Counted from the stretch's first letter, positions 1-64,000 are shown. The stretch is 64,000 bases of DNA from Candidatus Nanohalarchaeota archaeon (GCA_017610385.1 JAFCCC010000003.1:5919-69918), one strand, 5' to 3'. Translations and numbers: made by a program. Notes: generated by a model from the sequence alone, not told the origin.

Positions 1-104
1 AGACATATTATTAAGTAAATAACTGTTTGTTTTGATACTATCCCTCGTCCATCGAAAAACTTCTTCCGCTTCGCTCCAGAAACTTCTCTTCCAGATTTAT
101 TCAT
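1..104 (-). CDS. partial ORF running off the window; possible class III signal (pilin-like) N-terminus
   Basis: ATG at 104 gives MNKSGREVSGAKRKKFFDGRGIVSKQTVIYLIIC..., open to the window edge; GGGT RBS-like sequence upstream. Confidence 0.35.
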   Translation of the reverse strand, partial: MNKSGREVSGAKRKKFFDGRGIVSKQTVIYLIIC

Positions 105-145
105 TTACCCTTTTAGATTTAATCAAACAAAGTAATAGTATACTT

Positions 146-577
146 ATGTTGGCTAGAATTAAAAATTTCCTGAGTTTCCTGAATGGCCTTTTGAATTTTA
201 TTCTTTATGGGCGTTATGACTGTGTAGCCGCGATTATACTTACAAAAGATAATTGTATTTGGCTTGTTAAGTTTGCAAAGGAATATGGATTGCCTGGAGG
301 AATCGTAAAACATGATGAATCTTTAGAAGAAGCCATTAAACGAGAAGTAAAAGAAGAAACTGGAATTATTGCAAACTCTGTAAAGTTATTTTATTCTGAA
401 GAACGTTCTGGCATTTCTAAAACGTTCAATGTATATGAAATTACAAATTATGAATTAACCTTAAAATCTTCTCTAGAAGGTAAACCCGTGAAAGTAAATT
501 TAGTTCATCTCCCTAAACGGATGAGAGGAAGTCATGAAAAAATAATTAAACTATGGTTAAATCAGGAAAAATCTTAA
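146..577 (+). CDS. NUDIX hydrolase
   Basis: Nudix box GG-x5-E-x5-AIKREVKEETG; ATG 146 preferred over TTG 32. Confidence 0.85.
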   Translation: MLARIKNFLSFLNGLLNFILYGRYDCVAAIILTKDNCIWLVKFAKEYGLPGGIVKHDESLEEAIKREVKEETGIIANSVKLFYSEERSGISKTFNVYEITNYELTLKSSLEGKPVKVNLVHLPKRMRGSHEKIIKLWLNQEKS

Positions 578-606
578 AATACTTGTTCTTAAAATAAATA
601 CTACAC

Positions 607-1635
607 ATGAAGAAATTAAAATATTCCCTATTCAGTTTTGGAATGGCAATTGCCCTTTTAGTATTTTTTATGAATTCTGTAGGTTGGGGAGAATTATTAA
701 GAGTATATAGAAACACAAACCCGCACATTTTGTCTTTTGCATTACTTCTTTCTTGTTCTGGGTTTTTTCTAAACACCCATGTTTGGAAAAATATTTTGGA
801 ATTTTTAAAAGTTCACATGCCCTTTAGAACCCTTTTAAGGTTATTTTATATGAGTCTATTTGCAAATTATGTAACTCCCTTTGGTCAAGCTGGTGGAGAA
901 CCATTTATGGCTTATATTTTATCCAAAAAATCAAAAATACCTTATGGACAGGGTTTAGCTACAATTATGTCTGCTGATATTATTGGCGCAATAGCACCCA
1001 TATTTTTTTCAGCGATTGGATTAGTTTACTATATTTTAACACAGAATGTGACCACAGTAATGTTTGAAGTTATTCTTGCTTTAATTTGCCTTGGCATTTT
1101 AATTATTTTTGGAATCATTATTCTTCAAACCAAAAGGAAATTTATTGAAAAAATAATTATTGCTGTTTCAAGATGGATTAGACGGGTCTTAAGAGCAATT
1201 AAGTGGGATAAAAAAAGAATTGATCGGTATTTTGGTTATAAGCCCACCGTAGAAAGAATAAATATATTTTATAAGACATTTACTGCAGTTATTGCTGAAA
1301 AACGATGGAGTATTGTTTCTTTTACCTTACTTTCAACTCTTGCACAGGTTTTAGCATTGTATTATTGTGTTTTAGCTTTAGGATATACTCCAAAATTATT
1401 AGTATTTTTAGCTGTTTTGCCATTGGCCTCTCTATCAAGTTATTTGCCTTTGCCAGGGGGATTAGGTGGTATGGAGATTTCAATAGCTTATTTGTTGGTG
1501 CTGCTTTGTAATTTGCCTATTGGTATCGCCACCGGTTCTGCTTTGTTATTTCGAGTTATTACTTATTGGATTCCATTGGGAGTTGGTGGTACATTAATGG
1601 CATATACTCTAAGAAGACCAATAATTGAAATCTAA
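607..1635 (+). CDS. UPF0104 / lysylphosphatidylglycerol synthase-like (flippase-like) membrane protein
   Basis: multi-TM; NYVTPFGQAGGEP, PLPGGLGGME and FRVITYW motifs. Confidence 0.85.
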   Translation: MKKLKYSLFSFGMAIALLVFFMNSVGWGELLRVYRNTNPHILSFALLLSCSGFFLNTHVWKNILEFLKVHMPFRTLLRLFYMSLFANYVTPFGQAGGEPFMAYILSKKSKIPYGQGLATIMSADIIGAIAPIFFSAIGLVYYILTQNVTTVMFEVILALICLGILIIFGIIILQTKRKFIEKIIIAVSRWIRRVLRAIKWDKKRIDRYFGYKPTVERINIFYKTFTAVIAEKRWSIVSFTLLSTLAQVLALYYCVLALGYTPKLLVFLAVLPLASLSSYLPLPGGLGGMEISIAYLLVLLCNLPIGIATGSALLFRVITYWIPLGVGGTLMAYTLRRPIIEI

Positions 1636-2939
1636 TTTAATCCAAATTGTTTCATAAGTTTCTTCATTGGCCCTCTTCTCAAATTTTTTCCAGAAAATTT
1701 ATTAACCATATTTTTAACTTGACGATATGTCTTTAATAATTCTCTTACGTCTTTTTCAGAAGTTCCAGAACCTTTAGAAATTCGTAATACTCTATTTCTA
1801 TTTATTAATGACGGATCAGCCCTTTCTTTTGTAGTCATAGATTCAATAATATATTTAAATTTCTCAATTTTATCTCCTTCCAAATCTAAGACATTTTCTG
1901 GCATTTTCATTCCACCAGGAAGCATATCCTTAATTTGTGAGAACATCCCTGATTTTTTAGCAGTTGCTAATTGATCATAGAATTCTTCTATGCTAAAGGT
2001 TCCTTCTAATATTTTTTTAGCTTTATCTTCGTCAAAGTTTTCCTTTGCTTTTTCTAAAAGTGATTTTAAGTCTGGAATTCCAAGCATTTTGGAAACAAAC
2101 GGAACTGAATCATAAATTTCAAGATTATCTATTTTTTCTCCAGTACCAACAAATAAAACTGGAACATTTGCATGAAAACATGATGAAAAAACCCCACCCG
2201 CCTTCGCAGAAGAATCTGTTTTTGTTACAATAATTCCTGTTATATCAATAGCATCATTAAAAGCCTTTGCCTGATCTCCGGAGGTTTGTCCAAGATCTGC
2301 AGGAACAATCAAGTATTTTTCATCTGGCTTAAATTTTTTAGAAATCTCTTTTAATTCTTCTATCAAATTAGTGTTTAAAGAATCTCTCCCGGCAGAATCT
2401 ACAATTATTAAGTTGCACTTATTCTTCTTTAGAGTTTTTAAACCATTTTTTACTATTTTTATTGCGTCTTTTGATTTTTTTTCTCCGTAAAAATCAACTT
2501 TAATTTTATCTGCTAATTGTTTTAATTGATCATATGCACCAGCCCGATAAATATCACAAGAAATAACGCCTACTTTATTTCCCTTTTTTCTGTAAAAATT
2601 AGCTAATTTTGCGGTTGTGGTGGTTTTGCCTGAACCAAATAAACCACATAGTAAGATTAATCCCCTTTCTAATTTTATTTCAGGTTTTTTCCCTAAGAAT
2701 TCAATTAATTTATCATAAACTAAATTTAAAACATATTCTTTTCTTGTTAAGCCCTTTGGTAATTCTTTTTTTAATGCTTCTTTTTTAATTTTATTACTTA
2801 ATTCAAAAACTAATTCTACTTCAACGTCGGATTTTAAGAGTTCTCTTTGAAGATCTTTAATTAAGGCTTCAACTTCTTCTTTATCTACTAAACTCAATCG
2901 AGAAAACTTTCTTATACCTTCTTTTAACTTTTCAAACAT
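1632..2939 (-). CDS. srp54: signal recognition particle protein SRP54
   Basis: NG GTPase motifs (GLFGSGKTTT, DSAGR, TKTD, GTGE) and M domain (IIESMT, RISKGSG). Confidence 0.96.
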   Translation of the reverse strand: MFEKLKEGIRKFSRLSLVDKEEVEALIKDLQRELLKSDVEVELVFELSNKIKKEALKKELPKGLTRKEYVLNLVYDKLIEFLGKKPEIKLERGLILLCGLFGSGKTTTTAKLANFYRKKGNKVGVISCDIYRAGAYDQLKQLADKIKVDFYGEKKSKDAIKIVKNGLKTLKKNKCNLIIVDSAGRDSLNTNLIEELKEISKKFKPDEKYLIVPADLGQTSGDQAKAFNDAIDITGIIVTKTDSSAKAGGVFSSCFHANVPVLFVGTGEKIDNLEIYDSVPFVSKMLGIPDLKSLLEKAKENFDEDKAKKILEGTFSIEEFYDQLATAKKSGMFSQIKDMLPGGMKMPENVLDLEGDKIEKFKYIIESMTTKERADPSLINRNRVLRISKGSGTSEKDVRELLKTYRQVKNMVNKFSGKNLRRGPMKKLMKQFGLN

Positions 2940-2999
2940 AAAAGTGAATTTGGGGCCAAAGAATAAAAAGATGAATTGAGTCTTTTTGTTAAGTTCGAT

Positions 3000-3257
3000 G
3001 CGGCCATGGTCTAATGGCTATGACCCCGGCCTTCCAAGAAGCTGAATTATCAGCTTGCACTAAAAGACGTTTCGTTCGTAAAAACGAACTTAATCGCCTG
3101 CAAAAGTTTATACTTTTGTTTACCCTTTTCGAAGAAAGCCGGTGATGCGGGTTCGATTTAGCCTTTACCCAAAGTGCGGAAGCTTAATTTCCGCTAACGC
3201 TTTTTTGCGTTTACTTTTGCGAAAAAAGGTTAGGTTACGAAAATCCCGCTGGCCGCA
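3000..3257 (+). tRNA. tRNA-Gly(TCC) with two introns (37/38: 3037-3136; 59/60: 3158-3243)
   Basis: exons assemble to GCGGCCA-TG-GTCTAATGGCTATGAC-C-CCGGC-CT TCC AA-GCCGG-TGAT-GCGGG-TTCGATT-CCCGC-TGGCCGC-A; both introns form BHB motifs (CTTC/GAAG and TTCG/CGAA central helices, 3-nt bulges). Confidence 0.92.
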
Positions 3258-3326
3258 CTAATTTTTTTAAAATCAAAAATACATGGACTTTATAAAAAGC
3301 AGTAACTAAACCAAAATTGCATATTT

Positions 3327-3836
3327 TTAATCAAAAATCCCCTTCTTGGTAGAAACTGAAACTAAATTTCCCTTGATTGTGAGAAATTCAGTAGTTTTGA
3401 GAGGCAACCTTTGGATGAACTTTTCGGCGAAATTAATGTGCTCATTTTCTGGTAGGAAATTGGCCTTGTAGAGGTTAATAATTCTGGCTCCGTCCTTGAT
3501 TGATTTAAGAGCGCTTTCTGTAGCTTGAAATACTTTGATTGTCTCCAAGTTCACAGTATTAAACACAACATCAATATCTGTTATTTGTTCCCAAACTGAA
3601 TTCTCCATAGGGTTCCCGATTATAATTTCTAAATTTGGAATTTTACTTTTGAGTTGATCCAAATTCCTTTTGAATAAAGGATTAATTTCAATTCCAATTA
3701 TTTTTCCTTCCTTGATTTTTTCCGCAGCGTATTTTAAAGCAGAACCAGCTCTACAACCAACATTAACAAAATTTTTAGAATCTCTCAACAGTTTGAATTT
3801 CTCATCTAATTCTTTTAGAATATCATAAAGTTCCAT
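3327..3836 (-). CDS. divergent FtsJ/RlmE-like SAM-dependent methyltransferase
   Basis: ELDEKFKLL...VNVGCRAGS...IIGIEI resembles the RlmE N-terminus and SAM motifs I/II. Confidence 0.55.
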   Translation of the reverse strand: MELYDILKELDEKFKLLRDSKNFVNVGCRAGSALKYAAEKIKEGKIIGIEINPLFKRNLDQLKSKIPNLEIIIGNPMENSVWEQITDIDVVFNTVNLETIKVFQATESALKSIKDGARIINLYKANFLPENEHINFAEKFIQRLPLKTTEFLTIKGNLVSVSTKKGIFD

Positions 3837-3894
3837 AATATTTTCTTTGCAAAGGAATGATAAATATTTAAATATATACTACTACGAGAAGGTT

Positions 3895-4347
3895 ATGTTT
3901 GGAAATATGAACGATAAAGTTTATGCAACACTTGCTCCTTTTGCATATAATATTATAGAAACTTGTATTTTGGATCGCTCAGATTATACGCCATTCTTAA
4001 GACGATCTCATGAGTCTATTATGAAAATTGATTATTTTTCTATGAATCTTCGCGCAATTAATTTAACTACTTCAAGAAGATATTCTGTTTTAGAATCTGT
4101 TAAATCGTTATTGCATATAGATGCCGCGGATGTTTCTATTGTGCCTACATTTGGAAATAGAATTTATTTGAGGTACCGAAAGTACGAAAAGAACAGAGAA
4201 ATACTTGATGAATTAGTAACTCTTTTATCTAATGATCCTACTACTATATTAACGATTCAAGAAGTAACTGGATTTCTTTCTAGAAAAAGAGAAATTCCAT
4301 TAGATGAATTTAGCGTGCTTAGTAGAACAGAACAGACAAAAACCTAA
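3895..4347 (+). CDS. hypothetical protein
   Basis: ORF of about 150 aa with TATA-like ATTTAAATA upstream; no recognised motif. Confidence 0.55.
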   Translation: MFGNMNDKVYATLAPFAYNIIETCILDRSDYTPFLRRSHESIMKIDYFSMNLRAINLTTSRRYSVLESVKSLLHIDAADVSIVPTFGNRIYLRYRKYEKNREILDELVTLLSNDPTTILTIQEVTGFLSRKREIPLDEFSVLSRTEQTKT

Positions 4348-4364
4348 TTGCTTGTGTGATGTTA

Positions 4365-4476
4365 AGCCCCAGGCGAGATTTGAACTCACGACCTTTACCT
4401 GATTGGCGCAACTGGTTACCAAGGTCTAGCGGGATTGGGTCTTATCCTAACGCTCTACCAGCTGAGCTACTGGAGC
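4365..4476 (-). tRNA. tRNA-Thr(GGT) with two introns (28/29: 4426-4448; 37/38: 4401-4416)
   Basis: GCTCCAG-TA-GCTCAGCTGGTAGAGC-G-TTACC-TT GGT AA-GGTAA-AGGTC-GTGAG-TTCAAAT-CTCGC-CTGGGGC-T after removing introns; central helices AGCG/CGCT and TTGG/CCAA. Confidence 0.9.
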
Positions 4477-4679
4477 AAATTTTTGAAAGATTAATTACAT
4501 TTTAATTGATTATAACCTTTCACAATAAACAGACTATTAATAGAAATCTATAAAATGTTAGTGTCAGATTTTAGGTTTTTTAGAATAATCTAGAATTAAA
4601 TAACGAGCAAATAAAATTAAATGAACACATTAGCGAATTAAATGAAACGAACACATTAGTTATCTTGAGAAGATATCTA

Positions 4680-4841
4680 TTATGCTTTAAGATGCTTGTG
4701 CTTTAATCTTAAAGATTTGCTCTGGCATTTCCTACATTTAGCTCCTTTTAAGGTCTTTAGCCTATTTTTAGCATTACATCGTTGACAAATGTATACCTGA
4801 CTAAAAAGTCTTTTATCTGCAATTTCGAATCGCTTTGCCAT
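4680..4841 (-). CDS. rpl40e: 50S ribosomal protein L40e
   Basis: MAKRFEIADKRLF...ICQRCNAKN...CRKCQSKSLRLK zinc ribbon; GAGGT RBS before ATG 4841. Confidence 0.93.
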   Translation of the reverse strand: MAKRFEIADKRLFSQVYICQRCNAKNRLKTLKGAKCRKCQSKSLRLKHKHLKA

Positions 4842-4909
4842 TTTAACCTCAGAATTTAATTGACCGTTACATTTATAAAATGTTTGACTGTTTGTTTTTA
4901 AGAATGCGT

Positions 4910-5449
4910 TTAGAAGTAAGATGAATAACCTGTCCAATCAATTTTTCCTGGTTTAAACGGTTCTCTTGATTCAGGTTCTTGAATTATTTTAATTATATCT
5001 GCTGCAACAGTTCTAATCGGCCTTTTAGTTGAATCTACTTCATAAACGTCCTTATGCAATTGAACTGCTTCTTGAAGTATGATATCTAAAATTTCTGCTT
5101 GGACATTTTCGATTATTTTTCCTTTGGCCCAACCCTTTGTTTCTAATCTTCTTCGTAAATCATTTGGATTTGTTCTAAGAATAATAACTAAATCTAATTC
5201 TTTCAAAAAATGACCTAAATGCCCATCTAAAAGAACATTCTTGGTTTTTTTCAATTCTTTTTGAACTACTTCATTTAATTTTTCCGCATCCACAACATGA
5301 GTATCTCTTTTTTCATCATAATCCTCAAAAAGATCATTTTTTTCAGCTATGTCTGTCAAACTAATTAATTTATATTTCAATTTTTCAGAAACCATTTGCG
5401 ATGCAGAGGTTTTACCAGTTCCGGGAGTTCCCGTAATTGCAACTTTCAT
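4910..5449 (-). CDS. Fap7/AK6-family adenylate kinase
   Basis: ITGTPGTGKT, DGHLGH, VIILRT, ENVQAEI motifs. Confidence 0.9.
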   Translation of the reverse strand: MKVAITGTPGTGKTSASQMVSEKLKYKLISLTDIAEKNDLFEDYDEKRDTHVVDAEKLNEVVQKELKKTKNVLLDGHLGHFLKELDLVIILRTNPNDLRRRLETKGWAKGKIIENVQAEILDIILQEAVQLHKDVYEVDSTKRPIRTVAADIIKIIQEPESREPFKPGKIDWTGYSSYF

Positions 5450-5477
5450 ACTTTAGAATTAGTTTCTAATTTTAAAT

Positions 5478-6368
5478 TCATTTCTTTCTTTTAGGTTTTT
5501 TGTCAGTTTTAGTTTGTTTTTTAATTGGTTTCTTAATACGGGTATTCTTTTTTTTGTTGTAGTTCATATAGAATTTAGTATAAACTAATCCTTTAATTGG
5601 AGCGACTATAAACACAAAAATCAGAATAATAAAATTATCTAAATAAATAATTCTTGAAAATTGGTTCAATAGAATTGTTGCAACAAAGAAAATTATAACC
5701 AGGCCTAAGAATTCAATAAAGTTCTTTTTTACTGTTTGGTAACTTAATAAAATCGCATTACGTGTGTTAGCATTGCTTACCGCTAAAGATTGTGCAGTTA
5801 GACTTAAGAACATTCTTAATAATATATTTCCAAGTATAACAAGTATAATTGTTGTAGTTATGATTCCAATTATATTTGTATACGCAAAAGTGATGATTAA
5901 CGCCAAAGAAACCACGATCGCAACAATGAAAATTAAGTAAAGCAATAACATAGTTCCTACAGAGCTTTTAAACTTTTCTTTAGCGTATTTAAACATTAAG
6001 TCGAGTTTAACTTTTTCACCTTTTAGTGCTTCTTGATACAGTTTTGTTAAGCCAACCTTAAGTGGAAATATTAACGCTCCTGCAATTGCTATTCCTAATA
6101 TGATGAAAAATACCTTAAACATGAAGCCCCTCATTAATTCAAAATAGGGTTCAAATAGGTTGTTAGAAGGCATAGTTTGTTGTTGTTGTATTACTTTTCC
6201 TAATTGGGTTAGTGCTACGTTATTTGCTTGAGCATATTGTGCAAGAGGTATTCCAAATGGAAGTGCTATAATTGCTGCGACAATTCCGATTATTATTATT
6301 CCCAAAATCAATGCCGGAAAATTTTTCTTATACGCTTTCCACGCACTTCCAAAACATTCAGAACGCAT
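5478..6368 (-). CDS. multi-pass membrane protein with Lys-rich C-terminal tail
   Basis: about 6 hydrophobic segments and a basic tail. Confidence 0.75.
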   Translation of the reverse strand: MRSECFGSAWKAYKKNFPALILGIIIIGIVAAIIALPFGIPLAQYAQANNVALTQLGKVIQQQQTMPSNNLFEPYFELMRGFMFKVFFIILGIAIAGALIFPLKVGLTKLYQEALKGEKVKLDLMFKYAKEKFKSSVGTMLLLYLIFIVAIVVSLALIITFAYTNIIGIITTTIILVILGNILLRMFLSLTAQSLAVSNANTRNAILLSYQTVKKNFIEFLGLVIIFFVATILLNQFSRIIYLDNFIILIFVFIVAPIKGLVYTKFYMNYNKKKNTRIKKPIKKQTKTDKKPKRKK

Positions 6369-6449
6369 AACCTAAAATTGAATTTTATGATTTATAAGCG
6401 TTAGTCCCTATACTACTTTTTGGACAATTTACGATTCTTGGTGTAAAAT

Positions 6450-6515
6450 ATGATAGAAATTTGGACACAGAAATTAAAAATTTCTTATTCCAAATTCTAT
6501 GGAGAAGCTAAATGA
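6450..6515 (+). promoter_or_regulatory. candidate uORF (MIEIWTQKLKISYSKFYGEAK*) and alternative-hairpin leader of rfcS
   Basis: 18-nt direct repeat ATGATAGAAATTTGGACA at 6450 and 6512; complementary segment at 6489-6500; uORF stop overlaps the rfcS ATG (ATGA). Confidence 0.45.
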
Positions 6516-7462
6516 TAGAAATTTGGACAGAAAAATACAGACCAAAAAGTCTTACAGAGGTTATAGGACAAGAAAAAATAGTTTCACGCCTGAAAGCGTT
6601 TGTAAAAACTAAAAGCGTTCCACATTGTTTATTTGCGGGTTCCGCAGGTATTGGTAAAACCACTTGTGCCCTTGCTCTAGCTAAAGATCTTTATGGAGAG
6701 CACTGGAAACAGAATTTTCTGGAAACAAATGCATCAGATGAACGAGGAATTAATGTTGTTAGGTCAAAAATCAAAGATTTTGCGAGAACTGCTCCGCTAA
6801 ATGCACCTTTTAAGATAATATTTCTAGATGAAAGTGACGCATTAACTTCTGAAGCCCAGCAAGCGCTTAGAAGAACCATGGAAAAATATTCTAATACGTG
6901 TAGATTCATACTTTCTTGTAATTATAGTAGTAAGGTCTTAGAGCCTATTCAATCTAGAACCGCTGTTTTTCGATTTAATAGATTAACTGATGACGATGTT
7001 CATAAGTATATCATGCGAATTGCTCAGGCAGAAGGATTTACTTTAACACCAGATGGATTAAATGCGGTAACAAAAATATCTTATGGAGACTTGAGAAAAG
7101 CTACGAATGTATTACAAGCAGCATCTATTGTAACTGAAGAAATTAGCGAAAAAACAATATTTGATGTTTCTGCATCTCTAAGACCAAAAGAAGTTAAAGC
7201 AATTTTAACTGATGCGTTGTCTGGCAAATTTCTAAGTGCTAGAAATAAATTAAATACTTTGATGATTGATCGTGGTTTGGATGGTTTAGATATTATTAAA
7301 GCGATTCATAGAGAGGTTTACTCTTTAGAGATCCCTGAAAAGCAGAAATTAAAGTTTATTGAACTTTTAGGAGAATATGAGTTTAGAATTACTGAAGGAG
7401 GAACTCCGGATATCCAAATAGAAGCTTTGTTGGCGCAATTAACTTGCCTTTCTAAAACATAA
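6512..7462 (+). CDS. rfcS: replication factor C small subunit
   Basis: WTEKYRP, GSAGIGKT, NASDERG, DESD, AQQALRRTME, IQSR; no intein. Confidence 0.97.
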   Translation: MIEIWTEKYRPKSLTEVIGQEKIVSRLKAFVKTKSVPHCLFAGSAGIGKTTCALALAKDLYGEHWKQNFLETNASDERGINVVRSKIKDFARTAPLNAPFKIIFLDESDALTSEAQQALRRTMEKYSNTCRFILSCNYSSKVLEPIQSRTAVFRFNRLTDDDVHKYIMRIAQAEGFTLTPDGLNAVTKISYGDLRKATNVLQAASIVTEEISEKTIFDVSASLRPKEVKAILTDALSGKFLSARNKLNTLMIDRGLDGLDIIKAIHREVYSLEIPEKQKLKFIELLGEYEFRITEGGTPDIQIEALLAQLTCLSKT

Positions 7463-7476
7463 ATTAAGGTGTTTTT

Positions 7477-8682
7477 ATGAATCAATTATGGACTGAAAAA
7501 TACAGACCAAAAGATTTGAAATCATTTAAAGGAAATAAGAAGGCAATTGAAGAAATAATTCTTTGGATTCAAAATTGGAAAGAATCTAAAAATAAGGCCG
7601 TGTTATTACATGGTGCTCCGGGTGTTGGTAAAACGTCTCTATCTTTCTTATTGGCTAAATCCTTGAATTATGAACTTTTAGATACAAATGCGTCAGATAT
7701 TCGAACAAAGGATAAATTAAAAGAAAAAGTAGAACAAGCGGTCAAACAAAAATCATTGTTTAAAAAAGGAAAAATTATTTTGATTGATGAAGTAGATGGA
7801 ATGGGTTCCTCTGATAGGGGTGGCGGCGCAGAACTAGTTAGACTTATTTCTGAAACGAAATTCCCATTAATTTTCACTGCAAATGATGCATATAATCCAA
7901 AATTATCTACTTTAAGAAATAAATGTAAAATAATAAAATTTAATTCAGTACACCAAAATTCAGTTGCTGCTCGACTAAAAGAGATTTGTGATATGGAAAA
8001 AATTAACTTTGACCCGGAGGCATTAAAGGCAATCGCAAGAAGAGCTTCTGGGGACCTTAGATCTGCAATAAACGATCTTGAATCTTTATTTTCAAATAAT
8101 CACGAAATAACATTAGAAATTGTCAATGAATTAAATTTTAGAGATTTAGATCAAAATATTTTTCAGGCATTACTTATTATTTTCAAAACTAAAACATATT
8201 CTACTGCATTAGATGCCACCAATAATCTAAGTGAAAATTTTGATATGTTATTTAATTGGATTCGCGAAAATGTTCCATTAGAATATGAAAAAAATGAGGA
8301 GATCGCGTTAGCTTACAATTTTGTTTCCAAAGCGAATATTTTCAAGGGCAGGATACGAAGAAGACAGAATTGGAGTTTATTAAAGTACGCGTATGAATTA
8401 TTGTGTGCCGGCGTTGCAATTTCTAAAGATGAAAAATATTCCAAATTTACTCGATATAGGTTTCCAACTATAATTAAAAAAATGTCTTTAGCGAGGTCTA
8501 AAAAATCAATAAGAATTTCTATGTGTTCTAAGTTCTCTAAAAAATTACATATTTCTTCTAAACACATAATGAAAGATATAAAATTCTTTAAAATTTTAAT
8601 AAATAATCCAGAAACCCGTAATAATTTAATAGAGCAGTTATATCTTGAAAAAGAAGAAATTAAATATTTAGAAGATTTTTAG
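7477..8682 (+). CDS. rfcL: replication factor C large subunit
   Basis: WTEKYRP, GAPGVGKT, NASD, DEVDG, GDLRSAINDL; follows rfcS. Confidence 0.95.
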   Translation: MNQLWTEKYRPKDLKSFKGNKKAIEEIILWIQNWKESKNKAVLLHGAPGVGKTSLSFLLAKSLNYELLDTNASDIRTKDKLKEKVEQAVKQKSLFKKGKIILIDEVDGMGSSDRGGGAELVRLISETKFPLIFTANDAYNPKLSTLRNKCKIIKFNSVHQNSVAARLKEICDMEKINFDPEALKAIARRASGDLRSAINDLESLFSNNHEITLEIVNELNFRDLDQNIFQALLIIFKTKTYSTALDATNNLSENFDMLFNWIRENVPLEYEKNEEIALAYNFVSKANIFKGRIRRRQNWSLLKYAYELLCAGVAISKDEKYSKFTRYRFPTIIKKMSLARSKKSIRISMCSKFSKKLHISSKHIMKDIKFFKILINNPETRNNLIEQLYLEKEEIKYLEDF

Positions 8683-9029
8683 CAAATTTCTTTTTCTAAT
8701 TCGAAATATACTGATTTTAGTTTTATTTGATCACAAGAACTTAAATTAACCTCTAATAAATATCCTCTTTGGAAAGCCCAATCTTCTAGATGTTTTTTTA
8801 GTTCTTTTTCTTGATTTGACGGTGTATTTGGCGTTTCTCTAAATGTTTTAGCTTCGGAAAATTTATTTTCTATGTTGTGAATAGTAAAACCGACTCCAAA
8901 TCTTTTTACTTCGTTTAAATCAAAATTAGAATATGCTATAAAGACTTTGGCTGTGGAGAAAAGTACAGAGATTATCATAACCGCGGTTATTATGAAAAAC
9001 TGACCTTTTCTTATCATAAATACCACCAC
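8679..9029 (-). CDS. pilin-like protein (class III signal peptide)
   Basis: RKG/QFFIITAVMII; in pilus locus. Confidence 0.7.
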   Translation of the reverse strand: MVVFMIRKGQFFIITAVMIISVLFSTAKVFIAYSNFDLNEVKRFGVGFTIHNIENKFSEAKTFRETPNTPSNQEKELKKHLEDWAFQRGYLLEVNLSSCDQIKLKSVYFELEKEIC

Positions 9030-10672
9030 ACAGTATTTATAGTATATGGCAAATAAATGCCTTCATTAAAAGTTCCTAAATACGGAACACCTACTGCTTC
9101 TGAACTAATTAATGTACTTTTTATTGAGCTTTCTTTTGTGCCTAAATATAATATTATTCCCCTTAATAAAGAATAATCTTCTGCATAGAATTCTTTTTTT
9201 GGAATTTGTACTACAATTCCGCTGCCATTATATACTCTTGTATTGGCATTGATCGTATAAACATTAGGATCCTCTGAGTCATGATAAAAGTAATTTTTTC
9301 TTTTTAATATTCCATAATCAGAGCTAATATTTTTAAAATAATAATCCGAGAAATAATACGGTTTCTTTGGTTTCAATTCTAGTGGATAAATTTTTATAAT
9401 TTCATAGGAATTTTTTCCAGAGGTTATAGTACCTCCTACACCATATCCAGAATTATTATCAAATATAGAATTTTCTGAGAAGTAGGCTTCATTGTAATTT
9501 GTTGATTTATTGGCTAAAACGATATTGTATGTTCTATTTCCTATATTTATGCTCTGTGTTAAATAAAAATTATCATAAGAATTTATTCCTGAAACATTCC
9601 ATCCCGCATAATACAAGATATCCGACCCTGATGTAAAATCTGTGTTAAAAGTATCTACTTTAATTGGAATATCATAAAAATATTTGCTAACATAATATCC
9701 TATTTGTTCTGGATCCTCTGACGAAACAAATATATTTTCAGTATCTCCGAATCCCAATATTTGCTTTTCAACATTAGTGAAATTAAATATTTCTTGAATT
9801 GGTTCATTCATTTGTGTCTCATTAATATTCTTAATTTCAATAATTGATTTATCTTGTAATAAAAAGTTCTTGATAGTTTCTACATGAGAAGTTAATTCAG
9901 ATAATGGAATTTCATCAATTAATAAAATGTCTTGATTAGAAAGTCCTTCATAATTGAGATTTAAGTTATCAATGGTATAAAATACATTAAAATATGGTGA
10001 AATAATTGATTTTAAATTATTACTTAATTCTTTTGAATATGTGGCATTAAAAAGAACCAATTTGTCTGTAATCGGGCCGATTTCATAATAATTACCATAG
10101 CATGAGTCATTGCTTACCCCAAATGTTTTTTTACATTTGAATACACCATTAAATTCATAGGGTCCTTCAAAAACGTCATTAAATTCTGTATCGTTATTCA
10201 AGTCAAAATTAACTGTATCATATTTTTCTTTATTATCTATTTGTGTATCTGAAACCACAAATCTAATTCCAAATATTTCTCCTTTGCGATACCATTCATT
10301 TTCTGAAGGTGGAAATCCTGTTCCTTCCCACGTACCTGCTACAGTATCTGCTATTTGAACTTGTTCTTCACGTATTAAATTCCCGATTTTGATAGATCTC
10401 TTTGGAACACCTCTAATATTTATATAATGTCCTGTGTTTGGAACCAAATCTGAAAATAAAGTTCCTAAAACGTCTAAATCCTTACTGACTATGACTTTTC
10501 CCAAAATTCCTGAATGATCTAAAGCAGTTAATAAATCTTCAGCTTCTTTTTGAATATGAACCCCCTTCCAATCGATAGTCTTGGGATTTGGGAAAATTGT
10601 TGATAGAAATACTAATAACAGTAAACTTCCAATAACAGCGTCTGTTGCATGTAGAAAGCCCTTTCTTACCAT
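9014..10672 (-). CDS. large pilin-like / adhesin-like protein
   Basis: RKG/FLHATDAVIG class III-type signal; many N-x-S/T sequons. Confidence 0.7.
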   Translation of the reverse strand: MVRKGFLHATDAVIGSLLLLVFLSTIFPNPKTIDWKGVHIQKEAEDLLTALDHSGILGKVIVSKDLDVLGTLFSDLVPNTGHYINIRGVPKRSIKIGNLIREEQVQIADTVAGTWEGTGFPPSENEWYRKGEIFGIRFVVSDTQIDNKEKYDTVNFDLNNDTEFNDVFEGPYEFNGVFKCKKTFGVSNDSCYGNYYEIGPITDKLVLFNATYSKELSNNLKSIISPYFNVFYTIDNLNLNYEGLSNQDILLIDEIPLSELTSHVETIKNFLLQDKSIIEIKNINETQMNEPIQEIFNFTNVEKQILGFGDTENIFVSSEDPEQIGYYVSKYFYDIPIKVDTFNTDFTSGSDILYYAGWNVSGINSYDNFYLTQSINIGNRTYNIVLANKSTNYNEAYFSENSIFDNNSGYGVGGTITSGKNSYEIIKIYPLELKPKKPYYFSDYYFKNISSDYGILKRKNYFYHDSEDPNVYTINANTRVYNGSGIVVQIPKKEFYAEDYSLLRGIILYLGTKESSIKSTLISSEAVGVPYLGTFNEGIYLPYTINTVWWYL

Positions 10673-11484
10673 AATGTAAATATCACCTCAACCATCTGAT
10701 TTTCCATTTCTGCAAATCTCCTAAAAACATATATTCTTTCATTTACTATGGTTGTTGTTCCTCCATAATCAAAATACGGTCTTTCTAAAATTAGTAATTT
10801 TCCATTTGAATTTTTGATGGTTTTCCCATTTTTTACATTAAACGTTAAGGAATTAAATGATATTTCAGAAGATGTCCAAGAAGGATCATATTCTGTGAAG
10901 GCACTAAAATTAGAATATTGGCTTACAAATACTCTATAATCTTGATTTTGTGTAGCAACTAAGAAATAAAATGTTGTCCCATTGATGATTTTAGTTCCAA
11001 AATGAATCAGGGATTCCGCATTAGCATAAAAACCACTGTTTGGTTCACCTGAAATTATAACTCCTTCTAGATCTCCCTTTTCAAAAAATCGCAGTGTTTC
11101 AATTATCACATATTCTTTTATATTGATCTGAAAATTTTCTTTTAAACCCAAGAGATACCGCAGTTGATTGTAATTTAAAGAACCTAATGCATTAATTTTG
11201 TTCGGATCTAATTGTTGAAATTCTTTAACTAAACCCACTACCTTTATATGATTTATATGGTTTTCCCAATCTGTTCCATTTGTGCTACTATTTTTCCAGT
11301 AACCAGAATCACTTAAAAGTACATCGGTCAATGCCCAGCCAAGATTTTCCATTTTATTTTGTTCTGTTGTAGCAACATATTTTGGTAATATTGAAAATGC
11401 AGTTGTAATTACGAAAATCAATGTCAGGAAAAAAAGAACTGCCCCTGCTGTAAATTCTATATTAATTTGCCCTTTTTTGTACAT
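10666..11484 (-). CDS. pilin-like protein
   Basis: KKG/QINIEF class III signal with E+5. Confidence 0.75.
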   Translation of the reverse strand: MYKKGQINIEFTAGAVLFFLTLIFVITTAFSILPKYVATTEQNKMENLGWALTDVLLSDSGYWKNSSTNGTDWENHINHIKVVGLVKEFQQLDPNKINALGSLNYNQLRYLLGLKENFQINIKEYVIIETLRFFEKGDLEGVIISGEPNSGFYANAESLIHFGTKIINGTTFYFLVATQNQDYRVFVSQYSNFSAFTEYDPSWTSSEISFNSLTFNVKNGKTIKNSNGKLLILERPYFDYGGTTTIVNERIYVFRRFAEMENQMVEVIFTLW

Positions 11485-11536
11485 GAATATAACCCTACAA
11501 ATTAATTGCTCTTTTTAGTTTATGTAATTTTCAAGA

Positions 11537-12439
11537 TTAGACAATTAAAAGATAAATTAGAACTCCTATTGTGGCCATTATAAAGGAATGTTTAAATCCT
11601 GCTGAAATTTTTCCAGAACCAACCTGACCTCCAACTAACCCATTAAATATACCTTGAATTAAAACCATCATTAGGAATAAGACCTTATAATAACAAAGTT
11701 TGTTTGCGGCGTTACCAAAGCCGAAAGTAGGACATAAATTACACATTGGTTTCGCAACACTCAAAGAACACATATTTATATTTGCACCGAACATTCCGTT
11801 AGAACCCAGACTTGCTCCCAACATTTTTTCTATACCTAGCTTATATAGCACAATAATTATTATAACAAATACAAAATATATTACATAGATAATAACAACT
11901 TGCTGACTTAACATCGCTTTTCTTTGAACTTCTGCTTCTTTGATGCTAAGAACGTCCCTTGAAATTGTTTCTATTGTTTTACTAATATTTCCTCCTGAAT
12001 TATATGATTGAAGTAAAACCGCCAGAGAACGTTTAATTAATGCACTATCTTCCATTTTTTTTGCCAGACGCTCTAAAACTTCTGGTAATGGAATTCCCCA
12101 TGAAATTTGATTTGCACTTTTAACAATTAAGGGAGTTAATCTCCCATATGTTCTTTCTGAGGCCGCTTGAAATGCTTGTGGAATTGTTAGTCCACTTTTA
12201 ATGGATTCTGACAAATCTCTTAAAAACGCTGGAAAGTTCTTTTCAATATTTTCAATTTTTCTTTGTTTGAAATATATATAAAATCCATAAGGTAGTGCCC
12301 CACAAACAATTGCAGCTAAGAATAATGTTGAGCCAATACTTCCTAAACCCACTGATGATAAAACTATTGACAATATTATTAAAATGCCTCCGGCCCCAAA
12401 ACTTCCGTATTTAATTTTTTGATCTTTTGTCAATTGCAT
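11537..12439 (-). CDS. type II secretion F-domain pilus platform protein (TadC-like)
   Basis: FPAFLRDLSESIKSGLTI, YGRL, SGGNI; multi-TM. Confidence 0.88.
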   Translation of the reverse strand: MQLTKDQKIKYGSFGAGGILIILSIVLSSVGLGSIGSTLFLAAIVCGALPYGFYIYFKQRKIENIEKNFPAFLRDLSESIKSGLTIPQAFQAASERTYGRLTPLIVKSANQISWGIPLPEVLERLAKKMEDSALIKRSLAVLLQSYNSGGNISKTIETISRDVLSIKEAEVQRKAMLSQQVVIIYVIYFVFVIIIIVLYKLGIEKMLGASLGSNGMFGANINMCSLSVAKPMCNLCPTFGFGNAANKLCYYKVLFLMMVLIQGIFNGLVGGQVGSGKISAGFKHSFIMATIGVLIYLLIV

Positions 12440-13333
12440 TTAATCCACCGGTGATATACTTTTTACTAGTAAAATAAACATGAGAGAGGCTAATGGTAGT
12501 AATATAAAAATACCTACCAATTGAATTGATAAAATTGTAGCATAACTTCCTAATACCATTGTGCCCATTATTGCAGATAAAACCATCATGAATACTGAAC
12601 CCACAATGACTAATGTAATGTAAATTTCTACAAATAAAGAAAGTGTTCTAGAAAATTTTTCTAAATCTCTCATATACCCATTCATTAAATTTCTAGAGTG
12701 TTCATATAAAAAATCTCGTAAATTCCCCCCAGAACTTAAAATATTGTGTATACCCCATAATAATTCTCGGAATTTAATACTAGGTGTTCTTTGTGCAGCT
12801 CTTTTTAATGCGGTATTAATATCTTCTCCAAATGAAGTTATATCTCGTGAAATTCTTTTACATTCCTTTGAAACTTCGCCGTATTGCTCAAATTGTGCTA
12901 ATAGGTTAAAAATCGCTGCTGGGGGAGTTCCTGTTCCAGCTAATGTAGATAAATACATTGTAGCAAATGGCAGGCTATTGTCTATTTTTTTACGTCTATT
13001 GCTTATTTTTAAAGAAGGATAAATATAAAATCCCATAAACGTAAGTGACGCTAAAACTATGCTTATGAATAGACCAGCAATTAATCCTGAAATAATTCCA
13101 GATAATCCTCCAACAATAATTCCTACAATTACACTTATAATTGGAACTAGAACTACAAAAGAAAACGCACTACTCACGATTGCAGTTGAAATATACTCTA
13201 TTAAAGATAATTTAATGTCTGCTTGTTTTAATTCTTCTTTAATATCTTGAAAAAGAGGCACAAGCTTTTCTGAAATTCCTTTCGTTGTCTTATAAGCAAA
13301 TTTTGTATAAAAACTACTTTTCAAAGCTCTCAC
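12440..13333 (-). CDS. type II secretion F-domain pilus platform protein (TadB/C-like)
   Basis: LPFATMYLSTLAGTG, YGEVSKE, TPS, SGGNL. Confidence 0.88.
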   Translation of the reverse strand: MRALKSSFYTKFAYKTTKGISEKLVPLFQDIKEELKQADIKLSLIEYISTAIVSSAFSFVVLVPIISVIVGIIVGGLSGIISGLIAGLFISIVLASLTFMGFYIYPSLKISNRRKKIDNSLPFATMYLSTLAGTGTPPAAIFNLLAQFEQYGEVSKECKRISRDITSFGEDINTALKRAAQRTPSIKFRELLWGIHNILSSGGNLRDFLYEHSRNLMNGYMRDLEKFSRTLSLFVEIYITLVIVGSVFMMVLSAIMGTMVLGSYATILSIQLVGIFILLPLASLMFILLVKSISPVD

Positions 13334-13336
13334 CTC

Positions 13337-15205
13337 TTATGCGTTATTAACAACGTCCATGACTCTTTTTGGATCCTGATAATAATAACTCAAAATTTTT
13401 CCAACTTGGGTATATTCTTGAATCCCTTGTTGTTTCATCCATTCTAATACCTTTTTTCTTCTAACAAGTTCTCCTTGTAATTTGGCAGCAGCAACACCGG
13501 TTTCATGAGAGATTTTAGATAATAATCTACTTTCTTTTCGAGCTCTGAACGTATCTGTAATTGGATCCCATTTAAAAACAGTATTTGTAACTGGCACATT
13601 TTTATTTCTATCGTATTTTATAATTTCCATAATATTATGAACTTTTCTTACTTGCTTTTGGTTTCGTCTAACTGAGCCAATAAATATGATTAGATCCAAA
13701 CTTGCGATTAATGAAGGTGATAATTCAATTGGTTTTGTGGTTAATCTATTCATAACCTTATCAATAGAGGATGCGTGAATCGTTGAGAGTCCAGGATGAC
13801 CTGTAGCGATCTGTTGAAATAGAACGTATGCTTCTGAACCTCTTACTTCTCCCACAATAATGTAATCTGGTCTTTGTCTTAAACTTTCTTTTAATAAATC
13901 ATCTAGGGTTACTTCTCCCTCTCTTTCTCCACCGAAACCAAATCCAGATCGTGCTACTTCTGGAACCCAATTTGGGTGTGGTAATCTTAATTCAGGAGTG
14001 TCTTCTATGGAAATGATTTTAGATTCTGGTCTTATAAACAGAGAAAGTGCGTTTAATAAGGTTGTTTTGCCTGATGCAGTTGGTCCCGCAATCATAATTG
14101 ATTTTCCTTTATCAATTGCAATCCATAAATACGCCAACATAGTAGCGCTAATTCCTCTATAATTCAGTAAATGAATGGGGGTTAGTGGTTTTTCTGTAAA
14201 TTTTCGTATTGTAAAATTAGAACCCCGTCTAGCGATATCTGTTCCCAGAGTCGCTTGTACTCTTGAACCATTTGGGAGTGCTCCATCTAATAGCGGATTC
14301 GCAACAGAGATAGATCTTCCACATCTTTGAGCTAGTTTGATTACAAAAGAGTCCAATCGTTTATTATCCGTAAACATTATGTTTGTTTTTACTGAGGATA
14401 TAATTGGATTTCTATGATAAACATATACTGGTATTCCAGTTCCATCACAGCTGATATCTTCTAAGTTAGAATCATTCATTATTGGCTCTATTTTGCCCAA
14501 CCCAATAAAGTCTCTGAATGCATAATAGATAAGAACTTCTTTATCTTTCTCAGTAATTTTGAATCCATAATAATCTAAAATTTTGTTGATTCTTTCCTCT
14601 AAAAACTTTTTAGATTCACTCTTTTTTAGTTCACCGAAATCTACATCAAGTGTTTCTTTTAAAATTTCCTCTACTTGTTCTAGTAATTTTTTGTTCTTTT
14701 CAGAAAGATTCGGTTCAACTAAAAAATAATTTAATTCATTTTTTTTAGAATTATATTTAATCTCAGTATACGCTTGAATTTTTTCCCCATCTTTTGGTTT
14801 CTTTGGTATTAACGGGTATTTTAAATTAACAGGGATTCTTTTAGGGAGTTTTAATTCTGGAACATCTACATTTATTTTAGTTTCAGAAGGAATTTCTATT
14901 CCTTTTACATATTCTTCTTCATAATAATTTTCAAAAAACTCTTCTTCTTCTTTTTCGCTGGGCGATTGTTTTGTAGGTGATGAAATAGGTGTTGGAGTGT
15001 GCTTTTGTTTTTTTGGTGGGGTTTTTACAGATTTTTCTCTAATTGCGGTTTTTTGAATGTTTCTTTCGACTGGTGGCGCTTCCATAATAATTGTATGCGG
15101 AACCGTGAGTGTTTCTTCAGAACTCATCAATTTAGATTTTCTTAATTCATTACTCCTTCTCAATTTTTTAATTAAAATACCGATATCAAAAGTACTTTCT
15201 ATCAT
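13337..15205 (-). CDS. type IV pilus / archaellum-family secretion ATPase (VirB11/TadA/FlaI-like)
   Basis: GPTASGKTT, IEDTPEL, LRQRPDYIIVGEVRG, TGH. Confidence 0.95.
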   Translation of the reverse strand: MIESTFDIGILIKKLRRSNELRKSKLMSSEETLTVPHTIIMEAPPVERNIQKTAIREKSVKTPPKKQKHTPTPISSPTKQSPSEKEEEEFFENYYEEEYVKGIEIPSETKINVDVPELKLPKRIPVNLKYPLIPKKPKDGEKIQAYTEIKYNSKKNELNYFLVEPNLSEKNKKLLEQVEEILKETLDVDFGELKKSESKKFLEERINKILDYYGFKITEKDKEVLIYYAFRDFIGLGKIEPIMNDSNLEDISCDGTGIPVYVYHRNPIISSVKTNIMFTDNKRLDSFVIKLAQRCGRSISVANPLLDGALPNGSRVQATLGTDIARRGSNFTIRKFTEKPLTPIHLLNYRGISATMLAYLWIAIDKGKSIMIAGPTASGKTTLLNALSLFIRPESKIISIEDTPELRLPHPNWVPEVARSGFGFGGEREGEVTLDDLLKESLRQRPDYIIVGEVRGSEAYVLFQQIATGHPGLSTIHASSIDKVMNRLTTKPIELSPSLIASLDLIIFIGSVRRNQKQVRKVHNIMEIIKYDRNKNVPVTNTVFKWDPITDTFRARKESRLLSKISHETGVAAAKLQGELVRRKKVLEWMKQQGIQEYTQVGKILSYYYQDPKRVMDVVNNA

Positions 15206-15628
15206 TTAAATCTCCAAAGTTATTTGTTCTCCTTTTAAACTCAATGTAGCCTTTTTAACTGTGCTTTCTACAGACCCCTGTAGATTATATTTGTTTTCTA
15301 AACCAAAAACTGAGCTTATATAGGTTTTATTGTTTTTTGTTTGTATAAATATCCCCTTGGAATTTAGTTTCAAAAGATATTCATTTCCACCAATAGACGG
15401 TGGAAGGCTAAATTCAATTTTACCTGTTGTATTTGTCTCAACTAATTCAAGTATATTTGAAGAGACAATTTGTCCTAGTATTCTTAGTTGTTCATCTCCT
15501 GTCTGATTTTTCGCTTCTTTTTCAAATACCTGAAATACTGCTAAAAAACTAAATGCAATTATTAAGCCCAGCGAAAATAATATTATTTCCTCAACAACCA
15601 AGTATTGGCCTTTTCTTTTTTTTATCAT
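15206..15628 (-). CDS. pilin-like protein
   Basis: RKG/QYLVVEEII plus hydrophobic helix. Confidence 0.7.
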   Translation of the reverse strand: MIKKRKGQYLVVEEIILFSLGLIIAFSFLAVFQVFEKEAKNQTGDEQLRILGQIVSSNILELVETNTTGKIEFSLPPSIGGNEYLLKLNSKGIFIQTKNNKTYISSVFGLENKYNLQGSVESTVKKATLSLKGEQITLEI

Positions 15629-16254
15629 AACATCTGAATCGAAACCCTAATCTTTCTTAAATCTCCTTGTGTTTTAGAAGCTGACGGAACGATTTCCTCC
15701 CCCTCATACTTAATAACTATTCGATATTTGCCACCAGTTTTCTCTGTATCGCCCACTGCTTCTAATGAAATTATTTGTCCTTTATTCGAATTTACATCTT
15801 CTAGTTCTCTGAATTCTAATCTAAACTCATTTTGGTATTGATTTGTGATTAGTCTGGCTTTGGCAAGCAAAACTCCTGGACGATCTTCTCCTAAAAGTCC
15901 ATATCCTTCTGGTAAAATGAAGGTTCCCTGAGTATCATCTTCATTTAATGCAACCCAATCTGTTGTTGCGACATACGCTGCTTTCGAATTTGTAATATAA
16001 TTTATGCTGTTATTTTCTGTATCCAATCTTAAAAACCCATCTACCTTAAATTCAACAGTTCGAGAACCTTTATTTATTGAAACGGTTTCAATCTCATTCG
16101 CAAGTTCCTTCAGACTCGAAATTGCGATATTAATACCATTTACATCTTGGTTTTTTTGAAGTAGCGGTACACCCCACAAATATGCAGATGCGATGCCCGC
16201 AGCTAAAATACCAACTAAAAGAATTGCACTAACAACTTGAACTTGCCCTTTCAT
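15625..16254 (-). CDS. pilin-like protein
   Basis: MKG/QVQVVSAILLVGI. Confidence 0.75.
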   Translation of the reverse strand: MKGQVQVVSAILLVGILAAGIASAYLWGVPLLQKNQDVNGINIAISSLKELANEIETVSINKGSRTVEFKVDGFLRLDTENNSINYITNSKAAYVATTDWVALNEDDTQGTFILPEGYGLLGEDRPGVLLAKARLITNQYQNEFRLEFRELEDVNSNKGQIISLEAVGDTEKTGGKYRIVIKYEGEEIVPSASKTQGDLRKIRVSIQML

Positions 16255-16302
16255 AGTGTAAATTTAACTTATCTAGCATAAAAACGTTATCTTTCTACTT
16301 CT

Positions 16303-16779
16303 TTATTGTGCCTGGCAAGTTGTTTCAATTTCATAATCTGCTTCTGGGAATCTCAATAAAATAGAAGAATAATATTCTCCCTCAATAAAATCATCATTCA
16401 TAGTTATGGTAACTTCACCAGTATATCCTCCTGGCGTTTGAGCCTCTTTCCAAGCAGCTGAATCACTTATATACGTTTCATTTACCCTAGTTCTGGTTAA
16501 CGAAGTTACTTTTCCACCAGAATTATAAACAATAATGTCGAATGGGATCATATCTACAGGTCTTTTTCCAGAATTAATTAAGATTAAGTTTAGATTAGGA
16601 GTTCCCGCCTCACAATCACTCTGTAAAACTTCTAATTTAGTTTCAAGTCGCTTTATGGTGGTTGTTTTTAAATCGTTTTGAATATGCATTATCCAAACAC
16701 CCGCAGCACCGGCTCCGGCCACGGTTATCATTAGTAAAAGAATAATTGCTATTACCGGCGTTATACCTTTTCTGTTCAT
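16303..16779 (-). CDS. archaeal type IV pilin
   Basis: RKG/ITPVIAIILLLMITV, canonical archaeal pilin N-terminus. Confidence 0.88.
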   Translation of the reverse strand: MNRKGITPVIAIILLLMITVAGAGAAGVWIMHIQNDLKTTTIKRLETKLEVLQSDCEAGTPNLNLILINSGKRPVDMIPFDIIVYNSGGKVTSLTRTRVNETYISDSAAWKEAQTPGGYTGEVTITMNDDFIEGEYYSSILLRFPEADYEIETTCQAQ

Positions 16780-16798
16780 TTTTGCCCCTTCCTTCCTT

Positions 16799-17365
16799 TC
16801 AGATTAATTGATTTCCTATGGGTTTTTGAGGAACTTCTCTATGTTTTTGTAATGTAGTAGGTTTAAAGAAATCTCCTCGTCTTTGAGTTGCATAAAGTCG
16901 TCTTAGTCTTTTATCTAGTTTTTCTAAACCAGAAGCCATATTTGTATTAGATTCTTTTATGCCATCTACCATTTTTTCAATGTGATCTGAAACCTCTGTT
17001 AATTTATCTGCAATTGGATTAATTATATTTGTTCCTAGCTCTGAAGTAACTTCTGATTCTAAAGACGTTTCAGACGCTTCTTTTAATAGATCCATAAATG
17101 AATTAAGATTATCTACAACAGAATCCATTTTTGCAGTCAGGTTTTCCACATTATTTCTTAATTGAGTGTTGCTTTCGACCATATCATTAACAATCTTCTG
17201 ATTGGATTTCATTATGTCTAAAATATCTCTTATAAGAGATTCATCTCTAGAAAGAGAATTACCACTTTCCAATTTTGTTAACCGATTTTCTATGCGTCTT
17301 AAGGGACCTAAAGGAACTACTTCGTATTCCTCTGAATCTAAATTGAGCTCCACTTCTTTTGCCAT
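16799..17365 (-). CDS. coiled-coil protein at head of pilus locus
   Basis: heptad-rich helical sequence; YEVVPLGPLRRIENRL. Confidence 0.7.
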   Translation of the reverse strand: MAKEVELNLDSEEYEVVPLGPLRRIENRLTKLESGNSLSRDESLIRDILDIMKSNQKIVNDMVESNTQLRNNVENLTAKMDSVVDNLNSFMDLLKEASETSLESEVTSELGTNIINPIADKLTEVSDHIEKMVDGIKESNTNMASGLEKLDKRLRRLYATQRRGDFFKPTTLQKHREVPQKPIGNQLI

Positions 17366-17494
17366 AAATATCTTTCTCCGAATAGAGTTATGTAAAAATC
17401 TTGGTTAGCGTGGTATAAATATCTTTGCTCCAAACTTCGAGAATTTAGTTACCATAGCGCGTTGTAAATAACCCAATAGCCTTTGTTTAATGGG

Positions 17495-18166
17495 TTACTT
17501 GATTATTTTCTCGACATGGCTCCAAATCTCTGAAAAAATTTCTTCTTTGCTTTTTAGAGTCCCATTTGCATTCATACATGCAATAACGACCCAATTTGCT
17601 CTTTCTTGTGCAATCTCTAAATAATTTTCATTTGCATTTATTTGAAAATTTAATGATTCCTCATGTATATCTCTTTTTAATCCTTTAAGATATGCTCTTA
17701 GATCTTTGTGAGCATTAAGTTCAAATGCTGTTGAAGGAGATACATTTAGAACAAAAACCAGATCTGCTTGAGGCAATCTTTCTTCCACCTTTTCAATCCA
17801 AGACACAGCAACTTTTCTTTCTTGACCAAAATACTCTAATGGTTGAAAACCCATATTTGATTGAGTAAATCTATTAGAAACTACGATTTTTCCTTCTGCA
17901 ATGGCTTCTTGATATTCATTTTTGAACTGATAACGGTCTATTGCATAAAGTAAACATCTTATTTCAAATGGAATTTCATCTTTTTTCCCAAAATCTCCTC
18001 TCAAATAGGCTGCAACCAATTTACCGAATTTTGTTTCATAAGATGGAAAATCCGCATAAATTACACTTTTATTTAATTCTTGCAGTTTTGTTATCAGCTT
18101 CTTGGCTTGAACTGTTTTACCAGATGCGTCAATTCCTTCAATAACGATAAATGTTCCCTTTCCCAA
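17495..18166 (-). CDS. tmk: thymidylate kinase
   Basis: FIVIEGIDASGKT, LLYAIDR, VSNRF. Confidence 0.92.
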   Translation of the reverse strand: MGKGTFIVIEGIDASGKTVQAKKLITKLQELNKSVIYADFPSYETKFGKLVAAYLRGDFGKKDEIPFEIRCLLYAIDRYQFKNEYQEAIAEGKIVVSNRFTQSNMGFQPLEYFGQERKVAVSWIEKVEERLPQADLVFVLNVSPSTAFELNAHKDLRAYLKGLKRDIHEESLNFQINANENYLEIAQERANWVVIACMNANGTLKSKEEIFSEIWSHVEKIIK

Positions 18167-18230
18167 CTCGAAATCCCTCTATTTTCTTACTTGTTTTAAA
18201 AGAATAAAAAGTTAAAGTCCATTGCAGACT

Positions 18231-19874
18231 TTAATATTCTGGAGGCATTCCGCCAGGACCCATATTGGGTGGCATTCCTCCAGCACCACGAGAACCAGAA
18301 GCTGCGATGATATCATCTATCCTCAATATTAATTCTGACGCTTCTGCTGAACTTTGGATTGCCTGTACTTTAATTTGCAATGGTTCAACAACCCCTTGGG
18401 CATATAAGTCTTCCGCCTTTCCTGTAAACACATTTACACCAGCCCAAAGCATTCCTGATCCATGTTTAGCTCTTAAATCCACCAATAGATCAATAGGATC
18501 TAAACCAGCGTTCTCTGCTAAAGTTCTTGGAATAATTTCTAAAGCGTCTGCAAATGCATTAATTGCTAGTTGTTCTCTTCCTCCAATTGAATCTGCAAAA
18601 GATCTTAATCTACGTGACAATTCAATTTCAACTGCCCCGCCACCCCCAACAATCTTTCCTATTCTTAATGAAGAAACAACTCCACCAATTGCATCTTCCA
18701 TTGCACGTTTCACTTCATCAACAACATGTTCTGTACTTCCTCTAACTAAGATAGTTACTGCTTTTGCATTTTTGCAACCCTTTACAAAAATCATATTATC
18801 TCCAGAAACTTTTTTCTGCTCAACAACGCCCGCGTATCCCAAGTCCGTTGGATTAATTGGCTCAGATAAAGATGTTAAAATAGAACCGCCAGTTGCTCTT
18901 GACAATCTTTCCATATCCGATTTTTTAACCCTTCTAACAGCCAAAACGTTATGTTTAGACAGGTAGTGCTGCGCTAGTTCATCAATTCCTTTTTGACATA
19001 ATACCACGTTTGCTCCAGAGGAAACAATTTTCCCTGTTAATTCTTTCAGAGTTTTTTCTTCTTGATCTAAAAATTCTTGTAATCTAGATGGATCTGTAAT
19101 CTGAATTTGTGTGTCTGTTTCAGTATCTTTAATTTCTATAGGAACATTTAATAGTGCTACTTTGGCGTCTTTAATCAAATTTGGCATTCCCGGATGCACT
19201 TTTTCTTTATCTATAACAACACCATCAATTAATTCTGTATTTTCTGTTGATTCACCTTGTTTTTTCTCTAATTTTATATTGTCCATATCAAATTCATAAC
19301 CATTTTCTGTTTGTTCTGAAACTTGTTTTACAGCCTTAACTGCAATCTGTGCCAAGTGAGTTTTGGACGTCTCTGCATTTTTTCCAGTCATAGCTGTAAT
19401 CGCAACATTAACTAAGGTTTGATCATCATTAAACGTTACTTTTGTACTAATTTCTTCCAGAATCTGTAAAGTTTTTTCTTTTGCTAGTCTATATCCGGAA
19501 GCGATAACTGTTGGATGTATCTTTTGTTCTAACAATCCTTCTGCTTTTTTTAGTAATTCTCCCGCAATAATAACAACTGTAGTTGTTCCATCACCAACTT
19601 CTTCATCTTGTGTTTTTGCAATATTTACCATCATTTTAGCTGCAGGATGTTCGACTTCCATTTCTTCTAATATGGTTACCCCGTCATTTGTTACAACAAC
19701 ATCACCAATTGAATCCACCATCATTTTGTCCATTCCTCTTGGACCTAGTGTGGTTCTAATTGCATCTGCAATTGCTTTACAGGCTGAAATATTATTTATT
19801 TGTGCATCTTGACCGGTTTGCCGTAATGCATCTTTGTCTAAAATAAAAATAGGTTGTCCACCAACTTGTGCCAT
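18231..19874 (-). CDS. ths: thermosome subunit (group II chaperonin)
   Basis: [28 protein letters not shown] tail. Confidence 0.98.
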
Positions 19875-20144
19875 AATTTAATCACCTCTTAGATTAAGCA
19901 TAAATTTTATTTTTGTATGAGAATAACTCGTGCGCAAATTTTTAAAGATATCCTTTTCTTTACGTTATACCTTTCGGTAATTTCTAAATAATACTTTAAT
20001 CATAAAAATATTTAAAGTAGTAGTACTATTCTAATGCTTCTTGATTTTTGGTTTTATTTAAAAACGATTAATCTTTTTCTTTCTTTGGCGCCTTTAATAT
20101 AAATTACACATTTAAATCTTATTCTTTGTATAAATTTTAATGAT

Positions 20145-20267
20145 GGACCCGTAGCTCAGCTGGTTAGAAATCTTTAGAGATTAGCTAGAGCGCCAGTCTT
20201 ATATGGCTTCGTTTTGTATGTTGCCGAAGTAAGCTGGAGGCCGTGGGTTCAAATCCCATCGGGTCCA
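20145..20267 (+). tRNA. tRNA-Ile(TAT) with two introns (22/23: 20168-20188; 37/38: 20204-20231)
   Basis: GGACCCG-TA-GCTCAGCTGGTTAGAGC-G-CCAGT-CT TAT AA-GCTGG-AGGCC-GTGGG-TTCAAAT-CCCAT-CGGGTCC-A; C4-G69 and A73 fit Ile; BHB-like junctions. Confidence 0.85.
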
Positions 20268-20273
20268 ATTAAG

Positions 20274-20305
20274 TAAGCTTTTTAGATAAAAGCCCAAGCG
20301 AAAAG
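20274..20305 (+). repeat. tRNA-trailer palindromic module (copy A)
   Basis: TAAGCTTTTTAGATAAAAGCCCAAGCGAAAAG; homologous to 21097-21121 and to the reverse complement of 35966-35994. Confidence 0.65.
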
Positions 20306-20388
20306 GAGTCTCACTCGTTTGAGTTTATTAAATAAGTTAATTTGAATTTAGGGATATATTCAGGTCCTTGCATAAGCAGGTAATTGAA

Positions 20389-21021
20389 ATGAAAATTTTT
20401 GCGGTAGGAGATCTTCATGATCAGGAAAAAGTAGAAAAAGGAATTTTAAAGGAGTTAGAGACTGGTGACTATGAGCTTTTTATTGGTTTAGGGGATTATA
20501 CAAAGAAAAAGTATTTTGAAGACCTAATGAAAAAAATTAAAATCCAAAAAGCTTGTTTAACTGGTAATTGGGATTTTAATTTTAAAATGCCGGAAAATGG
20601 ATCTATTCCAAATTTGTTTAATTTTGTGAAAGTTAATTTAAAAGCAAAAGACGGAGAATACAAAATAGTTTTATTAGGAGCACAAATTCCACCGGATTTC
20701 CAAAAGGACATTAAGGACTGGTTAGATGATTTTGATCGCTCTAAATTAATTATTTGTTCACATTATCCTCCCTATTTATTAAGAGATCTTGCTGAGAATG
20801 GAGATCATGCTGGCATTAAAGAATTTCGGGACACTATCCTAAGATTAAAGCCTGCATTGTGGTTGTGTGGACATATCCATGAAGCTTCTGGATTCACTAA
20901 ATTTTTGAGAACAACAATATTAAATGCTTCAGCATGTGATATAAATTATAAGCCAATTCGAGCAGGATATTCCATTGATATAAGTGAGAATGGCATTACG
21001 ATTCAGGAGATTAAACTTTAG
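20389..21021 (+). CDS. Icc-like metallophosphoesterase
   Basis: DLH, GDY, GNWD, HYPP and GHIHE motifs. Confidence 0.9.
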   Translation: MKIFAVGDLHDQEKVEKGILKELETGDYELFIGLGDYTKKKYFEDLMKKIKIQKACLTGNWDFNFKMPENGSIPNLFNFVKVNLKAKDGEYKIVLLGAQIPPDFQKDIKDWLDDFDRSKLIICSHYPPYLLRDLAENGDHAGIKEFRDTILRLKPALWLCGHIHEASGFTKFLRTTILNASACDINYKPIRAGYSIDISENGITIQEIKL

Positions 21022-21094
21022 GGCCTGTAGATCAGTCTGGTAGATCGCTACCTCGGCATGGTAGAGGCCTCGGGTTCGAATCCCGACAGGTCCA
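21021..21094 (+). tRNA. tRNA-Ala(GGC), intronless
   Basis: full cloverleaf with G3-U70; anticodon loop TC GGC AT. Confidence 0.93.
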
Positions 21095-21096
21095 TT

Positions 21097-21178
21097 TGAG
21101 CTTTCACAAAGCTCAAGCAAACAGCGAGTTACGAGTGTAACTCACTAAGCCTTTTTAATAAAAGACGTAAGCCAAAAG
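21097..21178 (+). repeat. tRNA-trailer array of palindromic modules (B, spacer hairpin, C)
   Basis: TGAGCTTTCACAAAGCTCAAGCAAAA, then CAGCGAGTTA..TAACTCACT, then TAAGCCTTTTTAATAAAAGACGTAAGCCAAAAG. Confidence 0.65.
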
Positions 21179-21212
21179 AATAACTAGTTAACTTTACTTA
21201 ACTCATTTCACA

Positions 21213-21437
21213 ATGATCATCATGTCAGAGGATATTTTTGATGAAGTAATGAAAGAATTTGAACAGGAAATAGAATGGAAAAAAGAGAAAAAACCATTAA
21301 ATGTTGAATTTACACCTGTTGAAACGGACGGTGATGAGGAGAACAAGTTTCATAAGCACAATCTAATCTTAGCTAAGGTTAATATAATCAAAAAGCAACT
21401 CAATGAATTAAGAGAGCTTTTAAGCGCTGTTAAATAA
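21213..21437 (+). CDS. small hypothetical protein (acidic N-terminus, coiled-coil C-terminus)
   Basis: 74-aa ORF with plausible composition. Confidence 0.6.
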   Translation: MIIMSEDIFDEVMKEFEQEIEWKKEKKPLNVEFTPVETDGDEENKFHKHNLILAKVNIIKKQLNELRELLSAVK

Positions 21438-21477
21438 CACTTTAATAACGCTTAAACGAATCAGAATAAATTCTCAA

Positions 21478-22983
21478 TTAAATAAACGCTTCTGTGTCTT
21501 TGTTCAAATTCGCTTTTTTCTGGGCGTAGTCTTTAGCGACCTGTTCTAGATTTCTACCGGTTTCAAATTCTTTAGAACGCCGTTTTCTTACAGAAACGAA
21601 GATTGGATTTGTTACGGCCTCTCCAACAACAATACAATCTCCAACCCGTAATCCTGGAATGCTTTTTCGTACATCCGCGGTTATGCCTTCAGAACTTTCT
21701 TCTATATGTTTTAAATCATAGGGATTTGTTACTCTCAAAAAAATGTGTGTATTACATTGAGAAAGCGCGGTTGTTGATAATCCTGCAGGTCTTTGAGAAA
21801 TCAACCCCAAACACGCTCCGAATTTCCTTCCTTCTCTTGCAATTTTTATTATAATCCCTCTACTTATTGCAGAAGCTCTATTGATTCCTTCTGGGGCAAA
21901 ATTATGCGCTTCTTCCACAAGCACAAAAAACGGAGGTATTTTATTTTTTTGACGTGCTCTAAATAGCCTTTTCATGAATTGATCCACTATAATTTGTTTT
22001 TTAGTTTGATCTGTAGTATTTGATAAATCTAAAACAATCATCTTGCCTGCTTCAATTTTTTCCAAAGACGGATTGTCATATTTTCCAAATAAATAAAGCC
22101 TTTGTAATCTATCAAGTTTGTCTAAGAGGATTTCTTTTGTTTTTGTGTTAATATTAGAATCCATTAATTTATTTTCAATATCCTTTAAACCAAATGGTCC
22201 AGAATTCTCCTTGCTGTTGTGCTTTAGTTCATTTAAAATTCTTCCTAATTCTCTTTTTTGAGCTGGTTTCAAATCTGGAAAAATATGTTCAAATTCCTGG
22301 GCACTTAATTCCATAGCACTTAATTTGATATCTCTTGCAGAATAAACTAAGATTTTATTCATATATTTTTCATCTTTTGCAAAACCAGAATACTCTCCAT
22401 GTGGATCTATCGCAATTATCGCAATTTGCCCTTTTTCTGGTTCCCGGTCTAGTAATTCCTCTAATAAAACAGATGCAAGATATGATTTGCCTGCACCAGA
22501 TTTCGCCAAAATTGCAATGTGTTTTTGTAAAGTTTTTGTTAAATTTAAAACAGCTTCTAATTTGTGGTGTTGTAATGTACCAATATTTAATCCGTAGGCC
22601 GGATCTAAACCCAAAAATTTAGATAATCTTTGCGGTTCCGCCATATAAATTTTAGTTCCTGGAGATGGCGGAAAGCAAGATCTTCTTTGAATTTTATTAT
22701 CATAAATTCCTAAGATTATGCCATCACCTACTAAATATTCCCAATCTTGAGTTGGGAATAAATTTTCCATTGTTAACCCGCTTTTTTCATATTCATTGAC
22801 GCTCTCTGCTTGCATAAAATACCTGTTTGTTTTCGTAATTTCAGAAACACGCGCAATTGCCTTTCCTTCTTCTGTATCAAACTCAACAAATTGATCTTTT
22901 CGAATTGGACCTCTTATAATAAATTTAAATCTGTCTGTCGTAGGACTATCAAATGTAGAAATTATTGTTCCAACTTCTTCCAT
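21478..22983 (-). CDS. HerA/FtsK-superfamily ATPase (HAS barrel + DUF87)
   Basis: HIAILAKSGAGKS, IDPHGEY, VEEAHNF, AREGRKFG, SQRP. Confidence 0.92.
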   Translation of the reverse strand: MEEVGTIISTFDSPTTDRFKFIIRGPIRKDQFVEFDTEEGKAIARVSEITKTNRYFMQAESVNEYEKSGLTMENLFPTQDWEYLVGDGIILGIYDNKIQRRSCFPPSPGTKIYMAEPQRLSKFLGLDPAYGLNIGTLQHHKLEAVLNLTKTLQKHIAILAKSGAGKSYLASVLLEELLDREPEKGQIAIIAIDPHGEYSGFAKDEKYMNKILVYSARDIKLSAMELSAQEFEHIFPDLKPAQKRELGRILNELKHNSKENSGPFGLKDIENKLMDSNINTKTKEILLDKLDRLQRLYLFGKYDNPSLEKIEAGKMIVLDLSNTTDQTKKQIIVDQFMKRLFRARQKNKIPPFFVLVEEAHNFAPEGINRASAISRGIIIKIAREGRKFGACLGLISQRPAGLSTTALSQCNTHIFLRVTNPYDLKHIEESSEGITADVRKSIPGLRVGDCIVVGEAVTNPIFVSVRKRRSKEFETGRNLEQVAKDYAQKKANLNKDTEAFI

Positions 22984-23167
22984 ACTTTTCAATTGTTGAA
23001 AAAAGTTAAATAAACAACGAATATGCATTACAAAACCGAAAATGCACTACGTAAAAACTACGCATTACACTTAAATTCGGAAAAAGCTTATAAACCTTGT
23101 CCTTATAGCCGAAATCTTTTTATATTATGCGTTTAATTTTGAATTAAACTCACAGAGATGATTTTAT

Positions 23168-23398
23168 ATGAGTGTTAAACAAGAGATTACTAACCTTCAA
23201 AAAGGGTTTTTGAACGCCTACATTGATGAAGCAACTTCTATGGACAAATTAAAAGAACTTTTCGAAGATTTAATCGAAGACTATGAGGTAGAAGATATTC
23301 AAGCACTTTTAACTGGTATGAAATTGGATCCAGAGTTCAAAGATGTGGTACTTCATGCTTTTGAAGAATTTGAGGAAACTTTAGCAATTGTAATGTAA
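23168..23398 (+). CDS. small acidic hypothetical protein
   Basis: 76-aa ORF with BRE/TATA upstream. Confidence 0.6.
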   Translation: MSVKQEITNLQKGFLNAYIDEATSMDKLKELFEDLIEDYEVEDIQALLTGMKLDPEFKDVVLHAFEEFEETLAIVM

Positions 23399-23446
23399 TT
23401 GGTTGCTGAACTTATTACTCATTTAGAAGTTACCTTTCTCCTGCAA

Positions 23447-24040
23447 TTAAGAATCAAGCGCTAATAATGTTTTATATGCTTCTTCAATATTTTCTTTTGC
23501 ATTTTCTATAACAACATCATCATGTCCTGGATATATGGTGCTTATATCCAGTTTTCTTAATTTTCTGATTGATTCTATAAGATCCACCCGTGATCCTCCG
23601 TTCAAATCGAAACGACCGAAATTTCCATTTGAAAAGATAGTATCTCCTGAAAACAAGATTTTACTTTTTCTATCATAAAGACAGATTCCTCCTGAAGTGT
23701 GACCTGGCGTAGGTATTACTTCCAAATATTCAAAATCACCTAGTTGAATTCGATTCCCAATTTTTTCAGCAGGGAAACGTAATGAGGATAAATCTAGTTC
23801 GTGAATATAGACTGGGCATTCGTATTTCTGGCTCAATTTATATGCTCCACCAGCATGATCTGGGTGATTGTGCGTTAGAACAATTGCAGATAATCTGCCT
23901 GTGATTTTGTCTATTTCCGATATAATTTTGTGCCCGGATTTATAGCCTGAATCTATTAATACAGGATTTTCTGCTTCAATCAAGTATATATTAGTCTTCA
24001 TTCCAAAGAAAGTGCGATCCACTATCTTGTGAATTTTCAT
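23447..24040 (-). CDS. MBL-fold hydrolase (glyoxalase II-like)
   Basis: THNHPDH, TPGHT, FSGD, YPGH. Confidence 0.92.
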   Translation of the reverse strand: MKIHKIVDRTFFGMKTNIYLIEAENPVLIDSGYKSGHKIISEIDKITGRLSAIVLTHNHPDHAGGAYKLSQKYECPVYIHELDLSSLRFPAEKIGNRIQLGDFEYLEVIPTPGHTSGGICLYDRKSKILFSGDTIFSNGNFGRFDLNGGSRVDLIESIRKLRKLDISTIYPGHDDVVIENAKENIEEAYKTLLALDS

Positions 24041-24163
24041 ATCATTGTTTTGATTTTATAAGATAAATATGCTATGAGATATTATCTAAAAATCCAGATT
24101 TTTACTGAATTTACATATTAATTTTTATTTAACCGCACTTTGACCGAAACATTTATATAGTTA

Positions 24164-24207
24164 TTATGAATATATATGCAGTATCTGTTATGAATAAAAA
24201 TTCATAA
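24164..24207 (+). promoter_or_regulatory. tandem palindromic operators downstream of TATA box
   Basis: TTATGAAT-AAAA-ATTCATAA at 24188-24207, degenerate copy at 24164-24183; BRE/TATA CCGAAACATTTATATA at about 24144-24159. Confidence 0.6.
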
Positions 24208-24225
24208 TAGTTGAGGTGAATAAGA

Positions 24226-24537
24226 ATGCCAAGAGGCGATCGGACAGGACCAGATGGATTTGGTTCAAGAACAGGAAGAGGATTAGGTTACTGCTCAGGA
24301 TATAATAGTCCTGGGTTTACAAGAGGAACTCCTAGAGGTGGAGGATTTTTTGGAGGTCGAGGCCGAAATTTTGGTCAAGGGCGCGGTTTTGGGTTTCAGA
24401 GAAATTTGAGTCCACAAACCGTCTATGATCCCCTGACTCTAACAAAAGAAGAACAGAAGAAAATTCTTCAAGAAGATAAGAAAGAATTAGAAGAAGAATT
24501 AAAAAGAATAGATGATAAACTTAAAGAGTTAAAGTAG
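24226..24537 (+). CDS. DUF5320-family Gly/Arg-rich protein
   Basis: MPRGDRTGP.G.G.RTGRGLGYC and C-terminal coiled coil. Confidence 0.88.
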   Translation: MPRGDRTGPDGFGSRTGRGLGYCSGYNSPGFTRGTPRGGGFFGGRGRNFGQGRGFGFQRNLSPQTVYDPLTLTKEEQKKILQEDKKELEEELKRIDDKLKELK

Positions 24538-24547
24538 GAGGTATAAA

Positions 24548-24856
24548 ATGCCAAGACCAAGAAGGTGCAGGAGGGTGTGGGGAGAACCCCGATTTAATAC
24601 ATTTAAACCCTCCGGAATTCCTTCTAATATGTTAGAACAAGTAATTTTAACAGTAAATGAGTACGAAGCAATTAGATTAAAAGATCTTGAAAACTTAGAT
24701 CAAGAAAGAGCTGCTGAAAAGATGAATATTTCTCAGCCAACCTTTCACAGGCTTTTAACTTCTGCGCGTAAGAAAATTACAGAGGCCATTGTCAACGGAA
24801 AGTCAATTAGAATTGAGGGCGGAAATTATGAAATTCAAAAAAGAAAATTAATATGA
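24548..24856 (+). CDS. DUF134-family HTH DNA-binding protein
   Basis: MPRPRRCRRV, EYEAIRLKD, AAEKMNISQPTFHR. Confidence 0.92.
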   Translation: MPRPRRCRRVWGEPRFNTFKPSGIPSNMLEQVILTVNEYEAIRLKDLENLDQERAAEKMNISQPTFHRLLTSARKKITEAIVNGKSIRIEGGNYEIQKRKLI

Positions 24857-24907
24857 ATTTTATATTTATTTTGCCTATGTGTAATGCTTTTGGAATTACT
24901 AGAAAAG

Positions 24908-25261
24908 TTATCTGCTTAGAACTATTTTATATGTTAAGTCAGTTTCATCTCCTGTAAGATATGGCAATATTCTTCCAGCAACTTCGGTGCCGTAGTGTAT
25001 AGAACCAGGATAGCGAGGTAGATTAAAATAACCATTTAAAATATCTTCTAATTCGTTAGGAGAGTTTGGAACCCCATTTTCCTCAAGATACTCTGCAATC
25101 TTTAAACAAGTTTCTTCAAAGCCAGGTCTAACTATTGTTAGTGATTTAAGACTTAACCACAAGGTTCGGGCGACGTCATTTTCAAATACTTCTCTGATAT
25201 TTTCATCAGCACCTTTAGGATCAAAAGCTAAAGGAACTGGATTTGGAATGCCTAATCTCAT
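24908..25261 (-). CDS. hypothetical protein (orphan)
   Basis: 117-aa ORF. Confidence 0.6.
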   Translation of the reverse strand: MRLGIPNPVPLAFDPKGADENIREVFENDVARTLWLSLKSLTIVRPGFEETCLKIAEYLEENGVPNSPNELEDILNGYFNLPRYPGSIHYGTEVAGRILPYLTGDETDLTYKIVLSR

Positions 25262-25477
25262 TTTTGGTCACAAAGCAATTATGTTCTTAAAATTATTTAA
25301 CTTCGCGTAGTGGTTGTTAAGTATTTACTCTAAATTTATAAAATTTCATTATAAATAAAAAACATGATAATTATAAATGCGGATTGCATTTCTAATTGAT
25401 AATACACATTTTTTATAGTTTCAACTGTTTTCTAAAAACCCATTTAAAATAATGCGTTCAATTAAATTGTGGAAGTT

Positions 25478-26944
25478 ATGAAAAAAACTGTAAAAGAATT
25501 CAAAATTAGCAAAGAGAAAAATTTTAATGATTGGTTTAATTCAGTTGTTAAACGATCAGATTTAGTAGATCAAGATTATGGTGCAAAAGGCTTCGTAGTT
25601 AAAAAACCAATGACCATGATGATTGTTGAGACGATTAGGAATATGTATGAAGCAGAATACAAAAATACAGGACATTTGCCAGTTCATTTTCCTACAGTGG
25701 TTCCTGAAAAGAATTTTGAAAAAGAGAAAGACCATGTAGAAGGATTTGCTCCAAATGTATTTTGGGTTACAGAAGCTGGTGCAGAAGGTAAAAAATTAGA
25801 GGAACGATTAGCTTTGAAACCAACTGGTGAAACTGCTATTTATCCATCTTATTCAAAATGGGTTCGTTCTTATCGAGATTTACCTATTAAATACTATCAA
25901 TTTGGTACTGTTTTTAGATATGAAACAAAGGCGACTAAGCCATATATGCGAGAACGTGAATTTCTTTGGTTTGAGTCTCACAACGTTTATGAAACCAAAA
26001 AAGAAATGAAAGCTCAAATTAAAGAGGATCTTAAAATTACAGAAAAGATTGTTCATCAAAAGTTAGGTGTGCCGTTTTTGTATGTTAAAAGACCACAATG
26101 GGATAAATTTCCTGGCGCAGATAACACGTATGTTGCTGATGTTCCTTTAGTTAATGGGCACGTTGTACAAATTGCTTCTACTCATGAATTAGGACAAGGA
26201 TTTGCCAAAGCTTTTGATATAAAATTTACAGATAAAAACGAGAAAGTTAAATACGCTTGGCAAACATGTTATGGTCCTGGAATTGCTCGGATGGTGGCTT
26301 CCTTAGTTTGTGTTCATGGAGATGATAAGGGGTTAGTTTTACCTTTTGAGGTGGCTGCCACACAAATTGTTATAATTCCTATTTTGTTCGGAAAAAATAA
26401 TGAAAAAGTTTTGAAGAAAGGTATAGAATTAAAGAAAAAATTAAAGAAATTTAGAACAGTTTTTGATAATTCTGATGCATCTCCAGGAGAAAAATACAAT
26501 GAATGGGAATTAAAAGGAGTTCCAATTAGAATTGAGATTGGTCCAAGAGAGGTTGAAAACAAAGAATTAACATTAGTTCGCAGGGATACAAAAGAAAAAA
26601 TTAAAATTAAAGAAAAAGATCTTCTGATTGAAATTAATAAATTAAAAAAAGATATTTTACAAAATATTAAAAAGACCGCAGAAAAATTGATGGAATCCAA
26701 GATTGTAACTGCGGAAAATTACAAAGATATTGTTAAAAAACTCAAAGAAGGTAAAATTGTCAAAGCACCATTTTGTTCAACTGATTTCGAAGGAGAAGAT
26801 TGTGCAGACAAAATTAAAGAAGATAGTTCCGCGTTAGTTCGAGGAACCGCATTAAACGTAAAAGACAAATTAAATAAAAATTCTAAGTGTATTGTTTGCG
26901 GTAGGCCAGCAAAGGAATTGGTTTATATTGCAAAGGATTACTAG
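25478..26944 (+). CDS. proS: prolyl-tRNA synthetase (archaeal/eukaryotic type)
   Basis: HVEGFAP, LKPTGET, FRYETK, REREFLW, C-terminal AKDY. Confidence 0.96.
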   Translation: MKKTVKEFKISKEKNFNDWFNSVVKRSDLVDQDYGAKGFVVKKPMTMMIVETIRNMYEAEYKNTGHLPVHFPTVVPEKNFEKEKDHVEGFAPNVFWVTEAGAEGKKLEERLALKPTGETAIYPSYSKWVRSYRDLPIKYYQFGTVFRYETKATKPYMREREFLWFESHNVYETKKEMKAQIKEDLKITEKIVHQKLGVPFLYVKRPQWDKFPGADNTYVADVPLVNGHVVQIASTHELGQGFAKAFDIKFTDKNEKVKYAWQTCYGPGIARMVASLVCVHGDDKGLVLPFEVAATQIVIIPILFGKNNEKVLKKGIELKKKLKKFRTVFDNSDASPGEKYNEWELKGVPIRIEIGPREVENKELTLVRRDTKEKIKIKEKDLLIEINKLKKDILQNIKKTAEKLMESKIVTAENYKDIVKKLKEGKIVKAPFCSTDFEGEDCADKIKEDSSALVRGTALNVKDKLNKNSKCIVCGRPAKELVYIAKDY

Positions 26945-27125
26945 GGTACTTCTAATTTATTTAGAAATAGCCCTATAAAATCTAAGATAAATTTTATTTA
27001 AACATAAGAATTATTTTTTAAAACTGTAAATCTGTTTAATAAAGAAAAAGATCATATTAAAAAAACACGATTGAAACTAACTACTAACTCTCTATTTTAA
27101 AAGAATAATCTATTAAATAAGATAT

Positions 27126-27662
27126 ATGAAAAACGCAATAAATGTTTCAGAAGGAATAATGACAGAAAATTACAAACGTTTTGCATCAATAATATTTATT
27201 ATAATTACCTTTATTTTTTTAGTGACCTTTGTCTCCTTTTATATAAAAGAATATTCTCCGGGTTTTTGCTATTGTGGCCTACCTTTGTGGGTTATTGTAC
27301 TTGTTATTTCTTCCTCAGGACTTTTTATCGGAGGATTTGTTTACTATCTATTCAATAAAGATCACATCAAAGAAAAAAATAAGATCGTAAAAGGAATAAA
27401 AAAGACATTATGTTTTCTAGAAAGAGAGGAAAAAAACATTATTACAGCCCTAATTGAGCATTCTGGAGAAATAACCCAAAAAAATCTTTCTGATCAAACT
27501 GGTTTTAATAAAGTGAAAATATCACGAGTGATCAACAAACTTGAGGTTAAGGGATTAATCAAAAAAATGAAATACGGAATGACTAATAAGATTGTTTTAA
27601 ATGAAGACTTGAAAAATTTATTTGAGAAAGTGACTGTTTCAAAATCTGAAACCAATGTTTAA
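27126..27662 (+). CDS. membrane-anchored wHTH (MarR-like) regulator
   Basis: two TM helices around CYCG; C-terminal ITQKNL..KVKISRVINKLE.KGLI..K.GMTNKI. Confidence 0.8.
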   Translation: MKNAINVSEGIMTENYKRFASIIFIIITFIFLVTFVSFYIKEYSPGFCYCGLPLWVIVLVISSSGLFIGGFVYYLFNKDHIKEKNKIVKGIKKTLCFLEREEKNIITALIEHSGEITQKNLSDQTGFNKVKISRVINKLEVKGLIKKMKYGMTNKIVLNEDLKNLFEKVTVSKSETNV

Positions 27663-27694
27663 AAGGAGTTTCATACAAAAAACAAGTATGAAAT
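27636..27694 (+). promoter_or_regulatory. two inverted repeats flanking a TATA-like box
   Basis: GTTTCA-N5-TGAAAC (27636-27652) and GTTTCATAC-N9-GTATGAAAT (27668-27694) around TTTAAAAG. Confidence 0.45.
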
Positions 27695-27744
27695 TTAAAC
27701 AAAATCAAAATAGAAGTTCGTATAAGAGAACAAGGTGTCAGTAT

Positions 27745-28296
27745 ATGAAAATAGTATTCTTGAGTGCAGTATTATTATTAGCAATTATTTCATTTACTTT
27801 GCCAAAAGTTTCTGCATTGGAAAATGAAAGCAAAGTAATATTGTATCTTTTTTGGGGAAACGGATGCCCTCACTGCGCGCAGATGGATCGTTTTTTGAAT
27901 GGCCTAGAAGAAAAATACCCCGTATTTGAGGTTAAAAAATTTGAAGTCTATTCTAACCAGACAAACAGGGAATTATTTGAGAGCATTGCTAAAGCACATC
28001 ATTCAAAAATTCAAGGAGTTCCAACCGCGTTTATTGATAAAAAAATTTTTGTAGGATATAGTAATGAGATCGGAATTGAATTAGAAAATAGAGTTATAGA
28101 CTGTATAAAAAATGGTTGTGTTTCTCCACAAGAGATTTCAAATGACAATGAAAGTGCGAGTGGAAATATAAGTAGTTTTTCTTCGTATGAAAATACAAAA
28201 TCTGGGTTAACTATCTTTATTGTTATGGTCGTTTTATTTGTAAGTTTAATAGTGTCACTAGGTTTCTTAAAAAAAATAAGGGGCATTAAAAAATGA
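27745..28296 (+). CDS. secreted, C-terminally anchored thioredoxin/glutaredoxin-like protein
   Basis: signal peptide, CPHC, GVPT cis-Pro loop, C-terminal TM. Confidence 0.85.
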   Translation: MKIVFLSAVLLLAIISFTLPKVSALENESKVILYLFWGNGCPHCAQMDRFLNGLEEKYPVFEVKKFEVYSNQTNRELFESIAKAHHSKIQGVPTAFIDKKIFVGYSNEIGIELENRVIDCIKNGCVSPQEISNDNESASGNISSFSSYENTKSGLTIFIVMVVLFVSLIVSLGFLKKIRGIKK

Positions 28297-28994
28297 TCGT
28301 AGGTGGTCTTACCTGGACAACGCTTATAGGCGCAGCAGCAGTTGATTCAATTAATCCTTGTACTTTAGCTATTTTATTGATGTTATTGACAACTCTAATA
28401 CTGGCTGAAAATAAGAATAAAATTTTAGGAGTTGGAATTGTATTTTCATTAGCGATATATATTTCTTATTTTCTTATGGGTTTAGGACTTTATTCTGCTG
28501 TTCAAATGGCAGGAAATTTACACATATTTTATTATTTTGTAATTGGAATCGCCATACTTGTTGGCTTGCTAAGTATCAAAGATTATTTCAATTATCAACC
28601 AGGAGTTTTGGCTGTAGAAATTCCTATGAAGTGGAGATCAACATTAAAAAGCTTAATCGGACGAGTTACGTCTATTCCGGGAGCGGCAGTAATTGGATTT
28701 TTTTGTTCTTTATTTTTAATCCCTTGTTCTTCTGGCCCATATCTCGTAATCCTTGGATTATTAGCAAAAACATCAACAAGACTTGTAGCTATGCCTTTAT
28801 TATTATTTTATAATTTTATTTTTATTTTGCCTATGCTTATAATGACGTTGTTAGTTTATTTTGGAACGACTAGTGTTGAACAAATCTCTGCATGGAGAGA
28901 AAAATACATAAAACTAATTCACTTAGTATCTGGTGTTATAATGCTTGCATTAGCAAGTCTTCTAGTTTATGCTATATGTGCAGGATGGGTTTAG
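28293..28994 (+). CDS. CcdA/DsbD-type transmembrane electron transporter
   Basis: DSINPC and PCSSGPY motifs; about 6 TM. Confidence 0.87.
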   Translation: MIVGGLTWTTLIGAAAVDSINPCTLAILLMLLTTLILAENKNKILGVGIVFSLAIYISYFLMGLGLYSAVQMAGNLHIFYYFVIGIAILVGLLSIKDYFNYQPGVLAVEIPMKWRSTLKSLIGRVTSIPGAAVIGFFCSLFLIPCSSGPYLVILGLLAKTSTRLVAMPLLLFYNFIFILPMLIMTLLVYFGTTSVEQISAWREKYIKLIHLVSGVIMLALASLLVYAICAGWV

Positions 28995-29210
28995 TGGCAT
29001 ATGGTTAAAACAATTTATAAAATAAAAATGATTGCCATTTGGATTTAACAGGATTGCTTGTAATTTATTTGTGGCTTATTGTAGGCTTAACGCAATCGCT
29101 TTGTATCATATTCTTAATAAGGTACAAAGCCGCAATCAGAGAAATCTTTTTATATATGCTACTGTAAGAAATATGTATAGATTCTATAGATCCTTTCTGA
29201 GGTTTTATAA

Positions 29211-29834
29211 ATGGAAAAAGATATGAAAAAATTTAATACAGGAACGACAACTATAGGGCTTGTCGGAAAAAATGCAGTTGTTTTGGCTGCAGATAAGCAA
29301 GCGACTATGGGATACTTGAAAGCGTCAAAAAACGCTCAAAAAATATTTCAACTAGACGAGCATATTGGACTTACTATTGCAGGTTCTGTTGGAGATGCTC
29401 AACGTTTAATTCGATGGGTTAAATCTGAATTAAAATTACGAAAGTTAGAAGTTGGAGAAATGAGTGTTAAAGGCGTTTCAACATTGTTAGCCAATGTATT
29501 GCAATCAAATAAATTTACACCCTTTTTTAATCAGTTTATAACCGCGGGAGTAGATAAAAACGGACCAGTTTTATATGATTTAGATATGGCTGGGGGATTA
29601 ATAGAGCACAGAAAATTTGTTTCAACTGGGTCTGGTTCTGTAATTGCATATGGTGTTTTAGAAGATGCATTTAGAGAAAACATGAAAAATGAAGATTTAA
29701 TATCTTTAGCAATTAGGTCCGTTAAAGCAGCTAGTCAAAGAGATGTGAATTCTGGTGAAGGTTTCAATATTTCCTTGATTACTAAAACCGGTTATAAAGC
29801 ATTATCTCCCAAAGAAATTGGAACTTATTTGTAA
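29211..29834 (+). CDS. psmB: proteasome beta subunit
   Basis: G/TTTIG propeptide site, AGSVGD, TGSGS. Confidence 0.96.
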   Translation: MEKDMKKFNTGTTTIGLVGKNAVVLAADKQATMGYLKASKNAQKIFQLDEHIGLTIAGSVGDAQRLIRWVKSELKLRKLEVGEMSVKGVSTLLANVLQSNKFTPFFNQFITAGVDKNGPVLYDLDMAGGLIEHRKFVSTGSGSVIAYGVLEDAFRENMKNEDLISLAIRSVKAASQRDVNSGEGFNISLITKTGYKALSPKEIGTYL

Positions 29835-29868
29835 CTTAATTGTAAATTGAATTCTTAAAAGGACAAAA

Positions 29869-31731
29869 ATGAAAGAACTTGAAGACTTAAAGAAGGAGTT
29901 ACCTGCTGACGCAATGCTTGTTGAGGCATGTTATGAAGGATGTAATGTTGTTTTTTACACTAAAAATAAGAACTTCTTTATAAAAAACGAACAAGTTGTA
30001 AGGCAATTAGTTTCAAAGCTAAGAAAACGTGTTGAAATTAGACCTGCTTCTACAATAACCACGGAACCAGACAAAGCCAAGATAAAAATTAAGAAAATTA
30101 TTCCTACGGATGCGGGATTATCTGAATTAATTTTTCAACCAGAATTCGGTAAAGTTATTCTTAGAGCGAAAAAGCCTGGTTTAGTTATTGGTAGAAATGG
30201 CGAAACACTAGATAAAATTAAAAAAGAAACCTATTGGTTGCCTGTTGTTGAAAGAGTTCCCGCAATTGATTCTAAAATTGTGGATAAAGCAAGAGAATTA
30301 ACTGTAGGAAATCCCTCCTTCAGAAAAAAGTTTTTGAATTCTGTAGGCAAGAAAATCAGATTAACTAAAAGCGTCGGAAACGAATGGGTAAGAATAACTG
30401 CGTTGGGGGGTTATAGAGAAGTAGGTAGATCTTGTACTTTGTTACAAACAAAAGGAAGCAAAGTCATGTTAGATTGCGGAACAGGATATGGTTCTAAAAC
30501 ATCTTATCCTTATTTGGATGCCCCTGAATTTAATTTACAAGATTTAGATGCAGTCATTATTTCTCACGCGCATTCAGATCACTGCATTTTTTTACCATAT
30601 TTGTATGAATACGGGTATACTGGTCCAGTGTATTGTACAGAACCAACAAGAGATTTAATGATTTTAATGCAATTAGATTTTTTAGATGTTATTAAACGTG
30701 ACGGCAGAAAAGCGCCATATTCTAGCCAAGCAATAAAAAAATCAATAGAACATTGTATTCCTTTAGGTTACGGAGAAGTTTCAGATATTACCGATGATAT
30801 GCGTTTGACTTTGAATAATGCGGGACATATTCTAGGTTCAGCTTCTGCTCATTTGCATATTGGAGAAGGATTGCATAATATAGTATATACCGGAGATATT
30901 AAATTCGGCAAATCTGAGTTATTAGACTCTGCAGATCCTAATTTTAATAGAGTTGAAACATTAATTTTGGATAGTACTTATGGAGCACAAAGAAATCCGA
31001 TGCCACCAAAAAAGGAGTCTAATGCAGGATTTATTAAGTCTGTAAAAGATACCTTAGATAAAAAAGGAAAAGTAATTGTTCCTGCTTTTTCTATTGGAAG
31101 ATCTCAAGAAGCAATGTTAGTTTTGTATGATCACTTGGAACAATTCAATGTTCCTGTTTATTTAGATGGTATGATATGGGATGCAACTGCATTACATACT
31201 GCATATCCTGAATACTTATCCAAGTCTTTACAAAAAAGGATTTTTCATCAAGGAGAAAATCCGTTTTTATCTGAACATTTTAAAAGAGTCGGTAGTAGTA
31301 CCGAAAGAGAAAATGTAATTAATGGTGAGTCTTGTATTGTGATTACTACGTCTGGTATGTTGTCTGGTGGACCAGTTTTATCTTATTTAGAAAGATTAGG
31401 CGAAGATTCTAAAAATAAATTAATATTTACAGGATATCAGGCTTCAGGAACTCTTGGGAGAAAAATCCAGAGAGGGTGGAAAGAAATTCCAATCAATGGT
31501 AACAAAACAGTTCGGTTGAATCTAGAAATCGGAGCAGTTGAAGGATTTGGAGGACATAGTGATAGAGCTCAAACTATAAATTATGTTGGAAAATTAGGTA
31601 GCAGACCAAAGAAAATCATTTGTCAACATGGCGATGATGCAGCAACCTTTAATTTAGCTTCCACGTTACACAAAATTTATAACGTAGACACGTGTGCACC
31701 ACAGAATCTAGAAACAGTGAGATTAGTCTAA
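29869..31731 (+). CDS. fttA: aCPSF1/FttA KH + beta-CASP ribonuclease
   Basis: KH GLVIGRNG, GGYREVGRS, HAHSDH, AGHILGS; adjacent to psmB. Confidence 0.95.
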   Translation: MKELEDLKKELPADAMLVEACYEGCNVVFYTKNKNFFIKNEQVVRQLVSKLRKRVEIRPASTITTEPDKAKIKIKKIIPTDAGLSELIFQPEFGKVILRAKKPGLVIGRNGETLDKIKKETYWLPVVERVPAIDSKIVDKARELTVGNPSFRKKFLNSVGKKIRLTKSVGNEWVRITALGGYREVGRSCTLLQTKGSKVMLDCGTGYGSKTSYPYLDAPEFNLQDLDAVIISHAHSDHCIFLPYLYEYGYTGPVYCTEPTRDLMILMQLDFLDVIKRDGRKAPYSSQAIKKSIEHCIPLGYGEVSDITDDMRLTLNNAGHILGSASAHLHIGEGLHNIVYTGDIKFGKSELLDSADPNFNRVETLILDSTYGAQRNPMPPKKESNAGFIKSVKDTLDKKGKVIVPAFSIGRSQEAMLVLYDHLEQFNVPVYLDGMIWDATALHTAYPEYLSKSLQKRIFHQGENPFLSEHFKRVGSSTERENVINGESCIVITTSGMLSGGPVLSYLERLGEDSKNKLIFTGYQASGTLGRKIQRGWKEIPINGNKTVRLNLEIGAVEGFGGHSDRAQTINYVGKLGSRPKKIICQHGDDAATFNLASTLHKIYNVDTCAPQNLETVRLV

Positions 31732-31779
31732 TTCTTTTAGAAAGAAACGCTAGAATACAAAAAATAATTTAGGGTAAAA

Positions 31780-32127
31780 TCACCTATGAACTCTGGCAAA
31801 AGATGGGCATGCAACAATCCAATCTTCGTCAACACCCGCAATATCTCCATTCAGTGCAGAAACAGTCTTCTTTAATCTATCAATTGCTCTTTTTAAATCA
31901 GTCATATCCTTGTCTTTTAATGGTTTGATCTTAATCCAAACGATATTATTCTCTCTTAACATATTTTGAACACGTTCGACATCACCAAATTCATTTAAAG
32001 TAGCAACTCGGATTTTAACAGTCTTTTCTCCACTATCTGTTACTGCATCTAATTCCACATATTCTTCTTCATTAGAATCATATTCCCTAGAAGCTTTTGA
32101 GGTGCCAGTTAACCATTTTAAACCCAT
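31780..32127 (-). CDS. sepF: cell division protein SepF
   Basis: EEYVEL, LKRAIDRLK, GDIAG, ACP. Confidence 0.88.
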   Translation of the reverse strand: MGLKWLTGTSKASREYDSNEEEYVELDAVTDSGEKTVKIRVATLNEFGDVERVQNMLRENNIVWIKIKPLKDKDMTDLKRAIDRLKKTVSALNGDIAGVDEDWIVACPSFARVHR

Positions 32128-32183
32128 CGAAAATCACTAATAATCTAATTATTTCGAACATATTTAATATTATTGTTTAGTTA

Positions 32184-32423
32184 CTATACCGTCTCTAATA
32201 AAGACGCTATACTCCAAATTTCTGTTCTAGAATATTGTGTTAAATTTGGATCATTACTAGCATCATCTAAAATAGAAATAACAGTATTTACTCTGACTGA
32301 AACTTCCTCTGTTTCATCCTTTAATGAGATTAAGGCTTCTTTCATCATTTTCTTTACGTTGCTTGGAACTGCTCGGTCTTCGCAAAGTAAATCCAATTTT
32401 TCAGTAATGATTTGTACAGTCAT
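32184..32423 (-). CDS. UPF0147 protein
   Basis: EDRAVPSNVK, DDASNDPNL..YSRTEIW. Confidence 0.9.
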   Translation of the reverse strand: MTVQIITEKLDLLCEDRAVPSNVKKMMKEALISLKDETEEVSVRVNTVISILDDASNDPNLTQYSRTEIWSIASLLETV

Positions 32424-32444
32424 TTTAATTTTCCTCAGTTCTAC

Positions 32445-32747
32445 TTAGCTATCGTTTTTTAATTTATCTTGCAATTGTTTTTCTCTTAATTCAAGTGATT
32501 TGATTTTAGAATCAAAATCTTCTACTTGATCTTTTAGTTCTTTAGATATTTCTATATAATTCTTTTTAATTATTAACATTCCTATTGCTTTGTAGATTTC
32601 ATCTTTTTCTTTTATAGAATTTAAAGATTCCTCTAATTCTGCTTTTTGGACTTTCAAATTTTCTTTTTGTAATAGAATGTTTTGTACTTGTTGATTTAAT
32701 AGCTGAATATGCATTGTTTTTTGTTCGTCATTTTTCATTTTAATCAA
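32445..32747 (-). CDS. pfdB: prefoldin beta subunit
   Basis: coiled coil with IYKAIGMLIIK hairpin; exosome superoperon context. Confidence 0.85.
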   Translation of the reverse strand: MIKMKNDEQKTMHIQLLNQQVQNILLQKENLKVQKAELEESLNSIKEKDEIYKAIGMLIIKKNYIEISKELKDQVEDFDSKIKSLELREKQLQDKLKNDS

Positions 32748-32949
32748 ATTCCATAATTTTTGAGCTCATTTTTGCTAATCTAATTGCCGTGTTAACATAT
32801 GCCCGTAACAAGGAAAGAGTTTCACTTTTAGTTTCTATTATAATTTTATTTTTTTTAACTGTGATTCTATGTGATTCTAAACTTGGTTGAATTGCCTTTG
32901 CAATTTGCCCAGCATTTTTCACATCTAATTCTATTTTAGCAATATGCAT
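32740..32949 (-). CDS. pcc1: KEOPS subunit Pcc1
   Basis: LSLLRAYVNTAIRL; position after rpoP. Confidence 0.8.
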   Translation of the reverse strand: MHIAKIELDVKNAGQIAKAIQPSLESHRITVKKNKIIIETKSETLSLLRAYVNTAIRLAKMSSKIMEFD

Positions 32950-32951
32950 AA

Positions 32952-33092
32952 TTATCTTGCTTTAATTGTTTTAGCTATTTCAGGTCTTTTTTTAAGTAAT
33001 ATTCTTCCTGAACAGTTTGGGCAAATTATTCGATCCACCTTCGGATCAATTTCGATTTCTTTTTCACATTTCGCACAAATATATCCTGCCAT
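32952..33092 (-). CDS. rpoP: RNA polymerase subunit P (not in ORF track, 46 aa)
   Basis: MAGYICAKCEKEIE...IICPNCSGRILLKKRPEIAKTIKAR. Confidence 0.92.
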   Translation of the reverse strand: MAGYICAKCEKEIEIDPKVDRIICPNCSGRILLKKRPEIAKTIKAR

Positions 33093-33093
33093 T

Positions 33094-33342
33094 TTATGCC
33101 TCCCTATGTAATCTAGCTAGTAATTTTTCTGAACCAGTATCCACCTGATATGCCCCGCCAATCATTTTGGCACCACAAGACTTACAAATCCAAATGCCTG
33201 CAGCATATCTTTTAAACGCCAACTTTCCGCATTTTGGACATTTCTTTTTTGAGTTCTGTAACTTACTTACCGTAATAACAGCATCTCTAACTTTTTTCCC
33301 ATACTTAGATCCAAACCGTCCAGCACCTTTCTTTTTTGCCAT
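33094..33342 (-). CDS. rpl37ae: 50S ribosomal protein L37Ae
   Basis: AGRFGSKYG, CPKC, GIWICKSC, GGAY. Confidence 0.95.
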   Translation of the reverse strand: MAKKKGAGRFGSKYGKKVRDAVITVSKLQNSKKKCPKCGKLAFKRYAAGIWICKSCGAKMIGGAYQVDTGSEKLLARLHREA

Positions 33343-33346
33343 AATC

Positions 33347-34144
33347 TCACTTATCAATCTTTATGTTTTTAAGTTTTTTCCTTATTATCTTGCTCTGATC
33401 TGAACTTTTTTTCATTAAATCTAGAATTTCATCTTTCGTTATTGGCTCAGAACCACCCTTTTGCATTGCACAAATATTTCCGTTTTCTTTAAATGCAAAG
33501 GTTAATCTTGAGTCCACAAGTTCTTCTTCCTCTGCATTAGGATCAAAAACTATTTTTCCACTAATTTTTCTCGCAGTAATTGAAATTGGAACTTCATTTA
33601 ACTCTAGTTTTCCAGAATACTTTTCGAAATCGATTTTTTCCGTTTTTAAATCATATGTTGGAATTTTAGTATTCATTAATGCTACAACAGCACCCAGTGC
33701 TGCGGCATCAAAGAGATTTCCGTCATAATCTAATATCTGAATATCTAAAAATACCAGCCAAACTGCTTCGCGTTCTTTAATACATAGAGCTTTTGTATTA
33801 ATCATTTTTGATTCTCTAATGCCTCTATCAACAACACGAGCTAATTCAATTGCTGCTTCTCTTGGTGGCCCAGATTCAAATTCTGGAGCCGCAATAGGAG
33901 ATAACTCCGCACCAGTCATTAATACTCCTTCATCAGGACTGTCTTGATATGGTTTACCAACACCCATTTTTACCCCAACCAAAACCTTTGTTTTTCCTAT
34001 TTTTACTAGTGCACAACCTTCTGGATTTTTGTTAATATAATTCGGAATAATTTCAATATCTCTAAATTCCTCTAATTTTCTGCCATCTAATCTTATTCCT
34101 TTTTGAATGGAATTGATAATAACACTTTTATTTATCTTCATCAT
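33347..34144 (-). CDS. rrp42: exosome subunit Rrp42
   Basis: RLDGR, FESGPP, ELARVVDRGIRES. Confidence 0.96.
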   Translation of the reverse strand: MMKINKSVIINSIQKGIRLDGRKLEEFRDIEIIPNYINKNPEGCALVKIGKTKVLVGVKMGVGKPYQDSPDEGVLMTGAELSPIAAPEFESGPPREAAIELARVVDRGIRESKMINTKALCIKEREAVWLVFLDIQILDYDGNLFDAAALGAVVALMNTKIPTYDLKTEKIDFEKYSGKLELNEVPISITARKISGKIVFDPNAEEEELVDSRLTFAFKENGNICAMQKGGSEPITKDEILDLMKKSSDQSKIIRKKLKNIKIDK

Positions 34145-34869
34145 TTTTGATCACCTACTTTATACGTATTTTTTAATACGTTCTTTTGCTGATCGAATAA
34201 TATCTTACAACCTTTCTGCGCGAGATCTAAAGCGGGTTTCATTTCTTTTTGATTAAGATCCCCATCCAGTTGTAATAAGGTAATTTCGTCGCCTCCGTTT
34301 ATCATCGCAATCGGAAAATCAGCACCACCATAAGAATCTTCTGCTCCCGCAACATCTAAAATTAATTTATCCTGAATTTTACCAACTGCGCAAGCAGAAA
34401 TTAAACCTTTCATTGGAATTCCTGCATCAGCTAATGCTAATGATGCTGCAGTTAATCCAGTTACTCTTGTAGATGCATTTGCTTGTATAACTTCAATTTC
34501 AATTTGAATATCTGCTCTTGGAAATTCTTCTAAAAATATAATTGGTTCCAATGCTTTTTTAATTACCAATCCGATTTCAATTGATCTTCTGTTTGGTCCT
34601 GGTCTGCACCTATCTGTTGTTGAAAATGGCAACATTTGATACCTAACACTTAAAACCGCTTTTTTAGGTTGTTGTCTGTGTTGAGGATGTAATTTAGTTG
34701 GTCCGTAAACCGCGGCTATAACCTTTGTTTCTCCTAGTTCAATTGCTGCTGAACCATCTGCCCGGTCTAAAACCCCTAGTTCCATTTTTAATGGTCTCAT
34801 TTCTTCCATATCGCGACCATCTAGTCTTTTTCCATTTTTTATTAATTTAATATCTAATCCCTTTGCCAT
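34141..34869 (-). CDS. rrp41: exosome subunit Rrp41
   Basis: RLDGR, ADGSA, AAVYGP, PFST, RRSIEI. Confidence 0.96.
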   Translation of the reverse strand: MAKGLDIKLIKNGKRLDGRDMEEMRPLKMELGVLDRADGSAAIELGETKVIAAVYGPTKLHPQHRQQPKKAVLSVRYQMLPFSTTDRCRPGPNRRSIEIGLVIKKALEPIIFLEEFPRADIQIEIEVIQANASTRVTGLTAASLALADAGIPMKGLISACAVGKIQDKLILDVAGAEDSYGGADFPIAMINGGDEITLLQLDGDLNQKEMKPALDLAQKGCKILFDQQKNVLKNTYKVGDQK

Positions 34870-35562
34870 TTATTTCACCTTTTTTGATTCCTCATCTAAC
34901 CAATGAGTTATTTTATCTGTTAAACCAGAAGTATGTGCTTCAGCTTCAACCTTTTTAATGGCCCGAACTGCCAATTCTTCGTTATTTCCTTTTAACCACA
35001 CTCTTCCATTTTGACCCACAATAATTACACAACCAGTCTTGTCTTTTATTGTACCAACCATTGTACCACTTTTACCAATTAATCTGGGAACCTTTGTATG
35101 AGAAATTTCAATTATTCGTCCTCCAATTAACTTCTTGGCTCTTCTATCTTTCATAGTTAATTGAACATCTTTCGTTTGTGTTACTTTTTTAATTTTTACA
35201 ACAATCGTGTCGTCTATATCGTAGAAATCCTCTAAAGATTTCTCATTTAAATCAATAAACTCTTCAGTTCCCTCACTCAATGGCAAAATTCCTTCATATG
35301 GTGAATTTAAATCCACCTGCCAAATCGCGTGAGATACCCTACTAATGTAACCAATAACAAAATCATTCTCTCGTGGAATGTATTTCCCTTTTAACGGAAT
35401 TACTCTTACTAATCTATTATTCTTAAATTCTGCGACTCCCAAATATTTGGAGACAATTTTTTTATCATTTCTATAAGTTCCTGGTCCCGGCAAATAATCC
35501 ATTCCCTCGAATAGAGCTTCACCAGGTATAACCAAACTTTTATCTTTTACTAATTCTGACAT
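34870..35562 (-). CDS. rrp4: exosome RNA-binding subunit Rrp4
   Basis: S1 + KH domains: YIPRENDFVIG, KVPRLIGKSG, GQNGRVW. Confidence 0.96.
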   Translation of the reverse strand: MSELVKDKSLVIPGEALFEGMDYLPGPGTYRNDKKIVSKYLGVAEFKNNRLVRVIPLKGKYIPRENDFVIGYISRVSHAIWQVDLNSPYEGILPLSEGTEEFIDLNEKSLEDFYDIDDTIVVKIKKVTQTKDVQLTMKDRRAKKLIGGRIIEISHTKVPRLIGKSGTMVGTIKDKTGCVIIVGQNGRVWLKGNNEELAVRAIKKVEAEAHTSGLTDKITHWLDEESKKVK

Positions 35563-35742
35563 ATTATCACTTTATTAAGAATCGAGGTTACCTAAAATCA
35601 TTCTTTATCAACGGTCTGAACTCAATTCTATTTTTCCTTTTTCACTTACTACTAAGAATCGAAAGCTTTATTAACGTAACGGCCAGCTTCGTTGATGTGC
35701 TTGTTGAAGTAATTTATAGTTTATTTTATTTTGTATGTGTAT

Positions 35743-36090
35743 AAGTGAGGGGACTTTCGAAGGGCTGTTACCTAACAGCTGAAATGCCAGCTGGCACCAA
35801 CAGCGAGTTAACTGAATGTTAACTCACTTCACTTTTTGCATAATTAAATAAAGAGTGCTTTATAAAGTGCGTATAGCCTAAAGCGTTGATTAACTTGACC
35901 GGAAAATATAATTTAAGGTTAAGTTAGCCCAATCACGTTAATCAATTAACCGGTTTCGCGGTTAATTTTGCTTGAGCTTTTACTAAAAAGCTCACGCGTT
36001 AACCGATTTCCCGGTTACTTTTGTGAAGGGAACTTCTGAAGGAACGTCGCATAAAGTGCTGCCTGATTTTGCAGGCATCCGAGCGCTCGG
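35743..36090 (-). ncRNA. candidate structured RNA / mosaic of dispersed hairpin modules
   Basis: at least 9 hairpins; shares modules with tRNA trailers (20274, 21097) and with 57961-58049; strand tentative. Confidence 0.45.
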
Positions 36091-36133
36091 AGTTAAACAC
36101 AACTTTAATAGAATATACTTCTAAAAATTATTT

Positions 36134-37840
36134 ATGAAATATTCTAAATTAGCTAAAATTTATGAAAAATTAGAAAGTAATGGTTCAAGTTTAAAGAAAA
36201 CAGAAATATTAGCTAATTTTTTAAAAGATAAGAATGCGGAAGTTTTAGATAAATTAATTCTTTTAGCAATGGGACGACCTTTTCCAGAATGGAGTGAACT
36301 TGATTTAGGAATTGCAGCTCAATTAATGATTGAAGCAATTTCAAAGGTAAGCGGTATTTCTAAAAAAAAGCTTAATAATTACTGGAGGGAACAAGGAGAC
36401 TTAGGTTTAGTCGCTGAAAAAGTTTTACAAAATAAAACTCAAAGAACCTTATTTTCCCGGTCTTTAAACATTGAAGAAGTTCACAGAAATTTTCAAAAAA
36501 TTGCAGTAACAGAAGGTTTAAATTCACAATCTCGAAAAATTGCATACATTTCAGAGTTGTTGGCCAATGCAGAACCCTATGAAGCAAAATATCTTGTAAG
36601 AACGATTTTACAAACTCTACGAATTGGTGTAGGTTCGGGAGTTGTTCGAGATGCCATTGTACAGGCATTTGATGTTGAAAAGGATTTAGTTGAAAGAGCC
36701 CACGAGGTTAGTAATGATTTTTCGAAAGTGGCAGTAATTGCAAAAGAAAAAGGAAATGAGGGATTAAAAAAAGTCAAAATGGAGCTTTTTAAGCCGGTTA
36801 GATCCATGGATGCTCAAAAAGTTAGAGATGTAGAAGAAGGATTCAAACGCGTTCAGAATAAAGATGGATTTTTGGTTGTAGAACATAAATTAGATGGAAT
36901 GCGTTGCCAAATACATAAAAACAAAGATAAAATACGTATATTTACAAGACGCCTGGAAAATGTTACAAAACAGTTCCCAGAAATTACTAACTTTATTAGA
37001 GATCATGTTTCTGCTGAAAAATGTATTATAGATTCAGAACTTACTGCGTATGATCCACAAACAGGGAATAACTTGCCTTTTCAAGAACTCTCAAAGCGCA
37101 TTAAAAGAAAATATGATATTGAATTAATAGTAAAAGCGATTCCCGTTTTTATCAACGCATTTGATCTCTTATTCTTAAATGGAAAAAATTTGATTACGAA
37201 ACCATACAAAAAGAGATGGAATGAATTAAACGAGATTGTTGAAGAAAAAGAAAAAGAATTTGTTTTAGTTACTCATTTAGAAACAGATAAGCCCGAAAAC
37301 GTTAAAAAATTTTACAAAAGATCTTTAGAACTTAAAAATGAGGGTATTATGTTCAAAAATCTAGATGCAGAGTATAAGCCTGGTTCTAGAGTTGGTCATA
37401 TGGTTAAATTAAAGCCGATTATGGAAACATTGGATTTAATAATAGTTGAAGCCGAATGGGGTGAAGGAAAACGATCTAATTGGCTATCTTCTTTTAAATT
37501 AGCGTGTCAGAATGAAACAGGAACCCCCGTAACTATTGGTAAAATGGCTACCGGATTGACAGAAGAACAATTTAGTGAAATAACAGAAAAACTAAAACCG
37601 CTAATTCTTGAAGAAAGTGGTCGAACAGTTAAGTTAAAACCTCAAATTGTGTTAGAGGTGGCTTATGAAGAGATTCAAAGAAGTCCAACTTATGAATCGA
37701 GGTTTGCATTGAGATTTCCTCGGTTAGTACAATTCAGAGACGATCTAAGCCCAGAAGAGATAGATGACATTAAAAAAGTGAAAAATTTGTATGATGCACA
37801 GAAGCAACACAGAAGTATGGGGGTTAAGAAACGCATTTAA
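36134..37840 (+). CDS. lig: ATP-dependent DNA ligase
   Basis: EHKLDGMRCQIH, EGIMFK, KLK, ALRFPR. Confidence 0.96.
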   Translation: MKYSKLAKIYEKLESNGSSLKKTEILANFLKDKNAEVLDKLILLAMGRPFPEWSELDLGIAAQLMIEAISKVSGISKKKLNNYWREQGDLGLVAEKVLQNKTQRTLFSRSLNIEEVHRNFQKIAVTEGLNSQSRKIAYISELLANAEPYEAKYLVRTILQTLRIGVGSGVVRDAIVQAFDVEKDLVERAHEVSNDFSKVAVIAKEKGNEGLKKVKMELFKPVRSMDAQKVRDVEEGFKRVQNKDGFLVVEHKLDGMRCQIHKNKDKIRIFTRRLENVTKQFPEITNFIRDHVSAEKCIIDSELTAYDPQTGNNLPFQELSKRIKRKYDIELIVKAIPVFINAFDLLFLNGKNLITKPYKKRWNELNEIVEEKEKEFVLVTHLETDKPENVKKFYKRSLELKNEGIMFKNLDAEYKPGSRVGHMVKLKPIMETLDLIIVEAEWGEGKRSNWLSSFKLACQNETGTPVTIGKMATGLTEEQFSEITEKLKPLILEESGRTVKLKPQIVLEVAYEEIQRSPTYESRFALRFPRLVQFRDDLSPEEIDDIKKVKNLYDAQKQHRSMGVKKRI

Positions 37841-37973
37841 AACTAAAAAGTAATAATATCAAAAGAACTAATTAATAATACAAGACATAGGAAAGGTTTA
37901 TATCTAATGAATAACTTATTTTAATTAGGTCGAAACAGTAATAACGCTAAAAAATTTTTTGGTGAAATAAAAA

Positions 37974-38786
37974 ATGGTCGCTTCAAAAGAAACATTAGAT
38001 GCATTAGGGTCCATTGGACTAAATATGTATCAAAGGAAGATTTATTCTGCCCTTTTAAGTCGGGGTGTTTCAACTGCAGGAGAATTAAGTGAAATGACTG
38101 GTGTTCCTAGGTCCAGATCCTATGATGTTCTAGAATCTCTGGCCGATATGGGCTTTGCAATTTTAAAACCATCTAAACCTAGAGAATATGTCGCAATTCC
38201 ACCTTATGAAGCTTTGGAGAATGTAAAGGAACTACAAAAAGGAAAATTAAAAGATAAATTGGCTAAGATCGAAAAATTGAGAAACAGCGAAGCTGTTCAG
38301 GAGTTAAACATTTTATATAATGAAGGAGTCAGTTTAGTGGATCCAGCAGATCTGTCTGGTGCTTTGAAAGGGCGTTATAATCTCTATCAGCATTTAGGAA
38401 ATCTAATTAAGTCTGCTGAACAAGAAGTTAAATTGCTTACAACCGAAACCGGATTAAAAGAATTAGCAGAGAATTATTCAGATATTCTGAGTAAAGCAAA
38501 AGCAAGAGGGGTACGTATTAAAATTATTGCGCCGATTACATCGGAAAATAAAGAATCCTATTTAACTCTCAAAGACTTTGCGGATGTAAGATTACCTGAA
38601 AGAGAAAATTTAAGTAGAATCTCTATTATAGATGGAAAAAGAACAACAATGGCTTTAACACATGAGAAAGTACATCCAACTCAAGATACAGCTTTTTGGA
38701 CAGATTCTTCTCATCTAGCTTCAGGAACCCTAAATCCACTATTTGATATGCTTTGGAATTCTGGAAAGATCCCTGAAAAACCTTAA
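37974..38786 (+). CDS. TrmB-family (TrmBL2-like) regulator / chromatin protein
   Basis: GVPRSRSYDVLESL wHTH plus C-terminal PLD-like domain. Confidence 0.9.
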   Translation: MVASKETLDALGSIGLNMYQRKIYSALLSRGVSTAGELSEMTGVPRSRSYDVLESLADMGFAILKPSKPREYVAIPPYEALENVKELQKGKLKDKLAKIEKLRNSEAVQELNILYNEGVSLVDPADLSGALKGRYNLYQHLGNLIKSAEQEVKLLTTETGLKELAENYSDILSKAKARGVRIKIIAPITSENKESYLTLKDFADVRLPERENLSRISIIDGKRTTMALTHEKVHPTQDTAFWTDSSHLASGTLNPLFDMLWNSGKIPEKP

Positions 38787-38921
38787 AAAGTTTTCGGGGG
38801 AAACTATTTTATTCTAATTACCTAAATCAGACTAAAATTGATTATTTCAGTTTTAGAACTCAATCTAAAAACGAGTTTATTTTAATAGCTCAAATCAAAT
38901 TATATTTCCTAGAGTGATTTC

Positions 38922-39944
38922 ATGTTAACACAAAAACAAATAATTCAGATTAGAGCGTTATTGGAAAAAGCAAAAACCCCATTTTATTTTTTCGATGGGG
39001 ATCCTGATGGACTATGTTCTTTTCTATTACTAATGAAAAAATATGAGAAAGGGGATTTTGAATGTGCAAATTTTCCTGTTGATGATGAAAGACCTTATTT
39101 GGAAAAATCAAAGGAAATCTATTCTGATCTTATTGTTATTCTAGATCGTGCGTATATGACTCAAAAGGCAATTAATTCATTCAGAACAAAAGTTCTGTGG
39201 ATTGATCATCATCCACCACTTAAACGAAATAATGTATTTTATTTTAATTCGCGTTTAAATAGAAAAGAAGTTCCGACAACGTATATGGCATATCAAATTA
39301 CTAGAGAAAATGAATGGTTGGCCACTGTGGGTACTATTGCAGATTATCATCTTCCAGCCTTTTCTAATAATTTTTCCAGACAATATCCTGAAATTCTTCC
39401 AAAAAAGATTATTAATCTCGATGAAATCTTGTTCGATACGAAAATGGGCCAATTAATTGATGTATTTAATTTTAATTTGCATGGCGCGGAAAATTCCATA
39501 AGAAAAAATGTGAATTATCTCTTAAAAATTAAAGATCCCTTGGAAATTTTAGAACAGAAAAATAAAGCAGGGAAATTACTTTACAAAAATTATCAAAAGT
39601 TAAATAAAAAATATCAAAGACTCTTGAAACTGGCTTTGAAAGAAGAAAATGAAAAATTTATGTTTTTTACATACTCTGGAAAAGTTGGATTTACTGGAAA
39701 ATTGAGTATGGAACTAATGTATAGAAAAGATCCAGAAGTGTCTATAGTCGCTAAAGAAGAAAAAGATTCTAATATAATTTCTATGAGCCTGAGATCTAGG
39801 ACTAAAGATGTATCCAAATTGTTAAAACAAGCTTTAGTTGGTTTAGAAGGAGGAGGAGGGGGTCACGAGCATGCTTGTGGCGCACATATTAAAAAAGAAG
39901 ATTTTGAGAAGTTTATTAATACTTTTAGAGAGCTTGTTTCGTAA
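38922..39944 (+). CDS. DHH/DHHA1 phosphoesterase
   Basis: DGDPDG, IDHH, SLRS, GGGHEHACG. Confidence 0.92.
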   Translation: MLTQKQIIQIRALLEKAKTPFYFFDGDPDGLCSFLLLMKKYEKGDFECANFPVDDERPYLEKSKEIYSDLIVILDRAYMTQKAINSFRTKVLWIDHHPPLKRNNVFYFNSRLNRKEVPTTYMAYQITRENEWLATVGTIADYHLPAFSNNFSRQYPEILPKKIINLDEILFDTKMGQLIDVFNFNLHGAENSIRKNVNYLLKIKDPLEILEQKNKAGKLLYKNYQKLNKKYQRLLKLALKEENEKFMFFTYSGKVGFTGKLSMELMYRKDPEVSIVAKEEKDSNIISMSLRSRTKDVSKLLKQALVGLEGGGGGHEHACGAHIKKEDFEKFINTFRELVS

Positions 39945-39979
39945 AAAGTTATATAAACAAAATCAGACAAAAGTAAACT

Positions 39980-40519
39980 ATGATAAAATGGTCTAAAGCA
40001 ATATTATTGGAACTTGTTCTGTATATTTTATTTTTTGTTGAGATGGTTTTGATAAGTTTAATTGGACTTACAGTTACAGGCTATATAATTGTATATTTAG
40101 CAATTTCGCCATTAATTGTCTTGTTTTGTGCCCACAGTTATTTTAATAACCGTAAATTCAATATCCAAGAAGCCTTTTACTTAGGACTTTTCTGGGCAAT
40201 TAGTACATTACTTTTAGATTCTTTGTTTACTACGATGGTATTTAAATTGCCACTAATTTATGAATTTTTAAGTTGGGTTATCTGGTTCTCCTTATTTGAA
40301 ATTTTAATATTCACCACATTTTCAGGTTCTTTGATGAAAGAAGTAATTCGAGATATTCATGCAGTTAAGGAAAAACCTTCAAAGAAAACAGTTGTTAAAA
40401 AACAGATTCGAAGAACAATTAAAAAACCTGCGAAAAAGACAATCGCAAAGAAAACCAAATCTAAATCAAATTCTGTTAAAAAACCTGCGAAAAAGAATAA
40501 ATCAACAAAGAAAAAATAA
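39980..40519 (+). CDS. 4-TM membrane protein with histone H1-like Lys-rich tail
   Basis: hydrophobic N-terminal part; KKPAKK repeated. Confidence 0.75.
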   Translation: MIKWSKAILLELVLYILFFVEMVLISLIGLTVTGYIIVYLAISPLIVLFCAHSYFNNRKFNIQEAFYLGLFWAISTLLLDSLFTTMVFKLPLIYEFLSWVIWFSLFEILIFTTFSGSLMKEVIRDIHAVKEKPSKKTVVKKQIRRTIKKPAKKTIAKKTKSKSNSVKKPAKKNKSTKKK

Positions 40520-40520
40520 A

Positions 40521-40775
40521 TTAATCTACGACAAAGTCGATTTTCAAATGAAATATATGTGGATAATTCGGATTTTGCCTTGAACCCTTGATTCTTGGAT
40601 CCTTAACACAGATTCGAATATCTCTTTTCTTTTCTAATAAATAATCTCTGAAACTTTTCCCACCGAAAATTTCTCTATTTAAAAAATGACCAACAGCTTT
40701 TTCAGCTGAAATATCTATAAAGTGAAATCGATGATATTTTCCATAACCATACTCCCAAACTTCAAAATTTTTCAT
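40521..40775 (-). CDS. hypothetical protein
   Basis: 84-aa ORF coupled to adk (ATGA overlap). Confidence 0.55.
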   Translation of the reverse strand: MKNFEVWEYGYGKYHRFHFIDISAEKAVGHFLNREIFGGKSFRDYLLEKKRDIRICVKDPRIKGSRQNPNYPHIFHLKIDFVVD

Positions 40776-41401
40776 TTTATTTTATTCACGATTTCTTGAA
40801 TATCTTTCCAAACCTCCTTAAGTTCTCTATTGGCATCAATCCTTTTCAAAATACTTCTTTTTTCATAGTATTTTATAACTGGTTTGAGACTTTTATTAAA
40901 AACTCTAGTTCTTTTTCTGATAATTTTTGGTCTATCATCCTCTCTTTGAGTTAATTTTTCTCCACATACGTCACAAATACCTTCTTTTTTTGGAGGTTTT
41001 AATTTAATGTGATAGGTGATATCACAGTTTCTACAAATCCATCGGCCAGAAATTCTTTCTATTAATTCTTTTTGATTCACTTCTAAATAAAGTGCAATAT
41101 CAATTGCTGTAATTTTCTCTAAAAGTTTAACTTGTTTTAAACTTCGCGGAAATCCGTCTAAAATGAAATTTTGTTTGGCGGCCCGTTTAATGAATGGTAA
41201 AATAAATTCTATGACAATGTAGTCTGGGACTAATATCCCTTTTTTAATGTATTTGTGTGGAGTTCCTTTTTTTGTTTTAGTGTTCTCATTTTTTCTTAAA
41301 ATTCCGCCAGTATCAATATATTGCAATTTATATTTTCTACTGATTTTTTCTGCTTGTGTACCTTTACCTGCGCCCGGTGGACCTAATAGTACAATTTTCA
41401 A
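40772..41401 (-). CDS. adk: adenylate kinase (bacterial type, Zn lid)
   Basis: GPPGAGKGTQA, LDGFPR, CxxC...CxxC lid, QREDD. Confidence 0.95.
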   Translation of the reverse strand: MKIVLLGPPGAGKGTQAEKISRKYKLQYIDTGGILRKNENTKTKKGTPHKYIKKGILVPDYIVIEFILPFIKRAAKQNFILDGFPRSLKQVKLLEKITAIDIALYLEVNQKELIERISGRWICRNCDITYHIKLKPPKKEGICDVCGEKLTQREDDRPKIIRKRTRVFNKSLKPVIKYYEKRSILKRIDANRELKEVWKDIQEIVNKIK

Positions 41402-42769
<1,368 letters not shown>

Positions 42770-42832
42770 AATTAATAAAGGTGTTTCTCTTAATTTATAA
42801 GTTAAGCTTGAGTAGAGTAAATTGTGATATAA

Positions 42833-43522
42833 ATGCCTAAATTCCAAGTAATTTTAGATTTAGATAATACTCTTTACCCTTTTCGGGAGAATTTAACACA
42901 ACTTATGCAGAAGCATTTTGTAGGAAAGGATTTAATGAAGGATTATGTGCACTCTAAACACTATCTCAACGGATCTTTTTTTGAGTGGGCATTTAGAACT
43001 GGTTATGGAAAATTAAATAAACTTCCTAGTTGGAGTCAAAACTTAAGAGAATTAGGGAATACAAGACTTTTTACTCATGGAAAGCCATACGACGGTGCGC
43101 AAGAATTAACTGACAAAATAAGTTCTTTGGATGGGCTTGTTTTCATTTTAACACACAGAGGCACCATAGATTCTCCAGACATTTATTTTGATAATGGATT
43201 TGAAAAAACCAAACAATGGCTTGCAAATTATAATATTAAACATCATCGGCTGATTTTTACTCAGAAAAAAGTTGAAACCATGAGAAAATTGGAACAAGAA
43301 TATAATTTGCCAATTTTAATTAGTTTAGAAGACGCAAAAGAAAATGCAGTGCAGATGGCTCAAGCAGGATTTACAACTTTGCTTTTAGAAAAAACTTACA
43401 ATAATATAAACTCTGACTCTCTTGCTCAAGAGTTAATTTCAAACGGAAAATTAATTCTTGTTAAAGATTTGCATGAAGCCCGCGAAAAATTAGAAGAAAT
43501 AGCTCATAAATTCGAAAACTAG
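42833..43522 (+). CDS. HAD-superfamily 5'(3')-nucleotidase-like protein
   Basis: DLDNT motif I, LTHR, LEDA. Confidence 0.75.
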   Translation: MPKFQVILDLDNTLYPFRENLTQLMQKHFVGKDLMKDYVHSKHYLNGSFFEWAFRTGYGKLNKLPSWSQNLRELGNTRLFTHGKPYDGAQELTDKISSLDGLVFILTHRGTIDSPDIYFDNGFEKTKQWLANYNIKHHRLIFTQKKVETMRKLEQEYNLPILISLEDAKENAVQMAQAGFTTLLLEKTYNNINSDSLAQELISNGKLILVKDLHEAREKLEEIAHKFEN

Positions 43523-43559
43523 GAAAATTAAAAGAAAAAATGAATGAGTTAATTATAAC

Positions 43560-43928
43560 TTATTCTAATAATTTTCTACCTTCTATATCCCAGAAAGTAA
43601 TTTCCTCTCCCGCACTTACTTTTTTATCACCTATTTCTAGATCCATCATTTCATAGGTCTTCAGATCCATTACCTGAGCGACGGCTCCACTAATAGAAAC
43701 TACTTGACCAACCTTTTTTACGACATCTGGAGCCATAAATGGTGTGTGGCCTGGTTTTAAAAGATTTCTAGTTCTTTTATCAAAGAGACCTTCTGCCATA
43801 ATTCTATATTTTGCATGTCCGTGTTTTCCCGGTGCGGATCTCTCGATTTTCTTGATTTTGCACGGTTCATTTTCCAAAATAACATAAGATCCCACCTTTA
43901 AATCTCCAATATCTATTTGTGTAGCCAT
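43560..43928 (-). CDS. eif5a: translation factor aIF5A
   Basis: PGKHGHAK hypusine loop. Confidence 0.96.
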   Translation of the reverse strand: MATQIDIGDLKVGSYVILENEPCKIKKIERSAPGKHGHAKYRIMAEGLFDKRTRNLLKPGHTPFMAPDVVKKVGQVVSISGAVAQVMDLKTYEMMDLEIGDKKVSAGEEITFWDIEGRKLLE

Positions 43929-44027
43929 AATTTCACCTTAATTTACTTTATAATATTTGAAGTATATTTAAAAGAGTTTCTATCAGCTCGTATTTGTTTT
44001 ATATATAAATTTACCTAAATTTAATGA

Positions 44028-44759
44028 ATGCCTTCTGAGGAACAAGTAAAAGATTATATTTTACAACAACTTGCTACAGGAAAGAATATTTTAAAGATCA
44101 GGCAAAATCTCATTAATGCAAACTGGTCACCTGCGGCTGTAGATAAACTTTTAGATGAAGTTCTTACTGTAAAAAAATCTCAGACAAAGTCTAAACCAAA
44201 TACTGATAATTTTATTCATTTTTGGTTGCATTCAATTAGTGGAATTATCTTGCATCCAAATGAATTTTTCCAGAATCTTCCAGAATTAAAATTTGGCAAA
44301 ATTATTTTAATTTCTCTTTTAAATTTTCTTGTACCGATTTTAGTTAATGTGGCAATAACTTCTCTTTATGTGTTGCTTTTACCATTTTTAGCTTTCTTTG
44401 TTGGTTTTGGCATTGGTATAAGTTTGTTATATGTTTTAGTTGTTGGAATTCCAACTGCAATTCTTAGCCTTTTTGTTGGAGCAGCATACTTACATTTATT
44501 TGTCAAATTATTCAAAGGAAAAGGTACGTATAAAAAGAGCTTAGAAATTGTGGCGTTTTCATCTGCTGCGTCCCTATTGGGATTAATTCCAATTTTAGGG
44601 GTTATCGCAGCCATTATTTTTACAATTCGCGCGCAAATAAAAGGTATTGCAACTTTACATCAAATGACTTCAAAGAAAGCGGCAATAGTTTTACTTACTT
44701 CCTGGATTTTACCAACTATTCTTATAGGGATTTATTTACTTTTTGTATTTTTAGCCTAA
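44028..44759 (+). CDS. Yip1-domain membrane protein
   Basis: HPNEFF, LHLFVKLFKGKGTY, multi-TM. Confidence 0.75.
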   Translation: MPSEEQVKDYILQQLATGKNILKIRQNLINANWSPAAVDKLLDEVLTVKKSQTKSKPNTDNFIHFWLHSISGIILHPNEFFQNLPELKFGKIILISLLNFLVPILVNVAITSLYVLLLPFLAFFVGFGIGISLLYVLVVGIPTAILSLFVGAAYLHLFVKLFKGKGTYKKSLEIVAFSSAASLLGLIPILGVIAAIIFTIRAQIKGIATLHQMTSKKAAIVLLTSWILPTILIGIYLLFVFLA

Positions 44760-44808
44760 AATTTTGTCGAGTTTTTTTGTTTAAATTTTTTTAAGTACAC
44801 ACTCTTAT

Positions 44809-45279
44809 TTACAATTCTTTCTCAAAAACTAAAGTTTTGTGTCCTTTTCCGTTGCGCACATCATCTAAAAACTCAGTTTTAATCCTCGTGTCAAATTTTT
44901 TACTGAGATGTTTAACGATTTCATTAGCATCTTCACATACATAATTAACTTTCTTGTAACCTTCTGATCGAAGTTTTTGCAATGCAATTCTAAACAATTT
45001 TGTTCCAATACCTCTATTTCTTTGTTGTTTTTGAACTGCTTCATTGGTTATGACCCCTGTGTCTGAATTTTCATCATCTTTTTTCCACGCCACGAACCCA
45101 ATAATTTTTTTATTTTCAATAACTAGAACTGCACGTTCTTTTCTATTAAGAAGATCTTCAATCTCAGTTTCTTGTTTTTCATCTGAAAAAGGTGGCGAAT
45201 AGTTTTCTCTAACTTCTATTAAAAATGTATTCAGTTCTTTCGCGTTTTCAGGAAAAAAGCTTTGAAATTCTATTGTCAT
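44809..45279 (-). CDS. GNAT acetyltransferase
   Basis: motif A QRNRGIGTKL. Confidence 0.85.
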   Translation of the reverse strand: MTIEFQSFFPENAKELNTFLIEVRENYSPPFSDEKQETEIEDLLNRKERAVLVIENKKIIGFVAWKKDDENSDTGVITNEAVQKQQRNRGIGTKLFRIALQKLRSEGYKKVNYVCEDANEIVKHLSKKFDTRIKTEFLDDVRNGKGHKTLVFEKEL

Positions 45280-45314
45280 ATTCTTACTTTGTGCCACCAA
45301 GATAAAAAGAACTA

Positions 45315-45751
45315 TTATTTTTTATAATAACTCTTGATAGCTTCCTTAATCGCATCTGGTCCACAGTTTACCCAAATTTTTTTAATAGCTTCATCAAAAT
45401 CCATCCATTTATATCCTATATGCTCCTTTTCTCATAGTTTAACAGCTCCAGAAATGTAGTCACATGCATAAGCGACAGCGCGAATTTTTAAAAAACCATC
45501 TTTGACGGGTTTTCATCCCAATAAACTTTAAGAACTTTTCCAAGAATTTTTACTTTTATTCCTACTTCCTCATCAACTTCTTTAAGTACCGCTTGCTCTT
45601 CTGTCTCTTCGAAATGCATGGCACCTTTAATAAACTCCCAACCTGTTTCCTAATCTTCTCCCCGTCGATCAAACATGAGAATTTTATTTTCTTTAAAAAC
45701 AATAGCAGTTATAGCGTGTTGCATTCCGTCAATTATTTTGTTATTTTCCAT
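45315..45751 (-). pseudogene. NUDIX hydrolase pseudogene
   Basis: WEFIKGAMHFEETEEQAVLKEVDEEVG Nudix box and EHIGYKW; interrupted by TAG (45650-45652), a frameshift (about 45510-45513) and TGA (45432-45434). Confidence 0.85.
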
Positions 45752-45769
45752 GATTAAATTTTGATTTCA

Positions 45770-45932
45770 AGAAATAAAAAAGAAAGAAAAGAGAAGCTCC
45801 CAATAATTTAGCTAATTAAAGCCAAATCATTGAGGAAAGTGAACTCGAAGGTATTGGGGGAAGGGTTAGATTGTGAGTTCACTAACGAAGCACCGATAAC
45901 GGTTACGCTTCAGCACCTCCTTCAGCATGAAT
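45770..45932 (-). terminator. structured 3' region of ftsZ ending in a hairpin and pyrimidine tract
   Basis: three hairpins; the last, CAATGATTTGGCT/AGCTAAATTATTG, is followed by CTTCTCTTTTCTTTCTTTTT. Confidence 0.5.
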
Positions 45933-46991
45933 TCAGCGAATGACTTTTAAGCCTAAATCGCTGATATTTGTGATTTTAGTAGGACTGTCCTCTAATTTTC
46001 CAAGTATGTACGGAGAATTAACTCCTGTGATAATTGATATTACTTGGATTCGTCCTTCTAATTCTGGATCAACTCTAGCGCCCCAGATAACTTGAGCTTG
46101 TGCATCTAGTTTTTCAATGACTGCTTGACCTACGTCATTGATTTCTCTTAAGGTCATGTCATTTCCTCCGGAAATATGTAGTAAAGCGCCATTTGCTCCT
46201 TCGATGTCCACATCTAATAACGGATTTGTCAACGCTTCAACAATCGCTTCTTTACCTCTGTTTCTCGTATTAGATTCACCATATCCTACAACTGCTACTC
46301 CACCAGAGTGCATAACTGCTTTTACATCAGCATAGTCTAAATTGACTAAGGATGGTTTGGAAATAGTTTCTGTAATTCCTTTAATCATGGTTGTAACTAA
46401 TTCATCCGCAACGCCAAAGGCTTGTTCTAATGGTAAATCTCCTGCAATACCTAACAAACGGTCATTTTCAATTACAATTACTGTGTCAGCGTATTTTCTT
46501 AATTTATAAAGACCTTCTTCTGCTTTTGATATTCTGGCGCCTTCAATTTTAAATGGCATCGTAACGCTAGCAATAACAATACAATTTTCTTCCTTAGCAA
46601 TTCGTGCGACTACTGGAATCGAACCTGTACCGGTTCCACCACCCAAACCACATACTACAAAGACCATGTCAGCTTGTTTAAAAAGTTCCTTTAATTCTGA
46701 ACGACTTTCTTCCGCGGCTTTAGCACCAATTTCAGGATGCCCTCCAGCACCCAAACCTTTAGTTAGGTCCTGTCCAATTAATATCCTTTTATCTGCACTT
46801 GAAATTAATAAATGTTGTTTATCTGTGTTTATTGCGACGGTTTCTGCGCCAGCAATTCCTTTTCGATACATTCTCGTAACGATGTTGTTACCGCCGCCTC
46901 CGCAGCCCACGACGAGAATTCTCGCATCTTTAACATCAGCAAAATCTTGCTCATGATTATTTTCTATGACATTTCGAATGAATGATTCCAT
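45933..46991 (-). CDS. ftsZ: cell division protein FtsZ (FtsZ2-like)
   Basis: GGGGNN, NTDKQHL, GGGTGTG, VNLDYAD. Confidence 0.97.
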   Translation of the reverse strand: MESFIRNVIENNHEQDFADVKDARILVVGCGGGGNNIVTRMYRKGIAGAETVAINTDKQHLLISSADKRILIGQDLTKGLGAGGHPEIGAKAAEESRSELKELFKQADMVFVVCGLGGGTGTGSIPVVARIAKEENCIVIASVTMPFKIEGARISKAEEGLYKLRKYADTVIVIENDRLLGIAGDLPLEQAFGVADELVTTMIKGITETISKPSLVNLDYADVKAVMHSGGVAVVGYGESNTRNRGKEAIVEALTNPLLDVDIEGANGALLHISGGNDMTLREINDVGQAVIEKLDAQAQVIWGARVDPELEGRIQVISIITGVNSPYILGKLEDSPTKITNISDLGLKVIR

Positions 46992-47450
46992 ATTATCTCC
47001 TCTGATTTATATTTTGTAGGAACATAATGCTTTTTTAATACTGAAAGCAAATACATCTATAGAACTAGATTTAAGCGCCAACTTAAACTGGTTTCATTCG
47101 ATATTACTTCGAATACTTGAGAATTCAAATACATACAATATGGATTTACTCGATAACAACTTACTCTTAGTTCGCCAAAACTAAGTTTTGTTTATAAAGT
47201 TGTTTTGTAGCGTATGTCGCCAAACATAAGTGACTACAAATGAGTTAATTTACAATCCATAATTAGTTATTTCTGAATATATAAAGATTTTCATAACCTC
47301 TTTTTCTTATGGAGAAATTCTGCTCCAGTGGAAATGTGGGTTCTGTTCAAAAGAAATAAAGGTTATTCCATAGGAAATAATGTAGATCAAATTCTAAATA
47401 TTAGTGACAATAAATTAACTTTTTTAATTGTGCGGGTTTAATTAGTTATT

Positions 47451-48731
47451 ATGAAAATTGCAGATATTGAAAAAATGAAAGAAGGCCAAAAAGTTGAGCT
47501 TAAGGGCTGGATATACAGACAAAGAGCTTCTAAAAATGTTGCCTTTATTGTTCTAAGAGATTCAACAGGAATAATTCAGATAGTTTATGGAAAAGAAGTT
47601 GGAAATAAGATTTTTGAAAAAGCATCCACAATTTTAATTGAAAGTTCTATTAAGATTAAAGGCATAATTAAAAAAGATGCACGTGCTCCTAGCGGATTTG
47701 AAATCGAGGGAACTGATTTTGAAATTATTAATAAAGCTGAACGATTTCCAATTACAAAAGATCAAAGTACTGAATTTTTATTAAATATGAGGCATCTATG
47801 GATTAGATCCCAAAAATTAACTAATGTTTTTAAAATTAAAGATACTCTATTCTATGCTGCTCGAGACTACTTACGAAAAGATGGCTGGTATGAAACACAG
47901 AGTCCTATGATTACTGCTTGTGCAGGGGAGGGTGGTTCTACATTATTTAAAATGGATTACTTTGGACACAAGGCATATTTAGCTCAAACAGGTCAATTAT
48001 ATTCTGAAGCACTCATTTTTGCTCTAGAAAAAGTTTACTGTTTTGCTCCCTCTTTCAGAGCTGAAAAATCTAAGACAAGAAAGCATTTAACTGAATATTG
48101 GCATTTAGAGCCAGAAGGTGCTTGGATAACTCATGAACAAAACATGAAAATTCAAGAGGGATTAATTTCTTATATTTGTCAAACGGTTGCAAAAAAGTAT
48201 CCGAAAGAACTTTTGGCATTGGGCCGGGATCCAAAAGACCTTTTATTAGTTAAACCGCCTTTTAAAAGAATTACGTATGAAGAAGCGATTAAACAATTGC
48301 AAAAACGTGGTAGCAAAATAAAATATGGTGAAGATTTTGGAGTCGCAGAAGAAAAATTATTAATGAAAGGAGAAAAAGCGCCCATGTTTGTTGAGCGATG
48401 GCCTGCTGAAATGAAGGCGTTTTATATGAAAAGAGACCCAAAAGACAAGAAAATTGTTCTTTGTGATGATTTATTTGCTCCAGAAGGATACGGAGAAATT
48501 ATTGGAGCTAGCGAAAGAGAAACTGATAATTCTATTCTAATTAAAATGCTAAAGAAAGAAGGTGCAAATTTAGATGATTATAAATGGTATTTGGAACTAA
48601 GAAAATTTGGATCAGTTCCGCATTCTGGATTCGGCGTTGGAATGGAAAGAGTTCTTAGTTGGATCTGCAAATTAGATCATATTAGAGACGCGATTCCCTT
48701 TCCACGATTAACAAACAGATTTTATCCTTAG
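47451..48731 (+). CDS. asnS: asparaginyl-tRNA synthetase
   Basis: OB fold, RHLWIRS, QTGQLY, FRAEKSKTRKHLTEYW, PHSGFG. Confidence 0.94.
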   Translation: MKIADIEKMKEGQKVELKGWIYRQRASKNVAFIVLRDSTGIIQIVYGKEVGNKIFEKASTILIESSIKIKGIIKKDARAPSGFEIEGTDFEIINKAERFPITKDQSTEFLLNMRHLWIRSQKLTNVFKIKDTLFYAARDYLRKDGWYETQSPMITACAGEGGSTLFKMDYFGHKAYLAQTGQLYSEALIFALEKVYCFAPSFRAEKSKTRKHLTEYWHLEPEGAWITHEQNMKIQEGLISYICQTVAKKYPKELLALGRDPKDLLLVKPPFKRITYEEAIKQLQKRGSKIKYGEDFGVAEEKLLMKGEKAPMFVERWPAEMKAFYMKRDPKDKKIVLCDDLFAPEGYGEIIGASERETDNSILIKMLKKEGANLDDYKWYLELRKFGSVPHSGFGVGMERVLSWICKLDHIRDAIPFPRLTNRFYP

Positions 48732-48765
48732 AACTATTTATATATTGTAAAGAGAAATTTATAGC

Positions 48766-49311
48766 ATGTACAATCCAAAAGAGAAAATTCTGTCATTGGC
48801 TATTGCATTTATTTTAGTTTTCTTTTTTATTTACGGAATAGATGTTTTTTATAGTGCACCAAGCCGAGAAGATTATTGTACTGATAAAATTTATGAACGA
48901 ATCATAATAAATCAAACAGATTGTGTTCTAATGGGTGGTAAATGGAATACTTATGGCGGGCTTGCCAAACCCCTCCCAATTGAAAACGAAACAAATGGTT
49001 GGTGTATTCCTAGTTATAAGTGTGATCAAAATTATAACTTGGCTAGAACGGCTTATTACAGAGTTTTTTTTATTGTAATGATTTTTCTTGGAACTCTTTG
49101 TCTTGTAGTGGGTGCAATAATGAAAATAGAAAGTATTGGTGTTGGTATAATGATAAGTGGTTTAATCACAACTATTTATGGTTTTATACGCTCTTGGAAG
49201 TTTTTATCTGATTCTGGTAAAGTTATAGCTCTTATACCCCTTATGCTGCTATCCTTAGTGGCCTTATTCTGGATCGGAACAAAAAAACTAAACCCAAAGA
49301 AGAAAAAGTAG
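48766..49311 (+). CDS. membrane protein with Cys-rich extracellular loop
   Basis: 4 TM; C..GGKW...GWC...C loop. Confidence 0.75.
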   Translation: MYNPKEKILSLAIAFILVFFFIYGIDVFYSAPSREDYCTDKIYERIIINQTDCVLMGGKWNTYGGLAKPLPIENETNGWCIPSYKCDQNYNLARTAYYRVFFIVMIFLGTLCLVVGAIMKIESIGVGIMISGLITTIYGFIRSWKFLSDSGKVIALIPLMLLSLVALFWIGTKKLNPKKKK

Positions 49312-49344
49312 CACAAGAATCTATTCGTTTGCTAAAACGAACAG

Positions 49345-50631
49345 TTACTTTTTAGAAAAATAGTCAGCTAATTTCTTTGTTTCAATAGTCTTTTCTTTTC
49401 CAGTCCCCAAATCTTTTACTTTTACTTTTTTGTCTTGAATTTCTTTTTCACCTAAAACAATTAAGTACTTAAAATCTTTAGAAACAGCGTATTTAATTTG
49501 CTTGCTTAAACTTCTTTTAATCAAAGCCATTGCTGATTTTATATTTGAATTTCTTAATTTTTGAACAAGTGCAATTCCACTTTCTTCTAATTCATTATTT
49601 TGAAGGGCTATGAAAACACCTTCATTTTTCAATTTAATTTTTTCCTTTAATATTTCACACAATCTATCAACGCCAAAAGAAAAACCTACTGCATGAGTTT
49701 TCAATGAACCATATGTTTCTATTAAATTATCATATCTTCCTCCTCCTGCACAAGAAAGTTCTAATCCCTCTCCTAAAATTTTTAGTTCCATGATAAATCC
49801 TGTATAGTAATTCATTCCCCGAATTAAACTCAAATCTATTTTAATTTTATCTTGTATGCCATAGGCTTTTGATAACTTTATAATTCTTTCAACTTCCCAG
49901 ATTCCTTCGATTCCAATTTCATTCTTAATTCTTTCTTTTAAAGCTGAAATAATAGTTTCATTTTGCCCTATGATTTTAATAAACTCTAAAATCTGTTTGA
50001 TTTTTTTTAGAGGGATTTTTTTGCTTATTAATTCTTTTTCAACGCCAGATTTACCTATTTTTTCTAATTTGTCTAATGAACGGAAGATATCTTCTTTTCT
50101 ATCTTCTAATTCTAATTCAGTAATAATCCCATCAGCGATTTTTCTAGAATTAATTTTAATTACGTATTTATTCACTCCTAATTCTTTCATACAATCACAT
50201 AAAACACCTATTAATTCTGTATCTGCGCTCTGATCAGAAACTCCTAATATATCAACATCTGCTTGTGTAAATTCTCTATAACGGCCTTTTCCAGGTCTAT
50301 CGTATCGCCATACTTGTCCTATTTGAAATCTTTTATATGGTTTTGGAAGCGTGGGATTGCAAGCAAACATTCTTGCTAAAGGGACAGTAAAATCAAATCG
50401 CAAGCCTAGTTCTCTTTTACTTTTATCTTGAAAATAGTAAATTTCGTCTTTAATCGCGGTTCCTCCGCCACCTTTCATAGCTAAAACATCGAAATTTTCA
50501 AAAGCAGGAGTTCTAGCTTCCTCGAAACCATATTTTTCAAAACTTTTCCTAATTTTGCTTAAAACCAAAGTCATCAGTTTCATATCTTTTCCTAATAAAT
50601 CTCTTGTTCCTCGCGGTGTTTGTACTTTCAT
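49345..50631 (-). CDS. hisS: histidyl-tRNA synthetase
   Basis: PRGTRD, LRFDFTVP, GRYREFTQ, RGMNYYTG, GGGRYD. Confidence 0.97.
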   Translation of the reverse strand: MKVQTPRGTRDLLGKDMKLMTLVLSKIRKSFEKYGFEEARTPAFENFDVLAMKGGGGTAIKDEIYYFQDKSKRELGLRFDFTVPLARMFACNPTLPKPYKRFQIGQVWRYDRPGKGRYREFTQADVDILGVSDQSADTELIGVLCDCMKELGVNKYVIKINSRKIADGIITELELEDRKEDIFRSLDKLEKIGKSGVEKELISKKIPLKKIKQILEFIKIIGQNETIISALKERIKNEIGIEGIWEVERIIKLSKAYGIQDKIKIDLSLIRGMNYYTGFIMELKILGEGLELSCAGGGRYDNLIETYGSLKTHAVGFSFGVDRLCEILKEKIKLKNEGVFIALQNNELEESGIALVQKLRNSNIKSAMALIKRSLSKQIKYAVSKDFKYLIVLGEKEIQDKKVKVKDLGTGKEKTIETKKLADYFSKK

Positions 50632-50843
50632 TTTCGCTCCTTCTTACTATTTGAAATATTATTCTTGTTAGTTAAATAAATGTTCTGTGGTTCAATTAAA
50701 ACAAAAACTTCACTATTTTCTTTGAGTTTTAGTTTTTTGCGAATAGAACCTGGAATCAAAAGCCGTCCTTTGCGATCCATCTTAGAACTAAAGCTAACTG
50801 AGATGAACTGAATCATCTGTGTATCTTTTGATGATGAACGCAA
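50628..50843 (-). CDS. AbrB/MazE/SpoVT-like DNA-binding protein
   Basis: KMDRKGRLLIPGSIRKKLKL; start codon uncertain. Confidence 0.8.
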   Translation of the reverse strand: MRSSSKDTQMIQFISVSFSSKMDRKGRLLIPGSIRKKLKLKENSEVFVLIEPQNIYLTNKNNISNSKKERK

Positions 50844-50966
50844 CCACTTTTCATTTTGATCAACTTAGAAATAACAAACGAGATATTTAAAGATAGGTGG
50901 GATTTAGCATTACAGAAGCTTTACAAAGTCCTTAGGTTTATAAGGGTTTAATTCAAACTAGTTTTT

Positions 50967-51380
50967 ATGGCTGTTGCTGAATTCAAAACAGAACAAGAAT
51001 TCCGAAGACATTTATCTGCAACAGAGTATGGAAAAAGAATTCTAGATATTTTTGATAAGTATGCAGAAGGACACGAAACAAAATACAATACAGACAACTT
51101 GGGCGATTTAGTTGTTCTAGAGGGAGATGATTCTTCATTATCCCTTTCTCTGATGGATGAAGGAAAAAGAGCACAAATTTTATTTGATCTTTATGGTTGT
51201 TTAGCAGAACCACATTTTAAATTGTGGGTTAACTTAGAAACTGGGCATGCACGTTACGGTGTAGGCAGAGAAGTTGACCCCGAACTAGACTATGTAACCG
51301 GTTTTTTAGACCGTGTTACTCGACTTGGCGGATTAAAAGCTGAGCTTTTAGGATTTGCTTCTGATGAAGACGTATTTTAG
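50967..51380 (+). CDS. acidic orphan protein, paralog 1
   Basis: homologous to 51517..51921 (KTEQ.FR, FDKYAEG, ELLGFASDED). Confidence 0.85.
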   Translation: MAVAEFKTEQEFRRHLSATEYGKRILDIFDKYAEGHETKYNTDNLGDLVVLEGDDSSLSLSLMDEGKRAQILFDLYGCLAEPHFKLWVNLETGHARYGVGREVDPELDYVTGFLDRVTRLGGLKAELLGFASDEDVF

Positions 51381-51516
51381 TCTATTCATAATGCAATACA
51401 GCTTCCTGATTTGTTAGTTTTTATAACAACACACTCTGTAAGCTTTTTTACTTTCTTGCATTACAGAAGCTTTACAAAGTCTTTAGGTTTATAACGTTTT
51501 AATCTAATTTATTTTT

Positions 51517-51921
51517 ATGGCTGACGAGCTAATACAACCTAAAACAGAACAAGACTTTCGAGAACAATTGGCTGCAACACCGTATGGAGAAAAAATTATA
51601 GATTTTTTTGATAAGTATGCAGAAGGTTATGAAACACGATGGTCTGACGATGAGATTCTATTTGCTCTAGAAAACAATAGAGAGTCATTATCAATGTACT
51701 TAATGGGTGATGAGAAACAAGTTCTGCTTTCGTTTTATCTTTTTACGCCTTTAGCCGGTCCGGAGTTAACTATTCAGCTTGATTTAAATACTGGACATAC
51801 TCTCTATGGTGTAGACGGAAAATTTCCTTCAGATCCAACGCGTTTTTTAGATCACGTTGAAAAAATAGCGGAATTAAAAGATGAGCTTTTAGGATTTGCT
51901 TCTGATGAAGACATACTTTAA
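51517..51921 (+). CDS. acidic orphan protein, paralog 2
   Basis: homologous to 50967..51380. Confidence 0.85.
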   Translation: MADELIQPKTEQDFREQLAATPYGEKIIDFFDKYAEGYETRWSDDEILFALENNRESLSMYLMGDEKQVLLSFYLFTPLAGPELTIQLDLNTGHTLYGVDGKFPSDPTRFLDHVEKIAELKDELLGFASDEDIL

Positions 51922-51922
51922 C

Positions 51923-52426
51923 TTACTCAAAATGTAAAACAGCCTCTTGATTTGTTAGTTTTTTTACAACGGTTCTGAAAGAAACCTCATTAAACGGAAT
52001 CCGGCCTTTATCTTTTTGAGAAATCATAATCTTTTTCTTTTCACCGTCTTTAGAAAATAATGTATTGACGCCCAGAAGTTTTACTGGGAAAACGAGGCTT
52101 TTTACGATCTCTTCAAACTTAGGAGATTTTTCTATAATTCTAATTGATTTTCCTGTTTTTTTAGCTAAAAGTTTGACGATTTTTCCGTTTTTACCAACTA
52201 CCTTTGCCCCATCACCCTCTTCTGTTAGGATTACAATAGAATCTGAAGTTGGGATGATTTCGTGAATAGTCGCGCTTTTAAGTGAAGGAATTTCTTCACC
52301 GAGCCTAAATAATGTTCTTGAAACGTCAATTATGCTTTCTGTGAGTTCTCCTTTTAACAATTTTTGACTGCAACCACTACACAAAAAATCAGATTTTAAA
52401 CAAACAGAACAAAGCGGTGTTTTCAT
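51923..52426 (-). CDS. NusA-like KH-domain protein with N-terminal Zn finger
   Basis: MKTPLCSVCLKSDFLCSGC, KH VVGKNG, LLGVNTLF. Confidence 0.85.
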   Translation of the reverse strand: MKTPLCSVCLKSDFLCSGCSQKLLKGELTESIIDVSRTLFRLGEEIPSLKSATIHEIIPTSDSIVILTEEGDGAKVVGKNGKIVKLLAKKTGKSIRIIEKSPKFEEIVKSLVFPVKLLGVNTLFSKDGEKKKIMISQKDKGRIPFNEVSFRTVVKKLTNQEAVLHFE

Positions 52427-52488
52427 AATTCTAATTTCGAAACTAAAACATAAATAAATGTTCAATTATGTTTATATTGGAGGAAAAG

Positions 52489-53670
52489 ATGAAAGTAGGA
52501 ATCATCGGAAAACCCAGTGCAGGAAAATCAACATTATTCAAAGCAATAACTCAAAAAGATGTAGAAATTGCAAATTATCCATTCACGACCATCCAACCAA
52601 ATCTGGGCGTTGCATTTGTTACTCAGGAATGTCCCTGTAAAGAATTAAATGTAATTTGTTCTCCCCAAAATTCTAAGTGCTTAAACCACATCAGATTAAT
52701 TCCCATCAATGTTTTAGATGTTGCGGGGTTAGTTCCAGGCGCTTCAGAAGGCAAGGGTTTAGGAAATCAATTTTTAGACACTCTCCGAGAGGCTTCTGTA
52801 TTAATTCACGTTCTAGATCTAAGTGGAAAAACAGATGAAAAAGGAGAGCAAACAGAAAACCATGATCCTGCTATAGATAAAGAATTTGTTGAACAAGAAA
52901 TTGACGCATGGTTTTTAAACATTTTTCAAAAGAACTGGAGTGAATATTCAAAAAAAATTCACATGCAACACTTAAAATTAGATGAATTTCTTGCGGAAAA
53001 AATGTCTGGATTAGGAATAACAAAAGAGTTAGTTCAAAATGCACTAAGAAATTTAAAATTAGATTCAGATCCGCTAACATGGACTAAAGAAGACTTTCCA
53101 AAATTTATTTTACACATGAGAAAAGAATCAAAACCTATGATTTATGCATGTAATAAAATGGATTTAGACGGAGCAAATGAACGATTTGAAGACTTAAAGA
53201 AAAAATACCCAAATGATTTGTTTATCCCAACAAGCGCAGAATGTGAATTGGCATTAAAGAATGCTGCAGATCACGGGTTTATTTCTTATATCCCCGGAGC
53301 AGACACTTTTGAAATTACTCACGAGTTGAATGAAAAGCAAAAACACGCATTAGGAATAATCAATGATAAAATTTTGAAAAAATATGGGAGTACCGGAATA
53401 CAAGAGGCATTAAACAGAGCGGTTTTTGATTTATTAGATTATATTGTAGTTTATCCTGTAGAAGATGAAACTCATTACAAAAGCAAAAAAGGCAATATCC
53501 TTCCAGACGCAATTTTATTAAAAAACAAATCAACCGCCTTAGATTTAGCTTTCAAAATTCATACAGAAATCGGAGAGAAGTTCGTGAAAGCCATTGATGT
53601 TAGAACACATAGAATTATTGCAAAAGATCATGTTCTAAAGAACAGAGATATAATTAAAATTGTTGTCTAA
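52489..53670 (+). CDS. Obg-family YchF/Ygr210-like NTPase with TGS domain
   Basis: GKPSAGKST, YPFTTI, DVAGL, NKMD, AFKIHT. Confidence 0.93.
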   Translation: MKVGIIGKPSAGKSTLFKAITQKDVEIANYPFTTIQPNLGVAFVTQECPCKELNVICSPQNSKCLNHIRLIPINVLDVAGLVPGASEGKGLGNQFLDTLREASVLIHVLDLSGKTDEKGEQTENHDPAIDKEFVEQEIDAWFLNIFQKNWSEYSKKIHMQHLKLDEFLAEKMSGLGITKELVQNALRNLKLDSDPLTWTKEDFPKFILHMRKESKPMIYACNKMDLDGANERFEDLKKKYPNDLFIPTSAECELALKNAADHGFISYIPGADTFEITHELNEKQKHALGIINDKILKKYGSTGIQEALNRAVFDLLDYIVVYPVEDETHYKSKKGNILPDAILLKNKSTALDLAFKIHTEIGEKFVKAIDVRTHRIIAKDHVLKNRDIIKIVV

Positions 53671-54221
53671 ATATCAAAGTGCCTTGTGCTACTGAGAAAT
53701 GCATTTATGTCAAATTCCTCAAGATTTTCATTTCCAAACACCCATTCGATAGGCCATTTAGCCATATTTACAATTGAAAATAATAATGGTCTGCTCCTAT
53801 GTTTTCGATATCTCTCACCAATACTTCTAGCAAGTTCAAATACTGTTGGATATTCTGGAGCAGTATATCCTGTGTCCGAGTATTGGCTTTTACCTACTGA
53901 GCCCCACCCCTCTTCAGTTCTAAATATTGCATTAACGTGACCTGGACCCCAAAGTACAAGATTTATTAATAATGGTGGATAACCTAATTTAGAAAGAAAA
54001 TACGCACCAACCAATGCTCCATCCACACACAATGCGTTACCTTCTTTTAATGTTCTTTCAACACTATTTACATAATAATTCCTATCTATTTTACAATAGC
54101 GATATTCTAATGTATCTAATACTGATTGTATTTCTTCAGGCGTGCTTAGTTTTAAATCAGGTATCATACTCATCACAGAATATGCTTTAAGATTCTCTTT
54201 GAAGCGTGAACTTACCTTCAA
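53667..54221 (-). CDS. transglutaminase-like Cys-protease-fold protein
   Basis: LCVDGA...GHVNAIF..EGWGSVGKS; true start probably ATG near 54173. Confidence 0.6.
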   Translation of the reverse strand: MKVSSRFKENLKAYSVMSMIPDLKLSTPEEIQSVLDTLEYRYCKIDRNYYVNSVERTLKEGNALCVDGALVGAYFLSKLGYPPLLINLVLWGPGHVNAIFRTEEGWGSVGKSQYSDTGYTAPEYPTVFELARSIGERYRKHRSRPLLFSIVNMAKWPIEWVFGNENLEEFDINAFLSSTRHFDI

Positions 54222-54250
54222 GAAAATCTGTTCAGGTTTTTGTAGCTTCT

Positions 54251-54547
54251 TTATTCTTCCAAGTGAGCTGCGATTATTCGTGCCACATCTTCTTTATTTT
54301 CTTCTAAATAGGCCTTTACAGCTTCTCCAACTTCTTTTTTAAAAACCGATTCCATTGCGGCATCCAAGAAATGTTCTCTTTTTTTATACTGTTCTCACGC
54401 ACTGTCATTACATTCTCGCATACTCTGGTATGGAGATCCAGAACTTACTAGGCTATTTACGTACGTTTCTCTTAACCATATTGAGAGGTGTATAAGTTCT
54501 GTATAACTGCGCTCTTCAAGATTCTCTGGTAAAGTACCAACTGGCAT
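54251..54547 (-). pseudogene. 98-codon orphan ORF with one in-frame TGA (codon 51)
   Basis: MPVGTLPEN...CNDSA*EQYKKREH...IAAHLEE*; TATA TTTAAA and palindrome upstream. Confidence 0.5.
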
Positions 54548-54677
54548 ATAATTTTCTTTAGAACAACTTAATTTAAACCTAGGTAATGCGCACTACCAGT
54601 CCATTATTTATTTAACTCTTGCAAGGTCAGGTTTATTTAATGTGTTTAGAAAGCAAATTATCTTAAATATCTAATGT

Positions 54678-55772
54678 TTATTTGAAATGAAGTTCCAAAA
54701 CATCCTCATCTAATAAAATATGATGTCGGCCTTTATTTTGTCCTTCGAATTTTGCACTTTTACCCCAAACGCGTGCATAATTAAAATTCTTTTGGAATTC
54801 TTTGTGGATTTTTTCACAAACTTGATCTACTGTTGAACCAATTTTAATGATTAATGGCGCTTTTCGATCTGGTTCTTTTCCAATTCTTTTCATGTATACT
54901 CTCATTAATTCTAGATTATTCCATAATTGTTCTACGAATCTATTCAAATTCCAAGATTTATCTGCTGAAATAAACGTCATTTTTGGGAAATCTTTTTTAA
55001 TTTTTATTAATTCCCCTTTTGAGAGTTCATCAATTTTATTTAGAATTTCTATAAAATGAATATAAACCCGATTCCCTGCTAAAAAATCAATTAAAGTATC
55101 TATTGTTATGTTTTCGCGAATTAAAACATCCGCATTTGCTATTCCATATTCTCTAAAGAGTTCCTTTATTGTATCTTCATCTAAATCTAATTTGAGTGGC
55201 GTTAATAGATTAATACCTCCAGAAACCTTCTTTTTAAGTCTAATTAGCGGTGGTTGTTGATTTAATCTGATACCAGAGTTATAAAGTTCTTGTTCTAGTT
55301 GTTTGACATCTTTTAATCTTTTATAATCTGTTATTAAAACAATCAAATCAGTATTTCTAATAACACTTAAAACTTCTTTACCTCTTCCTTTTCCTTTTGA
55401 AGCACCGATAATTAATCCAGGGACATCTAATATCTGTATTTGTGCTCCTTTGTAGTTTAAAACTCCTGGAATGACTTTGAGCGTAGTAAATTCATAATAA
55501 CCTATTTCTGATTCTGCATTTGTTAATTTATTCAATAAAGTAGACTTGCCTGCAGATGGTGGACCCACTAGAGAAATGCTAGCATCTCCAGATTTTCTTA
55601 AACCATATCCTAGACCTTTTTTACCTGAAATTTTAGATTCATGTGATTCTTTTTTATCTTCTAATTTTGCTATATTAGCCTTTAATTTCGCTCTTTCCTT
55701 TTCTGTTCCTTTATTTACTGGTGTTTTACTCAATTTCAGTTTTAATTCATCTAGTCTATCTTGAATGCTCAT
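54678..55772 (-). CDS. DRG/Rbg1-family GTPase with TGS domain
   Basis: TPVNKGTE, GPPSAGKST, YEFTT, DVPG, NKID, VWGKSAKF. Confidence 0.95.
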   Translation of the reverse strand: MSIQDRLDELKLKLSKTPVNKGTEKERAKLKANIAKLEDKKESHESKISGKKGLGYGLRKSGDASISLVGPPSAGKSTLLNKLTNAESEIGYYEFTTLKVIPGVLNYKGAQIQILDVPGLIIGASKGKGRGKEVLSVIRNTDLIVLITDYKRLKDVKQLEQELYNSGIRLNQQPPLIRLKKKVSGGINLLTPLKLDLDEDTIKELFREYGIANADVLIRENITIDTLIDFLAGNRVYIHFIEILNKIDELSKGELIKIKKDFPKMTFISADKSWNLNRFVEQLWNNLELMRVYMKRIGKEPDRKAPLIIKIGSTVDQVCEKIHKEFQKNFNYARVWGKSAKFEGQNKGRHHILLDEDVLELHFK

Positions 55773-55825
55773 AGTGTATTAAGAGAAACCTTGTGTTTAA
55801 ATTACTTTAGTTCCGTAGTCTTTTC

Positions 55826-56479
55826 ATGGAACGAAAAATTCAGAGAGTTATTGAAATCTGTGAAAATAATTATGGAAAACCAAAACCATTTAGATTAAGT
55901 AACTCATTAGATCTTTTAGTAGAAACAATTCTTTCTCAGAATACCAATGATAAAAATACGTTTAAAGCATTCTCTGCTTTGAAAAAATATTATGTAAATT
56001 ACGAAGAAGTACTTGCGGCAAATGAAACAAAATTAGCAAAAATAATTTACAGTTCAGGATTTTATAATTTAAAAGCTAAAAGAATTCAAGAGGCTCTTCG
56101 AGCAATTAAGGAAGATCGAGGGTCTTTAAATTTAGATTTTTTAAAAAATAAGAGCAAATCTGTCGCGTTTAATTATCTAATTAAACTTCCAGGAATTGGT
56201 CCAAAAACCGCTGCCATTGTTCTTACTTTTGGTTTAAATCACGAAAGTATTCCAGTAGATACACATGTTTATAGGGTTTCTCAGAGATTGGGCTTAGTTC
56301 CTAAAACTTTTGACAGAACAAAAACTCAGGAATTTTTAGAGAACAACACAAAAAGAGGATTAAAAAATGCGCTACATTATTATTTAATTAAGCACGGAAG
56401 AGAAGTATGTCGTGCTAGAAAACCATCTTGTTCTGAGTGTTTTTTAAAAAAAGAATGCAAGCATTTTAAAAATAAATAA
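55826..56479 (+). CDS. nth: endonuclease III (HhH-GPD, 4Fe-4S)
   Basis: LSQNT, LPGIGPKTA, VDTHV, C-x6-C-x2-C-x5-C. Confidence 0.94.
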   Translation: MERKIQRVIEICENNYGKPKPFRLSNSLDLLVETILSQNTNDKNTFKAFSALKKYYVNYEEVLAANETKLAKIIYSSGFYNLKAKRIQEALRAIKEDRGSLNLDFLKNKSKSVAFNYLIKLPGIGPKTAAIVLTFGLNHESIPVDTHVYRVSQRLGLVPKTFDRTKTQEFLENNTKRGLKNALHYYLIKHGREVCRARKPSCSECFLKKECKHFKNK

Positions 56480-56485
56480 GATATT

Positions 56486-57895
56486 TCAAAAGTAAGTAAT
56501 AGCATGTTCAGAATTTCTTATTCTGTCTCTTTTTCTAAAGAAAAATTCAAATTGTGCTTTTGGCAATTTTACAGTACCTTCTACTTTTAATATTGGTCTA
56601 AATTTATAACTCAAAATTCGTTCTTCACCAGGATTCAGATTTCCGATTTTCCATTCTATTTCTATGCCGCCTTTTTTATTTTTTATTGAAGTTGGCTTGG
56701 CCGCCTCAAATTTATTAGATAATTTCACGATTTCTGGAACATGGTCTATAACCCTAACTTTTGTTAGAAGTTCTTTGGTGTTGTTTTTAATATAAATGTA
56801 AATGGTATGTTCTCCTTTGGATATACGAGCAACTTTCATGATTTTTGGCACCTGAAACTCATACATCGCAAAGTATCCTGTTCCAAATACAAAAAGCGCA
56901 ATTAAGAATAAAATCCAATAATTTATTCTGTATTTTACTAAAATTGTTTCACCAGGTTCTAAGTCTTTTATTACCCAATTGTATTTTATTCCGCCACCAA
57001 TTTTCTCTTTTGAGGCTATTTTCAAATTTGATTTCATTAAATACGATTTTAATCTGTTAATAGATCCACTAACTATCTGAGACTCTTTCTTGACGTTTCC
57101 GGTATTTTTAATTTCAATTTTGTATGTATGCCAGAAAAAAAAACTTTTGTCTGATTTGTCAATACTTATGCTTTGTATTGGTGGAATATTAATTCTAATA
57201 GACTTTGAACTTTCGATTTCTCCTTCTGTGTTTATCACATTCAAAATAATGTTTTGAACGCCAACTAATTTTTCATCAACTCTTATAGGAATATTAAAAT
57301 AAAATGTGCTTCCCGGTTTTAACATAGGAATTGAAACAGAATTATTTGTGTTATTTAATGTTCCCATTAAAGAATAACTTCCTATCTCATATGCTGCAAC
57401 ATTTTTTATTTGCCCAGTAAGATTAATTATTTCTCCTGGAACATAACTTGTTTTAGTTGTTCTAAGACCGGAAACTGATAATTTTTCATCTCTTACGACG
57501 GTTATGAAAGCTTCTAATTTAAGATAATTCTCTAAATCGCTTTTAGGGTATATGTAAATAAAGAATCCTCTATTGCCTGCTTCTGCATTTTCATCTGGCG
57601 TTACATAAATTTTAGTAGTTTTTGTAGTATTTGGTAAAAGATCTAAAGAATAATCTTGTTGATAAAACCAACCAGGTTTCATGCTTTGTGTGTAAATCGT
57701 AAATCTATCTGCTGTTGGCATTTCGTTTGTAACTTCTACTCTAAATTCCCCGACCTCTCCAGGGTAAACATTTTGTTTAATTGCATAAATGGTTCCCTTA
57801 AATCCTTCTACACATAGGCCAAAGGAAGATAATAAGACAAATAGAATTAATGGAACCAGAATTAATGATTTTCTCATATTCCCCCAAAACAGCAT
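56486..57895 (-). CDS. secreted Ig-like (CARDB-type) multidomain membrane protein
   Basis: signal peptide, beta-rich repeats (L.PGE), central TM. Confidence 0.75.
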   Translation of the reverse strand: MLFWGNMRKSLILVPLILFVLLSSFGLCVEGFKGTIYAIKQNVYPGEVGEFRVEVTNEMPTADRFTIYTQSMKPGWFYQQDYSLDLLPNTTKTTKIYVTPDENAEAGNRGFFIYIYPKSDLENYLKLEAFITVVRDEKLSVSGLRTTKTSYVPGEIINLTGQIKNVAAYEIGSYSLMGTLNNTNNSVSIPMLKPGSTFYFNIPIRVDEKLVGVQNIILNVINTEGEIESSKSIRINIPPIQSISIDKSDKSFFFWHTYKIEIKNTGNVKKESQIVSGSINRLKSYLMKSNLKIASKEKIGGGIKYNWVIKDLEPGETILVKYRINYWILFLIALFVFGTGYFAMYEFQVPKIMKVARISKGEHTIYIYIKNNTKELLTKVRVIDHVPEIVKLSNKFEAAKPTSIKNKKGGIEIEWKIGNLNPGEERILSYKFRPILKVEGTVKLPKAQFEFFFRKRDRIRNSEHAITYF

Positions 57896-57960
57896 TATTC
57901 GGTAATTTTTATAAGTTTATGTGCTGAATGATGTCGTTAATATTGCCGCGAATTATAAGG

Positions 57961-58049
57961 AACTCACTTCACTTTTTCGTATTTGCGTGAAGGGGGCTTC
58001 TGAAGGAATTTCACATAGAGCATTAACCGATTTTGCAGTTATTTGAGTG
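57961..58049 (-). ncRNA. candidate structured RNA downstream of tRNA-Pro; homolog at 35821-36085
   Basis: 17-nt identity plus a 63-nt ungapped block with compensatory changes. Confidence 0.5.
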
Positions 58050-58093
58050 AAGGTTGCCTTAAGAAGTGCTTGCCGCCTGAGTTAACAGGTAAA

Positions 58094-58166
58094 TGGGCCA
58101 ACCGAGATTTGAACTCGGGTCTAGAGCTCCCAAAGCTCCAATGCTAGTCCACTACACCATCGGCCC
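58094..58166 (-). tRNA. tRNA-Pro(TGG), intronless
   Basis: GGGCCGA-TG-GTGTAGTGGACTAGCAT-T-GGAGC-TT TGG GA-GCTCT-AGAC-CCGAG-TTCAAAT-CTCGG-TTGGCCC-A. Confidence 0.95.
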
Positions 58167-58429
58167 AAACTGCAATAACGTGGGAAATCAAAGATTTTCT
58201 TGTTCAGCAAAACGATTATTTCACTTGAGTTTGATTACCATAATCAATTACAATCAATTGACGTTCTATTCATACTTTAATTAATATCCTTTTTATGTGC
58301 TTGAGTATTCTCGAAACACATTTTGTTGCGAGCTGACAATGCAGCTCGTTTGCTACACCATCTGCCAAACGCGTTAAAAATCCTTAATTTCAGGAACTTT
58401 TTATATGAGATAGTTACTAATATTTAAAT

Positions 58430-58894
58430 ATGGCTTTGAAGATATCGTGGAAGAAAGTTCTTCATTATATTTTACCAGCAATAATCAGTCTGATTGTTCT
58501 TTTTATTCTCTCTTATTTTTTAAAAGGCAATATGGGTTCAGAAGGAGAGTCTACTGTCGTAATTTATGTGATGGCACTATTTATCGCTGGAGGATATTTC
58601 TTTGTTTCTGCTGTTTTGCTTTATTTGATAAAACTATTGCGTGTAATGTTGCCTTCTAAGGTAGATCAAAAAGAAGACCTGGAAAAACAACAGGATCTTT
58701 TGAAGAGATTAAAAAAGAATATTGAAAAAAGATATTACTTTAAAAAAGATATTGATGAAGCAACTTTTAGGCACGAACTCCAAGAAATAGCACGAAGAGA
58801 AATTGAGATAGAAGAAAAACTAGCTCAAATGGAAGATATACAAAAGGAAGATGAAGAAAAAAAGAACCTAAAAAAGGCAAGCAAAAGAAGATAA
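58430..58894 (+). CDS. 2-TM protein with coiled-coil C-terminus
   Basis: hydrophobic pair followed by a charged helix (RYYFKKDIDEATF). Confidence 0.7.
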   Translation: MALKISWKKVLHYILPAIISLIVLFILSYFLKGNMGSEGESTVVIYVMALFIAGGYFFVSAVLLYLIKLLRVMLPSKVDQKEDLEKQQDLLKRLKKNIEKRYYFKKDIDEATFRHELQEIARREIEIEEKLAQMEDIQKEDEEKKNLKKASKRR

Positions 58895-58896
58895 AA

Positions 58897-59529
58897 ATGA
58901 GTGAATTTAATTCAACTTTCGAAATCGCATGTTCGAGGAGAACCTGTAATGCATTTAAACGAGCAGGAGTTGAGCGTGCAAAAATCGGGCGGATATTAGA
59001 ATCAGCAAGGTGGGCACCAAGTCCTGGAGCTGTTCAATCTTTGGAATTTATTGTGGTAGAAGATCCAGATGTTAAAGAAAACGTTGCTAAGTTAGTGCCT
59101 CTTTCGAAAACAATTAAACAAGCTCCGTTAAATATTGTTGTCTTGGCAAATCTAACTCGAGCGAAATCTCGTTATAATGCTAAAGATGCGCAAAAATATG
59201 TATTGCAAGAAAGTGCCGCATGCATTGAAAATATGTTATTAGTCGCTCATGAACAAGGGTTAGGGACGTGTTGGATTGGTGAATTTCAAAGCGCGAAATT
59301 AAAAAGTTTATTAAAAATCCCAGAAGATATTATTCCTATCGCTATTATTTCTATAGGTTACCCCCAATTCGTCGAGGAATACAAAAAACCTTTCAAATAC
59401 AAAATTACAGAAATTACTTTTTGGAATAACTATGGAACACGAGTTTCCCCGGTTTATGATAAATTTGAATGGATGGGTCTAAAAAACTATTCTGAAACAA
59501 TAAAGAAAAGGTTTTTTAGAAGAAAGTAA
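58897..59529 (+). CDS. nitroreductase family protein
   Basis: RRT, ARWAPS, ENMLLVAHEQGLGTCWIG. Confidence 0.92.
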   Translation: MSEFNSTFEIACSRRTCNAFKRAGVERAKIGRILESARWAPSPGAVQSLEFIVVEDPDVKENVAKLVPLSKTIKQAPLNIVVLANLTRAKSRYNAKDAQKYVLQESAACIENMLLVAHEQGLGTCWIGEFQSAKLKSLLKIPEDIIPIAIISIGYPQFVEEYKKPFKYKITEITFWNNYGTRVSPVYDKFEWMGLKNYSETIKKRFFRRK

Positions 59530-60738
59530 TTATCGAAGTACTTTTAGATCTGGGGCGGTTGCAAATTCTTTTACTTTTTCATAAACCGCCTGAGAACTTA
59601 AAGTCAAAGCATCCTTTAATTCAGGTACAATTAAAGTATTTGCTGCCATGTATGTTGGGTAATATATTTTCCATTTTTCTAGGAATTTGAGGGTGGTTTC
59701 TGCTTTTCCTGTAGTGTAGCCTAATTGAGACACTAGTGTATTTAACACTTTTTCTTTAGCCTGATTTTTAATAAAATAATCAAACCACGCAGTAAACCCA
59801 AATGCTCGAGGCAAGGATGCTGGTTTAAGGTATTGTGTAGCCATAAAAAGATTCAATTTCTTTTCTGCAGGTAACAGAGGATTTATTTCTTCTATTAAAG
59901 AGTCGATATCAGGATAAAAAAGTATAGCGCCTCCATTGGCAATTCCTTCTTGAAAAGGAACATGAATATCATTTAATAAAATAACTTTATTTTCTGGGGT
60001 CGTTTTTCCATCTCGCATTTGCATTCCATAACCTATAGTATGACAAGATTCGTGATAAATTACATGAAGTAAATTTGTAGGCGTGCGGGTATTTGAAGTA
60101 AGACTTATAGAAACTTTTGACTTGCCAATTGCAATGGGTTCATTATATCCATTTTCTATTGCCGTTACCTCTTCAATTTCTGTTTCGCCTATTTCCTCTT
60201 CTGAAAATAAGGACCTTAATTTACTTTTTACTATGGTGTCAACGTTCCTCAAAAACAAGCTGGCCTCTTCTGGAGTCAAAATAATTCTTCTAAATTCTTT
60301 AATTAATTCTTCTCCCAAATTCTCCTCTTTACAATCCAATAAATCACAATAAAGCTCTTTTTCTTCGGTAACAATTTCATGCGCCAATTTATTTAATTTA
60401 AAAACATCGATTCCGTAAAATCTATACACTAAATCTTCAATAGGTATTTCAGCTTCAAGTTGTTCTAAAGTGGCCAATTGTGCGTCTACTTCCCATGTTC
60501 TAAAATCCTGTTTTCCATATGTCTCGTTGCTCTTACTTACAAGTTTTCTTGCATAATCCAATGTTTTTGGTAGAGAAAGTCTTTCTTGCCCCGAATACCT
60601 TCCTGTTCTCTGAAAATCTTCATAAAGGTTTTTAACCCATCTAGGCCCATCAATGAGTTTTGGAAAACCAAATTGATCTGAATAGTATTGAGTATGTAAA
60701 ACAAGTTTAAGAAATTCTTGTTCTGTTACAAGTCGCAT
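59530..60738 (-). CDS. putative gluzincin metallopeptidase (DUF885-like) orphan
   Basis: HVIYHESCH followed by FQEGIA. Confidence 0.6.
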   Translation of the reverse strand: MRLVTEQEFLKLVLHTQYYSDQFGFPKLIDGPRWVKNLYEDFQRTGRYSGQERLSLPKTLDYARKLVSKSNETYGKQDFRTWEVDAQLATLEQLEAEIPIEDLVYRFYGIDVFKLNKLAHEIVTEEKELYCDLLDCKEENLGEELIKEFRRIILTPEEASLFLRNVDTIVKSKLRSLFSEEEIGETEIEEVTAIENGYNEPIAIGKSKVSISLTSNTRTPTNLLHVIYHESCHTIGYGMQMRDGKTTPENKVILLNDIHVPFQEGIANGGAILFYPDIDSLIEEINPLLPAEKKLNLFMATQYLKPASLPRAFGFTAWFDYFIKNQAKEKVLNTLVSQLGYTTGKAETTLKFLEKWKIYYPTYMAANTLIVPELKDALTLSSQAVYEKVKEFATAPDLKVLR

Positions 60739-60869
60739 GAATAAACTCTATGTACAATATTTAAATTCGTATGTAGTGCTTAAATCTTACAGTTTAAGAC
60801 GATATTGCGCTGTGCGGGCATTCTAACAGAGAGTTCGGTTTAACCTTGCTTATAAACACGGTAACCAAA

Positions 60870-62093
60870 ATGTCTCACATGAATAATCATTTCAAATATG
60901 CAAAAAATATTGAAGGAGTTCTAAAAAACTTCTCAGATTCTAAAGAATTTTCTATTAAAAATAAAATTGCGGTAAAAAAGTTTATCGATGACTGTTCTGC
61001 TAGAAATCTTAGCAATTCTCGGCTTATTAAATTAATTATGTGCCTACAAAAAATCCTAAGGCTAACCGAAGAAGATTTTGATCTTCTAGAAGCTAAAAAA
61101 GAAGATTTGAAGGACTTGGTACGGAGAATAAACACAGCAAATAAAGAAAATGGAGAACCTATTGCAGAGTCATATAAAATAGACCTGAAAGCCTGTCTTA
61201 AGCAGTTCTATAAGATAATGCAACCCACAGAGGATGAAGATTGTCCTTCTAAAGCCAAGTGGATTCCTACGACCTTAAAAAATAATTTGAAAACAATACC
61301 CCACCCCCTAACAAAAAATGATGTTGAAAAAATGATTGATGCTGCACAAAATGATAGAATGAGATGTATGATAAAATTATTAGATGAATCGGGCGTTAGA
61401 GTTGGAGAATTATTGGGAATGAGAATAAGAGATGTAGAATTTACAGATTCTGGTGTTAAGATTGAGGTTAATGGGAAAACCGGACCAAGAAAAATACTAG
61501 TTATTCAGAGTGAACGATATTTGAGAGTTTGGTTGTCACATCACCCATACAAAACTGAAAGAAATGCTCCTTTATGGGTTAAACTTGAGCAAAGATCAAA
61601 AAGAGGTGCAGAAGACAATAGAATTGAGTATGGCAGTTTCAGAGTATTATTACAAAGAATTGCTATACGTGCCGATGTTAGAACTTATAAACGAGATGGT
61701 AAAATTTTTACAGAAGTTCATCCGCATTTATTTCGACATACGGCCGCATCCAGACTTGCTACAGATCTTTCCGAATCTGTAATGAAAGAATACTTTGGGT
61801 GGAAACAAAGTAGCAACATGACTCAAATTTACATACATTTAAATGGGAAACAAGTGGATGCTGAAATTCTTAAGGCCAATGGAATAAAAATAAGTGAAAA
61901 TAAAGAAGAAATACAAGAATGTCCTAGATGTTTCAGAACAAATAAAAATGCGGAATTCTGTTCAAGATGTGGTATGCCTTTAACTCTTAAGGCTGCCAAT
62001 CAAAAAGAAGAAATTAAATCCGAAATTCAAAGTATTGTTTCAATTATGATTGAACACGGAATAACTAAAGAAGAACTAAACGAAGTATTATAA
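60870..62093 (+). CDS. tyrosine recombinase/integrase with C-terminal Zn ribbon (SNJ2-like)
   Basis: SGVRVGE (R), GKTG (K), HPHLFRH, FGW, YIH (Y); CPRC...FCSRCG. Confidence 0.93.
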   Translation: MSHMNNHFKYAKNIEGVLKNFSDSKEFSIKNKIAVKKFIDDCSARNLSNSRLIKLIMCLQKILRLTEEDFDLLEAKKEDLKDLVRRINTANKENGEPIAESYKIDLKACLKQFYKIMQPTEDEDCPSKAKWIPTTLKNNLKTIPHPLTKNDVEKMIDAAQNDRMRCMIKLLDESGVRVGELLGMRIRDVEFTDSGVKIEVNGKTGPRKILVIQSERYLRVWLSHHPYKTERNAPLWVKLEQRSKRGAEDNRIEYGSFRVLLQRIAIRADVRTYKRDGKIFTEVHPHLFRHTAASRLATDLSESVMKEYFGWKQSSNMTQIYIHLNGKQVDAEILKANGIKISENKEEIQECPRCFRTNKNAEFCSRCGMPLTLKAANQKEEIKSEIQSIVSIMIEHGITKEELNEVL

Positions 62094-62125
62094 TTTCCAG
62101 TTTAGAAACTTTTGGTATGTTTGTC

Positions 62126-63040
62126 TTATAGGAAAATATTTTTCGCTCTTTTAATAAATCTTAAACCTTGTTCTATATCCTCTATATCTTCAGCATGAGT
62201 ATAAAACCCCGCAAAAGTATAATTGTTCATTTTAGCTATTTTTAAGTTCTGCAAATTTATAAGAATTTGTTGGTTAATCGAAAGATTTTTATCATCTATT
62301 ATTGGAAGGTCATTAAGTATGAGAAATCTAAAGATCCCTTTTCCAAAGTAGTCTAGTAACAAAAGCAAATCTTCGTATCTAAAATTATTTAATCTATTCC
62401 TTAGGGCGCTCTTAAGAGTATTTTCTGTATGTTTTATGCGCCCCACATTAAAATGGTCCTTCAATGCGGAAGCACTCAGTATTTTGAGTTCTTTGAGAAG
62501 AAAACGGGTCCATTTTTGATAAGTCTTATCTTCTGAATAAATGGATGCCAAATATTTCCGTACTTTTTTCTCGTTTTTGGTATAAAACTCATCTAAAGTA
62601 TAGAATAAAGAAAGATTAAGTATGCCTTCTATGCTTGGAAGATGCCATTTTTCATTTAGAAATACACGCTTTAGGTCTTCATAATGAAAATAGGAAATAT
62701 GCCTTGCAAGAGTATTCGTAAAATCTTTTCTAAGAACATCATTGAACTTAGAATCTAAGAGTTTTCTCTCAATAAGTTTCTTGAGAAAATGATCATACAA
62801 CCCAGCGAAATTAATTTGAACAACTTTGCCTCTTGCATCGGCGCCTAAGGCGGTATTAGCTTTAAGGCCTGTTCGTATTGTAAATATATTCTTATTAAAA
62901 TCTGTTAAAACATCACGATTCCAACGAGAACTATTATAACTTGTAGATTTTCCATAAATTTTGGTTACCAATACGTCTTTAGTATGTGATTTCTCTAAAA
63001 CAATAAATATAGAAAGTTTCAAGGCATTTTCTGGAGTCAA
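62126..63040 (-). CDS. hypothetical protein of integrated element
   Basis: 304-aa ORF with TTG start. Confidence 0.6.
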   Translation of the reverse strand: MTPENALKLSIFIVLEKSHTKDVLVTKIYGKSTSYNSSRWNRDVLTDFNKNIFTIRTGLKANTALGADARGKVVQINFAGLYDHFLKKLIERKLLDSKFNDVLRKDFTNTLARHISYFHYEDLKRVFLNEKWHLPSIEGILNLSLFYTLDEFYTKNEKKVRKYLASIYSEDKTYQKWTRFLLKELKILSASALKDHFNVGRIKHTENTLKSALRNRLNNFRYEDLLLLLDYFGKGIFRFLILNDLPIIDDKNLSINQQILINLQNLKIAKMNNYTFAGFYTHAEDIEDIEQGLRFIKRAKNIFL

Positions 63041-63053
63041 GTACTATACACCG

Positions 63054-63078
63054 CATTTAACAGTTCAACTGTTAAATG
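63054..63078. promoter_or_regulatory. perfect 12-bp inverted repeat between divergent genes
   Basis: CATTTAACAGTT-C-AACTGTTAAATG. Confidence 0.6.
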
Positions 63079-63157
63079 AGTTCCAATCTTTATATCTTTT
63101 TCTATTGGGACCTTCAGAATTTAAGAAAGTCTAGATTCATAGGTAAATCAAGTTAAA

Positions 63158-63313
63158 ATGATTCAAAAAATTAATCTAGAACTTCAAGAACATGTAAAAA
63201 AATTGAAAGAATTAAACCCCTCGGAGGAACTTTATAGAACTCTTTCAAAATTAGAAAAAGATATATTGACCTGTGTTTTGAGAACTACAATGCAGGAGGT
63301 GTCTCCTCAATGA
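63158..63313 (+). CDS. small protein (51 aa, not in ORF track)
   Basis: MIQKINLELQEHVKKLKEL...; ATGA-coupled to the next gene, which has a GGAGGT RBS. Confidence 0.6.
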   Translation: MIQKINLELQEHVKKLKELNPSEELYRTLSKLEKDILTCVLRTTMQEVSPQ

Positions 63314-63513
63314 ATTCTGCATCTTTGTACTATAAAAACAAATTTAAACGTTCTAATGAGAAGAAAAACTATTTCGTTGGTCTCAAGGTTTCTAGAACCG
63401 AAAAAGAGATTGTGGAGCATCTTAAAATGCGTTTAGGCTACCATTCTTTATCTGAAACCGTCAGGGAACTCTGTCTTGAAAAAACATTTTCTATGCAAGA
63501 GGTAGTTAAATGA
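63310..63513 (+). CDS. ribbon-helix-helix (CopG-like) protein
   Basis: FVGLKVS.TEKE..E.L...GYHSLSETVRELC. Confidence 0.75.
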   Translation: MNSASLYYKNKFKRSNEKKNYFVGLKVSRTEKEIVEHLKMRLGYHSLSETVRELCLEKTFSMQEVVK

Positions 63514-64000
63514 AAAAAGAACTTAGTCCAAAAAAACAAATGCTTGAAGCATTTAAAGAACGCGCAATGAATTTGGGCCTCTTTGAAGAATTTAAATCAT
63601 TTCATTTGGGAAATCGTAGAAGAGAAGATTTATTATCTACAATCGAAAATGAAGAACTCAAGTCAAAGTTTGCAGAACTTCTTGATGATGCGAAAAAACA
63701 AGGTTTATATGTGAATATAGAAGAAAAAGCAGAAGAGGATTGGAATCGTAAAAAAACTAAAGTGCATGAAATTACACAAACTATTCTTGAAAATGCAGAA
63801 TTATTTCATGATCAAAATGGGGATGCGTACATTAGAGTAGAAATTAATAATCATAAAACTTCATTTCCTCTAAGAAGCAATAAATTTATGAATTGGGTTT
63901 CAAAATTTTTCTGGGATAATAAAAATGAAACTCTTAGTGGAGAACAAACCAAGATAGCAATAAACATTCTAGAAGCTCATGCAATTTTTGACGGAGAACA
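63510..64000 (+). CDS. partial ORF; primase/helicase-associated replication protein-like
   Basis: ELFHDQNGDAYI.V....HKTSFPLRS.KF.NW...LEAHAIFDG resembles the region preceding ATPase domains in plasmid/phage replication proteins; open to the window end. Confidence 0.55.
   Translation, partial: MKKELSPKKQMLEAFKERAMNLGLFEEFKSFHLGNRRREDLLSTIENEELKSKFAELLDDAKKQGLYVNIEEKAEEDWNRKKTKVHEITQTILENAELFHDQNGDAYIRVEINNHKTSFPLRSNKFMNWVSKFFWDNKNETLSGEQTKIAINILEAHAIFDGE

Follow-up and report, generated by a model that had tools for sequence, protein, structure and literature searches.

The window analysed here, a 64,000-nt stretch of DNA from a Candidatus Nanohalarchaeota archaeon (genome G000), contains two look-alike sequences about 22 kb apart. 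Between them lie genes for a ligase, adenylate kinase, the CCA-adding enzyme, aIF5A, FtsZ, two aminoacyl-tRNA synthetases and GTPases. The second sequence adjoins a tRNA-Pro(UGG) gene (58093–58167, minus strand), and a tyrosine recombinase gene is found at 60846–62093, outside the inter-copy interval. The first-pass annotation had described the pair as two copies of one structured element, and the similarity on which this was based is genuine. The 17-mer AACTCACTTCACTTTTT is identical (17/17) at 35821–35837 and 57961–57977 and has no third site in the window, and the ungapped blocks at 36023–36085 and 57987–58049 agree at 46 of 63 positions. The second-ranked window site for the 63-nt query gave 32 matches, compared with 46 for the real pair; the maximum obtained with 200 shuffled queries was 31.2±1.0 (highest, 34). 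The spacing from CTTCAC to GTGAAG is 185 nt in one copy and 9 nt in the other, as claimed, and the two copies do share a hairpin around ATTTTG, with TGCCTG/CAGGCA in one and TAACCG/CAGTTA in the other, whose stem covaries. The limits of the copies had to be redrawn: copy 1 spans 35743–36091, not 35821–36085, and copy 2 spans ∼57944–58093, not 57961–58049.

Copy 1 can be read as a series of short modules on the plus strand. The first (35745–35772) is a decayed SL-A-type hairpin (GTGAGGGGAC..GTTACC) with a UUYBGAAGGR loop and the same architecture as units on contigs C10 and C13. It is followed by M1 (35776–35837), which consists of the hairpin CAGCTG-AAATGC-CAGCTG, the spacer GCACCAACAGC, the hairpin H2 (GAGTTAAC-TGAAT-GTTAACTC) and the tail ACTTCACTTTTT; the shared 17-mer combines this tail with the preceding 3′ arm of H2. 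The M1 core has seven copies in the genome (≤3 mismatches), three of which abut the +1 position of a tRNA encoded on the other strand, and H2 is found 22 times, its stem varying in a compensating manner. Both the start of M1 and H2 with its tail open a 177-nt tRNA-Trp intron on C13, which is colinear with copy 1. M2 (35838–35885) ends in the linker CCTAAAGCG and is common to C13:126443–126639, a segment that M1–M4 jointly match at 90% over 197 nt. M3 (35886–35945) is a 60-nt hairpin (TTGATTAAC..GTTAATCAA) with an A+T-rich loop and four copies in the genome, on C3, C8, C10 and C13, and M4 (35946–35965) is an SL-B-type hairpin, TAACCG-GTTTCG-CGGTTA, one of eight copies of this type; model R1 matches this region weakly (35909–35967, E = 0.029).

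The remaining hairpin modules of copy 1 follow in the same orientation. M5 (35966–35998) has a TTTTGCT head and the hairpin TGAGCTTTT-ACT-AAAAGCTCA; its pattern occurs at 12 places and, being near-palindromic, is mostly matched on both strands (22 rows). One M5 copy lies within a 276-nt tRNA-Pro(GGG) intron on C9. M6 (35999–36018) is another SL-B-type hairpin, TAACCG-ATTTCC-CGGTTA. An array at C13:126369–126641 is colinear with copy 1 except that M5 and M6 are absent. At 36019–36077 lies a two-hairpin cassette composed of the head TTTTGTGAAGG, a decayed SL-A, the linker ATAAAGTGC and the SL-B hairpin TGCCTG-ATTTTG-CAGGCA (36060–36077). This cassette is the 63-nt block of the original comparison, and R1 matches it at 36016–36080 with 76.4 bits (E = 2.5e-19). 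Copy 1 ends in the 14-nt palindrome M9, TCCGAGCGCTCGGA (36078–36091), which has 19 genome copies at ≤1 mismatch and is followed 44 nt downstream by the start codon of the DNA ligase gene.

Copy 2, also on the plus strand, opens with a decayed H2 hairpin (GCGAATTA..GGAACTC), the tail CTTCACTTTTT and a 14-nt loop reaching up to GTGAAG (57944–57986). Cassette 1 (57987–58044) has a GTGAAGG head, a decayed SL-A, the linker ATAGAGCAT and the SL-B hairpin TAACCG-ATTTTG-CAGTTA; with one C·A mismatch in SL-B it is the most mismatched row of alignment A3, and R1 matches it at 57980–58044 with 64.9 bits. A second, decayed cassette (58045–58093) consists of GTGAAGGTTGCC.., AAGTGC, the hairpin CCTG-AGTTAA-CAGG and a TAAA that reaches the 3′ end of tRNA-Pro. 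Since copy 2 extends to 58093, the 45 nt previously taken for a gap before tRNA-Pro are a further decayed cassette abutting the 3′ end of the tRNA. The same arrangement is repeated at tRNA-Ala(CGC) on C9 and at tRNA-Pro(GGG) of a second genome of the same order, G001.

The original proposal was one discrete multibranch non-coding RNA or ribozyme, present twice and carrying a 185-nt loop insertion in one copy. The 17-mer and the 63-nt block, which lie far above chance, speak for it, as does the finding that the H2 tail CTTCAC precedes the GTGAAGG head at four loci, with a middle of 9–186 nt. The proposed CTTCAC/GTGAAG stem holds in part: an upstream CTTCAC is present for seven of nine GTGAAGG heads (five of seven loci), a GTGAAG follows within 400 nt for three of seven CTTCAC tails, and a short form on C10, ATTTAC-TCTTTT-GTAAAG, shows one compensating change (C-G to U-A, read by eye). 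The closing stem GCUCG/ACUCA with UGAGU, in contrast, is assembled from pieces taken from two separate local elements. AACTC pairs locally, forming the 3′ arm of the hairpin GAGTTA..TAACTC in all 22 genome copies, and GCTCG falls within M9, which was rejected as part of an RNA closing stem and is an independent palindrome.

The supposed 185-nt insertion consists of five consecutive modules found free-standing elsewhere: C10:10280–10413 matches copy 1 at 95% over 134 nt, C8:45838–45927 matches it at 98% over 90 nt, and further modules stand on C13. This DPANN-type genome of 0.79 Mb has the modules in shuffled order at no fewer than seven further loci, and relatives carry lone cassettes without the H2 tail. 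Copy 1 folds better than its shuffles on both strands (z = −6.3 on plus, −5.3 on minus), whereas copy 2 does not (z = −0.66 and −1.14). A match to an established Rfam family or to the end of an IS would have overturned the first-pass annotation; this check was negative, as no Rfam family matched. In Rfam 15, the window at gathering score returned three tRNAs only; E-value scans of both copies gave chance-level hits of 12.9–17.8 bits, far below gathering, and well-formed cassettes at five loci had no match. GUGAAGG and CUGAAGG are 6 nt apart (by eye), seemingly too close for a box C/D guide, no ACA follows the hairpins (by eye) and no Rfam snoRNA family reaches threshold in either copy. A single multibranch RNA is very unlikely, and we conclude that both copies are chains of short hairpin modules, not one structured RNA gene.

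A further possibility was that the copies bound a 22-kb integrated element beside tRNA-Pro, as its att repeats or its termini. They are indeed direct repeats, one of them next to a tRNA gene, and a tyrosine recombinase is encoded nearby. However, the interval is filled with core housekeeping genes, the recombinase gene lies outside it, a search elsewhere for a partial or second copy of the tRNA-Pro sequence found none, the blocks are only 73% alike and the family has many other members. An att-bounded element at the tRNA was rejected on the gene content and on the missing second tRNA-Pro sequence, and we regard this reading as extremely improbable.

What the two copies have in common with other loci is best seen in the cassette, a unit of ∼65 nt made up of SL-A, the linker AAAGYGY (A-AAG-Y-G-Y) and SL-B with the loop AUUUYG. 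Both hairpins covary strongly. In alignments that were fitted to the model, which biases them toward pairing, 94.2% of cells were paired among 18 sequences, with both partners altered in 12 of 15 pairs, and 94.5% among 22 distinct sequences from outside this genome, with 13 of 15 pairs so changed. None of 500 shuffles matched the observed percentage paired or the covariation score in either set. The SL-B stem is 99% paired and four of its six pairs show compensating changes. Selection on structure, as originally suggested, is consequently upheld for both small hairpins within the 63-nt block, which covary in 22 relatives, and not for the larger fold. The 55 distinct sequences of a wider set contain 692 Watson–Crick, 48 G·U and 6 A·C cells, with 13 of other kinds. 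All 55 have the same linker letters A, A, A, G and G and the same loop letters AUUU, and a U·G at one SL-A position is conserved in 35 of 50. Because G·U cells so outnumber A·C cells, the fold is assigned to the plus strand of the window and not to the minus strand favoured before. The cassette folds as a single strand, in a strand-specific manner.

The distribution of the cassette was surveyed with R1 in draft MAGs, as all genomes here are (this one is 93.5% complete). R1 gave 13 matches in this genome, three in G001 and zero in 68 other genomes of the same order, so that it is present in 2 of 70, and 54 matches in 11 of 39 genomes of a second DPANN order (that of a MAG labelled Pacearchaeota). 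Of the 58 cassettes of the second order, 27 lie between direct repeats of 13–72 nt whose score reaches or exceeds the 99th percentile for cross-paired flanks; about four of these 27 are tandem cassette copies, and 31 of the 58 have no flank duplication. The downstream copy of the duplication mostly begins directly after SL-B. At the junction between the L2 and S19 genes, genome G097 carries an insert of ∼96 nt with a 27-nt duplication, whereas G096 and G098, whose S19 is 94–96% identical to that of G097, have an empty site with a single target copy. In this order the cassette behaves as a short, non-autonomous element that inserts with duplication of its target. The earlier suggestion of a mobile-element end came close in an inverted form, in that the cassette is itself the element and, with housekeeping genes filling the DNA between the copies, does not mark the end of a 22-kb one.

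In this genome, by comparison, none of 12 flank tests on the arrays reached the 99th percentile of the null (best, 10.5 versus 11.5). The window copies are old and without duplications; insertion is shown in relatives only. Both copies are hairpin-module arrays of a repeat family of DPANN archaea, and they probably arose in the same way as the cassettes of the second order.

Repeat islands are concentrated near tRNA genes in this genome, where 18 of 40 lie ≤300 nt from a tRNA marker (4.7±2.1 expected). The accepted tRNA marker closest to copy 1 is 14.7 kb away; the nearest T-arm census match, ∼1.9 kb from copy 1, lies inside a protein-coding frame and was discarded as false. Cassettes are contained in the tRNA-Arg(CCU) introns of G001 and G070 and in a tRNA-Ser intron of G108. 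In the second order, 53 of 58 cassettes lie outside tRNA genes.

These placements bear on whether the cassette is a host-useful RNA signal in pre-tRNAs and polycistronic mRNAs, acting as a site that an RNA-binding protein binds or processes, or as a folding insulator at the ends of tRNAs and between cistrons, in which case the window arrays would be functional leader, trailer or UTR elements. Consistent with such a role are the sense-strand-specific fold with its retained U·G and excess of G·U, and the invariance of linker and loop across two orders. All four cassettes between ribosomal protein genes of G097 are in sense, SL-B ends 0–1 nt before the +1 of tRNA-Leu and tRNA-Met, related hairpins likewise abut the +1 of three tRNAs in this genome, and 9 of 35 of its tRNA trailers begin with a family hairpin (counted by eye). 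On the other hand, presence is patchy in both orders, the junction filled in G097 is empty in close relatives, cassettes take both orientations relative to tRNAs, running antisense within two introns and beside three tRNA 3′ ends, and decay is tolerated, as the folding of copy 2 shows. Target duplications, moreover, mark insertion and not a signal. We consider an RNA signal unlikely. Double-stranded DNA operators for dimeric transcription factors are highly improbable: nine of the 19 M9 sites do lie 32–50 nt from a start codon, but the ratio of G·U to A·C and the freely varying stem letters of the cassette oppose duplex read-out, and cassettes are found in introns and between cistrons.

Against mobility stands the failure to find an enzyme for it. 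No Y1 transposase (PF01797) was found in this genome or in five cassette-rich genomes, while control genomes were positive. DDE_Tnp_1 gave only a sub-threshold match of 21 bits, TnpB domains gave sub-threshold matches only, and RVT_1 was found zero times in this genome and in 2 of 39 second-order genomes, just one of which has cassettes. The spread of the cassette is not explained by a transposase or reverse transcriptase. An undiscovered enzyme may recognise the cassette, as single-stranded DNA or RNA, by its invariant linker and loop.

Related short sequences are found in the introns of different tRNA genes in the shared, or ‘transposed’, BHB intron families of Thermoproteales, as accounts that summarise Fujishima et al. 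2010 describe, and the gain of tRNA introns is thought to occur at the DNA level by an unknown mechanism; free-standing copies go unmentioned where these accounts treat the families (PMC4090602; bioRxiv 10.64898/2026.10.13.758758). Like those introns, our cassettes or modules occur in introns of tRNA-Arg, tRNA-Ser, tRNA-Trp and tRNA-Pro genes. Unlike them, most cassettes lie outside tRNA genes, including both window copies, neither of which is within a tRNA gene and thus an archaeal BHB tRNA intron, and cassettes show target duplications and both orientations.

REP elements and their mosaics (BIMEs, REPINs) are bacterial and are moved by RAYT (Y1/HUH) transposases; to our knowledge they do not make long variable target duplications. 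The cassette resembles them as an imperfect palindrome with variable compensating stems behind a conserved single-stranded head (here AAAGYGY), in its many intergenic copies, often at gene ends, in its mosaic arrays and in a strand-specific fold of the single-stranded-DNA type. It differs in having two hairpins, archaeal hosts and long variable target duplications, and a REP/REPIN–RAYT system was rejected on the lack of PF01797 in this genome and in the five cassette-rich ones. BOX elements of Streptococcus pneumoniae, and others like them, are modular repeats of short hairpin-forming boxes between genes. They share with the arrays a modular build with boxes in variable number and order, and differ in their unrelated sequence and domain of life and in that cassettes occur inside tRNA introns. 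As in SINE-like target-primed insertions, the 3′ end is fixed at a terminal stem–loop, with variable 5′ junctions and target duplications of variable length; unlike them, the cassette has no A-tail, and a target-primed retroelement was rejected for want of RVT_1 in this genome. A MITE of a DDE insertion sequence has terminal inverted repeats, a short fixed-length duplication and a parent transposase. It was ruled out by the variable duplications, the sub-threshold DDE_Tnp_1 match and the absence of terminal inverted repeats from the flanks inspected.

In the second order, then, the cassette probably enters gene junctions, tRNA flanks and tRNA introns, its right end at the foot of SL-B, leaving a direct target duplication of 13–72 nt. 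In this genome, older and nested insertions, together with recombination between shared linkers, have probably produced module mosaics, one of which occupies the intergenic region that separates the ligase gene from the exosome operon, and another, decayed, the tRNA-Pro trailer. We suggest, tentatively and with doubt prevailing, that the cassette is an undescribed archaeal mobile element, a two-hairpin unit of ∼75 nt that is recognised by way of its invariant single-stranded head and loop and inserts with long variable duplications and no recognisable transposase or reverse transcriptase. If so, it would be able to land even between ribosomal protein genes, and at sites that allow a bulge-helix-bulge its insertion would give rise to a tRNA intron, providing a concrete vehicle for the unexplained gain or ‘transposition’ of archaeal tRNA introns.

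The 17-mer that opens both copies carries the same letters at positions 35821 and 57961 and has no further occurrence in the window. The 63-nt blocks downstream of it (36023–36085 and 57987–58049) are identical at 46 positions, compared with 32 at the second-best place in the window and 31.2 ± 1.0 for 200 shuffled queries; the similarity is therefore real, as the first-pass annotation had observed. Copy 1 (35743–36091) folds far better than shuffled sequence on the two strands (z = −6.3 and −5.3), and copy 2 (∼57944–58093) folds no better (z = −0.66 and −1.14). Rfam holds no family matching copy 1, copy 2 or well-formed copies of the two-hairpin cassette described below. The proposal that these stretches form a new multibranch non-coding RNA was not borne out: both are mosaics of recurring hairpin modules, belonging to a mobile family of two-hairpin cassettes.

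In order to define the make-up of these arrays, parts of copy 1 were sought genome-wide by short-word BLAST, and the loci were compared side by side with their motifs counted. The parts recur apart from one another: 35775–35970 at C13:126443–126639 (90%), 35876–36009 at C10:10280–10413 (95%), 35875–35964 at C8:45838–45927 (98%) and 36052–36091 at three further loci (95–100%). The motif counts show that such loci are chains drawn from one set of small hairpin modules whose order differs from locus to locus. Accordingly, what had been read as a 185-nt loop insertion in copy 1 (35838–36022) consists of modules M2–M6, which are free-standing on contigs C10, C8 and C13. The stem thought to close the element is likewise unsupported, because both of its anchors belong to other local elements. 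In 22/22 genome copies the left anchor, AACTC, forms the 3′ arm of the local hairpin GAGTTA..TAACTC, which has compensating variants; the right anchor, GCTCG, falls within a 14-nt palindrome, M9. The CTTCAC/GTGAAG stem, said to carry the insert in its loop, held in part: a partner lies within 400 nt for 7/9 heads (5/7 loci) and for 3/7 tails, the background being 0.15 per kb. The short form on C10 shows a compensating change when read by eye. CTTCAC/GTGAAG may be a small hairpin whose loop was a past landing place.

The palindrome M9 (TCCGAGCGCTCGGA) has 19 copies in the genome, one of them at window positions 36078–36091 and one within a tRNA-Trp intron; further sites include C5:2803, C6:13805, C8:45929, C13:126374, C13:135006, C13:146754, C14:25778 and C17:8403. 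For nine of the 19, a start codon is 32–50 nt away, one of these being the start of the ligase gene beside copy 1, and solo copies have extended arms with compensating changes. Genes near M9 copies include those for DNA ligase, an HhH-GPD glycosylase, a KaiC/RadB-like ATPase and a divergent OB-fold/GINS51 pair. M9 may be an operator of a replication and repair regulon.

The genome under study (G000; 788 kb in 18 contigs, 32% G+C), of which the window covers C3:5919–69918, is archaeal: it has long-intron tRNA genes, an RNase P RNA of archaeal type and a single gene for splicing endonuclease. Within the window, the Rfam tRNA model finds a tRNA gene with a 50-nt intron on the minus strand (4365–4476) that a default ARAGORN run misses. 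On its left side, copy 2 reaches a decayed H2 hairpin (a hairpin of module M1); on its right side a second, decayed cassette is followed by the 3′ end of tRNA-Pro(UGG) (58093–58167, minus strand). A tyrosine recombinase of 415 aa is encoded on the plus strand at 60846–62093, at a distance of 2.7 kb from tRNA-Pro on its 5′ side; the ORFs around it (58430–58894, 59530–60738 and 62126–63040) have no Pfam match. This region may be the remnant of an integrated element; a search for an att-like repeat of tRNA-Pro found none. A 22-kb element spanning the interval between both copies was ruled out by the gene content of that interval.

Comparison of the genome with itself gave 40 islands with two or more copies, 18 of which are no more than 300 nt from a tRNA marker; random non-coding places gave 4.7 ± 2.1 (highest, 11) in 1000 draws. 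A few of the islands are possibly due to the mutual likeness of tRNA genes. Modules also fill tRNA introns, with 276 nt in tRNA-Pro(GGG) and 177 and 167 nt in two tRNA-Trp genes; the tRNA genes with module-built introns of 151–276 nt are at C9:7021–7373, C13:67127–67376, C17:23520–23757 and C12:15892–16114. The tRNA-Trp genes of this genome were not found by the Rfam tRNA model at its gathering score. The tRNA-Trp intron on C13 (AACAGCU.., H2, ACUUCAC tail, M5 and M9, in that order) is colinear with copy 1 read on the plus strand, with three exact matches in line. In 3/7 copies the M1 core adjoins position +1 of a tRNA on the opposite strand, and, by eye, a family hairpin opens 9/35 tRNA trailers. 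The trailer of tRNA-Ala (21021–21094) is another in-window array from the same repeat world (21095–21180): a hairpin, TGAGCTTT-CAC-AAAGCTCA, begins 2–3 nt past the tRNA and is followed by H2 and a TAAGCC..-type hairpin.

The cassette itself consists of a GUGAAGG head, a first hairpin (SL-A), the linker UAAAGUGC and a second hairpin (SL-B) with a 6-bp stem and the loop AUUUYG. Eight copies, with 15 pairs predicted and compensating changes at 8 of these, served to build a covariance model, R1. Among 70 genomes of the same order, searched with stricter filters, R1 gave 13 hits in G000, three in a second genome (G001) and none in the others. Of the G001 cassettes, one has the sense orientation within the tRNA-Arg(CCU) intron of 112 nt, one is antisense next to the 3′ end of tRNA-Pro(GGG) and one is intergenic; antisense cassettes at a tRNA 3′ end are also seen in copy 2 and at tRNA-Ala(CGC) on C9. 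An exact 23-letter pattern, searched in one genome per species, also matched a Pacearchaeota-labelled MAG, in which R1 gave 12 hits. In the order of this MAG (the second order) R1 gave 54 hits in 11/39 genomes, with up to 11 per genome. Over both orders, 13 genomes were positive for the cassette and 96 were negative. In a frame analysis that is crude and noisy, ∼20/58 second-order cassettes have a same-strand frame ending within 40 nt upstream and ∼10/58 an opposite-strand frame ending within 40 nt downstream. Among metagenome contigs an exact 25-nt pattern had 0 hits and relatives of the ligase protein were not found. Two viral-contig matches to a degenerate pattern were set aside as chance, being coding DNA with a non-complementary stem.

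The covariation noted in the hairpins was confirmed by counting SL-A and SL-B pairs. Of the cells in 18 hits (G000, G001 and the Pacearchaeota-labelled MAG), 94.2% are paired, and both sides have changed in 12/15 pairs; 22 distinct sequences from genomes other than G000 gave 94.5% and 13/15, with SL-B 99% paired. Fitting these alignments to the model biases them towards pairing. None of 500 shuffles in either set was as highly paired, or scored as high for covariation, as the real alignment, and pairing in slid controls was 22–48%. Across 55 distinct second-order sequences we counted 692 Watson–Crick, 48 G·U, 6 A·C and 13 other cells. At one pair of SL-A, 35/50 sequences have U·G, and the linker letters and the loop AUUU do not vary in 55/55. 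The cassettes of G000 have 17 G·U versus 5 A·C, the two in the window being the rows with most mismatches. The excess of G·U over A·C therefore indicates a one-strand fold, which belongs to the plus strand of the window, as RNA or single-stranded DNA. The same counts make the minus-strand hairpins originally described less likely.

In the second-order alignment (A5), linker position Y80 equals Y87 and is complementary to R96 in 53/55 sequences, and Y82 equals N98 in 52/55, positions 87–96 and 85–98 being pairs of SL-B. This coupling has the pattern of putative U.A-U and C.G-C base triples. Alternatively, it could stem from two old subfamilies; both linker types are found with the same outer stems. 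Four other readings were dropped by eye: a K-turn or box C/D motif in GUGAAGG/CUGAAGG; an oligo-U terminator (the cassette has at most U4, and a U5 run in G001 is inside a tRNA intron); an Sm site at AUUUUG (the ring cannot be threaded by a closed loop); and a promoter in the linker (it occupies −27 to −20 of tRNA-Leu and is not rich in A+T).

Printing the second-order cassettes with their flanks revealed that the surrounding sequence is directly repeated on both sides. Scored against cross-paired flanks (null 7.2 ± 1.5; threshold at the 99th percentile, 11.5), 27/58 cassettes are at or above threshold, ∼4 of these being tandem cassette copies. The repeats measure 13–72 nt, and in most cases the downstream one begins 0–4 nt from the foot of SL-B. 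One genome, G097, has four cassettes, all in sense, at the junctions L2|S19, L22|S3, SUI1|RNase P p29 and L5|S14. At L2|S19, an insert of ∼96 nt is flanked on each side by the final 27 nt of the L2 gene; the same junction of G096 and G098 (S19 94–96% identical) is empty and carries this 27-nt target once. These filled and empty junctions are direct evidence of insertion with target duplication. In G070 (C8, L114) the same junction holds a different hairpin insert, of the CCTTTTCTTTTCTAAAGAAAAGG type, between two copies of its own 27-nt target, and several hairpin families thus seem to insert in the same manner. At L5|S14 of G097 (L080, 5710–5870), the duplicated target takes in the start codon of the downstream gene together with its ribosome-binding site; a short reading frame begins at the ATG of the upstream copy, extends across the cassette and ends immediately ahead of the true start.

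One G001 cassette has a 29-nt flank repeat (score 19.0). Among the G000 arrays, 0/12 flank tests reach threshold, and thus the window copies, which probably also arose by insertion, are old, nested or rearranged. A possible alternative is that the cassette is an RNA signal useful to the host, consistent with sense copies within an operon, hairpins adjoining tRNA +1 and a conserved wobble pair; however, orthologous sites are empty, presence is patchy and copies occur in both orientations.

As to what moves the cassette, no Y1 transposase (Y1_Tnp) was found in G000 or in five cassette-rich genomes, and nothing scored above cut-off for DDE_Tnp_1 or the TnpB domain. Reverse transcriptase (RVT_1) is absent from G000 and present in 2/39 second-order genomes. 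G000 encodes three tyrosine recombinases, one being that in the window, and no link between them and the cassettes was found. Insertion could proceed through a putative enzyme that recognises the cassette by its invariant head and loop or, alternatively, through template switching at hairpins in replication or repair. Both routes would fit, because the right end is fixed at the hairpin foot and the left junctions and duplications are variable. We infer that the enzyme is favoured, since over the two orders the stems have drifted and the head and loop have not.

These arrays resemble structured non-coding RNA genes, which is a warning for annotation. At the level of titles and abstracts, hairpin repeat families in DPANN archaea were not found described, and the cassette family appears to be undescribed in print. 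Active small repeats are tolerated even by symbiont genomes of 0.5–0.8 Mb and by their ribosomal protein operons. The cassette also bears on how archaeal tRNA introns arise: one passage in the literature calls the mechanism of their transposition 'still unknown' (PMC4090602), and a statement in a 2026 preprint holds that 'how they arrive remains open' (bioRxiv 10.64898/2026.10.13.758758). The cassette is caught in three states: freshly inserted, with a duplicated target and orthologous sites that lack it; making up tRNA introns; and decayed into mosaics next to tRNA genes. It thereby offers a recognisable sequence with which the gain of introns by insertion can be tested.
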